Assembly (NCBI RefSeq): GCF_009914755.1
Contig: NC_060947.1
Origin: the human T2T-CHM13v2.0 reference genome, Homo sapiens
Direction: 5' to 3' (one strand)
DNA length: 64,000 nt
Notes under the pieces: model-generated
Seen by the model: only the letters and a program-made list of their open reading frames with translations
Told to the model about the DNA's origin: nothing
Databases searched by the model: none
In this document: positions 1-64,000 of the stretch, one piece after another
Position numbering within the stretch: position 1 is the stretch's first letter
Layout of the letters: each line of letters opens with the position of its first letter
Translations under genes and position numbers: made by a program

Positions 1-71
1 GCATTTGATTTGAGAATAGAGCGAATTTAGATTGTTAAAAAAAACTTTTCTCTTTGATTTCTTCTAAGGAC

Positions 72-918
72 TGTGGTGCACAGCCCCTAAGGTGACCCTC
101 ATGATTCCCAGTCTCTGATATTTCATGCCCTTTATAATCCCCTCCCTTAGAGTGTGGATAGGACCTGTGACTTGCTCTAGCCATAAAATATGGCAAAGGT
201 GAAGGGACTTTGTGGATGTAATTAAGATCCCAAATCAGTATATACTGAAATAATCATAAGGGAGAGTACCCAAGATGTGTCTGACCTAATCAGATGAATC
301 CCTTTAAAATGAGTCTAGGATGGTCCTCCCTGAGGTGACTTGTAAAAGTATGTGGCCGTGTTGACAAAGCCTATGTGGCAGGAACTAGAACAGGTGTGTC
401 CAATTTTTTGGCTTCCCTGGGCCACATTGGAAGAAGAATTGTCTTGGGCCACACACAAAATACACTAACACTAATGATAGCTGATGAGCTTTTAAAAAAT
501 TGCAAAAAAAAAAAAAAAAAAAAAAAAACTCATAATGTTTTCAGAAAGTTTACAAATTTGTGTTGGGCCCCATTCAAAGCCGTCCCGGGCTCACGCTACC
601 TGTGGGCCGCGGGTTGGACAAACTTGCTCTAGAACCTAAAGGCAGCCTCTGGTTGACAGATAGCAAAACCTCAGGACCCTCAGTCATACGGGTGCAAGGA
701 AATTAATTCTTCCAACAAACTGAAATGGTTTAGAAGCAGATTTTTTCCTGTCAGGCCTCCAGACAAGAATATAGCCCAGTCAACACCTTGATTGACGTCT
801 TGTGAGAATCTGAGAAGAAACCTGTATTTCTGACCCATGAAAACTGTGAGATAATAAATATGTGTGGTATTAAGCTGCTAAATTGGTGATAATTTGTTAC
901 AGAGCGTAGAAACTAATA
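72..918 (+). mobile_element. MLT1-family (ERVL-MaLR) solo LTR, interrupted by MER30
   Basis: Starts TGTGG and ends with the MLT1-type terminus (gtgagataataaat...ttaagctgctaaatt...tttgttacagagcgtagaaactaata). Confidence 0.8.
391..626 (+). mobile_element. MER30 hAT-Charlie MITE
   Basis: Termini caggtgtgtccaa...gttggacaaacttg; internal gggccacattggaagaagaattgtcttgggccacac; imperfect 8-bp TSD aactagaa/ctctagaa. Confidence 0.9.
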
Positions 919-2221
919 TGGGGTTATGCTTTATTTCATTTGTCCTTCTCCAAAGCATTAATGGTGTTGCAGACTAGAAGCAAAGAATAAGACACTTCCA
1001 TATGGACGGGAAGGAAAGAATAGCTTTTTAGTTTACATATTAGGGAATAAAACAATAGAGAAAACAATTCTTCAGTTTGGACAGTAATTTTCTTGTAATT
1101 AACTTTAAACCACCAAGCAAGTTACCTCTGACCAGAGATTTCTTCATGTTTAGCCCATTTCTTTCCCTGAAATGCCCACTCCTACCTGTTCCTGTGCTTC
1201 AACACAATGAAGGAAATTTTTTAAATGCTGCTGTCCTAATGATAACACAGAATTGTCCAAATGTCTTCATATAAATGGTCTAATTTGAGTTCCATAACAA
1301 TTTTGTGAGGCAAGAACAAAACAAATGTGAGATTCTCAAATTCAGGTGGCATAGTTGTAAACTCAGTGGTCATCCATGGTTCTGAAAGCATCAGAGGCCC
1401 TCAGAAAGTGCTTAAATGAAACAGAATTATTTTGTCAGTTGCAAAATATTATGGTTCTAAGAGAATAAATGACTTGCCCCGCAAAGCCTGTACCCAAAAG
1501 TACAAGAATTAAAACTCAGGCCATCCACAACAGAGGCCATTTTTTTTTGTGATAGTATTTTACCTCTAAAAAGGAAACACATTTAGCTATTAACAGCCAT
1601 TAACCTTTCTGCTTAAATTTGCATCTCCCCTTAGCAGAGAACCCTGAAGGAAGAGGTGCCAGGAGAGATGAAAGGAAATATCATGGGAATGGAGTGCTGT
1701 TCAGCCTGCGGAATGTCTGGAATATCTGAGAAGCAGCAGGACAACAGTCGATGCCTCTAGGTAGATGTGCCTTCTGACAAAGCGAAGATGGGTTGGTAAA
1801 CAAAATGTTAACATTTTAAGGAAAATTACCTGTTTATTACTTTTTCTAGCATGGCCTTTGAAAATGCAAAGCAATAATTGTCCTTTTGAAAATGGATTTC
1901 CAAAAGCATTGAAAAATAATTTTGCTTACCAACACTTTATCTTATTCTGATGTAACCTCAAGCAATGCTTCATCATTTAAGTCCCTGTCTCAATGAGAGT
2001 ACTGGATTGCTTTGGAAACTATATTATTCGATGCTGAAGAAAATAACAATCGAAGCTGAATATCAGTAGCATCATCATGCTGTCCTGAATATGAGGCTAT
2101 GTGTGTTCTGTCACCCCAAGCCTCCTTGTTCTTATTCAGTATAAATATATGCTTTTTTAGGTTTTTCCATGCACAAAGGCAGTGGTCATTGAGGAGAAAT
2201 CAAGATTTCTTAAGTCAGGAG

Positions 2222-3265
2222 TGTAATAGTCTTGATGCTTTTTAGCCAAAGACCATAAGGAAACACACCTGGAGTTATTACTTGCTGTAACAGGGAAAAC
2301 TGCCCAACAAGGTGGCATGTCTACAAAAGGCTAGTAGGAGGAGCTTATCATAAGATTAGGGCCTGAGGTGCTTTTGGTAAATTTTCAAAGAAGCAGACAT
2401 TTTACCTGGATTGGGTGCTGTCAGAAATCTGAGGCAATTTGGTGACAGGTACCTTAATAATTTTTATCCAAGAGGCGTGAAAGATGAACTGGGACTGTAA
2501 TGGGTAAAAAAGCAGCAGCCATTCTTATAAGCTGGGAGAGGGATAAGTTTGGACAATTTTTAAAAACTTTTCTTTTAGGTTCAGGTGTACATGTGCATAT
2601 ACATTCAGGTGTACATATATAGGTAAGTTGCATATTGTAGGGGTTTGGTGTACAGATTATTTTGCCACCCAGATGATAAGCATAGTATCTGATAAGGTAG
2701 TTTTTCGATCCTCACCCTCCTCCCTCCCTCCACCCTCAAGTAAGTCCCCATGTCCGCTGTTAGCTTCTTTGTGTCCATATGTGCTCAATGTTTAGCTCCC
2801 ACTTATAGTGAGAACATGCAGTATTTGGTTTTCTGTTCCTATGTTAGTCCACTTAGAATAATTGCTTCCAGCTCCATCCATGTTGCTGCAAAGGACATAA
2901 TATTGTTCTTTTTCATGGCAATGCGGTATTCCAGAAAGAAAAAAGAAGTATTCCATAAGGAAAATATGTACCATATTTTCTTTATCCAGTCTACCGTTGA
3001 TGCGCATTTAAGTTGATTCTATGTCTTTACTACTGTGAATAGCGCTGCAATGAACATACCCGTGCATATTTTTTTGTTTGTTTGCAGAGTTCTTGTTTCT
3101 ATCTGAGCTCCGGCATGATTACAGAGTGGTCATGTTTTTGTCTCACTCCATTGTGGATACAAACTGAACTCAATTGATGTTAGTCTTCTGTGAGTTCATG
3201 TTCATCAAGAGAAGACCATAGCCAGCTACCATATGACACCTGTTAGGGATGCTTTTTTCTTTCTC
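2222..3265 (-). mobile_element. Old ERV LTR (subfamily not assigned), split by an L1 3' end
   Basis: Begins tgtaatagtc, and LTR-like sequence resumes after the L1 piece at ~3075. Confidence 0.45.
2560..3067 (-). mobile_element. L1PA (older) 3' end fragment
   Basis: Antisense L1 3'UTR: gtacagattattttgccaccc...tttagctcccacttatagtgagaacatgcagtatttggttttctgttcc. Confidence 0.9.
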
Positions 3266-3309
3266 AGCAGGCATCTAGGTTGTTAATAGAATGTAACCTC
3301 TTGCCCATT

Positions 3310-4165
3310 CTGAGATTTTGATTCAGGTAGGGCTGACTCTGTCTCCCTCCCTGTGGATGGCCACTTGGCTTAGGTCTGATTGATGAGATTTCTGTATCTC
3401 TCAGTTTACAGGTATTGGTTAAGGGAAGAGTACTTGACCCAAGGTGGGCCAATGACAGCCTACATCCACAGAACTTTTGATGAAGCTACCTGGAAAAAGG
3501 TGTACTGATTTGATTAATGAGGCCATTTAGGCCTAGAGGTTATAAAGGGTTAACATTTTGTTCTACCTCTTCACTAACAGTTGCAAGCTCCTAGCCTAAA
3601 GCAATAGGTCTTCCTGCTAAACACAAAACTAGACTTTCTTAAACTGTCCATTTTCTTCGCTAAATTTGAACAGGAGTATGTACTTTCTCAGAATTGCTTA
3701 TCTGTAGAACATCTACCTCGGAAAATTAACAACTGTCCATTTGTTTTGCCCCATATATCACATAGTTTTTTATTCCCTTTCTCCTAAACACCTGAGTGCT
3801 TATAACACATAAACACTCAGCTAACTGCTAGAAGGCACAGCAATCTCATTTAAGACTGGCTCTCCTACCACCAGGCAATAAAAGCTTTCTTGTTGCTCCA
3901 CTTTGGAAGTCTTTATTTGAGACTCCTTCAGGAAGGTGCTGGTGGTCATTTTTATCTCTGTATGGGAAGAGCTTTCTGCAGAAATAAAGAGGAAAGCCAA
4001 GCCAAAACATGGAGAAAGAAAATATCATGATAAGGGAATTTGATCTTGTGAATATTTCCTCTACTCAAAGCCAAAAGCACCTCTGAAACTCTTAGTTCCA
4101 AGCACTGATAAATTAACCTTTTTGATTAAAGTATTTTGCATTGGGTTTCTGTTACCTCCAACATG
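3310..4165 (+). mobile_element. Degraded ERVL-type LTR fragments (LTR16/LTR33-like)
   Basis: Motifs tgacccaag...gggccaatga near 3435-3455 and the terminal gataaatt...ttgggtttctgttac at 4107-4155; the middle is not clearly LTR. Confidence 0.4.
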
Positions 4166-4204
4166 AACATACGTTTCCATTCTCCCCACACAAACACTTT
4201 CAGG

Positions 4205-4630
4205 TGCATCAAGTATCTCCAATAAAACCAGACTTAGATAAGAGAGACTTTATTTAGAAGGAAATACTATTGCAAAAGGGAGAACACTGTAATCTAGGAA
4301 ATCTGTGTCTCAGAATCAAACCGAAGGTTTTTCTTCTATAGTATAAAGGAGGGGCAAGCAGTGATAAGCACAATCTTTTAAAGGGAAGCTGGACAAACAA
4401 GGGGAAATGATCAATGTGGCTTGCCTGGAAAAGTACCTTGCTATGGTCAGCTGATTCCCAGGATAAGCTGACAACGGGGGCACACTTCATTTTTTAGTGT
4501 TTGCTAAGGCTTTAGGGCAATCAGAGTTCAGGGTCCTGTAGGAAAGAGAGAAGCCTAACTAAAATTTGGTCAAGACAAAGTGGAGGGTAAGAAATGGGCA
4601 ACTGTGGGCACTTACTTGGTCAAGTACAAT
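4205..4630 (-). mobile_element. ERV1-type solo LTR (MER31/MER67-like)
   Basis: Minus strand reads ttgaccaaattttagttaggcttctc...aataaagtctctc, similar to the LTR at 17572-17997. Confidence 0.6.
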
Positions 4631-5438
4631 ATGACCATTTTGGGTTATGAGGATCCACCAGTGTCTCGGTGAAAAATATAATAGTAACTTTTTTTTCTTT
4701 TTAAAGGTTTATTACATTAGGCTGCCAAATAAGAGATTTAATGTTTAATCTCCAATTTCTTAAATTTAACAGATGTACCTGCTCCTATGAAATAACACCT
4801 TGTTTTAGGTGTTATCCTTTCATTTAAGATAGTATAAAATAACTTAAATCCTGACTCTATGAACAATGAGAAACAGAGTCATCAGCAAAAATCTATGAGG
4901 ATTTCCAGGGAGGGAGAAGGAAAGGAGTTTATTGTCCCTGATGCAGTTTACACTGTAGCCTTCTCCTCCACAACTATTTGACTCCCATTGGTAATTTGAG
5001 CTCCAGAGATTCATTCCTGCCATTAAGGGGAAGATAAAATGCCTCTCAACTTTCTCCATGAAATTCTTTCTCTATTACCCCTGTTTCTGCAACCTTAACC
5101 CGTGTATATATGCTGAAGTCGGTGAGCAAGTAGCATTTTAAAACTTGTGTTTCACACTCTTCTTTACAAGCCCTACATAGATGGTTTTCTCATGCTTCAG
5201 AATAGGAGGTTATTTGTTCTTATTTTCTTGTAGCTTCAGACACAAATGAGACTAAAATAGCTCTGTTTAACATTCTGAATGGATTATTCATACAGAAGTC
5301 AAAATAGGTAAATATAAACTGGAAAAATTATAATTAAATTATCATATATGATATTTTTAAAATTCCAGTTATTGAATATGCACAGACTACTGTGATAACG
5401 GGAGAGTAATTGACAAGGTTACAAAGAAAAAAGATTAG

Positions 5439-5772
<334 letters not shown>

Positions 5773-6187
5773 AATATGTCAATCATGGACTTTTAAACAC
5801 ACTTTTTATATTCTTAATTCTCAGATCCACAGCATTCATACTAAGGATGATTTTGTTGAACTGCACATCATAGAGAGTTACTATTGTTGATAACAATGTA
5901 GTTTTTTTTTCCAGATCTACACCCACTGTGAGAATGTTATTAGGGTGTGTTACTGTTCTCACCCACCAATCCAAAGCTATCTTAATAGGTAAATTAATTT
6001 TTGAGAAGATATTTTGTATTTCACTCATAAATGCTAATCAGAATTTCTGAATTGCAACAGAGTAAGAAAACACTTAGTTTCTCCATAATAAATAAAAAGA
6101 AATCTGGCTTAATTTAACTGAAAGATAAGTGTGAATTTTTAAAAAATTTGAAACACCAATTTTTTGTTGTTGTCGATGGCTGAATTC

Positions 6188-6290
6188 TTTTTAAATTTTT
6201 TTTAAATTTTGTATTTCCATAGGTTTTGGGGGGATAGCTGGTATTTGGTTACATGAGTAAGTTTTTTAGTAGTGATTTTTGAGATTTTGA
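6188..6290 (-). mobile_element. Short L1 (L1PB-like) 3' end
   Basis: Poly(T) followed by tttccataggttttgggg...tttggttacatgagtaagtt. Confidence 0.7.
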
Positions 6291-7977
6291 TGAAACACTA
6301 TTATTTAATATCAAATGGTACTAAATAAAAATCAGCAGAAATACATTTAACAAATGTTCAAAATACCCATAGAAGGAGAAATTGTAGTATTAGATATTAA
6401 GAGGCACTACAATGTTTTTGTTTCAATAGGGTATTCCTTAACCATTTTCATGTAGACCAAGGAATATGTTACTATTGTCCAAATGACAGAATTAAAGGCT
6501 CATACTGCCTTTTCACAATTCAGGCTAAAAATTAAGGCAGGTCTTTGCTAATGGATAAATTGTTTATTTTACAGTTTTCCACTAGGAAGAAGAGAAATTG
6601 AGCTTAATTAGTAGACCCTAAACCAAACTTTCCATATTTATCTTATGCATTTCATAACTACTTCATATTTATTTTAATATGTTTCAATTAATTAAAACTA
6701 TAGAGTTATGTATTCACATAAAATTAAGACATGGAGGTAAAATTGTTCTTGTATTTTTGTAGCTATCTTTATTTGTTCTTGTCTTTATGTGGCTGATGAT
6801 GCAGCGAAAATGCCTGCCTCAGTGCATCACCAAGAATTCATTCTGAAGTTTTCATCTCAGTTCAATAATATTATACTTCAACAGACTCAGATGTGAAGCA
6901 CTGTACTAAGTTCTATAGGGAGACATGCTTGCCCTCAAGAATCCAATGATCATTTAAAGCATAGAGTAGATATAGTGAACAGGTATAATCCACGTGTATT
7001 AGCAAGCTTATCAAAATAAACCATAGATGAACTGATATTATTGAGGATTTTATACATGGCCTTTGGACCATAACGATAAAGTCAAGTAAAGATTACACTT
7101 TTGTATCTCTGTTTCTGGCTAAAGGTAGCACACCATAGAAATAATCATGCAAACCAAACAGAAACAAACAAATCTCACCAGCCGTAAGTAGACAAATCTG
7201 GAATAAAAATCTGTCAGTGGGTGGACAAGGATACTTTTTTATTATCTCTGAGTAGCAATTTCCTCCTTTGAAAAATGAAGTTATCCATTGTCTAAAACAG
7301 AATTATGCAGAGATCTGTGCATGACACATATTGTAAGCATTTTATAAATATAGTTCTTATTACAATGCATATAGTAACATATGATGGCAAATATATAAGT
7401 GGTGCTGTCCATGAAGGTAAAAAAACTTTTTCTTGAAAACTAACTGAAGGGAATAAAAAGAAGTTAAAATAAGAGAGTATGTAATCAGCTCTAAACTAAA
7501 GAAGGAAGTCAAAATTTAAATTCCAAGCTTAGACAATATCTTTTAACAATTTTGATTGTATTGACAAAGAAATTCTGGGCTCCACTTCTAAATAGAATGA
7601 TATAGAATAAATAAGCATACAAGAAAGAAAAACATTTACTAATATATCCAAATATAAAAAGTCTATTTTAGGTATGGGGATACCCCCTCATAGAAACTAG
7701 GCAGAATGTCTCCTCATAGAACCTAGTGCAGTGAAAAGATATAATGTGTGAAATGACTTAAAGAAATAGTCTAAGCTTGCATTAGAAGTTCAACCAATCC
7801 ATAACATTTTTTATCCATCTATTTTCAGCTCTTCAGCTCATATCAAAGAAGAAAATTCATAGTGTCCAAGTAGCTAGTGAAGAAAGCCAAACTGAATTTG
7901 ATTATATCATTTTGGTGCAAGGAGAAAGTCCAGAGAGATTTCTCCCATCTAGCATTTAAAAATATCTGTATACATGC

Positions 7978-10331
7978 TGTATTAGTCCATTTTCACACTG
8001 CTATAAAGAATAACTGAGACTGGGTCATTTATAAAGACAAGAGGTTTAATTGACTCACAGTTCTAAATGGCTGGGGAGTCCTCAGGAAATTTACAATCAT
8101 GGTTGATGGTGAAGGGGAAGCAAGCACCTTCTTCACAAGGTAGAAGGAGAGAGAGAGACAACAGGGGAAACTGCCACTTTTAAATCATCAGATCTCCTGA
8201 TAACTCCTTTACTGTCATGAGAACAGCATGGGGAAATCCACCCACATGATCCAATCATCTCCCACTAGGTCCCTCTCTCGACATGCGGGGATTTAATTCA
8301 AGATAAGATTTTGAGTGGGGACAGAGAGCCAAACCATATCGTTCGGCCCTTGGCCCCTCCCAAATCTCATGTCAGTTTCACTTTTCAAAACAAATCATGC
8401 CTTTCCAACAGTCCCCCAAAGTCTTAACTCATTCAAGCATTAACTCTAAAGTCCAGGTTACAAGTCTCATCTGAGATAAGGCAAGTCCCTTCTGATTATG
8501 AGCCTGTAAAATAAAAGACAAGTTAGTTACTTCCAGGATACAATAGGGTGCAGGCATTGGGTAAATGTTCCCATTCCAAAATGGAGAAATTGGCCAAAAC
8601 AAAATGGCTACAGGCCCCATGCAAGTCCAAAACTCGGCAGGGCACTCATTAAATCTTAAAGTTTCAAAATAATCTCCTTTTGACTCCATGTCATCCAGGG
8701 CCGTGGTGATGCAAGGGATGGGCTCCCATGGCCTTGGGCAGCTCTGCTCCTGTGGCTCTGTAGGGTACAGCCCCTGCAGCTGCTTTCAATGGGCTGCCAT
8801 TGAGTGCCTGCAGCTTTTCCAGGCACATAGTGCAAGCTGTTGGTGGATCTGCCTTTCTGGGGTCTGGAAGACAGAGGCCCTCTTCTCACAACTCCACTAG
8901 GCAGTGCCCCAGTGGGGACTCTGCGTGGGGACTCCAACCCCACATTTCCTCTTTGTGATGCCCTAGCAGAGGTTCTCCATGAGGTTTCTGCTCATGCTGC
9001 AGACTTCTGCCTGGATGTCCAGGTGTTTCCATACATCCTCTGAAATCTAGGTGGAGGTTCCCAAACCTCAAATCTTGTCTTCTGCACACCTGCAGGCCCA
9101 AAACCACATGGAAGCTGCCAAGGCTAGGGGCTTGCACCTTCTAAAGCAATAGCCTAAGCTGTACCTTGGCCCCTTTTAGCCAGTGCTGGAGATGGGGGAG
9201 CTGGGATGCAGGGTGCCATGTCCTGGGGCTGCAGAGAGCAGCATGGCCCTGGGCCCAGCCCACAAAACCATGTTTTCCTCCTAGGCCTCCAGACCTGTGA
9301 TGGGAGGGACTGCTGCAAAGATCTCTGACATGCCCTAGAGGCATTTCCCCCATTGTCTTGGTTATTAACATTTGGCTCCTCATTACTTATCTAAATTTCT
9401 GCAGCTGGCTTGAATTTCTCCCCAGAAAATGGGTTTTTCTTTTCTACCCCATGGTCAGGCCACAAATTTTCCAAACCTTTATGCTCTGCTTCCCTTTTAA
9501 ACATAAGTTCCAATTTCAAAACTCCTCTTTGTGAATACATATAAATGAATGCTTTCAGAATAAGCCAGGTCACCTCTTGAATGCTTTGCTGCTTAGAAAT
9601 TTCTTCTGCCATATACCCTAAATCACCTCTCTCAAGTTCAAAGTTCCACAGATCTCTAGAGTGGGGCAACATGCTGCCAGTCTCTTTGCTAAAGCATAGC
9701 AAGAGTGACCTTAACTCCAGTTCTTAATGAGTTCCTCATCTCCATCTGAGACCACCTCAGCCTAGACTTCATTGTCCATATCACTGTCAGCATTTTGGTC
9801 AAAACCAATCAACAAGTCTCTAGGAAGTTCTAAACTTTCCCACATCTTCCTGTCTTCTTCTGAACCCTCCAAACTTTTCCAACCTCTGTCTGTTATTCAG
9901 TTCCAAAGTTGTTTCCACATTTTCAGGTTATTTTTATAGCAGTGCCCCACTCCCAGCACCAGTTATCTGTGTTAGTCCATTTTCACACTGCTATAAAGAA
10001 CTCCTGAGACTGGGTAATTTATAAAGAAAAGAGGCTTAATTAACTCACAGTTCCACATGGCTGAGTAGGCTTCAGGAAACTTACAATCATGATAGAAGCC
10101 AAAGGGGAAGCAAGGCACGTCTTACATGGAGGCAGGAGAGAGAGAGAGTGCACAGGGGAAACTGCCACTTTTAAACCATTAGATCTCTGAGAACTTCCTC
10201 ACTATCACGAGAACAGCATGGGAGAAACTGCCCCCAAGATCCAATCACCTCCCACTAGGTCCCTCCCTCAACACATGGGGATTACAACTTGAAATGAGAT
10301 TTGGGTGGGAACACAGAGCCAAACCATATCA
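7978..10331 (-). mobile_element. Full-length MaLR provirus (THE1D/MSTA-type): LTR 7978-~8341, internal ~8342-9967, LTR 9968-10331
   Basis: Two homologous LTRs (tgtattagtccattttcacactgctataaagaa...aaaccatatc), a THE1-int-like interior and a perfect 5-bp TSD catgc (7973-7977 / 10332-10336). Confidence 0.95.
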
Positions 10332-11476
10332 CATGCAATTTTTTTTTAAATGTTATTCACACACTGATTCAGCAATAATAGAAGAAACAGAACAAACTGA
10401 GAATTATGTAAAATTATAAAAGGAGGAGAAGAGAGGAGGACAAAGTGGAGGAAGAGAGAGAGGAAGAATAGAGAAGGAAGGAAGGAAGGGAGTCTGGCAA
10501 AAGAGAGAGAAGTGGAGCATACCTTAGAAGTATTCTTCTTAAAAAAAAGGTAACAAAAACAATTTAGACAACCCTTCATAGTTTCAAGCAAATTAAAAAG
10601 AAAGCTTCATCTAGGAGAACAAGGTTATGAATTACAAGATGGTATAAAAACAGGATGAAATAAAAAGAAAACTTCTAGAGTTAAGGAATTAAACAGAAGA
10701 TAAAACACACAAAAATCTAAAATGCACACAAACTAGAGAAGTGCAAAAACAATGTTGCAAAGATGTGAATCAGTGGCTTAGAAGTGAGTACTGGTAAAGT
10801 TATGGAGAGAGTAAAGAGCAAGTATAGTGGCTGGTCTGTTAAAAAAAATACCTGGAACAGAAAATAAGTGTTTAAAAAATGTAAGTTTTTCTATAATGAA
10901 AGAAGACCCAATATTGAATCTGAAAGAGCTTACTGTGTACTGAGACAATTCATAAAGAATATCAGTGCTAACATATATCCTAGTGAAATGACCAAAAGTC
11001 CTATAAGCAGTCAGAGAAAAACTGGGCCATTAAGTTGGGGGTAAATGCTAAGACAAACTACTATTTCTCTTCAAGAACAGCAGATGTGAGAAGTAAAAAA
11101 GAACTATACCTACTGAATTTTTAACAAATAGTATTTATTTTTCCGGCTTTTTAAAGTTAATATGTGTACTGTAGAAAACTGAAAATACAAGAAGCAAAGA
11201 ACACAAATGTATCCATAATCAAAGCAGTTTACAGTTTAAAGTAAACTTCTAGTTCTCTGTGTGTTTGTGTGTATATATACACAGATAACATACATTTAGG
11301 TGGTTTACCAATTAAAAACCCCAAGGCCACGACTATTTTAACAACCAAAAATAGAATACACCAACTTAGTGAGGAGAAAAATACAATCCTCCCTTTCTCA
11401 AGCTCAAAAATTGTTTAAACAACAAAGATGACAAGCCTCTGGATTAAAAAATGTTGGCAGAATTATAATTAAAATA

Positions 11477-14120
11477 CAGTTTGAGTGTTCCTAAGCACAA
11501 AATCCAAAATCTGAAATGCTCTCAAATCCAAAACTTTTTGAGTGCCAACATGACACCACAAGTGGAAAATTCCATACTGGACCTCATGTGAGTGTTATAA
11601 GCAAAATGCATACGCACGATATACACTTTCTTTAGCATCTCTAATGGAAAAACATAATTCCTCAGCCCCCCTCGGTTGCAATATATCTTTTCTGGGTATA
11701 TCCAGAGTTCCCTCCTCAAGCACGCCCAAGAAGTTTAATGAAATGGCATGTATGCAGGCCAGACTCAACAACAGCAGTTTCTCCATGATGCCAGGCACAG
11801 GGCTAAAACCTACGTGCACTCTTCACTGTGCATTCTCTGTACTGTGGTGTAAATATATTATTGAAAGTGTCAAAAAGGCCTGCAGACACCCCTGTGGGTA
11901 ACAGTGATAAGAAAAAGAGGAAGCATTTATGTTTATATATGTCACAGAAAGTCAAGCTGTTGGAGAAACTGGACAGCAGTGTGTGAAATGAGTTACAGAA
12001 GAATATGGTGTTGAAATGACCACCTTATATAACCTGAAAAACAGAAAAATAAAATATTGAAGTTCTGTGCTGAGAGTGATGAACAGAAGTTAATTAAAAA
12101 TAGAAAAACACTGCATAAAGCTAATAATGAAGATCCTGATCATGTACTGAAAGAGTGCATCTGTCAGTGTTGCAGTGAACATGAGCCACTTTAACAGTAT
12201 GCCAATTATGAAACAAGCAAAGATCTACAATGAACTGAAAATTGAAGGGAACAGTGAATATTCAACAGGCTTGTTGCAGACATTTAAGATATACACAGCA
12301 TTATATTTTTTAAATGTGGGATGATAAGGCATCTGCCGATCACAAAGCAGCAGAGAAATTCATTGATGAGTTTGCTAAGGTTATAGCTGAAGAAAATACA
12401 ACACCAGAACAAGTCTATAATGCTGATGAAACATTATCGTTGGGGCATTACTGCCCTAGAAAGACACTGGCTACAGCTGATGAGACAGACAGCATAGGAA
12501 TTAAGGATGCCAAGGATAGAGTAACTGTGCTGAGATGTGCTGATGCAGCAGGCACACCTACGTGTAAGCGTGCTGTCGTTGGCAAAAGCTTGCATCCTCG
12601 CTGTTTTCAAGAAATTAATTTCTTACCTATCCATTATCATACTAACAAACAGGCATAGATTACCAGGGAAATATTTTCTGATTGGTTTCATAAACATTTT
12701 CTACCAGCATCTCATGCTCCCTGCCGCAAAGCTGGACTGCGTGTCAATTGCAAGATGTTGTTATTCCTTGACAATTATTCTGCTTATCTTCCAGCTGAAA
12801 TTCTTATGAAAAATTATGTCATGTACTTTCCCACAAATGTGACTTTATTAACTCAGCCATGTGATCAGGGTATCTTTAGATCAATGAAGGGTAAATATAA
12901 AAACACTTTCTTGAACAGCATGCTAGCAGCACTGAACAGAAGTGAGGGTGTGAAAGATTTTTCAAAAGGAATTTAGCATGAAGAATGCCTTATATGCTGT
13001 TGCTAATGCTTTTAATACAGTGACTAAAAACACAGTTGTTTTTATTCTAGCCTGCGACTATGTTCAGTAATGGTGATGAACAAGGTGGTGACTTCAAAGG
13101 ATTCCAAATATCAAATTTTAAAAAGTGATGTCTGACTTCCTTACATATGCAAAAAGTATACCTTCAGAGTCCACAGTCCACCATTAAGGTGGAAGAAGTG
13201 GCTATTGAAGAAGTTTTTAACATCAATAATGTGGCTTCAGTTGTACATTTATTGAATCAAGGTGATCATGATCATGGAAATGATGAAGATGACATTGTCA
13301 AAAATTGCAGAAAAAGTGCCTATAGACAATATGGTGAAATGTCTGATTGTTTTATTGAAGGAATAGAGCAGTGTACATTCATAACAGACCAAGAAATCAT
13401 GTCATTTTATAAAATCAAAGAGAAACCTCTGAGACAAAAAACATTCTTAAAGAGGCAGATGACTCTGGAGGGAATATTTTTAAAAGCCATCCAGCAGAAT
13501 GCCTCCTCATCACTAGAGAACCCACTTCCTGGTCCCTCAACTGCTTCTGATGTTTCTTTGCACCTAAAAAATAAAATACAGCGTACAATATCCTTTTACT
13601 CAAAACACAGCATCACAGGTGGAGACTGAAAGCCTGCTGTTGTTGCTGTTGAACAGTTGATACAGGTATTCTGGTGTCGCTACTGTGCTGTTTAGTTACC
13701 CTGAACAAATTATTTTCCACTGTACCAATGGTATATGATATTTTTTTACTAAGTACTTATGCATGAATAAGTGTAAGCAAATAATTTCTTATCAGGAGCA
13801 CATAAATACAGTCAAAAATAATTGTGATGCCAAACAACGCGATTTTCTACATGAGTGGTTGAGATAGCAACACCTTTACTTTCTGATTGTTCAATGTACA
13901 CTAACTTTGTTCTATGCACAAAATTACCTAAAGTATTGTATAAAATTACTTCAGGCTATATGTATAATATGTATAGAAAACAGAAACAAATTTCATGTTT
14001 AGACTTGGATTCCATCCAGAAGAAATCTTATTTATATGCAAATTTGCCAAAATCTGAACAAAATCCAAAATCTGAAATGCTTTTTGTCCCTAGCACTTCG
14101 GATAAGGGATGCTCAACCTG
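11477..14120 (+). mobile_element. Near full-length Tigger4 (Zombi) pogo-family DNA transposon with decayed transposase
   Basis: TIRs cagtttgagtgttcct / agggatgctcaacctg with TA target duplication. Frameshifted CENP-B-HTH/DDE transposase remnants: EQVYNADET, LLFLDNYSA, FPTNVTLLTQPCDQGI (ORFs 12314-12658, 12755-12976, 13147-13629). Confidence 0.92.
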
Positions 14121-14349
14121 TACTGCATTGTCTTAATGTTGAATTTAAAATGAGACACAAAGCAATGGAGTACAAGGGGTATAATGCTTCTAAAATAATT
14201 CATTATTGGGTCTATAATATTAAAATAATAGGTAAAAGATGTTTCCCTTGAATTTTCTTACAATGTATTCATAAGTCCAAAACTATACTTATGGTCAAAA
14301 GAAATGCATACATATATCCGTGGTTATATGTTATATACTTTTAACATAT

Positions 14350-16250
14350 GTTATACATTTCTAACATCTATAAATACTACATGTTTCAAATTAGGACTTA
14401 AGTTTGTTCACTATACACACAACAGCACTGACTAAATCATATAGATGTAATAAACCTATAATCTGAAATTGTCCTCTAAATAAGGACAATTTGGCCTAGA
14501 AAGTTTCTTTTTCTCACTCCTTTTCACTTCTGTCCACTGAATGGACAAGTATAAGCATTTGTAATGCTAAGATGTGGTTTTAACAATTGTATTTCCCTAA
14601 GTTATTTTCAGAAGATGTTCTTGAATATGAAATTTAACAAGAATGAAGAAAAGCTTACTAACTCTACTTTTGTCATAACTGGCAGCCTCTTTAAATTCTA
14701 GAAAGACTAGGTGTAAAATCAAAACTGGTTAGTCCATTATAAACACCATAGACTAACAAAGTAAGACGACATATGCAGTACATAGAGGACAAGTGTTTGT
14801 CTAAAATGGTGCAATTATGAACACATTGTCACAAAGCCCTGAGTGCTGTCTTCTCCTCCCTCTTGCCAGACCAAGTGCATAAGCACAAAGAGTATTGCTC
14901 CAAGAGAAGGTTTAGCCATTTCCTTCCTCAAAGATAACATTTCACCTAAATTTCATATGAAAGTCTTATTTTACTACCACTAGTATAAATACATTGAACA
15001 TTTCTGAACATTTAGAAAGTCTGCATATCTGAAATAAGAACTTATTTGTCCACTTATGCAGAGTGCCATTAAGCAAAACTCCACACACAAAATGATGCTT
15101 ATGGTTTGAGGTGTCTCCTAATTGTTCCCATCCTGGTCTTCAACCATGTCCTCCTCACTTCACCCTCTTCACCATCAATTCAGTGGACAAGTATAGACAA
15201 GTGTATTGCTCCGAGGTGGTTGAAGAAATTTAAATTTATTTCCAAAAGTGTTTTACAGAAGACATGCTTTCCTGCGAGTTCCAATACAAAGTGTACAATG
15301 TTTTAGTTTTATTCATACAATTAAATAACTCATAGAATTCTTTATTTGAATGTGAATATGAATTTTATTGGTATTCTTTAATCTTTATTTGAATAAGAAT
15401 AAAGAATTCAAAGAATTCTATGAATTCTTTAACATCTAGATAATAGAGTTTGCAAAATTGGGACTTATTTGTCCATTATGTACTTATAAATATGGTAAAA
15501 CAAAATACTGCTCACAAAGGAAGTTTAGCTATTTCATTTCCAAAAGATATGATTTCATCTGAATTGTAACAAATATAATTAACGAAATGTGTTATTTTAT
15601 TTCACTGTTTTTGACATGCTTTGTGCATCTAAGAACATGTAGGAAGACTAGATATTTCAAAGAAAAGTAATATTATTAACTGTATAACAAAAGGGGAACC
15701 AATGCACAAAGAAATGATAAATGTTTTAAGTGATGGATTTACTAATTACTCAGATTTGATTATGACACATTGTACACATGTATCAAAATATCACACTGTA
15801 CCCCCATAAATATGTACAAGTATGTCAATGAAAAATAATAACAAAATAATTAAAATAACAAAAAGTAAGGGAAATGTTTTGAGGAGGGTGTGGGGGTTGG
15901 GGGAGAAAAAATGCATACACAGAATGAATTTGTTATAACGTGAAATATCCTCTAAATATGAACTCCTTTCTTTCTTTCTTCTCAAGGCCTTTTGCTCCAC
16001 CTCCTCTAACCCATCAAACAAATGTGGTCATGTGTTGCTCCTGATATCCCTTTTAGTGGTTATATTTCCAGAAGTCATTTCCAGAAGATATTTATTTTTA
16101 AGTGTTTTTTAAAACAAAAGGTCACGTACAAGACCTGTGATTTTCTAACTCTACATTTTTACCATATATCAGCAACCTCTTTATTTCTAGAAGCCTAGAT
16201 GTGGCAAAATGAGAATTTAAAGTTGTCTTTTAAAAGGTTGACAAAAATTG
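14350..16250. repeat. Degenerate AT-rich tandem repeat, ~320-bp unit with alternating (~640-bp) pairing
   Basis: Anchor (g)gacttatttgtccattat-like at 14394, 14723, 15038, 15461; tggacaagtata at 14542 and 15184; gca(g/a)cctcttta(a/t)...ttctagaa at ~14682 and ~16172. Confidence 0.7.
15695..15865 (+). mobile_element. L1MA-type 3' end fragment
   Basis: aaagaaatgataaatg...gtatcaaaatatcacactgtacccccataaatatgtac followed by an A-rich tail. Confidence 0.85.
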
Positions 16251-16794
16251 AGAGAAGTCTTTTTATAGTTATATGCGTTAAGCTTTTTATAAATGACCTG
16301 AGCATCTTTCAAAACGTTGTTGGGCACTCCCTGCTGACCAAATGAAGTACGTTGTTCTAGTTTTTTTCTCACCCACTCTCCAGGCCTGGCAGTAGGCCAA
16401 CTGCCCACTTGCTGGCCACTGACCTCCCCCTGGCCTTGTCCATGCTCAGCTCATCTGCTTGGACCCAGCAAGGCCTGTTCTGTCATGGTCACAGCAAAGC
16501 AGGATCTATTTCACTTGGTGCAGGGAGGCTGCACCAGGTGCCTAGATCTGCATGTCTCCATGAAGCCAAGGTGGCTGAGCTCACATCCCTGTAAGCTTCT
16601 TCTCACACCTCTGATGCCCCTATTGTCCTCCACAGTATTCTGACATCTGACAGTTTCTTGGCACCACTGCAGTAACCAAATGGCTGGACAGAGTCAGGAT
16701 TCTGGGTGGCCAGGATCAGTGAGGCCACCACCATGACAATCAGGTCATCAGCACATATAGCTGCCTTCAGGCCTGGCATGGTCTCCAGCGCCTG

Positions 16795-17575
16795 GGCAGA
16801 CTAGTGCAAGCATCTCAGGTTCCAAGCGCAAGGGCAGGTTGGTGGCCCGAAGGTCCCCAAAACCCTAGTGTACTGGCATGCTGGTGGTCAGAAAAGCCCC
16901 TTGGGGCATCAGCATGAAGGAAGGAAGTGGCTGGAAGGGCCCCCTGGGGCTACAGTATGAGGTCCAGACAGAGGCTGGAAAGGACTTTGTTTCCACAGCA
17001 CGTGAGCAGGTAGATGGCCAGAAGGGCCCGGGTTCCCCAGCGGATGGGCATGGTGGTGGCTAGAAACCCCAACAGGTTATACAATGATTGAAAGGGCCAC
17101 TGGGTCCAGAGCTAAGCGGTGGGTCAGTGACTGGAAAAGACCCAGGGTCATCAGTATGTGGCATGCATGATTGCTAATAGGGCCTGAAGTTCTACAGACC
17201 ACAGACAGGCTGCTGACCAGAAAGGACCCTGGGGTACTAGCGCCCAGGAAAAATGTTGGTTGGAAGGGCAACAAGGTCTGAACATATGGCTTCCCTGGTG
17301 GCTGGAAGGGACTCCGAGGCTCCAGCCGGCTGGACAGTTGGTTGCTGATAAGGCTGTAGGTTCCATACCACACAGGCAGGTTGGTGACTAGAAGGAAGGC
17401 CTGGTTGCCAGAACAGGAGAAGGATGGCCGCCAAAGCCCTTGGTTCTCTAACTTGTGGGCAGCTCAGTGGTAGAAAACTGAAACAGCCCAGTTACTTCAG
17501 TGTGGGATGGAAGGTGACTGGAAGGACCCAAGTTTACTCAACACATAGGCAGAGTGGTGACTGGAAAGTCATGTC
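16795..17575 (+). repeat. GC-rich degenerate tandem array, left segment (~42-44-bp monomer)
   Basis: The GAA of the core ggtggccagaaggg recurs at 16849, 16891, 16934, 16978, 17021, 17063 and at 17220, 17263, 17305, 17347, 17390. Confidence 0.85.
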
Positions 17576-17997
17576 CAGGGCAAGAAAAAGCATGTCTGGA
17601 AATTAATACAGAAAGACTTTAACCAGGACTATTGGAATGGGAAAAGGAGGACAGTTGCACTAGGGATATGCTCAAAGCCTAATGTAGAAACATCTCAGGG
17701 AAGGAGTAGGCAAGCAAAGCTTTTATATGCAGATACCATGGGATAGGTGGCTGTGGAAGGAGGAAGTGAGTGCTACAACTGCTAGCCAGAGGGCTTGAAA
17801 TTACACAACTGTATAAAATATTGCAATAAGGAGCATGTTGAGGCAAGAAGTGTTTGTGTTTAAGCACAAGGCAAAGGTTTGGGACTGAGATGAGCAAAGC
17901 AGTTATAGTGCAGGATGTTCCCATAAAAATTAGCATCGAGCTGTCCTAGTCAAGTCAGTCTAGTTAAGTCAAGCACAAAGTTTCACCAATCTTGTCA
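17572..17997 (-). mobile_element. ERV1-type 3' LTR
   Basis: Minus strand begins TGACAAG directly after a purine tract (gaaaaaagagcagg); resembles the LTR at 4205-4630. Confidence 0.65.
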
Positions 17998-18937
17998 GTA
18001 CCTGCTCTTTTTCAAGACAGACTCAGCCAGAGACTGTTCTTGAACAACTCAAGGATAAGGGGAACCAGAAACAGGGAATAGCTAAGTGAAATAATCCTCA
18101 GGGTAAATGTTTTCTTGGTGGGGTTGTCCCTGTAGGACCAGTTGAACCATCTGTTGGGCCAGCTGGCAGAGCTCAGTTGTTTTAGGGTCTTGCAGTTGAG
18201 GCATCTTAAAAGAGTGATACCCAAAATGAAAATGATACGTGCTATTATAAAAGGTTATATGAAAGTAAACAGCCAGGAGTTGAGCACTAAGGGTATCCAG
18301 TTAAGCAAATTCCAAGAGGCTGATGGATGAAAATCTTTTGATTATGCAGCATTGCTCTTTGAGCTTCTGGTACTCTTGGTAATGTTGTTCACAGTATTTG
18401 TAACCTCACTTATAAGGACATGCATTGCATGATCATTCTACCAGACTTTCTTAGTGTCTCAGACACTTGTCCAGTGAGAAATCCTACCCATGCATAGTCT
18501 GCCAGTAATGAATCCTTTAAGGTATATATCAAGTTGTTTGGGCTTTAAGTAACAGTGCTCCTTCAGATCCTGGGGAAAAGGACAGCGATGGGTTTACTTG
18601 AAGTCCCTATAAGGATCTGGGTAGTCATGTTTTAGTTCTTGGTGATGCCAAGGTAAGAAGGAGGGAAAAAAATTGAAAATGTTACTTTGAAGTAATGTAA
18701 CCAGATATTGAAAGAAACTGGAAGAATGGAAAATTTGGTATGGGTTGACAATTTAGAATCTAATCCAATTTATAGATAGGTAACAAAACTGTTTTCTCCC
18801 ACAGTGGGAATAAAAGTCAATTGAATATCTACCAGACAAGATAGAATTTGCATATCCATCAGTTACAAAGAGGGAAGAAGTAGCTCAAAGACAATGAAAA
18901 GGACCAAAATCTGATAATCCATAAAGGTAGGCTGTAG

Positions 18938-20450
18938 TTTTTTTATTGTATATTTTTAAAGTGTGCAACATGATGTTTTGATATAGATGTACATAGTGAA
19001 GTAATTACTATAGTCAAATAAATTAACATCTGTATCTCACATAGTTCCCTTTCTTTTTTGTGTGGTAATAAGTACCTAAACTTTACTCTCTTAGCAAATT
19101 TCCAATATACCATACAATATATTAACTAAAGTCCTCATATTGTACATTAGCTCTCTAGGCTTATTCATCTCACATAAATGCAACTTTGTACCCTTTGACC
19201 TATGTCTCCCCATTTCCCCTACTCCCCCATTCCTGGTAACCATTTTTCTACTCCCTGTTTCTATATATTCAATTTGTTTGTTTTAGATTCCTCATTAATG
19301 AGAGATTGTGCGGTATTTTTCTTTCTCTGTCCTGCTTATTTCACTTAGCATAGTATCCTCTAGGTTCATCCATGTTGTCACAAATGGCAGAATATCCTTT
19401 TCTAGGGCTGAACAACCATATGAATATTATTCAGACTTAAAAAAGGATACTCTGCCATTTGTTCATAATCTTACGGAATTATGTATATATACACACCACT
19501 ACTTTTTTATCCATTATATATCAACAGAAATTTAGGTTATTTGCATATCTTCATTATTGTGAATAATGCTGCAGTGAACAAAGAAGTGCAGATACATTTA
19601 TAAAGTTGTGATTTGATCTCCTTTGAGTATATACTCAGAGGAGTGACTGTTGATTCATATGGCAATTCTCTTTCTAGATTTTTGAGAAACTTACATATTA
19701 CATTCCAAAATGGATATAATAATTTACATTTCCACCAACAGTGTACTAGAGTTGACTTTTATTCCACACTCTTGCCAACACTTGCTGGCTCTTTTTTTTT
19801 TTTATAATAGTCATCTGTATTAGTCAGTTCTAGCATTGCTATAATTTATTTTTTTTAAAGAGGTTTAATTGGCTTACTGTTCTGCAGACTGTACAGGAAA
19901 CGTGATGCTGGTATCTGCTTGGCTTCTGAGGAGGTCTCAGGAAACTTACAAACAGGGTGGAACGCAAAGCAGGAGCAAGCACCTCACATGGCTGGAGCAG
20001 GAGGAAGAGAAAGAGGGTGGAGGTGATACACATTTTTAAACAACCAGATCTCACAAGCACTCACTCACTATCATGAGAGTAGCATCAAGGGGCAAATCCA
20101 CCCCCAGGATCCAATCACCTCTCACCAGGCCTAACCTCCAACATTAGGGATTACAATTGAACATGAGATTTGGGTGAGGTCACAGAGACAAGCAATATCA
20201 CCATCTTAACAGGTTTAAGGTGATATCTCATTATGGTTTGATTTGCATCACTCTGATAATTAGCGATGTTGAGCACCTTCTCCCATACCTGTTGGTCATT
20301 TATGTTTCTTTTGGAGAAATAGCTATTCAGGTCTTTTTCCTATTTTTAAGTTGGGTTATGGGTTTTCTTTCTATTGGTTAGTATGAGTTCCTTTTATATT
20401 TTTAATATTAACCCCTTATCAGATACACAGTTTGCAAATGTTTTCTTTAT
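18938..20450 (-). mobile_element. L1MA-type 3' portion
   Basis: Antisense L1 3'UTR and ORF2 end (cttatttcacttagcatag...catgttgtcacaaatggcag...ccaacagtgtactagag). Confidence 0.9.
19816..20200 (-). mobile_element. MST (MaLR) solo LTR inside the L1
   Basis: tgtattagtcagttctagcattgctata...caatatca; TSD tcatc/ccatc. Confidence 0.9.
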
Positions 20451-20689
20451 TTTGTTGTTTTGTGGCGTGAAAATTCCAGTAATGTCAATCAAAAAAGTTT
20501 TATACAAAATATCTATAACATGATTAGCCTTCTTTTCAAAGAAGAGTGAATATCTCATTCATTAAAATGAATAAGCACAATCATTAAACAGAAAAAAATC
20601 TTCAGATGTGTAAGAATCCTGAGACATAACACACCATAAGTATATCAGGTATTTGGTTAGAATATACCAAGAGTGTATCAAGGATATCA

Positions 20690-20792
20690 AGTAAAGAGAT
20701 TCAGTCAGTCTGGAGTAGGTCCTAAACAACAGTAAATGAAAACTCCACAGGTTAGTGATGTGAATCCCCAGTTGACAACCACTGGTCTAGAA
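20690..20792. mobile_element. MER5A-like fragment
   Basis: gattcagtcagtctggagtaggtcc...agttgacaaccactggtctaga matches the MER5 terminus. Confidence 0.55.
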
Positions 20793-21335
20793 CATACTAG
20801 ATTCAATATTAAGAGGTAAAATTGTGACCAAGTTAATGTTTTTAAAAATAATTAAACTTATCACTAATAACACTATACTGTTGTCTAATATTAGGTGAAA
20901 TAACACCAGGACTCTGATAAATAGAAACATCATGGACAGCAAGGATGTGGAAAATTCTCTAGGAACTTCATATAATTTCTGAAATATTTATGTTAATAAC
21001 ATTTTACCCAATAAAGATTTAACCTGGGAAAGGCTAAATGTCTCTTCTGATTTTACAACCCTTCCTATGCAACTCACAACATTTCAAATAAACCTAATTA
21101 TTTCTAGTATTTCCCTTTGAACAAGGTGAAAGAACAACTCCTTTGTGATTTTCCAGGGACCTTCTGGGATGCAAAGGAAGTTTTAGGTGCTAAAGATAAC
21201 ATTTAAGATCTAGTTTCAGGAAGATAAAATGCCAAAATTTGTCAGGAGGTTTGAACACTATATTAAATAAAATCATGGGTGAGTGGAAAACAATACTTGG
21301 TTACTTATTTAATCCAAATGACAATGAAAAATTTA

Positions 21336-21572
<237 letters not shown>

Positions 21573-22359
21573 TTAAATAATCAGGGACATGATAAAGTCA
21601 ACACAAAGCATCAGAAATTACTCTGATAAGACACAGACTATTTAGCATCAAAGTAGAATACTCAGAAAGCAAAGAAAAACCTTTTACAACCTCTTAAGAG
21701 AAGACCAGTAGTTCAAGAAAATATTGTCATTTTAAGAAAGAAAAGCGAATTCCAGTTTTGTATCAGTACATTTGACACTAAAGTGCTTTCTAAATATTAT
21801 AAATAAATGTATCAACCTTTGTTTTGACCACAGCAAAATTCCCTTTCTATGACTTTTTATAACTTTTTGTATCTATTCAGGTTTTATCCTATGCTTTTTT
21901 CTTTCCCATTCTGGAACAGTTTTTTGACTTAGGACAAAACTATTCTCTTTTTCTTAATACAAATATGTTCTGCCTACCTTGCATATGTACAGTATGTTGA
22001 TTATAACTTTTACCATTGGTAATTCTGTTTTACAAATAAACTTGGAGGTGGATAACTGTGAACTGTCTGACATACATTGGCATTTTATAGCAAACTAGCA
22101 AAACTTCAAGATATACATGTAACAACTTTTTGTTGTTGTTGTTACACAAAAGATATAGTACTACATCCTTAAAGTACAATTTCTTAGTTTGGCAAAAATG
22201 AAAACATACATTAACAAATCCATATATATGTGCTTACAATTATTTATAATACTAGTTCAGTATTTTGTCTCATTTTTAATGATCTAGGTATGTAATAAAT
22301 ATTTATTAAATAATTTAGATAAGTCTAGGGTTTTCAGTTACCTAAACAGCTTGAAACTA

Positions 22360-22680
22360 TCTTTTTTTTTATTTGTATAAATTTGAAGGTACAAATTTTG
22401 TTACATGGATGCATTGCATAGTGTAGTGGAGATGTCTGGGCTTTTAGTATGACCATCACCCTAATAATGTACACTGTACCCATTAAGTAATTTCTCATCC
22501 CACTTTCCTCTCCCTCCTCATCTTACAACAGTCAGAATGGCTACTATTAAAAAGCCACAAAATAATAGATGTCGGTGATAATTCAGAGAAAAGGAAACAC
22601 TTATACATTGTTGGTGGTAATGTGAATTAGTACAACCTCTCTGGAAAACAGTATAGCGATTTTGCAAAGAATGAAAAATT
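22360..22680. mobile_element. L1 insertion with inverted 5' piece (3' end on -, ORF2-end piece on +)
   Basis: Poly(T) plus antisense 3'UTR at 22360-~22518 is joined directly to a sense ORF2 C-terminal segment (cagtcagaatggctactattaaaaag...). Confidence 0.75.
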
Positions 22681-24656
22681 TTTGAACACCTGAATAGAGA
22701 TAGAATCCATATATTGTACAATTCAGCCCCCTAAGGGTATAATTCAACAGTTTTTATTAATATATTACTAATTAAAAAAATCATAAAATTTCCCTTTTAG
22801 CCATTTTTCAGTGTACAATTCACTATCATTAAGTGCATTCACAATGTTGTACAGCCATCATCATCCATTTGCAGAACTTTTTCATCATCCCAAATAAAAA
22901 CTCTGTATCTAGTAAACAATAACTCTTCTTTCTATCCTCCCCATCCCCTGGGAACCTCAATTACACTTTCTTGGTCTATGAATTTGCCTATTGGAGGCAC
23001 CTCATATAAATGGAATCACACAATATGTGTCCTTTTTTTTTTTTTTGGTCTTGCTTATTTCACTTAACACAATATTTTCTAGGTTCCTCCACGTTGCAGC
23101 ATGTATCAGAAATTCATTCCTATTAATGGCTGAATAACATGTATGCATATACCATATTTTAACTGTTCATCTAGATGGACACTTAGATTTTTTCCTCATT
23201 TTTTTCTTTTGTGAATCATACGGCAAAGAACATCTAACAAGTATTGAACAGAACAAGTATCTGAGTATCTGCTATAATTTCTTGGGTTATACACCTAGGA
23301 ATGGAATTGCTGGCTCATTAGTAATTCTATGTGCAGCTTTTTGAGGAATTGCCAAACCATTTTCCCTAGCAGTTGCATCATTTTACCTTCTCACCAGCAA
23401 TATATGAGGGTTCCAACGTTTCCACATTCTTGCCAACACTCATTAGTTTCCATTTGTAATTTTTAAATATAGCTGTCTTAGAAGGTGTGAGATGGTATAC
23501 CATTGTGGTTTTGATTTTCATTTCCCTAATGACTAATGTTGCACATATTTTCATGAGCCTATTAGCCATTTGTTTTTTTTTGAATAAATGTCTATGCAAA
23601 TTTTTTACTGTGTTGTTTGTTTGTTTTAGAGTTGTAGATGTTCTTTATATATTGTGGATATTAAACCTTATCAGATCTATAGTTTCCAAATATGTTCTCC
23701 CATTATGTAGGTTGTTTTTCACACTCTTGATAGTGTACTTTGGTGCACCAAAGTTTTTAATTTGATGGAGTTCATTATCTGTTTTTCTCTTTTGTTACTC
23801 ATGGTTTTGGTGTCATATCTAAGGATCCATTGCCAAATCCAAGGTCATAAAATTTATTTCTATATTCTCTTTTAAGAGCTTTATGGTATTAGCACTTATA
23901 TTCAAGTTGTTGCTTTATTTTGAGTTAACATTTGTATATGGTGTGATGTAGAGGGGTCCAGCTTCATTCTTTAGAATGTGGAAATCCAGTTGTCCTAGCA
24001 TCATCTGTTGAAAAGACGATTCTTCCCTTGTTGAATGAGTGTGTCACTCCTGTCAAAAGCAACTGGTATAGATGCATAGGTCAGTTTTTGAAATATGAAT
24101 TCTGCCACATTGTCCTATATGTCTACCCTTATGGCAGTACCACCCTGTTTTGATCATTGTAGATTTGCAGTAAGTTTTGAAATTAGAAACAATGAGTCCT
24201 CCAACACTGTTTTTCAAAAATTTTTTGACTATGTGTATCTCTTGAAATTTTATATGAAGTCGAGGATTGGCATTTTGACTTCTGCAGAACCAAAGCTGTT
24301 TTTATAGGGATCTTTTATAGAGACTGTATGGAATCTGTAGATCGCTCTGAGTAGTACTGACATCTCAACAATATTCAGTCTCTCTATTCATGAATCCGGA
24401 TGTCTTTCCATTTATTTAGGACATTTTTTGAGCAATGTTCTGTATTTTTCAGTGTACAGTTTTTACACCCCATTGATTAAATTTATTCCCATGTGTTTTA
24501 TTATTTTAGATACTATTATAAATGAATTGATTTTAGTTTCCTTTTCAGATTTTTCATTGCTGGTGTGTGAAAATGCAAGTGAATCTTATGTTTTGATCTT
24601 GTACCCTGCAACTTTGCTGAATTTATTTATTAGGTGTAATAGTTTTCTTGTGGATT

Positions 24657-25033
24657 TGTGTTAGTCCGTTTTCAGACTGCTGTAAACACATACCTGAGAC
24701 CGGGTAATTTATAAAGAAAAGAGTTTTAATTGACTCACAGTTCCGCATTGCTGGGGAGACCTCAGGAAACTAACAATCATGGCAGAAGGCAAAGGGGAAG
24801 CAAAGACTTTCTTCACATGCTGGCAGGAAAGAGAGATTGAGTGTGTGAGCACAGGAAAAACTACCATTTATAAAACCATCAGATCTCATGAGAATTCACT
24901 CACTATCATGAGAACAGCATTGGGGGTAACCGCCTCCATAATCCAATCACTTCCCACCAGGTATCTTCCTCAACACCCGGGGATTACAATTCAAGATGAG
25001 ATTTGGGTGGGAACACAAAGCCTAACCATATCA
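24657..25033 (-). mobile_element. THE1D/MSTA solo LTR
   Basis: tgtgttagtccgttttc...aaccatatca with perfect TSD ggatt. Confidence 0.92.
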
Positions 25034-25508
25034 GGATTCTTTAGGATTGTCTACATAAAGGATTATGTCATAAGCGAATACAGATAGTTTTGATTCTTCC
25101 TTTTCAATTTGGATGCCTTTTATTTCTGTTTCTTGTCTAAATTCTTTGGCTAGAAATTCCAGTAAAATGTTAAATAGCAATGGTGAAAGCAGATATCCTT
25201 GTCTTGTTTTTGAGCTTAGGGGAAAGCTTTCAGTCTTTAACCATTGAGTATGAAGCTAGCTGGTTTTTTTTTTTAAATAAACATACTTTATTATGTTGAA
25301 GAAATTCTCTTCTCTTCCTAGTTTTTTGCGAATTCTTATCATGAAGAATTGGTGAATTCTTTTCATGTCGATGGAGATGATTATGCATTTTCCCCTTTGT
25401 TCTATTAATCAGATGTATTAGATTAATTGATGTTCTTATGTTGAACCACTCTTGCATTTCTGGGTTAAATTCCACTTGGTCATGGTTTATAATCCTTTAA
25501 ATGTGCTG

Positions 25509-26845
25509 TAAGAGACAACCTAGAATGGGAATGATATGGTTTGGCTGTGTCCCCACCCAAATCTTACCTTGCATTGTAATAATCTCCACGTGTCAAGGGT
25601 GGGGCCAGGTGGAGATAATTGAATCATGGGGGCAGTTTCCCCCATACTGTTCTTGTAGTAGTGAGTAAGTCTCATGAGATCTGATGGTTTTGTAAGTGGG
25701 AGTTGCCCTGCACTAGCCGTCTTGCCTGCCACCATGTAAGACGTGACTTTGTTCCTCATTTGCCTTCTGCCATGATTGTGAGGCCTCCCCAGCCACGTGG
25801 AACTGTGAGTCAATTAAACCTCTTCCCTTTATAAATTACCCAATCTCAGGTATGTCTGTATTACCAGCATGACAACAGACTAATAGAGGGAGAACAATTT
25901 TGAAAACTGTGCATCTGATAAAAGTCTAATATCCAGCATCTATAATATAAGGTATGTAAACAAATTTACAAGAAAAAACTAAACAACCCAATTAAATATT
26001 GGGCAAAGGACATGAACAGACACTTCTCAAAAAAAGACATTTATGTGGCCAACAAGCACATGAAAAAAAGCTTAACATCATTGATCATTAGAGAAATGCA
26101 AATCATAACCATAATGAGATACCATGTCATACCAGTCAGAATTGCTCTTATGAAAAAGTCAAAAAATAACAAATGCTGACGAGGTTATGGAGGAAATGGA
26201 ATGCTTATACACTGTTGGTAGGACTGTAGATTAGTTCAAACATTTTGGAAGATAGTGTGGTGATTTCTCAAAAACCTAAAGACAGAAATATTATTTGACC
26301 CAGTACTCCCATTACTGAGTATATACCCAAATAAATATGAATTATTCTAGTATAAAGACATATGCACACGTATTTTCATTGCACCACTGTTCACAGTAAC
26401 AAATACATGGAATCAACAAAAATGTCCATCAATGATAGACTGGATAAATAAAATGTGGTACATATATGCCATGGAAACCTATGCAGCCATAAAAAAGAAT
26501 GAGATTATGTCCTTTGCAGGGTCATGGATGGAGCTAGAGGCCATTATCCTTAGCAAACTAACGCAGGAACAGAAAACTAAATATTGCATTATCTCACTTG
26601 TAAGTCGGAGCTAAATGATGAGAACACATGGACACATAGGGGGAACAACACCCACTGGGGCCCATTGGAGGGTGGAGGGTGGGAGGAGAATCAGGAAAAA
26701 TAACTGATGGATACTAGGCTTAATACTTGGGTGATGAAATAATCGGTACAACAAACCCCCATGACGTTTACCTATGTAAGAAACCTACACATCCTGCACA
26801 TGTAACTTTTATTTGAAAAGTTAAAAAAGTAAAAAAAATAAAAAG
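25509..26845 (+). mobile_element. 5'-truncated L1PA (older primate) inserted into the L1M
   Basis: Sense ORF2 end (WINKMWYIYAMETYAAIKKNEIMSFAGSWMELEAIILSKL), 3'UTR and A tail. Confidence 0.92.
25532..25887 (+). mobile_element. THE1 solo LTR inside the L1PA
   Basis: tgatatggtttggctgtgtccccacccaaatc...cagactaata; TSD gggaa/gggag. Confidence 0.93.
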
Positions 26846-27003
26846 TGTGATGTCGAATTTGACTTGCTAGCATTTTGTTGAGACTTTTGCAGCTATATTC
26901 ATAAGGGATGCTGGTCTGTAGTTTTCTTTTTTTGGTGATAACATTATCTCGTTTTGGTATCAAGGTAATGTCAGCCTCCTAGAGTGAATTAGAAAGTGCT
27001 CTC

Positions 27004-28880
<1,877 letters not shown>

Positions 28881-29447
28881 TTTTGGAAGCTTTTGAGAAA
28901 GATTGGTGTTAATTCTTCTTTAAATCTTTGGCTGAATTCACCAGTGAAGCCATCTGGTCCTGGATTTTCCTTTGTTGGTAGATTTTCAATTACTGATTAG
29001 ATCTCTTTACTTGGTATAGATCGGTCAAGATGTCTGTTTCTTCTTCAGTCAATTTAGGTAACTTGTGGATTTCTAAGAGTTTGTCCACTTCATCTAGGTT
29101 ATCTAATTTATTGGGATGCAATTGTTCATAATAGTACTCTCTTATAATCCCTTTTTTCTCAGTGGTCATTAGTAATGCTCCCACTTTCCTTTCTGATTTT
29201 AGTTATTTCCATCTTCTCTCTTTTTTCTTTGTCAGTCTGGTTAAAGGATTGTCAATTTTGTAGATCTTTTCAAAGAATCGACTATTATTTTCATTTATTC
29301 TTTATATTGTTTTTCTATCATGTTTAATTTATTTCTGCTCTAATCTTTATTATTTCCTTCATTGTCCTAGCTTTGGTTTTAGTTTTCTTTTTCTAGTTTC
29401 TCAAGGTGTAAAGTCAGGTTATTGATTTGATATTTTTCTTCTTTTTT

Positions 29448-30900
<1,453 letters not shown>

Positions 30901-32527
30901 ATGTGCTCCAGTTGACACAGCAGGCAATAGGCTGATGGCACAAAAAAAAAAAAAAAGAAAAAAACACTCCTTGGATTAGCAGCATGCCAGCAGTGTATAG
31001 CAGGAAGAAGGCCAGAACCCTCCTAATGGAAAGTCTGGTGCCTGAAATGTTCCCTGGAGCACTAATTTGTTGAACAGTAGCCAAATGTCTCTTGATTTAT
31101 TCACTTGTAAGGCAGACTGAGGTCCAAAAGACCCTATGGTACCCCTAGGAGAGGCCAGTACTGTGACCTAAAATGCTGTCATTTCTACTACCCATGGATA
31201 GTCTGGTGGCCAAAGAACCCTAGGTTCTCCAGACAGAGGATGGGCTGGGGACAGGCAGAGATACCCCAACCCTACATTTTGAGGAAAAACTGGTGGCCTG
31301 AAGTTTTCCCGACACACAAGCACTCTGGAGGTAGAGTGGCCGAAAGGGTTTCCAAGGCACCACTGTGCTGGGATTTCCAACAGGTCCCTAATTCCATAGT
31401 AATGGATCTAGTGCCCATAAGGTCTCACTGGAATCTAATGTGTGGGCAGTCTGGTCTCCGAAAAGGTCCATGGGGGCATAAATACAAGGGGAGAATGTGT
31501 CTGGAAGTTCTCCAGGGTACCAGCGCACTGTCCAACACATGTCTAGAAGAGCCCCAGAGTCCTAGAGGTAGGGGTGTACTCAGTGCCCAACAGATTCTAG
31601 GCTTCACAACCTATAGAGAAGGTTGTGGTCCAAAAGCTATCGCAGTTGCCCAGCGTGCAGACAGGGTGGGGACCATGAAGACCCAGAGGCCCTTAAAGAC
31701 CAAGCCATCTGGTGTTCAGAAAGTTCCCGGGGACAGAATTTATGGGAAAGTCAGTGACCAAAGAGTTCCAGTTGCCATTACAGATGGGCTAGCTGAGGGC
31801 TAAGAGGGTCATTGGTTCCCTGGAGCCATGCCTGTGGGGAAGAGAAGGGTTTTCCTTTCCACATCATATGTGCAGGCTAATTGCTGAAGAACCTTTGGTT
31901 TCCAGGCACACAGGATGATTCTGGGCCAGAAGGAACTCCAGAACCCTAGCAAGCGGGCATGCTGATGGTCAGGTATTTTCACAGGTCCTCTCGATAGGAG
32001 AAGGGTGGACACTTGGTGGAAAAAAGGGCCCAGAGTACTCCTGCAGTGACCTGTACTGTGACCCAACATGACCCAGTTTCAACAACAGGCTTGCAAAATG
32101 ATGACTGGTGAAAACTCAGGCCCTTGGCATGCTTGTGTATTGTGTGCCAGAAGGAAATCCAGAAATGTCTAGAGCTGAAAGGGCCTTCATGACACTACTG
32201 TGTTAGGAGTACAGGGCCAAAATGGGCACCAGTATGCTGGAAGTATGGTTCTCAAAAAGGCTGTACATTCCACCACACAGGGTCTGACTACTGTTAACCA
32301 CCCACAGAACTCCAGTGCATGGGCAGTCTGGTCACCAAAAGGGCTTACTGGGCAGCAGTGCCAGGGCAGATGGTGTCCAAAAGTATGATCTTAGGCACCA
32401 GTGAGGTGACAGGCTCATGTCGGGAAGAGTCCTGGACCTTGAAAGGGTACATTAGACCCAGGCGGAAAGACCTGGTCCTGCTGACAGTCTAGTAGGAGGA
32501 ACGCAGGTTCCATCACATAAAAGAGCT

Positions 32528-33085
32528 AGAGATGAATGGAGAAAGAAAATGTAATGTGGTACTTATAGACAATGGAGTACTATTCAGCCATAAAAAGAAT
32601 GAGTTTCTTTTGCAAGTCATTTGCAACAACATGAATGGAACTGGAGATCATTATGTTGAGTGAAATAAGCCAGGCACAGAAAGACAAACATCTGATGTTC
32701 TCAGTTATTTGCAGAATCTAAAAATCAAAGTAATTGAACTCATGGACATAGAGAGCAGATTGATGGTTACCAGAGGCTGGGGGTGGTAGTTGTGGGCTGG
32801 GGTGAGGTGGGGTTGGCTAACGGTTACAGAAAAAAAGAGAAAGAATAAATAAGACCTTCTATTTGATAGCACAATAGAGTGACTATAGTCAACAATAATT
32901 TAATTGTACATCTTAAAATAACTTAAAGAGTGTAATTGGATTGTTTGTAACTCAAAGGATAAATGTGTGAGGGGATGGATATCCCATTCCCCATGTTGTG
33001 CATGTTTGTATCAAAACATCTCATGTACTACATAAATATATACCCCTACTGTGTACTGAAAAAAATTAAAAAATAAATAAATGAT
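32528..33085 (+). mobile_element. L1MA (L1MA1-3-like) 3' end inserted in the array
   Basis: caatggagtactattcagccataaaaagaatgag...taattggattgtttgtaactcaaaggataaatg followed by an A tail; the array resumes in register afterwards. Confidence 0.9.
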
Positions 33086-35758
33086 TTTGTTTTAACAAAA
33101 GAAGGATCCCTGGACACCCCTGTGAGGGACAGACGGTGGCCAAGAGGCCTCAAAACTCCCAGGCTTGTGGACTTCCTGAACGCATGAAGGGCTAAGGGTT
33201 CCTGTGGCAGATGTCAGTGCCCTGACCATAATCACTCTCCTTCCATTGCAGGCAGGCCGGCAGGTAGCTAAAGAACCCGAGGTTCCCCAGCACACAGTCA
33301 GATGTGCTAGAAGGAATTCCAGAACTCAGGGAGTTGGTGAGCCTTGTGACCAGAAACTTCCCCAAGTCACCACCGTGATGAAGGTGTATCAGTCAAAGAT
33401 GCCCTAAATCACGAGCTTTCTGGATGGATTGTTGACAATAAGGCTCTAAATTTCACAGTGCAGAAGACAGCTGGTGTATAAGCATCCCTTGTAACCTAGT
33501 GTGAGGCTTTCTGGTAACTAAAAGGTCATCCAAGGCACAATGCAAGGGGACACTGTGTCGAAGGGCCTTTGGGGCACCAATTTGTTTCCAGGCACATGTC
33601 TGTAAAAGCCATGGGGCCACAGAAGCTAAGATGGGCCAAGGCTGAAAGTGCTTTCAGTTCTACATCTCGCAGGATGTTTGATACTCCACAAAATCTTGTT
33701 TCCCTAGCACAAAGTCAGGCTGGAAGCAGAAGGACCCTGGGGACCCTCATGAGAAGGACTTCTGCTGGCCAAAACTTTCCCCAGGACACCAGTTTGGTGG
33801 CCAGACAGTGAACAAAATGGCTCTTGATTCCTCTGCTTATGTGCTGTCTAAGGGCTGATAGGATTCATGGTTTCCCTATGGTTGGTCTATGCTATGGCCA
33901 AAAGTGCTCTCATTTCCACAGCAGACAGCAGCTGATTACAGAAACTCCTTGATTCCCCAGTACATGAACAAGGTTTGGCCAATAGAAAACCTGAAACCCT
34001 AGGTGGCTGAAAATTCAGTGGTTGTTAAGGTTCCCCAGAACACCAGTGAAAGGGAGTGGAGATATGGTGACAGAAATGGCTCCCTCACACCAGCACTCTA
34101 GACTGATTGTTGCCAATAGGGCCTTATATTCCAATTTTTGTGCCTCCATAGCACAGGAGGAGGCTGGTGTTCATAAGTGCCCCTAGAAACCTATTGTGAG
34201 GGTTATCTGGTCACCAAAAGGGCCCCAAAAGGACCTTGCAGCAGTGCATGGGCAGAAGTTTCCGGAAGAGCCCTGGGGAGGCAGAGGGTGGGATGATACA
34301 AAACTGGAAGAGTTCCATATCAGACAGGATGGCTAATAGCCAATGATCCCTGTTTCCAAACACACAGGATTTAGTAGAGGGCAGAAGGCCCCCTTGGACA
34401 CTAACACATGAGAAGTACCTTGGCCAAAAGGGTACTAATGTCCACAGCACACAGGCTGGCTTATGGCCAACAAGGTCTTGTGTTCCATGGCACAAGAGCA
34501 CGCTAGTGTGCCCATAAGTGCCCCCAGGAACCCAGTGTGTGGGATGCCTGGTTGCTAAACAGGTGAGTAGGACATCGGTGTAAGGGCAGGAGTCTCTAAA
34601 AGTGCCCCTGAGGCACAAGTGTGCTGGTAGGCTTGTGTCCAGAGGAATCCCAGGGACAAAGAAGGTGGAATGACCAATGTCCAAAGGGCCCTGGGTTCCA
34701 CAGCCTATAGAGACACTGATGGTCAAAACAGTACGTAGTTCCCTAGCACACAGGCAGGCTATAAGGACCTGTGGAACCGCAGTGGGAGGGCTGGCTGGTG
34801 GTTGGTATGTTGCTAGAGATACCAATGCATGGGAAGGACAGTGGAAAAGGGTTCTAGATTCCACAACACAGAGATTGACTGAAGGCCAGAAGGGCCCTTG
34901 GTTCCCCAGTGAGAGACCTGTGCTGTGAACTGAAAAGGTTCTAGTTTCTGCATCACATGGGCAGGCTAGTTGCTGAAGAACCCTCAGTTCCCTGAAAAGA
35001 GGACAGAATGGGGGCCACAAGGAAACCACAAACCCTAAATAGTGGAAGGTCACCAGAGCAATGGAGGTACAGTGTCCAAAAAGGCCTCAGAGCACTAGCA
35101 TTCTGAATGGGCTTACTAATAGAGCCAATGTTGTATGGCAGGGGAGTTGGCTAGTGACTATACAAACCTCCAGGATACCAGGGAGGAGCAGTCAGGTCAC
35201 TGATAGAGTATCTAGGGCACCAGCTCATGGGGCAAACCATGATTGGAAGTACCCTCAGGGTACCAGCACCAAGTCAGGCATGTGTCCCTAAGCGTCCCTG
35301 TGCATAACGGGGATCAAAGTTAAAAGGGATCTAGGTTCCATGACAGTTCAGACTGCTGGTAGCCCTGAATCTTTATACCCTCAATACAAAGGCAGGCTGT
35401 GGAGGTTGGTGAGGTGAAAGGACTCTGGAAACCCTAATGGGCAGGCTGACTGGTGGTCAGAAGGTTCCCCAGTTCTGTGGACAGACCGCAGGTGAAAAGG
35501 TTTGCTTCCTCAGCTTGTGGGCTAGCAGAGGATCTGCAGGGCCCACAGTTCTGCAAGAGGCCAATACTGTGACTGAAAGTGTTCTCTTTTCCACAGCAGG
35601 CACCAGGCTGATCCCCAAAGAAACCTCAATCCCCCGGCAAACAGACAAGCTGGGTGACAGAAGGAAGCTAGGCACCCTTGGTGACAGGATGGTTGGTGGC
35701 TGGAAGGTTCCCCAGGGCACAAGTATGCTGGAGGTTTAGTAACAGAACAGGGCCCCAT

Positions 35759-36062
<304 letters not shown>

Positions 36063-36069
36063 AGGGTCT

Positions 36070-36503
36070 TGTGTTAGTTTGCTAGGGTTGCCATAATAAA
36101 ATACCACAGACATCATGGCTTAAACAACAAAAATTTATTTTCTCACAGCTCTGGAGGCTGGAAGCCTAAGATCGGAGTGTTGGCAGGTTTGGTTTCTTCT
36201 GTGGGCTCTCTCCCTGGCTTGCAGATTTCTGGGCTTGCAGATTCCTTGACTTGCAGCCTTCTCAATGCATGCCCTCACTTGATCTTTCCTCTGTGTGTAC
36301 AGGTTTGTGTTCAAATTTTCTCTTCTTATAAGAATATTATCATCTTATATGACATTAAATCATATAGGATTAGGGCCCAGCCATATGACCTCATTTTATT
36401 TTAGTTACTTTAAAGACCCTGTCTCCAAATACAATCATATTCTGAGATACTGGGGGTTTGGACCTAAACATGAATTTTGGAGGGCACAACTCAGCTCATA
36501 ACA
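36070..36503 (-). mobile_element. MLT1 (A0/B/C-like) solo LTR inserted in the array
   Basis: tgtgttagtttgctagggttgccataataaaataccacaga...ggcttaaacaacaaaaatttattttctcacagctctggaggctggaag...cagctcataaca. Confidence 0.9.
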
Positions 36504-37355
36504 TACCCCCTTGTACAAACAATCTGGATAAATGGTTGTCAATGGGGTCCTACATTTTACAGCACAGGAACAGGCTAGTGCCCATAAGGGTCCCTAAGAC
36601 CCCTGTGAATGGGCAGTCTTGTCACCAAAAAGGCATCCGGGGCACCAATGCGGGGACAAACTTAGACTGGAAGTGCTCTGCCAACACCCTGCAAGCCACG
36701 TGTCAGTTAAGAGTCTCAAATCTGAAGAAGGTAGAATAGACTGAGGAAGAAAGGACTCTCAGTTCAACAGCAGGCAGGGTGCTAGTCAGAAGAGTACTTG
36801 GTTTGTTACAATCCAAACTCCCAGCAGAAACTAAGTACAAACAGACTTGTACCTAAAAGGACCCATAGATGCTATGGAGCAGGCTGGCTGGTATTTGATA
36901 GTTCCACAAGGATGTTAATGAAGGGATGTCAGTGGCTAAAAGGGTACTAATTTTCATTGCACACTGGCTAGTTAAGGATGGAAAAGGCCATCGAAAGGAA
37001 AGGCACAAGGCCTATTCAATGACCAAAAGGATTCTGGTTTCATCCCACTGGAAGACTAATGGCCGAATAACCTTTGGTTCTGCAGTGTATAGACTCAACC
37101 GGAGCTGAAATGACCCCTGGATAGCATGCCGATGGGAAGTGGCTGCCTGAAAGTTTCCCCTGAGCAGGAGTATTAGGAGTATGGTGGCCAAAAGGGGCAT
37201 CAGTGTGCTCAACAGCTGGCTGCCAATTGGAAAAATATTTCACAGCACAGAAGCAGGCTAGTGCCTATAAAGGCCCCCATACTACCAGAATGTGGGTAGT
37301 CCTCTTGCTGAAGGGGCATCAGGACACCAGTAGATGGGCAAACTGTATTTAGATG

Positions 37356-37613
37356 TTCTGCCCCTTACTAAATCCTGTGTGTTTGGAAACAGGGATCATT
37401 GGCTATTAGCCATCCCGTCTGATATGGAACTCTTCCAGTTTTGCATCATCCCACCCTCTGCCTCCCCAGGGCTCTTCCGGAAACTTCTGCCCATGCACTG
37501 CTGCAAGGTCCTTTTGGGGCCCTTTTGGTGACCAGATAGCCCTCACAATAGGTTTCTAGGTGCACTTATGAACACCAGCCTCCTCCTGTGCTATGGAGGC
37601 ACAAAAAATTTGG
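37356..37613 (-). repeat. Inverted near-identical copy of 34131-34386
   Basis: Reverse-complement match with about 4 internal substitutions plus end differences; the same peptide (TKSCVFGNRDHWLLAI...KVLLGPFW) appears in ORFs on opposite strands. Confidence 0.95.
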
Positions 37614-40600
37614 TCACCAGCATTGTGCCAAGCAAGTGTCCAGAATGGCACCAAGGTAGCACAGGATGAGATGGAGTGATGCCCAAAAGGTTGTGGATTC
37701 CACAGCAGATTGGACAGCCTATGAACCCTCATATCACCAACACAAAGACAGCCAGGGAAAAATAATTGGAATCCTAGGGGGCAGGCTGACTGTTGGTCAG
37801 AAGTTTCTCTAGGGCACCAGCTCCATGGATGGATGGTGAACAAAATGGCTTTTGCATTCTCAGCTTGATAGCTAACTGAGAGCATGTAGAAGTCATAGTT
37901 TCCTATCTGGAGGCCAGTAATATAACTAAATGTGCTCTTGTTTCCACAGCATGCAGAGGAAAAATTGGCAAAGAGCTTTCAGTACCCTAGCATGCAGGCA
38001 ACCTGTGAGCCACAAGGAAAGCCAGAACTCTAAGGAGCAGGAAATATGGTGACTAGGAAGTTTCTGCAGGGCACATCCCAGATGGAGATGCACTGGTAAA
38101 AAGAGGCCTGTGCATCTGCGTTCTGAATGGATGTTTGTCAATAGGGCCCCGTATTCCACCACATGGGAGCAGGTTATTAGGGCTACCCTGGCACCCAATG
38201 TGGAGGCAGTCTGGTCACAGGGTACAGAGGGCAGCAGCGCCAAGGCAGAATGTTTCTGGAAGTGATTCTGGGGTGCCAGCGCCCTAGCTGGTACAGGTAC
38301 GAAGAAACACCCAGGGTCCTAGAGTTCAGGATGACTGGATGCCAAATGGCACAGATCCACAGCATGTGAGGGAAAGTGATGGTCAGAAGGGTACACAAGA
38401 GAGGTAGGGATGGTCCAAAGGGGTCTGTGTTCCCAGACCTATAGAAAGGGTGATTGATGATCAGAGGGTATGTGGTTCCCCAATTCTTCAGGCAGTCTAG
38501 AAGCCATTAGGACATGTGGAATTCCAGGGGCCAGGACAGCTGGTGTTCTAAAGTTCCCCAGGCACACTAACGTGGGGAGGGAAGCGACTGAAAGAGTTCT
38601 AGGATTCATTGCACATGGGGTAGTTGAAAGCAGAAAGAATCAATGGCTTGCCAGTGCGAGGCCTGCCAGAGGCCAGAAATATTTTGGATTCTGACTTGTG
38701 CAGGCAGGCTGGTGGCTAAAGAACCTTCCCAAGCACGCTCAATGACTTGTGACAGGAAGGAGTCCCGAAATCCTAATGAGGGAAGATTCACCAGGTTATT
38801 CACACCAAAAGATTAACTGTGTGGGGCCCTGAACAATCACCAGAACTTTAGCAGGAGGTCAGACTGTTGATAGGAGGATTCCCCAGGGCACACTCGTGAG
38901 GGACAGATGGTGGTCAAGAGGGATCATGATTCCTGAACTTTTGGTCTGCCTGAAGGCGCAAAGAGTTCATGGTTCCCTTGCAAGATGGTAAGGCTGTGAC
39001 CAAATAGTCTCTTTTCCACCTAGGATGGGCAGGCTGGTCCCTAAAGAACCCTTGGTTACCGAGGGCATACACAGCTAAGGGCTGACAGGAAACCTGGGAC
39101 CATAGTTGGCAAGAAATATGATGGAGGTTCCCCAGGGCACTCCAAAGATGGAGATGTGATTGCAAAAAGAGGCCCCTGTGTCCCAGGGTTCAGGATGGAT
39201 GGTTGCAAATAAGGCCCTGTGTTCTACTGTACAAGTGAAGGCTAGTGCCCGTAAGGGCTCTCCTGAACCTAGTGTGCAGGCAATCTGGTCCCAGAAAGGA
39301 CCTGGAGTGCCAGTTCCCTAAACAGCACATGTACAGAAGAAGAGCCCATGGGTTCATATAGGTCGGAATGGGGATGGATATGATGCCTAAGGGGACTGAA
39401 TTTCCCAGTTCGCAGTGTTGGGGTGAGCACAGGGGACATAAGGACACACAGAACCATAGTGGCAGGCCCAGATGGCTATAAAAAGGTCCCCAGGGACACT
39501 AATGAGTGGGAAAGAACTATACCAAAAGAAACCTTGGTTCCATCACAAGCAGTGTAAGGTAGGACAGGAAAGACCATTAGGATCTTGATGCTAGGCCTGC
39601 CCAGTAAGTGGAAAGAATTCTGGATTCTACATTATGCAGACAGGCTGGTGGCTGAAGAAACTTTGATTCCAAGGAAACTCTGATGACTCTGGGTCAGAAG
39701 GTGCTACAGAACCCCAGCAGGGCCCACATAGGGGATCAGACATTTCCCCAGGGTACCCACACGGTTAGCTTAGTAGGGGAAAAGGACAGTGGCCGAAATG
39801 ACTTATCCGTGAAAGCAGAGTACCAAGGCTTCCCCACTATGAGGTGTATAGGGTGACTAAACTTGCTCCAGTTCCAACAGCAGGCAGGAAAACTCATGAC
39901 CAAAAACCTCTCAGAACCCAAGCATGGCCAGGCAGGGAAGAACCCAGAAACGTTATGGCCAGAAAGGCCCTGAAGTCACTAACACCATGAAGTAAAGGTG
40001 CCAAAAGGGGTCCCCGATCTCTAGAGTCTTGTTACCATGATTTTCAATTAGGGCCACATATTCCATAGTATGTGATCTTGCTGTGGCCCATAGGACCCCA
40101 GTTCACAGTCAGTCTAGACGCAAAAAGATTTCCCAAAGTAGCAGCGCTGGGGCAGATGGTGTCCCGAAGTCCTCTGTCCCTGCCCCTGGCACCACAAAAG
40201 GAGCTGGCATATGTCCAAAAGGATCCTGCGGTGTAAGAGGTTGAGATGGACCCAGGTTGAAAGGCCTAGTCCTGCTGATGGCCCTAGTAGGAGAAGCCCC
40301 CGTTTCCACCCTAAAAGGATTGTATGAGGACATGAAGGATCCCTGGAACGCTGGCGAGAGCAGAGATTGGTGGCTGGAAGCTTCCCTGGGGACACCCACA
40401 AGAGGGACAGACAGTAGCTGAAAAAATCGTGATTCCTGAGATTGTGAATTCACTCAGTGCCTAAAGGACTCGTGGTTCTCCCGCAAAATGCCAGTGGCCC
40501 GATGGTAAATGCTCTTCTTCCACCAAAGGAAGGCAGACTTGTCACAAAAGAAACTTAGTCTTCCCAAGGACATTAACATGTGGGTAGTCCAGTGACTGAA

Positions 40601-41941
40601 ATGATTTCAGCCTCAATTCCATACATGGACTAGCTGAGGAGCAGAAGAAACATAAGTTCCCCTGGCCTGTCCAGTGATCAAAAGGATTCTGGAGTCTGAA
40701 TCATTCAGGTGGGTTGATGGCCAAAGAACCTCTGTTTCTGAGGTACATGAGATAATGGGGCCAGAAAGAGCACTGGAACCCTAAATGAAGGGGCACATCT
40801 GTGGTCAGATTCACCAGGATATACGCACCGGGGGAAGGATGGTGGTAGGGACTAAAGGATCACCAGAACCCTGGTGAGCAGTCAGACTATGGATAGGAAG
40901 ATTCTTAGGGGTATTTGCAAGGCACAGACAGTGGCCGAGAGTGGTCATAATTTCTGAACTTGAAGCTTGGCCAAAGGCAAGAAGAGCTTATGGTTCACTT
41001 GCCCGATGAAAGTGCTGTGACCAAAAATGTGCTTCTTTCCAGCTCATGCAGGTAGGTTGTTCACCCCTAGGGGCTGGAGGCCAACAAGAAACCTGGAACC
41101 CTAGCTGGCAGAAGTATGATAACCAGAAGGTTCCCCAGGGTACCACAAAGAGGGAGGTATGGTAGGGAAGTGGTTCTGAAAGGATGGTCACTAACAAGAC
41201 CCTGTGTTCCACACAAGGGTGCAGGTAAGTGCCCATAAGTGCTCTCCTGGAACCCAGTGTGAAGGCAGCCTGGCTTCATAAAGATTCTACAGGGCAGCAG
41301 TGTCCTGGATGGCACGTGTTCAAAAGAATCCTAAATATCCTGAATGTCAGAACGGAGATGGACAAATGCCCAGGTGTCTAGATTCCACAGCCTAAAAAAA
41401 GTATGATGGTCGCAAGTATACATTGTTCCCCAGCTGATGGGCAACCAGTCTACAGACTGTAAGGACACAGGGAACCATAGACATTAGCCCAGAGGGTGAT
41501 GGGAAGGTCCACAGGGATTCTTGGTACCACTGCAAATGGGGTCACAGGACTGGAAGGGCCATAGGTTTCCTTCCCCAAACCTCTCCCCAAAGGCCTGTCC
41601 TTTCCCTGGGGCAGCCACAAGAGGGGCAGATGGCTGCTAGTGCTCATAATTCCTGAAATTGCAGCTAGCTCAAGGCCTGAAGAACTCACTTCTTCCCTGT
41701 CCTAAGTCAGTACCCTAAATATAAATATAAATAATACAAATGCTCTCCTTTCACCACAGGAAGGCAGGTGGATCATATGATAACTCTCATTTCCCCAGAG
41801 ACACAGGATACGCGACAGCAGGAATCTAAAAACCCTAGCTGGTGAGAAGTCTAGTGGCCAGATGGTTTTGAGGCAATGCCCTGGTAGAGGGGCAGTGGAG
41901 AAAAGGGGTCCCAGTACTAGAGTGCTGGATGGATGTCTTCT

Positions 41942-42353
41942 TGTATTAGGCCGTCCTGGCACCGCTATAAAGAAATACCTGAGACTGGGTAGTTTATAAG
42001 GAAAGAGGCTTAATTGACTCACAGTTCTGCAGGATGTACAGGAAGCATAGTGGCAACTGCTTCTGAGGAGGTTTCAAGAAGCTTCCAATTATGGCAGAAG
42101 ACAAAGGGGGAGCAGGCACATCACATGGTGAAAGCAAGAGTAAAAGAGAAAGAGAGTGGAGGGAAGGTGTCACACACTTTTAAAGGACCAACTCTGTGAA
42201 ATCGGGGCCACAGCTCACTTAACATCAAGGGGATGGCCCATTTATGAAGGATATGCCCCTTTGATCCAAATACCTCCCACCAGGCCCACCTCCAAATTGG
42301 GGAATACATTTCAACATGAGATTTGGGTGGGGACAAATATCCAAACTATACCA
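41942..42353 (-). mobile_element. MSTB-like solo LTR inserted in the array
   Basis: tgtattaggccgtcctggcaccgctataaagaaatacctgagactggg...gagatttgggtggggacaaatatccaaactata. Confidence 0.9.
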
Positions 42354-42899
42354 CTGCCTTTAGGGAATTGTGATCCATGGCATGGATGTAGGCTAGTGCC
42401 CATAAGGGCTATCTTGGAACGCACTGGGCAGACAGCCTGGTCTCAGAAAGGGCCTACATGGCATCAGCACCAGTGCAGAATGTATCTGGAAGTGCTCCTG
42501 GGGTGCCAGTGTCCAGGCAGGGTAAGTCCAGAATAATGGACAGAGACCTAGAGGTGGGGATGGACACAACGTCCAGTGGGCTCTGGGTTCTGAAGCCTGT
42601 AGGGAGGTGAGGGGTGCAAGGGTACAAGATGCCCCAGCTCACAGTCACACTGGCACCATAAGGATGCACGGAACCTAGGGACTGGGCCAGTTGCTGTTCA
42701 GAAAGTCTCCAGGAACACCAGCACGTGGGCAGGTATGTGATCAAAAGAGTTACAGATTCAATTGCATACAGGCAATGAAGATTGGACATGGCATAGATTT
42801 TTTTTCTAGCATCAAGCCTGCCTGGTAACTGGAAGGGTTCTGGATTCTGCATCATAGAGGCAGGCCAGTGGCCTACGAACCTCTGTTTTCCAGGCAACC

Positions 42900-44330
42900 C
42901 AGATGCTTCCGGGCCAAAAGGGGCCCTGGAAGCCTAGCAAGGGACCATGTCAGTGGTCAGAAGGTTCCTCTGAGCGCCCACACTGGGGACAGGGGTTGGG
43001 GGTGGGGGCGTAAGGGAAAAGGAAGGAATGTACGAGTACAGAGTGTGGCCAAAATTGCTCCAATTTCTGATCGCAAAGTCCCCGCAATATCCCAGTGTGA
43101 GGTCTGTACTTTCACCGAACTTGCACAGGTTTCTACATTAGAAGAATTTACGAGCAGAAAAACACCAGGTACCAAGCATGTCTGCGGACTGTAGGCAGGA
43201 ACGATCTCAGAAACTTTTAGGGCCGGAAGGGACCTCTTGACATCAGTGTCACGGAGTACGGCTGCCAAAAGGCGCCCCGTGGCAGCAACATGCTAGAAGT
43301 TTGGTTGCCAGTGGTGCCATATATTCCGCTGCACAAAAGCTGGTTAGGGTCCCTTGTTATCTCATGTCGTGGGCATTCTGGTCACAAAAAAAAAGGTTCC
43401 CAGGGCAGCAGTTCCTGGGTAGATATTATCCAACAGTGCCCTCCTCGCCGCCCCAATACGGTAGCAGGTATGTTATCTGGAAAAGTCCCAGGGTCTAAGA
43501 AAGCGAAATAGACTCAAACTGAAAGGACTCGTGCTACTTAAAGCCTAAAAGGAGCCCAGGGTTCCACCGCATGAGGACTGTCGGGGGGGGGTGTTAGGGA
43601 TCCCCGGAACCCTGGGGAGATGGCTAACTGGTCACCGGAAGATTCCAGGGCACCTGTGTGAAAGAGAGACGGTGGCCTAGTGGGCTCAGTATTCCCTAGA
43701 TTGCTGGATGACCCCGAAGGTTCTGAAAGGATCATATTTCCTCTGCAAGAAGCCACTATCGGTACTGGAAATGTTCTTTACATCGCTGGCGGGCCGGCGG
43801 GTTGCAGAACTTCTCAGTTCCCCAGTGCTCGCGCCGTCTTGTGGTAGGAGGCAACCCGGAACCCTAGCTGGTGGGAAGTTTGGAGGACAGAAGGTTCCCC
43901 AGGGTACTAGCCGGGTAGAATTAAGACCAAATGCGTTCCCTAAGCCCCCGCCTCCCCCTCCCCCCAACTCTGGAAGGATGATAGTAGATCCCTGTTACCC
44001 ACGGAAAGGAGCAGGTTATAACCTGTAAGGCACCCCTGGAAACCAATGCGCGTGCAGTCTGGTTTCAGAAAGGGCTCTTAGGCCCCCAGCGCCAGGACAG
44101 AAAGTGTCCGGAAGTGCTCTCAGATACGACTGAAGTGGCAGGTACAAGTCTGAAAGAGTCCTGGATTCTGAGCGTGAGATGGACCCAGGCCAAACGGGCT
44201 AGTTCTGCTGATAGCTCTGGGTTCACGGAAAGGGTCCCCCAAGGCCCTTCGTACGGGTGAGATGATTGCTGCCAGGGCCCTGGGTTCTTTTAGGCTGTCT
44301 TAGGTAAACAGTCTGATGCTTCCAAGGCCT
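42900..44330. promoter_or_regulatory. CpG-retaining candidate promoter formed from the terminal array units
   Basis: Visibly more CpGs than the rest of the window. GC box CCCCGCCTCC 43946-43955, CCAAT 44043-44047, NRF1-like TGCGCGTGCA 44047-44056, ETS CCGGAAGTG 44108-44116. Confidence 0.6.
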
Positions 44331-45235
44331 TCGCTACACCAGTTCTTGGTCATGCTGGTGCCCCTAAGGATCTGGGTCGGCATCTGGAGGGCTGTAAATT
44401 AGCCTGAAGGACCACTGGCCACCTGTGCCTCATCAGGCTTGTGTTGCAAGGACCATGTTTCCCCATAGGGGATTTTTGGTTGGCTTCTACTCTTCTGGGA
44501 TCATTGCATGAGAGCTAGATAATGACTAGATAGTGCCCCTGAGCCCCAGCACGAACAGTGGCTGCTCCTCATGTACTCTTTGCTCCTGGAACTCCTATCT
44601 AGTACTTTTCCAGGGAGAAATATATCCCACTGCAATCCTAAATTTAACTAAACTGCCTTTTACAAACAAGATGACAAATTCTCAAAAACAAGAGACTTGG
44701 AAATTTACCATCCTTGCACTAGTCCAGAAAACTCTTCTTGTATAAACAAGAAAAGCAGGGAAGTATATGCAAAAGAAGTTGCAATGCAAATCTTATCCAT
44801 GTAAATAAAGGGATGTTTAAGTAATTTTGATTAATGCTATTACAGAAGATAATATGCAGATTATAATTCCTGAAACAAAAGCTACATTATGTATGCATAA
44901 TTATAATTTGATTCTAGTGGACTAGAACCAAAATCCCAGTAAATAAATTCACATAGTAAAAGAAACAGGAAACACAAATTGGCCTTATCCCTTCTCCTTT
45001 GGGCATGGGGTTCAGGTACAAATTGTTGTTAGTGCAAATGATTTTGTTATGTTTAAAATTTGTTAATTTTAAAATTATATAATTGCCCTTATTATGGAGA
45101 AATGTAAGACCAAATTGAGTTGAATCATTATATGTAATAAAGTACAAGCAGATGGAAAATTTATTCTGCCTGATTATGATATATGTATATATATGATTCA
45201 TATACATAAATTATATACGTAGATGTAATATATAT

Positions 45236-45237
<2 letters not shown>

Positions 45238-45266
<29 letters not shown>
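45238..45266. repeat. (CA)n microsatellite
   Basis: About 14 uninterrupted CA units after a TA-rich stretch. Confidence 0.95.
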
Positions 45267-45269
<3 letters not shown>

Positions 45270-45585
45270 GCCAGAAGTTTCACCTGGCAGGGACTAGGAA
45301 AAATTTTTATGATTAGATGAATTAATGGCCTTTGTGAACAGTAATGTTAAGATATTTTCAGCTCTATGCTGGCTTATATTCCCCTATATTATTTCAAACT
45401 ATTATGAACTCTTAGTTATACACATTAAACTTGTTTTTATAAGACAAGGAAAGTCCAACCTTGCAGGCACCAGATCTCTGGTGAGTTTGGCTTTCCAAAC
45501 CCAAAGCAGAGCTGAGGACGGTAGAAATAGGAGATAAGAGAACATCTATTTGCAGAAAGGTATGACCCAGAAATTAGATGACAAA

Positions 45586-46935
45586 TTTCTTTTTTAAAAA
45601 AATTGTGGGTACATAGTAGGTGTATATATTTATGGGGTACATGAGATGTTTTGATACAGACATGCAATGCGTAGTAATCACATCATGGAAAATGGGGTAT
45701 CCATCCCCTGAAGCATTTATTCTTTGTGTTACAAACAATCCAATTACACCCTTTTAGTTATTTTTTAATGCACAATTAAATTACTATTGAATATAGCCCC
45801 TTTGTTCTGTTATAAAATACTAGGCCTTATTCTTTCTAACTACTTATTGTACTGATTAACCATCCTCACCTCCCCCCATACCCCCAATACCCTTCCCAGT
45901 CTCTGGTAACTATCTCTCTATTCTCTATCTTCATGAGTTCAGTTGTTTTGATTTTTAGATCCCATAAATAAGTGAGAACATGCTTATCCTTTTGTGCCTG
46001 GCTTATTTCACTTAGCATAATAACCTCCAGTCCCATCCATGTTGTTGCAAATGAGAGGATATCATTCTTTTTTGTGGTGGAATAGTACTCCATTGTGGAT
46101 ATGTACCACATTTTCCTTATCCATTCATCTGTTGATGGGCACTTAGGTTGCTTCCAGATTTTGGTTATTGTAAACAGTGCTGCAAAAAATATGGGAGTGC
46201 AGATATCTCTTCAATATACTGATTTCCTTTCTTTTAGTTATATACCCAGCAGTGCAATTGCTGCATCATATGGTAACTACATTCTTAGTTTTTTGAGTAA
46301 CCTCCAGATTGTTCTCCATAGTGGTTGTACTGATTTACATCCCCACCAACAGCATGTAAGGCTTCCCTTCCCTCCACATCCTCGCCAGCATTTGTTATTG
46401 CCTGTCTTTTGGATATAAGCCATTTTAATGGGGGTGAGATGATATCTCATTGTAATTTTGATATATATTTCTCTGATGATCAATGATATTGAGTACCTTT
46501 TCCTATGCCTGTTGGCCATCTTTTCGTATGCTTGTATGTATTCTTTTGAGAAATGTCTATTCAGATCCTTTGCCCATTTTAGAAATTAGATTATTAGATT
46601 TTTTTTCCTGTAGGGTTGTTTGAGCTCCTTATCTATTCTAGTTATTAATATATATTAATATTATTAATATTTCTACTAATTTCTTGTCAGATCGGTAGTT
46701 TGCAAATATTTTTCCCATTCTGTGGGTTGTCTCTTCACTTTGTTGATGGTTTCCTTTACTGTGCAGAAGTTTTTAACTTGATATCATCCCATTGGTCTAT
46801 TTTTGTTTTGATTGCCTGTGCTTGTGGGGTTTTACTCAAGAAATTTTTGCCCAGACCAATGTTCTGGAGAGGTTCCCTGATGTTTTCTTGTAGTAGTTTC
46901 ATAGTTTGAGGTCTTAGATTTAAATCTTTAATCCA
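45586..46935 (-). mobile_element. L1MA (L1MA1-3-like) 3' portion
   Basis: Antisense 3'UTR and ORF2 end ([43 protein letters not shown]). Confidence 0.92.
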
Positions 46936-47184
46936 CTGCCAAATTTCTTTTACCCCAAATATCAGAGAAAGTTAATTGAAGAGGGATCAGCAAAAACCAG
47001 AGTTATGCTATCACAAATTGCGAGGAAGAAATTAATAGTCAGGGTTTCATTTTAGAAATTAACTGAGGAAAATAAGTTTGAGTAAGATATTTTCATTTAT
47101 AAAGGTAGCAACGTCCAATGTCAAAGACAGTTTACTTTAGAAATCATTGGAAAGGAAAATAGGGTACACAGAGAAATATATGTT

Positions 47185-47995
47185 TGACAGCTTTTTTGAT
47201 ATGTGAACTTGACTAGGCTACTGTCCCCAGTTATTCAAACACTCATCCAGGTATTGCTGTGAAGGGATTTTGTAATGTAATTAAACTCTAATTAATTGAC
47301 TTTCAATCAGGTTGAGCCTGACCTAATCAGTTAGAAGGTCTAAAAGCAGGGCTGAGGCTTTCCTGTGACAGAGAAGATATTCTTCCTGTGTACAGTAGTG
47401 TCCACCTGTGCCATGGACAACTTTTGTCTTTTTCATAATTGTCTCTTCCTGACTGCCTGTGGGCACAGTTTTGACCCATGTCCATGGGTTCCAACATGTT
47501 TTTTTTTTTTTTAGACGGTATTTCGCTTTGTCGCCCAGGCTGGAGTGCAATGGTGTGATCTTGGTTCACTGCAACCTCTGCCTCCTGGGTTCAAGCAATT
47601 CTCTGCCTCAGCCTCCTGAATAGCTGGGATTACAGGCACCTGCCACCACGCCCGGCTAATGTTTTTGTATTATTAGTAGAGACGGGGTTTCACCGTGTTA
47701 GCCAGGTTCGTCTTGAACTCCTGACCTCGTGATCCACCTGCCTTGGCCTCCCAAAGTGCTGGGATTACAGGCGAGAGCCACCGCAACCGGCCCCAACATG
47801 TTTATGATAATTCCTTCCTGACTTCCTGCCTTACAGATATTGGACTTCCTTAGCTAGCCAACACAATCATTTTCTTTGTATAAGATCAATCTCTCTCTCT
47901 AATATATCTATGTCTATATCTCTTATGTATACTTATCTTACATATGCCTATCTTATACATACCTACCCTACTGGTTCTGCTTCTCTGGTTGATAC
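47185..47995 (+). mobile_element. MLT2 (ERVL) LTR interrupted by Alu
   Basis: tgtgaacttgactaggcta...gtattgctgtgaagggattttg...ctactggttctgcttctctg. Confidence 0.8.
47499..47792 (-). mobile_element. AluS
   Basis: Antisense dimer; TSD ccaacatgttt. Confidence 0.95.
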
Positions 47996-47999
47996 ATGA

Positions 48000-49560
<1,561 letters not shown>

Positions 49561-52458
49561 CTACACATGCTTATGTAGTTTGTATATATTATTCAATTTG
49601 TTTGGCAGAGAGGAGCAAGAATGTTATGTGATGACTTTAGACGTCTGGGTGAAATTTAGGTTGGAAGTGGGTACAGGTAGGACAAAACAGAACATAGGTA
49701 GTTTACTTCATTTCCATGCACTTTCAGTTACCACTGTTATCTTGAATCAATAGTACTGTCCACTTAGAGACAGTCAGAGTTTTAAAGTAAGTAGAGTATC
49801 TGAAAACTAATAGCAACAATGCTAACATGTAGTGGATACTCACTAAATGCCATCTCCCTTTCTTTTGTCCTTCTTAGTTGAGCTGGTTTTCCAGATGAAA
49901 CAATGAGAGTTGTCTATGATTTGGGCCAATGTATTTTGAAACAAAATCAGAGTTCTTAATGTATTACTACATAGAATAGTTCAGAACTATCATATTTACC
50001 AATACATGCATCCTCATGTGACTGAAGGACTAACACAATCTTTGGGGTCATGTTTAATCTTTATGTAACTCCAGGGTTCAAACTTTAGGTATTGGGCCAG
50101 TTAGGGCAAGTTCCCAAAGCCTTAACTTGGTAGATCTCTAAATCAGTTTCTTTTGCCATTTAATCTTCTCTTCGGTTGGCTGGCAAAACCTGATGGATCA
50201 AGAGCTTAAATGAAGATCACTAAATCCTCCCTTTTCTGTTCAGAATCCAGTGAGATTTCATTACATCCCACACACACAGGATTTCATCTCCAGGTTTCAA
50301 GGAAAGGAAATGATCCCTATCGTGTAGACAAGTTAGAGAATCCTTTCTTAGTTCATATACTCTCAGTTTAGCTTATGATAAATATCAGGTTAACGTGTCA
50401 TCAGAAGGCTGGGGATTATTTCAGGTATAAATAAAATGTTTTCTCCATTCTGCCGCTGTTTCCTGATAACCAAGATTTGGCTGGAGATTCAATTTCTTGA
50501 TCATAAAACACAGTTTCCACTGCCAAGGTGCTGTGATCAGATCATTACCATGGTAGTCAAGCCCTTTACTTTGTTACACTTAGCTGCCTAGTATCTTCAC
50601 GTAACCATCCCTGTTTTTCTTATGTATTTGTTTGCTGGTAGACTTTTTGTTAGCAGATATTTGGCATTTCAAGGTTGTCTGTGAACTTTTATTTTCATTA
50701 GTTTAATAAATGTCTCCCCCATGTCCGATCTAGCAAAATATCTTAAGGACGTAACTAATGAGTATGAAGTCCCCTTGGAGAAGAGAAAACAATAGATCAC
50801 AATTCAATTATGGCAGTTTAAATGGAAGGAATCCATAACTTACATCGTAACAGCCTCTAAAAGGAAAAAAGTGACCATGTTTTTATAATATATATATATA
50901 TAATAATGTTAAAACAGTTATTAATAGGGTATATCATGTAGCACACCTTAAATATATATAGGCGATGAAACATACTATCTTATATTTGTCCTAAGGCAGG
51001 AAATGATTATAGTTTGTTTTCTACTTTCTGAAAGTGTTTTGAGGGAGGTTACAATAAATACACGTACAAAAAAAATCATTCAAATAACTGAAAAAAAAAC
51101 ACACACATACAATAAGACAGACCGACAAATAAAAGAACTTTCAGATCAATGGGAATATTATATGAGAAAATGCAAGCTATAGCAACCAAGTTCTAAATTT
51201 CATGTGAAGCATTTTAGGATTTTTATTACCTAAAGGAAATGCACTAAGGCAAGAGGAGGGATTTTTTTCCTTGTTATAAGCACCAAGAGGAATTTGTCAT
51301 AGAATTATTTATATTTAAATGAAAAATGCTTTATTATTTAGAAGTGGGGAAATGGACATTGACAACATTGGATTATTTACATTCAATATTTATCTCCATT
51401 ATGCTAAAAAAAACCTCATTGTGCTACAGAATTTAGTTCTGGAATCTTGAAAAGATAAATAGTTTTAAAACAGGATTATTTATCTGAAATAATCCACGGC
51501 TCATGGTATGAAATTTTATATAATAATGTTTATTTTAATACAATATATGGCCAAAGTCCCTGAAAACATCTTTTTGTTCATAAGTATAACATAAGGTTGA
51601 TCTGATCAATGTAGCAAAATGATTGAAGAACACATTGAGGTGTACATCACCCTAAAATTTCCAAAGTAAGCCGAAAATTCCTAACCTTTTGAATGTTTCA
51701 GAGTTGCTTTATTGACAGTGGGGGAAGAGAATGTGTTTAGAGGGGAGTCGGAGTGCCAATGAGAAAGAAACCTAAAGGAGATCTTTTGAGACTGGTTTCT
51801 TAAATATTTCTTTATAAACTCAAAAGTGAGACAAAGCAATGTAGATGTGTAAAAAATGATGAAATCCCATCTACCCAAAAGGATCACCCGGGGCCACTAT
51901 TTTGGTTAATCTGTTGTTGTCTAGGCTCAGGTCTGCAGGTCTGGTAGCTCAGATAATTGATTTCAAGAGCACAACATGAACAGGTTTGTCACTCAAAATC
52001 AGATTTGTATTCATTAAGCTAAGAGATAACTGTGTGCAAAGTTATAATCAAAATTCGTAACATTAAAATAAAAATTATCAATTTGTTTTAATCTATAGAC
52101 TAGAGTTCATATGCAGTAGTGTGTGTAAGTTGATATGACCAATATATTTTCTTTCCTTAGGTAGATCTATAGTGAGAAGCTGAACCATAACTGAAACACT
52201 GCTAAGGAAGCATGGGATGATGAGAGAAGACACATTCATCTTAGGATGTATTCGTTAACCATAAGGTAGCTTAAACACTCATCCTCATAATAGTACCACA
52301 ATAATATTTATGATAAAGACTTACTGTTCCCTAGACAGTGCTTGGGTGAGTTCCACACACATTTCCTACTTCAACTCTTCTTCTTTATTTTCATTGGCAA
52401 TGAACCCCAACCTAAACCACTTCTAATATAACTTAATACCTTCAGTTAAGCCCCATAA

Positions 52459-52764
<306 letters not shown>

Positions 52765-53321
52765 ACACATATGAAATATAAATATACATATGAAAAAAAT
52801 ATATATGTATGAAAGCCCATCTACCCAAAGGGATCATATTCCAAAGATGACAGCTGAAGTTCTTGAAAACATCTTTTTGATTATAAGTATAGCATAAGGA
52901 TGATGTGATTTATTTATTAAATCTGATTATCTTATTTATTTATTAATAATAAATAAATATATGGAGCTTGACCTAAGGTATTAAGTTATATCAATATATT
53001 ATATGTATATAAAATATGTTTAATCAAAACCAAGAGTTATACTAATATTTAAAGTAGTTTTATATATCCCTGCTGTGATTCTTTCTGGGCTGAATTTAGG
53101 GTAACACTTATCTCCCTTATTTCTGAGGTTTTTCCCATAATATGCAGCTTAGCATCGCAATTAAAGTGTATCTTGAATATGATTGCATGTAAGGCTTCAT
53201 GACATGACTCATGTAGATTTGCTAACATACCTGGAGGTGAAGGGTTCTCTTCTCCCAATCTGCCCTGTTTTAAGAAAGTAGAATTGGGGCCTATATGTAA
53301 AGTAGGATTAGAATCGATATC

Positions 53322-54012
53322 CTTTTTTAAAAACTCTTATGTTAGATACAGGGGTACATGTGTAGGTTTGTTACATGAGCATATTGTGTGATGCTGAAAT
53401 TTGAGGTATGATTAAAGCCATCACGGAGGTAGTGAGCATAGTACCCAAAAGGTAGTTTTTCAACCCTTGTTCCTCTCCCTCCCTCCCTCATATTGTAGTC
53501 CCCAGTGTCTGTTGTTCCCATCTTTGTGTCAAGGTGTACCCAGTGTTTAGCTCCCGCTTGAAAGTGAGAACATGCGATATTTGGTTTTCTGTGCCTGCAT
53601 TAGTTCGCTTAGGATAATAGCCTCCAGTTGCATCCATGTTGCTGCAAAGGACATAATTTTCTTCTTTTTATGGGTGCATAGTGTTCCATGATGTATACCA
53701 TTTTTTAAATCCAATCCACCTTTGATGGGCACTTAGGTTGATTCCATGTTTTGTTATTGTGAATAATGCTGCATTGAACATACAGGTGCATGTGTCTTTT
53801 TGGTGGAATGATTTCTTTTCCTTTGGGTGTATACCCAGTAATGGAATTGCTATGTTGACTGGTAGTTCAATTTTTAGTTCTTTGAGAAATCTCCAAACTG
53901 CTTTCCACAGTGGCTGAACTAATTTACATTCCCACCAACAGTATATAAGTGTTCCCTTTTCTCTGCAGCCCTGCCAATGTCTGTTATTTTTTTTCCTTTT
54001 TAGTAATAGCCA
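53322..54012 (-). mobile_element. L1PA (older) 3' end
   Basis: ORF2 C-terminal remnants ([23 protein letters not shown]; IMSFAATWMQLEAIILSEL) and 3'UTR. Confidence 0.92.
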
Positions 54013-54789
54013 AGGAATCAATGTCTTTAATGTTCTAGCAACCCTGATTTAAAATGAGAATGCAAATGGATTTTTATTTTTATTAAAACCATGAATATAT
54101 CCTCCATTTTAAACCTGAATATATCTTTGAGTGTTAAAATTATGATTTTTTCTCCATAAATAAATGATAGAGGAAGAAAAATATAAGGGGTTATTGAGTT
54201 CATATCTTAAAAAATAATTGCAATGAAGTTCTGATAATATTACAGAGGTTATACTTTTTTGCCTGTAAAGACAATCATATTTTAGTTGGTACTCATGGAC
54301 ATGAATTGAAAGAATGAATTGAAATGGATATAATACTTTCATCTATTATTCAGCAAGGTATCAAATGAGGTGTTATGACTTACAGTGAGCAACTTCAACC
54401 TATCATTTTTGCCAATCTAAATATCTGATTAAATGTCAAGCAAGTGCAATGTGAATGTGCTTTCCAGAAATGCTCTAAATAAGTAGAAATGGCTGTTTCT
54501 GTAGCTTTTCTGATATAAGCTGTGCTCTTTTTTTTTTTTTTGAGACATTGAGTTACTAGAACTGAGATGAACACTGGGTACCTCAAAGTGAAAAATGACT
54601 GAATTTCAACTCAGCAGCTTACCTCATGATCTAGTTCCTCTTTCTACTCACCCTCTTTTCATTATGCTTTAGTTGTATTGACCATCTTTAGATTTCTTCC
54701 ACATTCCTTAAATGCTAAGACATGTTGCCTTTTTCAGCCTTCACATTCGTGTTTCCCAGACTGGATAGCTGCACTCACATCTTCGTATG

Positions 54790-55150
54790 ACTGCAGTCTC
54801 TGAAAGATTAATAGGGCTAGAAGATCTGCTTCTAATGTGGCTCGCTCAGATGGCTGCCAATTTGGTGCTGACTGTTAGCAGGGGAACTTATTTTCTCTCC
54901 ACAGAGCTGCTTGAATGTTCTCACAATATGGAAGCTGGCTTCTCCAAGAATGAGCTATCCAAGAGAAAGACAGCCAGACATATTTATACTTTATATAACC
55001 TAGCATTGGAAGTCACATAGTATCACTTCCACTACATGCTGTATTTTAGAAGTGATCACTGAAGAACTCTCCACATTAAGGAGGAGGGGAATTAGATTCC
55101 ACCTTTAGAAGGGAAGAGTGTCAAAGAATTTATATTTTAAAACCACCACA
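54790..55150 (-). mobile_element. MLT1 (J/K-like) LTR fragment
   Basis: ctgcttgaatgttctcacaatatggaagctggcttctcc...tagcattggaagtcacatagtatcacttccac...aaaaccaccaca. Confidence 0.75.
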
Positions 55151-56389
55151 TTAAGACTCCTGATTTTCTTGAATCTAAACAGTTACTCCTCACTAAACAG
55201 ATATTGTATTGCTCATAAAATTAGTACAATGACAATAGTAGTATCTAATATTTATTTGAATATTATCTTCTTTCCTTTCAACATGTGACTTTTTTATACT
55301 CCCTTGAAATTTCAAATTTAATTTTATTGTGTCTACTGCTTCAAGTCTTATCAAAGATGTTTTCCTCCAATTTTATAATGCAAATATATAGAAAACCATA
55401 ATTCACTCACAAATTGATCTACAGCAAAAAATGTGGGACACATAGATCTGTTATATCCTATATAATAGTATCTATAAAATGTATGTGAATTTTAGATCCT
55501 TTTAAAAATTGATTAGCAAATGATGGTAGACTGTATTATGTACAAAGATTTGTGTGCCTACATTTCATTTTAGGCAATTAATTAAAGTAGAAATTATTTT
55601 ATTCTAGGACCTACTTTAATTTCCAAAGAAGTGTATAAAACTGTAAAAAGAGAGAGAGATGCCATAGCATGTAAGAAGTGTGTATGTTCTTTCTGTATTT
55701 AAATAATGTAATATAATAAGGGTGATTCAAACTAAGGTTTTAAATGAATTGGTTGAATGTTACTGTACTTATTATAAATTCTTGATCTTTGAAATAACTA
55801 ATTTGATAAGTTTTTTTTACAAAAATAGAAGGTAAAACTTACTCATAACTGGCATTTTATACATCTTATGTTGAAGTCATAAACAGAAGAGAGTTTACCA
55901 GTGTCCCTAAATACACTATAGTTAATCAAGTCTTAAATCAAAATAGCAGAGTGCATTTTTCAAGCTCACAAATGTACAAAACTCTAGAAATTAAAGGCCT
56001 TATCATCATCCCATCATCCACTATACTTAAAATATGCGTACTATGGACTGATATCTTTCCTGGAGATATATTCAGTTATAGGCAAGAAAGGAATGTTTAA
56101 AATTACTAAAACTATTTCTGTGCTTCAGCTAGAAAAATTCAGTTATATCACCAGCTGGAATCTAAACACAATGCATAGCATAGCATTGAGTGGAATTAGT
56201 GTGTTAAAAATTGTCTTTTGATAATAGTTGTTAATTATAACCATCTTATTAACCAAATCTGGTAGTGTTGTTTTAATTTTTTCTTCTTGCTGTGATTTTC
56301 TTTCATAATTGTGCAAGGTGATTATTTTCAAATTGGATTATTTTTAATACACCAAGTAAATCTGCTTTGTCTCTCTCTGGGCAGCAGCA

Positions 56390-57005
56390 TGTTATTTTTG
56401 AAAAGACAGGTTTTAGAGTCAATTAGAACTATATTTGAATTCTAGGTCTGCCTTTCATTTGCTTGTGACCCTGGAAGTTACTGATCTTTTCTTGGTTTCA
56501 GTGCTCTCATATTTAAAACATGGGGTTAACACCCAATATGCAGTGCCAATTTAATAATTTAATTAGACAACATGTATGTTTGGCACATAACCGATGTTCA
56601 ATAAATGTAAGTTACTCACCCTTACCCAAAATGCTCTGTTATCTTGGTGCCATTTTTGTTAAATAAAAATGAGAATATTTTGCAAATCTTTTTAAGAAAA
56701 AAATTATATGTGGCTATAACCTGTGGTCTGATTCTGAGAAAATGGTGAAAAAAACAGAAATGAACCTCTGTTTTCTTCTGAATCTACTTTAGGAAATCCT
56801 CTTCCTTTTTTGCCATCACCTGGTATAATCTAGCACTCACTAGCTGTGGACTTGAATAAATTACTTAACCTTCTTATGCCTCAGTTTACTTATCTATAAA
56901 TTGGATATAATAATAGTGCCTGCATCATTAGATTGTTAGGAAAATCAGTTGCATTAGTTCAAATAAATGCTGTAAAATAATAAACAGTTAATTTATATTA
57001 GCTAC
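56390..57005 (+). mobile_element. Two MIR fragments (~56390-56615, ~56830-57005)
   Basis: MIR core motifs (ttacttaaccttcttatgcctcagtttacttatctataaattgg; tggcacata...ttcaataaatg). Confidence 0.7.
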
Positions 57006-58249
57006 CAATATTATTTGTAAAGTTTGTATAGTTGTTTCACCTAATGCTCAAGAACCACCTCCAACCCCCTACAACCTGACTTGAATCTAAATTTCAAATT
57101 TTCATATATTCCCATCACTACCAACATCCTATATAATTCTACTAAATTCCAGGCAGATGGTACACTATAATTTCAGGAGGTTCCCACAGCTCTTGAAGTC
57201 CATTCTTAGATCCCCTAACTTATTTACAAAAATTTCTAACTCGAGTGTTATGCAAAGGAATATATAATATTTTAAGTGCAGAAGTATAACACAGCTCCAA
57301 ATACATAGCCTAACATTTGATGTTTCTATAAAATGATTTATATTTATTTAGACATCTTTAATATGTGCTTATTTCTACATCTCCCAAGCCTAGTCTCTTA
57401 AACTTCCATGGATTCCTTTTTCTGGCTTTTTCTTCCAAGTTCATAGCATATATTTTACTACAAAGGCATTCTAATGTATATGTCCTCATTTTGCTGTTTA
57501 TAGCTCAGATGAAAATTTTCATTATGTCAAACATGGCCATTATTCCACTAGCTTTTTAAAAAAGCACTCATTTTCCTCCCTTCAAAGACATGCAAAACAG
57601 AAATCTTTCATAATTCTATTTACATAATGGGGTCCAATTGTGTGAGTCAGCATTAACAAGACGCATTTTTCAGTGAACCATTATTTCCTTCTTTAACTAA
57701 AGGTAGCAAGTCCTTTTTTTATTGATAGATCCAAATTTCATCTTCCTGGTTATTGATTAAGAATAAATCATCGGACACTTGTCACAATTCGAACAGACAA
57801 AGAACGTAAATAATGGGTCTGCAAAATAAACTCTGACGAGAAAGGAAGGAGAGTGGAAATAGCATCAGAGCAATAGATCTCTTAATTTTAAAATATCGGT
57901 TTACTTCAGAACTGTACATACTGTCTGGGATGATGAGTAAGCAAGAACATCAATAAATGGGAAAGTCAAGCCCTAATAATTTGTTTTATAAAATTTTTAA
58001 AAAATATATAATGTTAGTCTTCAATTTTATAAATTATGGTCTGGGAAATGCTTAAAACAGCATTTTTCATCTAGCAGTAGTAGAATCCCAAAAATGTACC
58101 ATTTATATACATTTTGCCCTTTCTTCATTGCTATAGAAATGGAAAGGGAACTAGAACTTGATCTTTTCCTGAAAAATTAAGTGGATAGGTTCTGGTGAGG
58201 TGGAAAAATTATTCAAGTGCTTGTTTTCAGTTTTAGTTTTCTATGATTA

Positions 58250-58675
58250 AAAGATACACAAATGGCTAATAGGTATGTGAAAAGGTGCTCAACATCATTA
58301 AATATCAGAAAAATGCTAATGAAAACCGCAATGAGATATCACTTTACACCCATTAAGATGGCTATTATCAGAATGGCAAGAGAAAACAAATGTTGGCGCG
58401 GGTGTGGAGGAAAAGGAACTGCTGTTGGGAATGTAAATTGGTACAGCCATTATGGAAAACAGTATAGAAGTCCCTCATAAAATTAAAAATAGAAATATCT
58501 TTTATTCATACCCTTGACAACACTTACTATCCCTTGTGTTTTTGATAATTGCCACCTAACAAGTGTGAGGTGATATCTTATTGTAGTTTTGATTTGTGTT
58601 ACCTTGATAATCAGTGATGTCGTGCACCTTTTCCCATACTTATTGGCCATTTCTATGTCTTCTTCTTTTATTATT
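58250..58675. mobile_element. Two L1 ORF2-end fragments in inverted orientation
   Basis: + strand MANRYVKRCSTSLNIRK... and - strand MANKYGKRCTTSLIIK... encode the same L1 segment. Confidence 0.85.
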
Positions 58676-61600
58676 TGAGTATTTTTAAGAATTAATAAAA
58701 TGATTGGTATCATATTTCATTCTTAATGCCAGCTCTGACTTCAGTAGTGGTAGAAAACATATTTAATTAATGCAAGAGCAATAAATGAAATCTGTTGAAT
58801 ATTATGCTAAACTAGAAACTTTGTTAATATTATATTTTATTTGAATTTATATTTCTATATACGTATGGGTAGGTATGCATGAATGAATTTGAATTTATAT
58901 TTATATATGAATATATTTGTAAATATATACATTTAGATATAAATATGTATGAACATATATGCATCTATATATTTATTTATATAACTGATGAGATAGAGAG
59001 TAGTTGATATATCATTTATCTTATTCTATTATTAGCTCATGGAAGATAGAGCTTCTGTCTTTTACTTCCTATGAAGAACTCTACATTTTCTAAAGTAATA
59101 CTTTACATGGGTGGTAGCCCAATTTATGTAGATTGAACAAATTATAATGATCATAAGATTTTTAACTCAAAAATTTTTAATATCTACTTTGCAATTAGCA
59201 AGAAAATAAAGATGGAAGTGGTAATTTTTCCTACAGTTTTACATGTGTATACTTTATTGATTTAAAAGACTCACTACATGCTTCCCATTCCTAAAATTGT
59301 GTAACGTATCTTTTTTATTTTGCCTTAAATTATACTAATTTAAATGTGTTTGCTCATTGAGACTTTTGGCTTCCCTCTTTACCTTGTGTCTTTCTTTTTA
59401 GCTAATTTTTTATTATTTTAGTAAGTGTAAAATTGCTTTAACCCTCTCGCAGAACTTGTAATATGTTCAGGAAGAAAGTACAATCACCATTTTTTATACA
59501 GGGTAACAGACAATTGGTAATGAAGTTCAGTATTTGGTGATAAAGCAAAACAAACGCAATCAATACACACACAAACTTTCTATACTCTTTCCCCTCAGTT
59601 TCACAGTCAATTGTTACTATTCTGATTGGGAAAAACTTTTGGCTTTAATGAAATATAAATATATGTTCAATATGTCATTTATATATATGCAATTTTTCAG
59701 TGTTTTGGGTGGTTAAAAGCAAATAATACATAAGTGTTTTGACTATGGTTTTAAGCTTAGGAACAGAGGTGATTGCTTTAAGGCCTAAGATGGCTGCTAG
59801 CCTGTGCCAGGAAGGAGGGTAATGTGCATGGCTGGCATTCTGCAGGACAACAGATTTCATGCAACAGCATATATAAGTTTCTCTGTTACTATAATCAGGG
59901 CTGCTGTCAGTTGTCATGGCAGACTGCCAACTGGTGGAGTCAGTGGTTGTATTTTATCATCCTAAGGAAAACTCATTCAGCAAGCTATAGAACATAACTA
60001 CTGGCCTATGACTTGTTTATTTTTTTAAATAAACACGTAGTCCACGGAGGGAATCACCATTCTATGCCTATTTACTTTTGAGTCAAAGAGAAATAATCTT
60101 TAAGTTGCTGTGTATTTGAAAAGATAATATTGGGGAGGCATAAAAGCAGTTGTATCTAGCTTACCTAATATTTATGGCTTTGCTTCTTTAGGAAGCGACC
60201 AAGTTCTGTATTTTTGCGAGTTTCAAATTTTGAACATAAAAAAGTGGAGAAATTTTGGTACTGAATTTTAAGGAGATATTGTGGTTAAATGAAGCAAAAT
60301 ACATAAAGGACCTTTAAGCATTCTACTTCCTGGTCTTCAGTGTCATCAGTTAGCTGTAGAGTTATGTTTCCTGAGTATACATAATGTATTGGATAGTTAA
60401 AACTATTTGACATCTCTGGAAAATGTTAAAGCCATAAAATTATTGTGTTGGCTTTGATTCAAGTGGTGCCTAATACATATGCTGTACTTTGAAGGATGTT
60501 AAATATACTTTATTCTAACTCTTAACCAGATTAAACTTGAGCATATAAACTGAAGATTTGCCAAATTAAAAGTGAATATATAAAAGAAGCACAGCATGTG
60601 AATTGATTCCTCTCTGGAAGAAAAAAAGTGATTTGAGTAGGATTCCCTTCTTAAATCACAACCTTGAGAACAGAGGTTTAATCTTTTTGGCTTGGTGGCC
60701 AAATTTTAAGAGGTAATAAGCTGTCCTCAGAATCACCATGAATCTCTGTGGCAGTTTCATGATACTACACTGCAGTAGCTGAATCTGGTCCATTATTCAA
60801 ATGAAGAATTCCAAATGAATTTAATGTTCTTTCTTTTACTTATGCTTCTTTCATTGATTCTGGATTACAGTTAGGGACAGAAGATTTAAGTTAGCAAATG
60901 TGCCAAAATACTGCATCATGTTGGCATGCAAGAAAGGACACAAGGAAAACAGAAATAGCCTGTGACATTTAGCCAGTAAATGTTGAAGGCACGAAACAAA
61001 CAGACTCAGGGGACAATAACCCAACAGTTCTCAATGGGTTAAATCGAAGTTTCTATGAAATACCAAACTGACACTTCTAACCTTTCACCAAAATGACATC
61101 TATTAATATGTTCTTTAGACATTTATTGAATGCCAAATATGTGCCAGGTGTAACTGGTTCATTGTCTCATACAATATGTACTTTGAAAAAATTTCCAAGA
61201 GAGATAACAGATTTACCTAACTCAGCTGTGCTCTCTTGCTGGCCTATCTTATAACCGAAGCCATGTATTTTGAAATAGGTAATCAGGGTAGAGGCCATGG
61301 AATGCAGTAAAAGTTGACAGCAAATTATTTACAGAATCTAATTTAGATTCACCAGTACTGCTTTAATGCTGTGACCTTCCATTTTCTCAGCAACCTTATG
61401 TTTAACTATTATCTTCTTTATATAGTCTTACAATTTCTTCTGGATCCTTCCTATTAGCTAGTGAAATGGTTTTGTTTTACTTTCGTGTGCCTGCTGACAT
61501 GATTTCCTTATCTATCATTCATATTTCAACAATTGTCTTGTCCCAACAATTTCAATGAAATTACTCTGATTAATGTCAATTAAAATCCCCATTTGGATCA

Positions 61601-61704
61601 GTACAATTGTAACGTTTCAGTTCTCATCTTAAATTTCACACCTCTATTTTTTTCACTGTTTCCTGTTCCCCTCTCCACTGTAGTATCCTCTCAGGGTCCC
61701 ATCA

Positions 61705-63735
<2,031 letters not shown>

Positions 63736-64000
63736 CTGTGTTGGCAAGGGTTTAACATCTATGTTATGTGATACAATCATTGTAAAGTCTTCTGAACTTT
63801 CTCCATCAAAATGAAAGATCCCGTTTCTCTCTTTAGAATGAACTTTCATAATTCAAAAGGATGTTTCTAGTATCAAGAGAAAATGGATTTATTTTCTTAT
63901 ATTTTATCAATTGTTTCAACTAATGGAATATTATAGTTTGTTTTATAATTGAGGTATTAATTTTATAGAAAATTTCCCCCAGAGTTCCCATTGGTTTATA

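What the first reader, a model, noticed from the sequence alone, without database searches (positions are those of the whole stretch)
16795..44290. Ancient three-tier GC-rich tandem array (~43 bp, ~0.65-1.1 kb, ~2 kb) of no family I recognise
Seen: a 42-44-bp monomer (by-eye consensus ggtggccagaagggccctggttccccagcacacaggcaggct) is cleanly periodic at 16849-17390. In 30.9-44.3 kb the monomers have diverged into a fixed order that repeats as a larger unit. The marker ctagtgcccataag...gggcagtctggtcacc..aaggg recurs about 14 times (31408, ~32300, ~33470, 34164, 34503, 36575, 37258, ~38170, 39242, ~40080, ~41226, 42393, ~43350, ~44015). Blocks ~38837-39300 and ~40860-41280 align at an offset of ~2.0 kb. 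All units face one way with a purine-rich + strand, and about 12 kb remains after removing TEs. Knowledge: monomer-to-higher-order evolution is typical of satellites and macrosatellites, but I cannot match this to alpha, beta, gamma, CER, SST1, D20S16 or SATR. Inference: an old, decayed, euchromatic macrosatellite-like locus, possibly the body of a repeat-rich lncRNA.
Basis: partly seen in the sequence, partly recalled or inferred. Interest (0 to 1): 0.85.

Follow-up and report, generated by a model that had tools for sequence, protein, structure and literature searches.

The report
Ancient decayed 43-bp X-linked repeat arrays
About 13 kb of this X-chromosome window is a very old, worn-down tandem repeat of 43-bp units with a smaller sister array 3 Mb away; it looks like a neutral relic that standard repeat finders miss, not a working element.

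Summary
A 43-bp periodicity is present at 16.8-17.6 kb and 31.0-44.4 kb and absent from the flanks. A profile built from the array hits 77 times in the 64-kb window, all inside those two stretches, 76 on the + strand. All 14 marker positions and the 2.0-kb block offset check out. Block-level homology is register-specific. There is no single higher-order period, only recurrent lags of about 0.69, 1.07, 1.68 and 2.02 kb. Copies are 58-71% identical, CpG-poor and interrupted by TEs.

New findings:
- The family is not single-locus. A 3.6-kb sister array lies 2.97 Mb distal.
- A 254-bp piece was recently copied in inverted orientation.
- The distal 1.25 kb keeps CpG o/e of about 0.5.
- TRF sees neither array.

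I found no coding, Rfam, CTCF, YY1 or EBF signal. The array is intronic in the one predicted lncRNA model.

Best reading: a neutral relic of an early-mammalian GC-rich minisatellite. Dfam/Repbase and other mammals could not be checked.

The parts
16780..17600 (+). Block A: about 18 monomers of the 43-bp repeat. It is the best-preserved stretch (identity to consensus 0.68).
   Evidence: Lag-43 autocorrelation 0.38 against 0.258. R1 hits from 16779 to 17582. Cyclic EM alignment.
30950..32524 (+). Main array, segment 1 (about 35 monomers). Holds marker copies at 31408 and 32294.
   Evidence: 31408-32518 aligns to 42393-43572 over 1.2 kb, and the match is register-specific: 155 against at most 19.
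32525..33060 (.). L1-like fragment inserted into the array. It is not copied with any block.
   Evidence: 76% identical over 542 bp to 46130-45609 outside the array. No R1 hits. The L1 label is my inference, because no TE library was available.
33061..35749 (+). Main array, segment 2 (about 60 monomers). Includes the most regular run, 34312-35022.
34133..34386 (+). Source copy of the young inverted duplication.
35750..36170 (.). Alu-like insertion into the array.
   Evidence: 80-83% identical to other Alu-like copies at 27004, 48432 and elsewhere. Listed as masked at 35754-36168 in the hub's table.
36171..41937 (+). Main array, segment 3 (about 128 monomers). Contains the 2.0-kb reference unit 39236-41241.
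37355..37609 (-). Inverted duplicate of 34133-34386, with 6 differences in about 254 bp and sharp junctions. It is the only minus-strand piece of the array.
   Evidence: 97.6% identity. Alignment A2. The only minus-strand profile hit. Also found by the genome search.
41938..42357 (.). Old interspersed element inserted into the array.
   Evidence: 69-71% identical to 19857-20201 and 24751-25033.
42358..44420 (+). Main array, segment 4 (about 47 monomers). This is the distal end.
43000..44250 (+). CpG-retaining patch inside the array: CpG o/e 0.49-0.57, with 17-21 CpG per 500 bp.
   Evidence: The rest of the array has o/e 0.10-0.18.

Best explanation
This is the relic of a GC-rich, probably CpG-rich, 43-bp minisatellite that expanded in an early mammalian ancestor. 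About 288 monomers survive here.

Proposed history:
1. Replication slippage and unequal exchange first amplified the monomer.
2. Monomers then diverged, and unequal exchange at larger registers duplicated blocks of about 16, 25, 39 and 47 monomers. This produced an irregular higher-order mosaic.
3. Homogenisation then stopped. Copies drifted to 58-71% identity, most CpGs were lost, and L1-like, Alu-like and other elements inserted.
4. A sister array 2.97 Mb distal descends from the same ancestral array.
5. A 254-bp piece was copied in inverted orientation much more recently.

Today the array most likely has no sequence-specific function and sits in an intron of a predicted lncRNA.

Shown: the periodicity, orientation, block homology, divergence, CpG loss, TE interruptions, second locus and inverted copy. 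Inferred: the age, the order of events, the mechanisms and neutrality.
For: Periodicity and extent.

Block homology. It is register-specific in 8 of 8 tested pairs. The true offset scores 50-155, and offsets shifted by 43k score at most 27, except one neighbouring register at 107.

No single period. After TE excision the top lags are 2021, 1075, 1677 and 688, with no single comb period. This fits repeated unequal exchanges at varied registers.

Divergence. Block copies are 63-71% identical in global alignment, with ts:tv near 1. K2P distances are 0.37-0.52.

CpG loss. CpG o/e is 0.10-0.18 over most of the array. The TpG+CpA excess is 1.30-1.42 against 1.21-1.24 in the flanks.

TE insertions. 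None of the three has a second copy inside the array, so block duplication ended before they arrived.

Second array. It gives 27 R1 hits in L012 and 19 at E<=0.1 in L020, all on +. It has its own 42/43 autocorrelation peak and its own block duplication, with register score 151 against at most 54.

Absence of functional signal:
- Rfam: 0 hits.
- Pfam: 0 credible hits in 15 open frames.
- CTCF-type sites: 4 against 3.85 expected.
- YY1-type: 1 site, and it lies in the Alu.
- EBF-type: 3 against 0.77 expected, with 6 of 100 shuffles reaching 3.
Against: - The distal 1.25 kb keeps CpG o/e of about 0.5, the densest CpG in the window apart from Alus. In DNA this old, that hints at germline hypomethylation and so at some activity. 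Array 2 shows a weaker rise in its 3' half (o/e 0.28-0.39).
- Neutrality was not tested. No other species, population or epigenome data were available.
- The pairs in the register tests were chosen after the fact from the best BLAST hits, which inflates the contrast.
- The EM runs for all segments share one seed monomer.
- The longest stop-free frame (291 codons) exceeds all 300 shuffles (maximum 262). A repeated stop-poor unit explains this.
- Contiguity of block A with the main array is only plausible. At least about a third of 17.6-31.0 kb matches multi-copy elements, a share I added up from the query ranges listed, where only 39 of 114,477 candidates were scored.
Confidence: 0.7

Rival explanations
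1. It is a working chromatin or regulatory element: a tandem platform for a DNA-binding factor, or a weak germline-unmethylated CpG island or promoter at the distal end. That would be comparable in principle with the X-linked repeats DXZ4, FIRRE and ICCE.
For: The CpG-retaining patch at 43.0-44.25 kb has o/e 0.49-0.57. 200-bp windows there pass GC>=0.5 and o/e>=0.6. The family is on the X, has two loci in one orientation, and sits in a gene-poor region. That DXZ4, FIRRE and ICCE are large X-linked tandem repeats carrying Xi-specific H3K4me2 and making Xi-specific contacts comes from passages of PMC6088404.
Against: The recalled CTCF consensus has 4 sites within 2 mismatches against 3.85 expected, and only 1 is in the array. 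YY1-type sites number 1, in the Alu. Unit copies are 58-71% identical, so no uniform binding platform survives. Most of the array has CpG o/e 0.10-0.18. CpGs of the patch align to TpG/CpA in other copies in only 8 of 27, 13 of 32 and 9 of 18 cases, so retention of ancestral CpGs is not shown.
Confidence: 0.12
2. The 43-bp array is the internal minisatellite of an ancient transposable element. The two X loci would be independent insertions that expanded in place.
For: The family occurs at more than one locus. The genome searches were too insensitive to exclude further decayed copies: 6 later probes failed even to cross-detect the two known arrays.
Against: The arrays share no non-array flank. 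The only flank matches are to common interspersed elements lying at least 0.7 kb from the array edges. Both arrays are on the same arm in the same orientation. Inter-array alignments are register-specific over up to 8 monomers (63 against at most 29), which fits duplication of an already differentiated array. Four DNA queries from the window array and one from array 2 found only their own locus.
Confidence: 0.13
3. It is the functional repeat domain of a lncRNA, or a relic of a repeat-coding gene.
For: The array lies within the span of the predicted lncRNA LOC105373151 (hub's table). Stop-free frames reach 291 and 230 codons, beyond all 300 shuffles.
Against: None of the 3 in-window exons overlaps the array (hub's table). 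The 43-bp period is not a multiple of 3, and the 129 harmonic is weaker than 43 and 86. 15 frames give no credible Pfam hit; the best is E 0.12, below its cutoff. Rfam gives 0 hits. No paper mentions the gene.
Confidence: 0.04

Closest known systems
Large minisatellite/VNTR arrays with irregular higher-order structure, such as the 61-bp pseudoautosomal Xp22.33 VNTR with HORs of 1.6 and 2.5 kb (Warburton et al. 2008, PMC2588610; passages seen)
   Same: The unit is tens of bp, arranged head to tail in one orientation. Larger irregular periodicities of 0.7-2.5 kb sit on top of the monomer. The array is tens of kb or less and lies at one or a few loci.
   Different: Those arrays are well enough preserved for TRF to find. 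This one is invisible to TRF, its copies are 58-71% identical, and it is broken by TE insertions. It is a fossil of that kind of array.
X-linked macrosatellites and tandem repeats DXZ4, FIRRE and ICCE (described in PMC6088404, passages seen; DXZ4 is listed as 3.0-kb units at >99% identity in PMC2588610)
   Same: It is X-linked, GC-rich and kb-scale tandem, with a CpG-rich ancestry suggested by the TpG/CpA excess.
   Different: Block identity is about 60-70%, not >99%. The recalled CTCF and YY1 motifs are not enriched. Most CpGs are lost. No DNA similarity to anything outside the two arrays was found in the own-genome searches.
Satellite higher-order repeats of the alpha-satellite type (textbook knowledge, recalled)
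   Same: Monomers are differentiated into types that recur in a fixed local order, and block homology is register-specific.
   Different: In active HOR arrays the HOR copies are far more alike than the monomers are. Here blocks are almost as diverged as monomers, there is no single HOR length, and the setting is not centromeric.
Degenerate tandem repeats targeted by ULTRA (Olson and Wheeler 2024, PMC11580682; passages seen)
   Same: It belongs to the class of repeats too decayed for TRF-style detection.
   Different: That paper describes a method, not a family. I did not see this locus named in the passages I read.

Membership tests
Minisatellite / VNTR | Unit of roughly 10-100 bp arranged head to tail | tested here: met
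   The period is 43, with harmonics at 86 and 129. 76 of 77 profile hits are on one strand. There are about 288 monomers.
Minisatellite / VNTR | Copy-number variation between individuals | not testable with these tools
   Only one assembly was available. At 58-71% identity between units, ongoing unequal exchange seems unlikely; this is inference.
Macrosatellite (DXZ4 type) | Regular kb-scale unit repeated with high identity (>95% in Warburton's table) | tested here: not met
   Block copies are 58-64% identical by BLAST and 63-71% by global alignment. There is no single period.
Macrosatellite (DXZ4 type) | CpG-island units with CTCF (and YY1) sites in each unit (feature recalled) | tested here: not met
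   CpG o/e is 0.10-0.18 except in the distal patch. CTCF-type sites are 4 against 3.85 expected, with 1 in the array. The single YY1-type site is in an Alu. The motifs were recalled, and binding itself was not testable.
Satellite with higher-order repeats | Block-level homology that is specific to one monomer register | tested here: met
   In 8 of 8 pairs the true offset scores 50-155 against at most 27 in shifted registers, with one indel-drift neighbour at 107. The pairs were picked after the fact.
Satellite with higher-order repeats | HOR copies much more alike than the monomers within a HOR | tested here: not met
   Blocks are 58-71% identical, while identity of monomers to their consensus is 0.56-0.68.
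Named human satellites (alpha, beta, gamma, CER, SST1, D20S16, SATR, MSR1, HSAT4) | Sequence match to the family consensus | not testable with these tools
   No Dfam/Repbase library was available. Indirectly, the period of 43 differs from CER 48, beta 68 and HSAT4 35. Own-genome DNA searches hit no other locus, but their sensitivity is low.
TE-internal VNTR (SVA-like layout) | Array flanked by shared TE body sequence at each locus | tested here: not met
   The 3-kb flanks of array 2 match the window's array flanks only in common interspersed elements, none of them abutting an array.
lncRNA repeat domain (XIST or FIRRE type) | Repeats lie in exons of the transcript | tested here: not met
   Exons 1635-1760, 18805-18926 and 52161-52259 (hub's table) do not overlap 16780-17600 or 30950-44420. 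This rests on one predicted model only.

The most novel reading that the evidence does not exclude
An undescribed, X-linked, multi-locus family of early-mammalian 43-bp repeat arrays lies in the gene-poor stretch between a paired-class homeobox gene (ARX by my recollection of the map) and IL1RAPL1. Its CpG-retaining ends would be germline-unmethylated regulatory or architectural elements that selection has kept while the rest of each array decayed.
Probability: 0.07. Interest if true: 0.6.

Novelty: new member of a known kind. Interest (0 to 1): 0.3.

Why it matters
Mostly it matters for annotation. About 16.5 kb of tandem-repeat-derived DNA at two X loci escapes TRF entirely, and word-seeded similarity searches treat it as unique sequence. 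Such fossil arrays can be mistaken for unique or conserved-looking GC-rich sequence, for CpG-island shores, or for long open reading frames; frames here reach 291 codons.

The locus also gives a datable example of how a minisatellite acquires and then loses higher-order structure. If the CpG-retaining patch proved to be unmethylated and bound, it would add a regulatory candidate to a region linked to X-linked neurodevelopmental genes. Nothing here shows that.

Tried and rejected
- TRF at default and at minimum score finds no 43-bp array at either locus.
- Iterating a single-monomer nhmmer profile eroded it to 26 positions, so I abandoned it.
- The first cyclic aligner slipped into the linear regime and swallowed the whole region. 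The recalibrated version labelled only about 3 kb at a strict threshold.
- Exact spaced patterns are useless here: no 7-mer recurs at 41-45 bp more than once. I therefore ran no pattern scan of the genome.
- The weak translated hits on chr6, chr21, chr1, chr2, chr11 and chr17 (L014, L015, L026, L030, L031, L039) carry 0 profile hits and are chance matches.
- The ±20 kb outside the window has 0 hits.
- Coding origin is rejected.
- Known RNA families are rejected.
- A DXZ4-like motif content is rejected, as is an EBF-type site cluster.
- A single clean higher-order period is rejected.
- Retention of ancestral CpGs in the distal patch is inconclusive.
- The 42-bp VNTR at 11q23.2 listed by Warburton was not compared directly. 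No own-genome search hit that region.
Full report
OBSERVATION. Tandem Repeats Finder reports no array with a period near 43 in 14-47 kb at default settings, nor at its minimum score. The repeat is nonetheless real.

The fraction of identical bases at lag 43 is 0.38 against a median of 0.258 at 16795-17600. It is 0.308 against 0.254 (sd 0.0097) at 30900-44300, with harmonics at 86 and 129. The three flanking stretches show no such peak. In 254 sliding windows, 35 reach z>3 at lag 42-44, and 33 of those 35 lie in 16.5-17.75 kb or 30.75-44.0 kb.

It gave 67 hits at E<0.01, all in 16832-17582 or 31012-44114, 66 of them on the + strand. A sequence-only covariance model (R1, from alignment A1 of 18 units) gave 77 hits at E<=1. 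All 77 lie within 16779-17582 or 31021-44392, and 76 are on +. About 185 kb of other human DNA examined with R1 gave none.

This is partly circular, because 13 of them were seeds of the model. TE-free array length is 12,915 bp, and R1 hits at E<0.01 cover 36% of it. Cyclic EM alignment estimates about 288 monomers. Identity to the 43-bp consensus is 0.68 in block A and 0.56-0.60 in the main array, against 0.48-0.56 for shuffled sequence. All segments shared one seed monomer.

HIGHER-ORDER STRUCTURE. With sensitive settings it finds alignments up to 1.2 kb at 58-64% identity.

A plain monomeric array would align in every register. I therefore scored 8 of the best pairs at their true offset and at offsets shifted by 43k (k = 1 to 8 either way). 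The true offset scores 50-155. Shifted registers score at most 27, except one neighbouring register at 107 that reflects indel drift. The pairs were picked after the fact, but the contrast is large.

Mapping the window onto the 2.0-kb unit 39236-41241 puts 35 of 35 HSPs inside the array. It also shows internal repeats of that unit at about 1.07 and 0.52 kb. After excising the three TE insertions, the lag spectrum peaks at 2021, 1075, 1677 and 688 bp (47, 25, 39 and 16 monomers). No comb period stands out. The 'three tiers' are thus an irregular mosaic of block duplications.

COMPOSITION.
- GC is 0.49-0.55 in the array against 0.34-0.37 in the flanks, and the + strand is 55-59% purine.
- CpG o/e is 0.10-0.18 over most of the array. 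The TpG+CpA excess is 1.30-1.42 against 1.21-1.24 in the flanks. This fits decay of a once CpG-richer unit.
- The distal 43.0-44.25 kb keeps o/e 0.49-0.57, with 17-21 CpG per 500 bp. That is the densest CpG in the window apart from Alus.
- Its CpGs align to TpG/CpA in other copies in 8 of 27, 13 of 32 and 9 of 18 cases. That leaves retention of ancestral CpGs unproven.

INTERRUPTIONS. Three elements sit inside the array: an L1-like fragment (32525-33060), an Alu-like element (35750-36170) and an older element (41938-42357). Each has relatives only outside the array. The labels are my inference, because no TE library was available. None was copied with a block, so block duplication ended before they arrived.

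The 13.4 kb between block A and the main array contains many high-copy elements: 114,477 first-look candidates, of which 39 were scored, with matches covering at least about a third of it by my addition of the listed query ranges. So block A may once have been contiguous with the main array.

One piece, 37355-37609, is an inverted copy of 34133-34386, with 6 differences in about 254 bp and sharp junctions. At 2.4% divergence I infer an age of some 10-25 Myr.

A SECOND LOCUS. Four DNA queries from the array found only this locus in the assembly. A translated query, the 291-codon stop-free frame of the most regular part, hit chrX:24,622,417-24,622,674 at E 2.4e-4.

That locus carries 27 R1 hits, all on one strand, and its own 42/43 autocorrelation peak. 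Across 80 kb fetched there, 19 of 19 hits at E<=0.1 fall in 24,621,359-24,624,952. This array has about 75 monomers at 0.64 identity to consensus and an Alu insertion. It also has its own block duplication: 936 bp at 61% identity at an offset of 755, with a register score of 151 against at most 54.

It resembles the window array at 60-70% identity over at most 351 bp. Those alignments are register-specific over up to 8 monomers (63 against at most 29). The non-array flanks share only common interspersed elements.

Six further probes found no third locus, but they also failed to cross-detect the two known arrays. 'Two loci' is therefore a lower bound.

About 30 kb from array 2 lies an exon encoding the end of a paired-class homeodomain. 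The gene's CpG-island windows reach to within about 14-25 kb of the array. That this gene is ARX is my recollection of the map, not a tool result.

FUNCTION TESTS.
- Rfam: 0 hits in the window and in L020.
- Open frames: fifteen were scanned and none gave a credible Pfam hit. The 291-codon frame exceeds 300 shuffles (maximum 262), as expected for a repeated stop-poor unit.
- Recalled motifs: CTCF-type sites are 4 against 3.85 expected, with 1 in the array. The single YY1-type site is in the Alu. EBF-type sites are 3 against 0.77 expected, and 6 of 100 shuffles reach 3.
- Transcript: the exons of the one predicted lncRNA model miss the array (hub's table).

AGE AND MECHANISM (inference). K2P distances between block copies are 0.37-0.52, or about 0.19-0.26 per lineage, with ts:tv near 1. 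At recalled mammalian neutral rates of 1-2.2e-9 per site per year, this points to the order of 100 Myr or more. Optimal-alignment bias makes that an underestimate, and CpG hypermutability makes it an overestimate.

The simplest history has these steps:
1. Slippage and unequal exchange amplified a GC-rich 43-bp unit.
2. Monomers differentiated.
3. Unequal exchange at varied larger registers duplicated blocks.
4. Part of the array was duplicated to a second site on Xp.
5. Homogenisation ceased.
6. Decay and TE insertion followed.
7. A small inverted duplication arose late.

COMPARISON AND NOVELTY. The closest kind is a large minisatellite with irregular higher-order structure, such as the 61-bp pseudoautosomal VNTR in Warburton 2008 (passages). 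This array is a fossil of that kind.

It does not meet the tested features of DXZ4-type macrosatellites, active HOR satellites, TE-internal VNTRs or lncRNA repeat domains (see the membership table). Six searches of the paper library found nothing on the locus or on LOC105373151. I read only passages of PMC2588610, PMC6088404 and PMC11580682.

Dfam/Repbase, other species, population data and epigenomic tracks were not available. Family novelty, age and neutrality therefore remain open. I rate this a new member of a known kind, of modest interest.

Noticed in passing
L020 1359-4952 (G000:C23:24,621,359-24,624,952): A sister array of the same 43-bp family lies 2.97 Mb distal on Xp. It is in the same orientation, has about 75 monomers, carries an Alu at L020 4389-4708, and has its own block duplication at an offset of 755 bp. 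TRF and the word-seeded DNA searches both miss it.
   Followed up: yes
window 37355-37609 (-) and 34133-34386 (+): A young inverted intra-array duplication: about 254 bp, 6 differences, sharp junctions, arms about 3.0 kb apart. Whether it was inserted or replaced array sequence was not resolved.
   Followed up: partly
window 43000-44250: A CpG-retaining patch (o/e 0.49-0.57) at the distal end of an otherwise CpG-depleted ancient array. The 3' half of array 2 shows a weaker rise (o/e 0.28-0.39 at C23:24,623,001-24,624,000).
   Followed up: partly
L017 1347-1877 (-) (G000:C23:24,591,347-24,591,877): An open frame encodes the C-terminal end of a paired-class homeodomain (Pfam PF00046, profile positions 44-57 of 57, E 1.9e-4, just under the cutoff). 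Many CpG-island windows lie at 24,586,501-24,607,251. It is probably ARX by recalled map position.
   Followed up: partly
window 34211-35086 (-) and 31111-31803 (+); L020 2066-2926 (+): Stop-free frames of 291, 230 and 286 codons lie inside non-coding repeat arrays. They could be mistaken for genes. None has a Pfam match.
   Followed up: yes
window 24661-25033 and 25532-25883: An inverted pair of an interspersed element (75% identical over 378 bp) flanks about 0.5 kb. Copies of the same element lie at 7977-8344, 9972-10331 and 41941-42354.
   Followed up: no
window 25889-26844: An L1 3'-end-like fragment has many genomic copies at 80-84% identity (39 candidates scored out of 114,477).
   Followed up: no

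What the first reader, a model, noticed from the sequence alone, without database searches (positions are those of the whole stretch)
42900..44330. Promoter made from the repeat: terminal units kept the CpG-containing motifs that decayed in sister units
Seen: the last two units are CpG-rich while the other units are depleted. The ETS site tgtCCGGAAGTGctc (44108) is positionally homologous to tgtCTGGAAGTtctc (~31498), gaCTGGAAGTGctc (~36667), ttCTGGAAGTG (~38254) and atCTGGAAGTGctc (~42484). Likewise CCAATGCGCGTGCAgtctgg (44043) matches ctaatgtgtgggcagtctgg (~31435), ccagtgcatgggcagtctgg (~32312) and ccaatgtggaggcagtctgg (~38195). Many of these differences are CpG-to-TpG/CpA changes. A GC box lies at 43946. 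Knowledge: methylated CpGs deaminate in the germ line, and ETS/GABPA, NRF1, NF-Y and SP1 motifs typify CpG-island promoters. Inference: every unit once carried promoter-like motifs and only the end unit stayed unmethylated. It may drive a non-coding transcript, either leftward through the array or rightward using candidate donors GG|GTGAGA (~44256) or AG|GTAAAC (~44303).
Basis: partly seen in the sequence, partly recalled or inferred. Interest (0 to 1): 0.8.

Follow-up and report, generated by a model that had tools for sequence, protein, structure and literature searches.

The report
CpG-retaining end of ancient 43-bp array
The last 1.5 kb of a very old, decayed 43-base tandem repeat on the human X chromosome has kept its CpG sites while the rest lost them, which is the usual footprint of DNA left unmethylated in germ cells and may mark a weak, unannotated promoter.

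Summary
Window 31000-44480 is one ancient, degenerate tandem array with a 43-bp base period and about 319 monomers. A detached patch of the same repeat lies at 16782-17572. Only the right-hand 1.5 kb (first to last dense CpG: 42876-44378) is CpG-rich. It has 53 CpGs and o/e 0.47, against 94 CpGs and o/e 0.135 in the other 11.75 kb (p 1.5e-11), while GpC o/e is the same in both.

The 43-bp phase runs through the island, so the island is made of repeat units. Of its 44 aligned CpGs, 21 sit on five monomer columns where sister units carry balanced TpG/CpA. The proposed NRF1 site is weak.

Island units fit the consensus no better than other units, so the difference is specific to CpG. The best reading is long-term reduced germline methylation (about 0.85). 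Promoter activity (about 0.4) could not be tested here, because no expression or methylation data were available.

This is an undescribed locus of a known kind: an intermediate "orphan" CpG island at the edge of a repeat. Interest is moderate.

The parts
31000..44480 (+). Main body of an ancient, degenerate tandem array. Base period 43 bp, about 319 monomers, mean monomer identity about 0.40, GC about 0.5 in an AT-rich desert. It lies in intron 3 of the predicted lncRNA LOC105373151 (hub annotation).
   Evidence: Autocorrelation z = 12.0 at lag 43, 5.7 at 86 and 4.1 at 128. Wrap-around profile score 2558 vs 189-234 in 4 dinucleotide shuffles. TRF with loose settings finds three short period-43 runs. 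Self-BLAST gives 28 HSPs at 65-85% identity with no single offset. GC profile.
16782..17572 (+). Detached patch of the same 43-bp repeat, CpG-depleted (11 CpG, o/e 0.19, GC 0.55). It is separated from the main array by about 13.4 kb rich in dispersed repeats.
   Evidence: 9 hits of model R1, best 40.2 bits and E 1.6e-11. The model was built from the main array only. Composition, sequence. The intervening DNA gave 114,477 first-look candidates in the genome.
42876..44378 (.). CpG-retaining terminal stretch (intermediate CpG island), about 35 monomers at the right end of the array.
   Evidence: CpG positions and o/e. Best 200-bp windows reach o/e 0.75 (43080) and 0.73 (43660); best 500-bp window 0.61; best 1000-bp window 0.55. 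Column analysis.
44108..44116 (+). Exact ETS class-I type word CCGGAAGTG, on monomer columns 23-31. It is the only CCGGAAGT in the 64-kb window.
   Evidence: Paralogs read CTGG four times and CCAA once.
43223..43229 (+). CCGGAAG on the same monomer columns. A second copy is at 43635-43641 (+) and a third, on the minus strand, at 42906-42912.
   Evidence: Word counts: island 3 (+) and 1 (-); rest of the array 1 and 1; the 50 kb of flanks 0. Rows, sequence.
44043..44062 (+). CCAAT followed by GCGCGTGC and GCAGTCTGG, on monomer columns 0-19. Two of the three ancestral CpGs of columns 4-9 are kept.
   Evidence: It is not within 2 mismatches of the recalled NRF1 palindrome.
43938..43965 (-). C-rich run: a GC-box-like word with one mismatch and a G-quadruplex-type motif on the minus strand.
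42985..43016 (+). G-quadruplex-type motif (four or more G runs). No such motif occurs in 31000-42000.
44254..44309 (+). Two 5' splice-site-like words (GT at 44257 and at 44304), 145-195 bp right of the ETS word. The first AATAAA on this strand is at 44804.
   Evidence: Candidates only; no transcript evidence.
32530..33095 (+). Old dispersed repeat (L1 3'-end type by eye, with an A-rich tail) inserted into the array.
   Evidence: The 39 scored copies elsewhere in the genome (40 scored matches, one of them the query itself) are 79-82% identical, out of 9029 first-look candidates. Sequence. The family name is recalled, not tested.
35758..36520 (+). Alu-type element (35758-36045) plus a second dispersed element, inserted into the array.
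   Evidence: Sequence read. The hub lists 35754-36168 as masked. Monomer scores are low here. The family names are recalled.
34135..34386 (+). One arm of a young inverted duplication. The other arm is 37356-37607 on the minus strand; 252 nt, 98% identical.
   Evidence: Minus-strand R1 hits at 37425-37593.

Best explanation
A GC-rich 43-bp minisatellite expanded long ago at this X-linked site. It now survives as 31000-44480 plus a split-off patch at 16782-17572. Its ancestral unit probably carried about five CpGs: three in columns 4-9, one inside the CC-G-G-AAG word at columns 23-29, and one at columns 36-37. Methylation in the germ line turned nearly all of these into TpG or CpA.

The last roughly 35 monomers (42876-44378) have spent much of that time less methylated in germ cells. 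They therefore kept about a quarter of the ancestral CpGs and also hold more CpGs at other positions. The result is an intermediate-density CpG island that contains an exact ETS word, three more CCGGAAG words, GC-box-like runs and two G-quadruplex motifs.

Shown: the array, the CpG contrast, and its position-specific pattern. Inferred: the cause is germline hypomethylation (about 0.85). Inferred more weakly: the island is a weak, probably germline- or embryo-restricted promoter held open by ETS/SP-type factors (about 0.4). If so, transcription could run rightward, splicing from 44257 or 44304, for example to the annotated acceptor at 52161, or leftward through the array.
For: - Period and array.
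- CpG o/e 0.47 vs 0.135, with the same GpC o/e of 0.87 (p 1.5e-11).
- The CpG surplus (25 per kb) roughly equals the TpG+CpA deficit (31 per kb).
- 21 of the 44 aligned island CpGs fall on 5 of 43 columns (p 5e-9). Those columns show balanced TG/CA in the rest of the array.
- The CG share among CG+TG+CA is 21 of 77 in the island and 35 of 586 in the rest (OR 5.9).
- CpGs on the other columns are 3.4 times enriched: 23 of 1319 vs 51 of 9755.
- Monomer fit to the consensus is the same, 15.8 vs 16.8, p 0.43.
- CCGGAAG is concentrated in the island, with an exact CCGGAAGTG.
- 5 of the 6 near-matches to the GC box in the whole window lie in the island.
- G4 motifs occur only in the island.
- The right end is truly terminal: there are no R1 hits at E <= 0.01 in 44546-64000 (one weak hit, E 0.21, at 44495-44545, just past the edge) and none in 40 kb beyond each end of the window.
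- General principle: sperm hypomethylated regions that are older have higher CpG o/e (Qu et al. 2018, PMC5793779, section 8 read).
Against: - No methylation, CAGE, chromatin or cross-species data could be consulted. RefSeq has no TSS or functional element here (hub annotation).
- The island is only intermediate. The best 500-bp window has o/e 0.61 at GC 0.49-0.50, and the stricter 500-bp criteria are not met.
- 56 of 77 ancestral-CpG-derived dinucleotides in the island have decayed.
- The ETS word lies at the right margin, where CpG density is already falling (o/e 0.35 at 44000-44499). That is not the usual geometry for a rightward TSS.
- The motifs are inherited repeat words, so their presence is not independent evidence of selection.
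- Monomers are not independent events, because internal duplications copy states. The Fisher p-values therefore overstate the number of independent changes.
- 13 of the 31 paralog dinucleotides aligned to island CpGs are neither CG, TG nor CA.
Confidence: 0.6

Rival explanations
1. The stretch is hypomethylated in the germ line but is not a promoter. It would be a protein- or structure-bound element (enhancer, boundary, G-quadruplex-protected DNA) at the edge of the array, and its low methylation is a by-product.
For: The same CpG footprint. G4 motifs occur only here. No annotated TSS (hub). The ETS word is off-centre.
Against: No enrichment of the recalled CTCF consensus: 4 matches in the window vs 3.85 expected, with 1 in the array and none in the island. 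A 1.5-kb footprint with 33 CpG per kb is larger and denser than is typical of distal low-methylated regions (recalled knowledge).
Confidence: 0.2
2. Relic island. The end of the array was unmethylated for a long time (an old promoter or CpG island) but is now methylated and decaying. An o/e of 0.47 would be a half-way state.
For: Intermediate o/e, and 56 of 77 ancestral CpG positions already decayed. Qu et al. 2018 report that regions of lineage-specific HMR loss keep CpG o/e above background (section 8). No annotation here (hub).
Against: CpGs at non-ancestral columns are also 3.4 times enriched. That fits continuing tolerance of new CpGs at least as well. Sequence alone cannot separate the two readings.
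Confidence: 0.15
3. GC-biased gene conversion at a recombination hotspot, or chance, produced the local CpG excess without any methylation difference.
For: GC is slightly higher in the island (0.532 vs 0.49).
Against: GpC o/e is the same in island and rest, 0.87. The roughly 40 extra CpGs account for more than half of the GC difference. The excess is position-specific to the ancestral CpG columns. Chance is excluded at p 1.5e-11. Hotspots are short-lived (recalled knowledge).
Confidence: 0.04

Closest known systems
Orphan or intermediate-density CpG islands; germline hypomethylated regions that leave a CpG-retention footprint (Qu et al. 2018, PMC5793779; the ICP class is recalled from Weber et al. 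2007)
   Same: Local CpG o/e about 0.5-0.6 over about 1.5 kb in a CpG-poor background, with sharp edges. There is no annotated gene start. The CpG-specific contrast is the one expected from a methylation history.
   Different: Here the island is made of the same repeat units as 12 kb of decayed sister sequence. That supplies an internal control, which ordinary islands lack. Methylation and TSS were not tested.
DXZ4, FIRRE and ICCE: X-linked tandem repeats with CpG-island or CTCF-bound units (Bansal et al. 2020 review, PMC6985041, passages read)
   Same: An X-linked tandem array inside a lncRNA locus, with CpG-containing factor-binding words in the repeat unit.
   Different: Those arrays are homogeneous, with kb-scale or 156-bp units, and carry CTCF motifs. 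This array is a 43-bp repeat at about 40% monomer identity, shows no CTCF-consensus enrichment, and has only one end CpG-rich. In the passages read, the review names loci at X56, X75, 115 Mb and X130, and none near 28 Mb.
GC-rich minisatellites (10-100-bp units; recalled class)
   Same: A unit of 43 bp, a GC-rich ancestral consensus and tandem organisation.
   Different: It is far too degenerate to be picked up by standard TRF settings and has old transposon insertions. It is a fossil, not an active variable-number repeat.

Membership tests
CpG island (Gardiner-Garden & Frommer thresholds, recalled: >=200 bp, GC >=0.5, o/e >=0.6) | A window of >=200 bp with GC >=0.5 and CpG o/e >=0.6 | tested here: met
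   200-bp windows at 43080 (o/e 0.754, GC 0.515) and 43660 (o/e 0.733, GC 0.55).
Strict CpG island (Takai-Jones thresholds, recalled: >=500 bp, GC >=0.55, o/e >=0.65) | A 500-bp window that meets both thresholds | tested here: not met
   The best 500-bp window has o/e 0.61 at GC 0.486-0.50. The best 1000-bp window has o/e 0.554 at GC 0.53.
Promoter (CpG-island type) | A mapped transcription start, open chromatin or H3K4me3 | not testable with these tools
   No expression or chromatin data are available. RefSeq shows no TSS here (hub annotation). No paper was found: LOC105373151 gave 0 papers.
Promoter (CpG-island type) | Typical factor words: ETS, SP/GC box, NRF1, CCAAT (consensus forms recalled) | tested here: inconclusive
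   ETS is exact at 44108. The GC box has one mismatch at 43946 and four more near-matches lie in the island. NRF1 is not within 2 mismatches. CCAAT is present at 44043. All of these are inherited repeat words.
Germline hypomethylated region | Low CpG methylation in sperm, oocyte or primordial germ cells | not testable with these tools
   Only the sequence footprint could be measured.
Germline hypomethylated region | CpG-specific retention relative to comparable sequence | tested here: met
   o/e 0.47 vs 0.135 with the same GpC o/e. OR 5.9 at the ancestral CpG columns and 3.4 elsewhere.
X-linked CTCF-bound structural tandem repeats (DXZ4/FIRRE/ICCE) | CTCF motifs in the repeat units | tested here: not met
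   Recalled consensus with up to 2 mismatches: 4 matches in 64 kb vs 3.85 expected, and 1 in the array.
X-linked CTCF-bound structural tandem repeats (DXZ4/FIRRE/ICCE) | Homogeneous, recognisable repeat units | tested here: not met
   Mean monomer identity 0.395, with no regular higher-order period. Default TRF finds nothing.
Minisatellite-type tandem repeat | Head-to-tail units of 10-100 bp | tested here: met
   Period 43. Phase is continuous over 319 units.

The most novel reading that the evidence does not exclude
The locus is the fossil of a very large CpG-dense array: at least 14 kb of repeat over a 28-kb footprint. Each of its 300 or more 43-bp units would once have carried an ETS-type CCGGAAG word and a CGCGCG tract. 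That would make it an extinct X-linked regulatory or structural macro-array comparable in scale to DXZ4 or FIRRE. Its last 1.5 kb would still be held unmethylated in germ cells and would act as the promoter of an unannotated germline or early-embryo transcript.
Probability: 0.12. Interest if true: 0.65.

Novelty: new member of a known kind. Interest (0 to 1): 0.35.

Why it matters
The locus is a natural experiment. Some 320 copies of one short unit share ancestry, but only the last 35 or so escaped CpG decay. The effect of germline methylation history can therefore be read against an internal control.

If methylation and TSS data confirm an active island, it would add an unannotated germline or embryonic promoter in the gene-poor DCAF8L1-IL1RAPL1 interval. 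It would also be an example of a promoter whose factor sites come from a minisatellite unit.

If the island proves fully methylated today, it becomes a dated example of a dying CpG island. Either result is modest in scope. The principle is textbook, and only the locus and the array are new.

Tried and rejected
- **Loose-gap profile.** This wrap-around profile kept inflating and put about 3000 gaps in 13.5 kb. I rejected it as overfitted and replaced it with a stricter run that has shuffle controls.
- **Regular higher-order repeat.** None was found; the best monomer lag has z 4.5, and the local best matches are scattered.
- **CTCF-array idea.** No enrichment.
- **Known RNA family.** 0 Rfam matches in 30000-53000.
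- **Coding.**
  - ATG-started frames of at least 60 aa overlapping 42500-44700 number 4, the longest 133 aa.
  - Three stop-to-stop frames of 291, 230 and 159 aa have no Pfam match.
  - The 291-codon frame has no early Met and a non-protein-like composition.
- **Copies elsewhere in the genome.** BLAST-type searches with 43600-44330 and with 33200-35700 hit only this locus.
- **Genome-wide search with the repeat model.** Not accepted. Only 40 kb on each side of the window was searched with it, with 0 hits, so distant sister arrays elsewhere remain untested.
- **NRF1 site.** Not supported.
- **Literature.**
  - LOC105373151: 0 papers.
  - DCAF8L1 + tandem repeat: 1 paper, irrelevant, passages read.
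  - Xp21.3 + tandem repeat + CpG island: 1 paper, listing only.
  - DCAF8L1 + methylation: 16 papers, listing only, none about this interval by title or abstract start.
  - 43-bp + tandem repeat + X chromosome + human: 1 paper, irrelevant, listing only.
- **Supplements of Qu et al. 2018.** Only the file list was seen. The tables were not opened, so I do not know whether they list regions that cover this site.

Full report
**What is there**

The finding lies at the right end of a 13.5-kb block of about 50% GC, set in 28-40% GC surroundings. Standard TRF finds no array there. Self-comparison gives many direct-repeat families at 60-85% identity and 28 plus-strand HSPs at 65-85% identity with no common offset.

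Base-by-base autocorrelation over 31000-44500 shows the real period. Lag 43 has z = 12.0, with harmonics at 86 (5.7), 128 (4.1) and 256 (3.4). TRF with loose settings picks up three short period-43 runs.

A wrap-around alignment of the whole block to a cyclic 43-column profile scores 2558, with 17.0 bits of information. Four dinucleotide shuffles run through the same procedure score 189-234, with 4.6-5.7 bits. An earlier run with cheap gaps was discarded as overfitted.

The block resolves into 319 monomers, and the phase runs without a break through the CpG-rich end to about 44480. Mean identity between monomers is 0.395. There is no regular higher-order period, only a mosaic of old internal duplications.

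**Extent of the array**

It finds 106 hits at E <= 1 in the window:
- 95 are plus-strand hits from 31016 to 44545.
- 2 are minus-strand hits at 37425-37593. These lie inside a young inverted duplicate: 34135-34386 and 37356-37607, 252 nt, 98% identical.
- 9 fall in a separate patch at 16782-17572 that was not used to build the model (best 40.2 bits, E 1.6e-11).

That patch is GC-rich (0.55) and CpG-depleted (11 CpG, o/e 0.19). The 13.4 kb between the patch and the main array is full of dispersed repeats, with 114,477 first-look candidates in the genome. The array was therefore probably split by insertions; this is an inference.

There are no R1 hits in 40 kb beyond either end of the window. 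To the right of 44480 there is only one weak hit, at 44495-44545 (E 0.21). The CpG-rich stretch is thus truly the terminal part.

BLAST-type searches of the whole assembly with 43600-44330 and with 33200-35700 return only this locus. A genome-wide search with the model was not possible.

**Age**

An L1-3'-end-type element at 32530-33095 sits inside the array. The 39 scored copies elsewhere in the genome (40 scored matches, one of them the query itself) are 79-82% identical to it. An Alu-type element and a further dispersed element lie at 35758-36520. The family names are recalled and were not tested.

Array paralogs are as diverged as these transposon copies or more so (65-85%). The array is therefore at least as old as that L1 burst. 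I infer tens of millions of years or more; this is not calibrated.

**The CpG contrast**

| Region | CpG | o/e | GC | GpC o/e |
|---|---|---|---|---|
| Island 42750-44350 | 53 | 0.471 | 0.532 | 0.87 |
| Rest of array 31000-42749 | 94 | 0.135 | 0.49 | 0.87 |
| Left flank 20000-30999 | 53 | 0.164 | 0.342 | 0.964 |
| Right flank 44500-55000 | 73 | 0.225 | 0.352 | 1.026 |

- The binomial p for the island's share of the array's CpGs is 1.5e-11.
- The island's CpG surplus (33.1 vs 8.0 per kb) is about matched by its TpG+CpA deficit (133 vs 164 per kb).
- In sliding 1.6-kb windows the island holds 44-45 aligned CpGs. The maximum among the 102 windows that do not overlap it is 20.
- The dense run of CpGs spans 42876-44378.
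- By density it is an intermediate island. 200-bp windows reach o/e 0.75 and 0.73, the best 500-bp window reaches 0.61 at GC 0.49-0.50, and the best 1-kb window reaches 0.55.

**Are these retained ancestral CpGs?**

In the non-island monomers, five column pairs (4, 6, 8, 24 and 36) carry roughly balanced TpG and CpA with few CpG. For example, column 4 reads CG 12, TG 50, CA 66 and column 36 reads CG 7, TG 45, CA 61. That is the expected signature of an ancestral CpG.

On these five pairs the counts are as follows:

| | n | CG | TG | CA |
|---|---|---|---|---|
| Island | 179 | 21 | 24 | 32 |
| Rest | 1295 | 35 | 218 | 333 |

- Fisher OR is 5.9, p 9e-8.
- 21 of the 44 aligned island CpGs sit on 5 of 43 columns (p 5e-9).
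- CpGs on the other 38 columns are also enriched: 23 of 1319 vs 51 of 9755, OR 3.4, p 9e-6.
- Island monomers fit the consensus no better than the others: mean score 15.8 (n = 38) vs 16.8 (n = 281), p 0.43.

The difference is therefore CpG-specific and regional. It is not a sign of a younger copy or of general constraint.

Three caveats apply. Monomers are related by duplication, so the counts are not independent events. 56 of the 77 ancestral-CpG-derived dinucleotides in the island have decayed, so protection was partial, late, or already lost.

The direct paralog alignments are the third caveat (14 HSPs). They cover only 13 of the 53 island CpGs, and the 31 aligned paralog dinucleotides are TG 11, CA 5, CG 2, AG 7 and 6 others. 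In the reverse direction, 7 paralog CpGs align to the island, and 2 of them are CG there. As a control, an island GpC is conserved in 46 of 88 aligned cases.

**The motifs**

- **Positions.** The six copies of the two-monomer block align at 74% mean column identity.
- **ETS.** The word CCGGAAGTG at 44108 lies on monomer columns 23-31. At its CpG, four paralogs read CTGG and one reads CCAA.
- **CCGGAAG.** It occurs 3 times on the plus strand, all on the same columns, and once on the minus strand in the island. It occurs once on each strand in the other 11.75 kb and never in the 50 kb of flanks. The decayed forms CTGGAAG (12) and CCAAAAG (15) dominate the rest of the array.
- **CCAAT/GCGCGTGC.** The block at 44043 lies on columns 0-19 and keeps two of the three CpGs of columns 4-9.
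- **NRF1.** The word is not within two mismatches of the recalled palindrome.
- **GC box.** The word at 43946 has one mismatch. Five of the six near-matches in the whole window lie in the island.
- **G-quadruplex.** Two such motifs (42985-43016 on the plus strand; 43938-43965, C-rich) occur in the island and none in 31000-42000.
- **CTCF.** The recalled consensus is not enriched: 4 matches vs 3.85 expected, with 1 in the array.

**Transcription**

Nothing here can show a TSS.
- On the plus strand there are two donor-like words (GT at 44257 and at 44304) before the first AATAAA at 44804.
- On the minus strand there are neither donor-like words nor polyadenylation words for 4 kb leftward.
- The annotated last exon of LOC105373151 at 52161 has a good acceptor (hub annotation).
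- The ETS word sits at the right margin of the island, where CpG density is falling. Most of the island would then lie upstream of a rightward start, or downstream of a leftward one.

Direction is left open.

There is no Rfam family and no coding signal. A 291-codon stop-free frame on the minus strand (34211-35086) is longer than in 200 simulated arrays (maximum 288). The repeat consensus has no stop triplet in any frame on either strand. This stretch also holds the best-preserved monomers, and the translation has no early Met and no Pfam match. I read it as a by-product of the repeat.

**Mechanism and rivals**

The pattern has four features. It is CpG-specific, regional and sharply bounded, and it is concentrated on ancestral CpG columns while also visible elsewhere. 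This is what long-term reduced germline methylation produces. Qu et al. 2018 (PMC5793779; section 8 and passages read) show that older sperm hypomethylated regions have higher CpG o/e, and that regions which lost hypomethylation recently stay above background.

My probabilities are:
- about 0.85 for a germline-hypomethylation history;
- within that, about 0.4 for a weak promoter, 0.2 for a non-promoter bound element and 0.15 for a relic that is now methylated;
- about 0.04 for biased gene conversion or chance together. GpC o/e is the same in island and rest, and the excess is column-specific.

**Comparison with what is known**

No paper was found on the locus or the array. In the passages read, the review of X-linked structural tandem repeats names DXZ4, FIRRE (X130), ICCE (X56) and X75 only (Bansal et al. 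2020, PMC6985041). The array fails two defining features of that group: CTCF motifs and homogeneous units.

The island meets the lenient CpG-island thresholds but not the strict ones; both sets of thresholds are recalled. It is best filed as an undescribed orphan, intermediate CpG island at the edge of an undescribed fossil minisatellite. The principle is known, so novelty is 'new member of a known kind' and interest is moderate (0.35).

The boldest reading not excluded is that the whole array was once a CpG-dense, ETS-word-bearing macro-array whose last active piece survives as a germline promoter. I give that about 0.12.

Noticed in passing
window 16782-17572: A detached, CpG-depleted patch of the same 43-bp repeat lies 13.4 kb left of the main array and about 1.2 kb before exon 2 of LOC105373151 (18805-18926). 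The array seems to have been split by transposon insertions.
   Followed up: partly
window 34135-34386 and 37356-37607: A 252-nt inverted duplicate, 98% identical, lies inside an array whose other paralogs are only 65-85% alike. It is either a recent inverted duplication or ongoing conversion between the arms. The local GC skew changes sign around 37000-37750.
   Followed up: partly
window 34211-35086 (minus strand): A stop-free frame of 291 codons, longer than in 200 simulated arrays (maximum 288). There is no Pfam match and no early Met. The repeat consensus lacks stop triplets in every frame on both strands, so this is probably a by-product of the repeat.
   Followed up: partly
window 39750-40500: A minor second rise in CpG within the array: 9-11 CpG per 500 bp, o/e 0.28-0.32, against 0.03-0.23 elsewhere in the array. 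It is well below the level of the terminal island.
   Followed up: no
window 32530-33095 and 35758-36520: Old dispersed repeats are inserted in the array: an L1-3'-end type whose scored genomic copies are 79-82% identical, an Alu type, and one more element. They could be used to date the array if orthologous loci were available.
   Followed up: partly
window 5100-5500, 26600-27300, 47300-48700: These are other stretches of the window with 500-bp CpG o/e of 0.4-0.67. They overlap or adjoin stretches that the hub lists as masked repeats, so they are probably young CpG-rich transposons and not islands.
   Followed up: no
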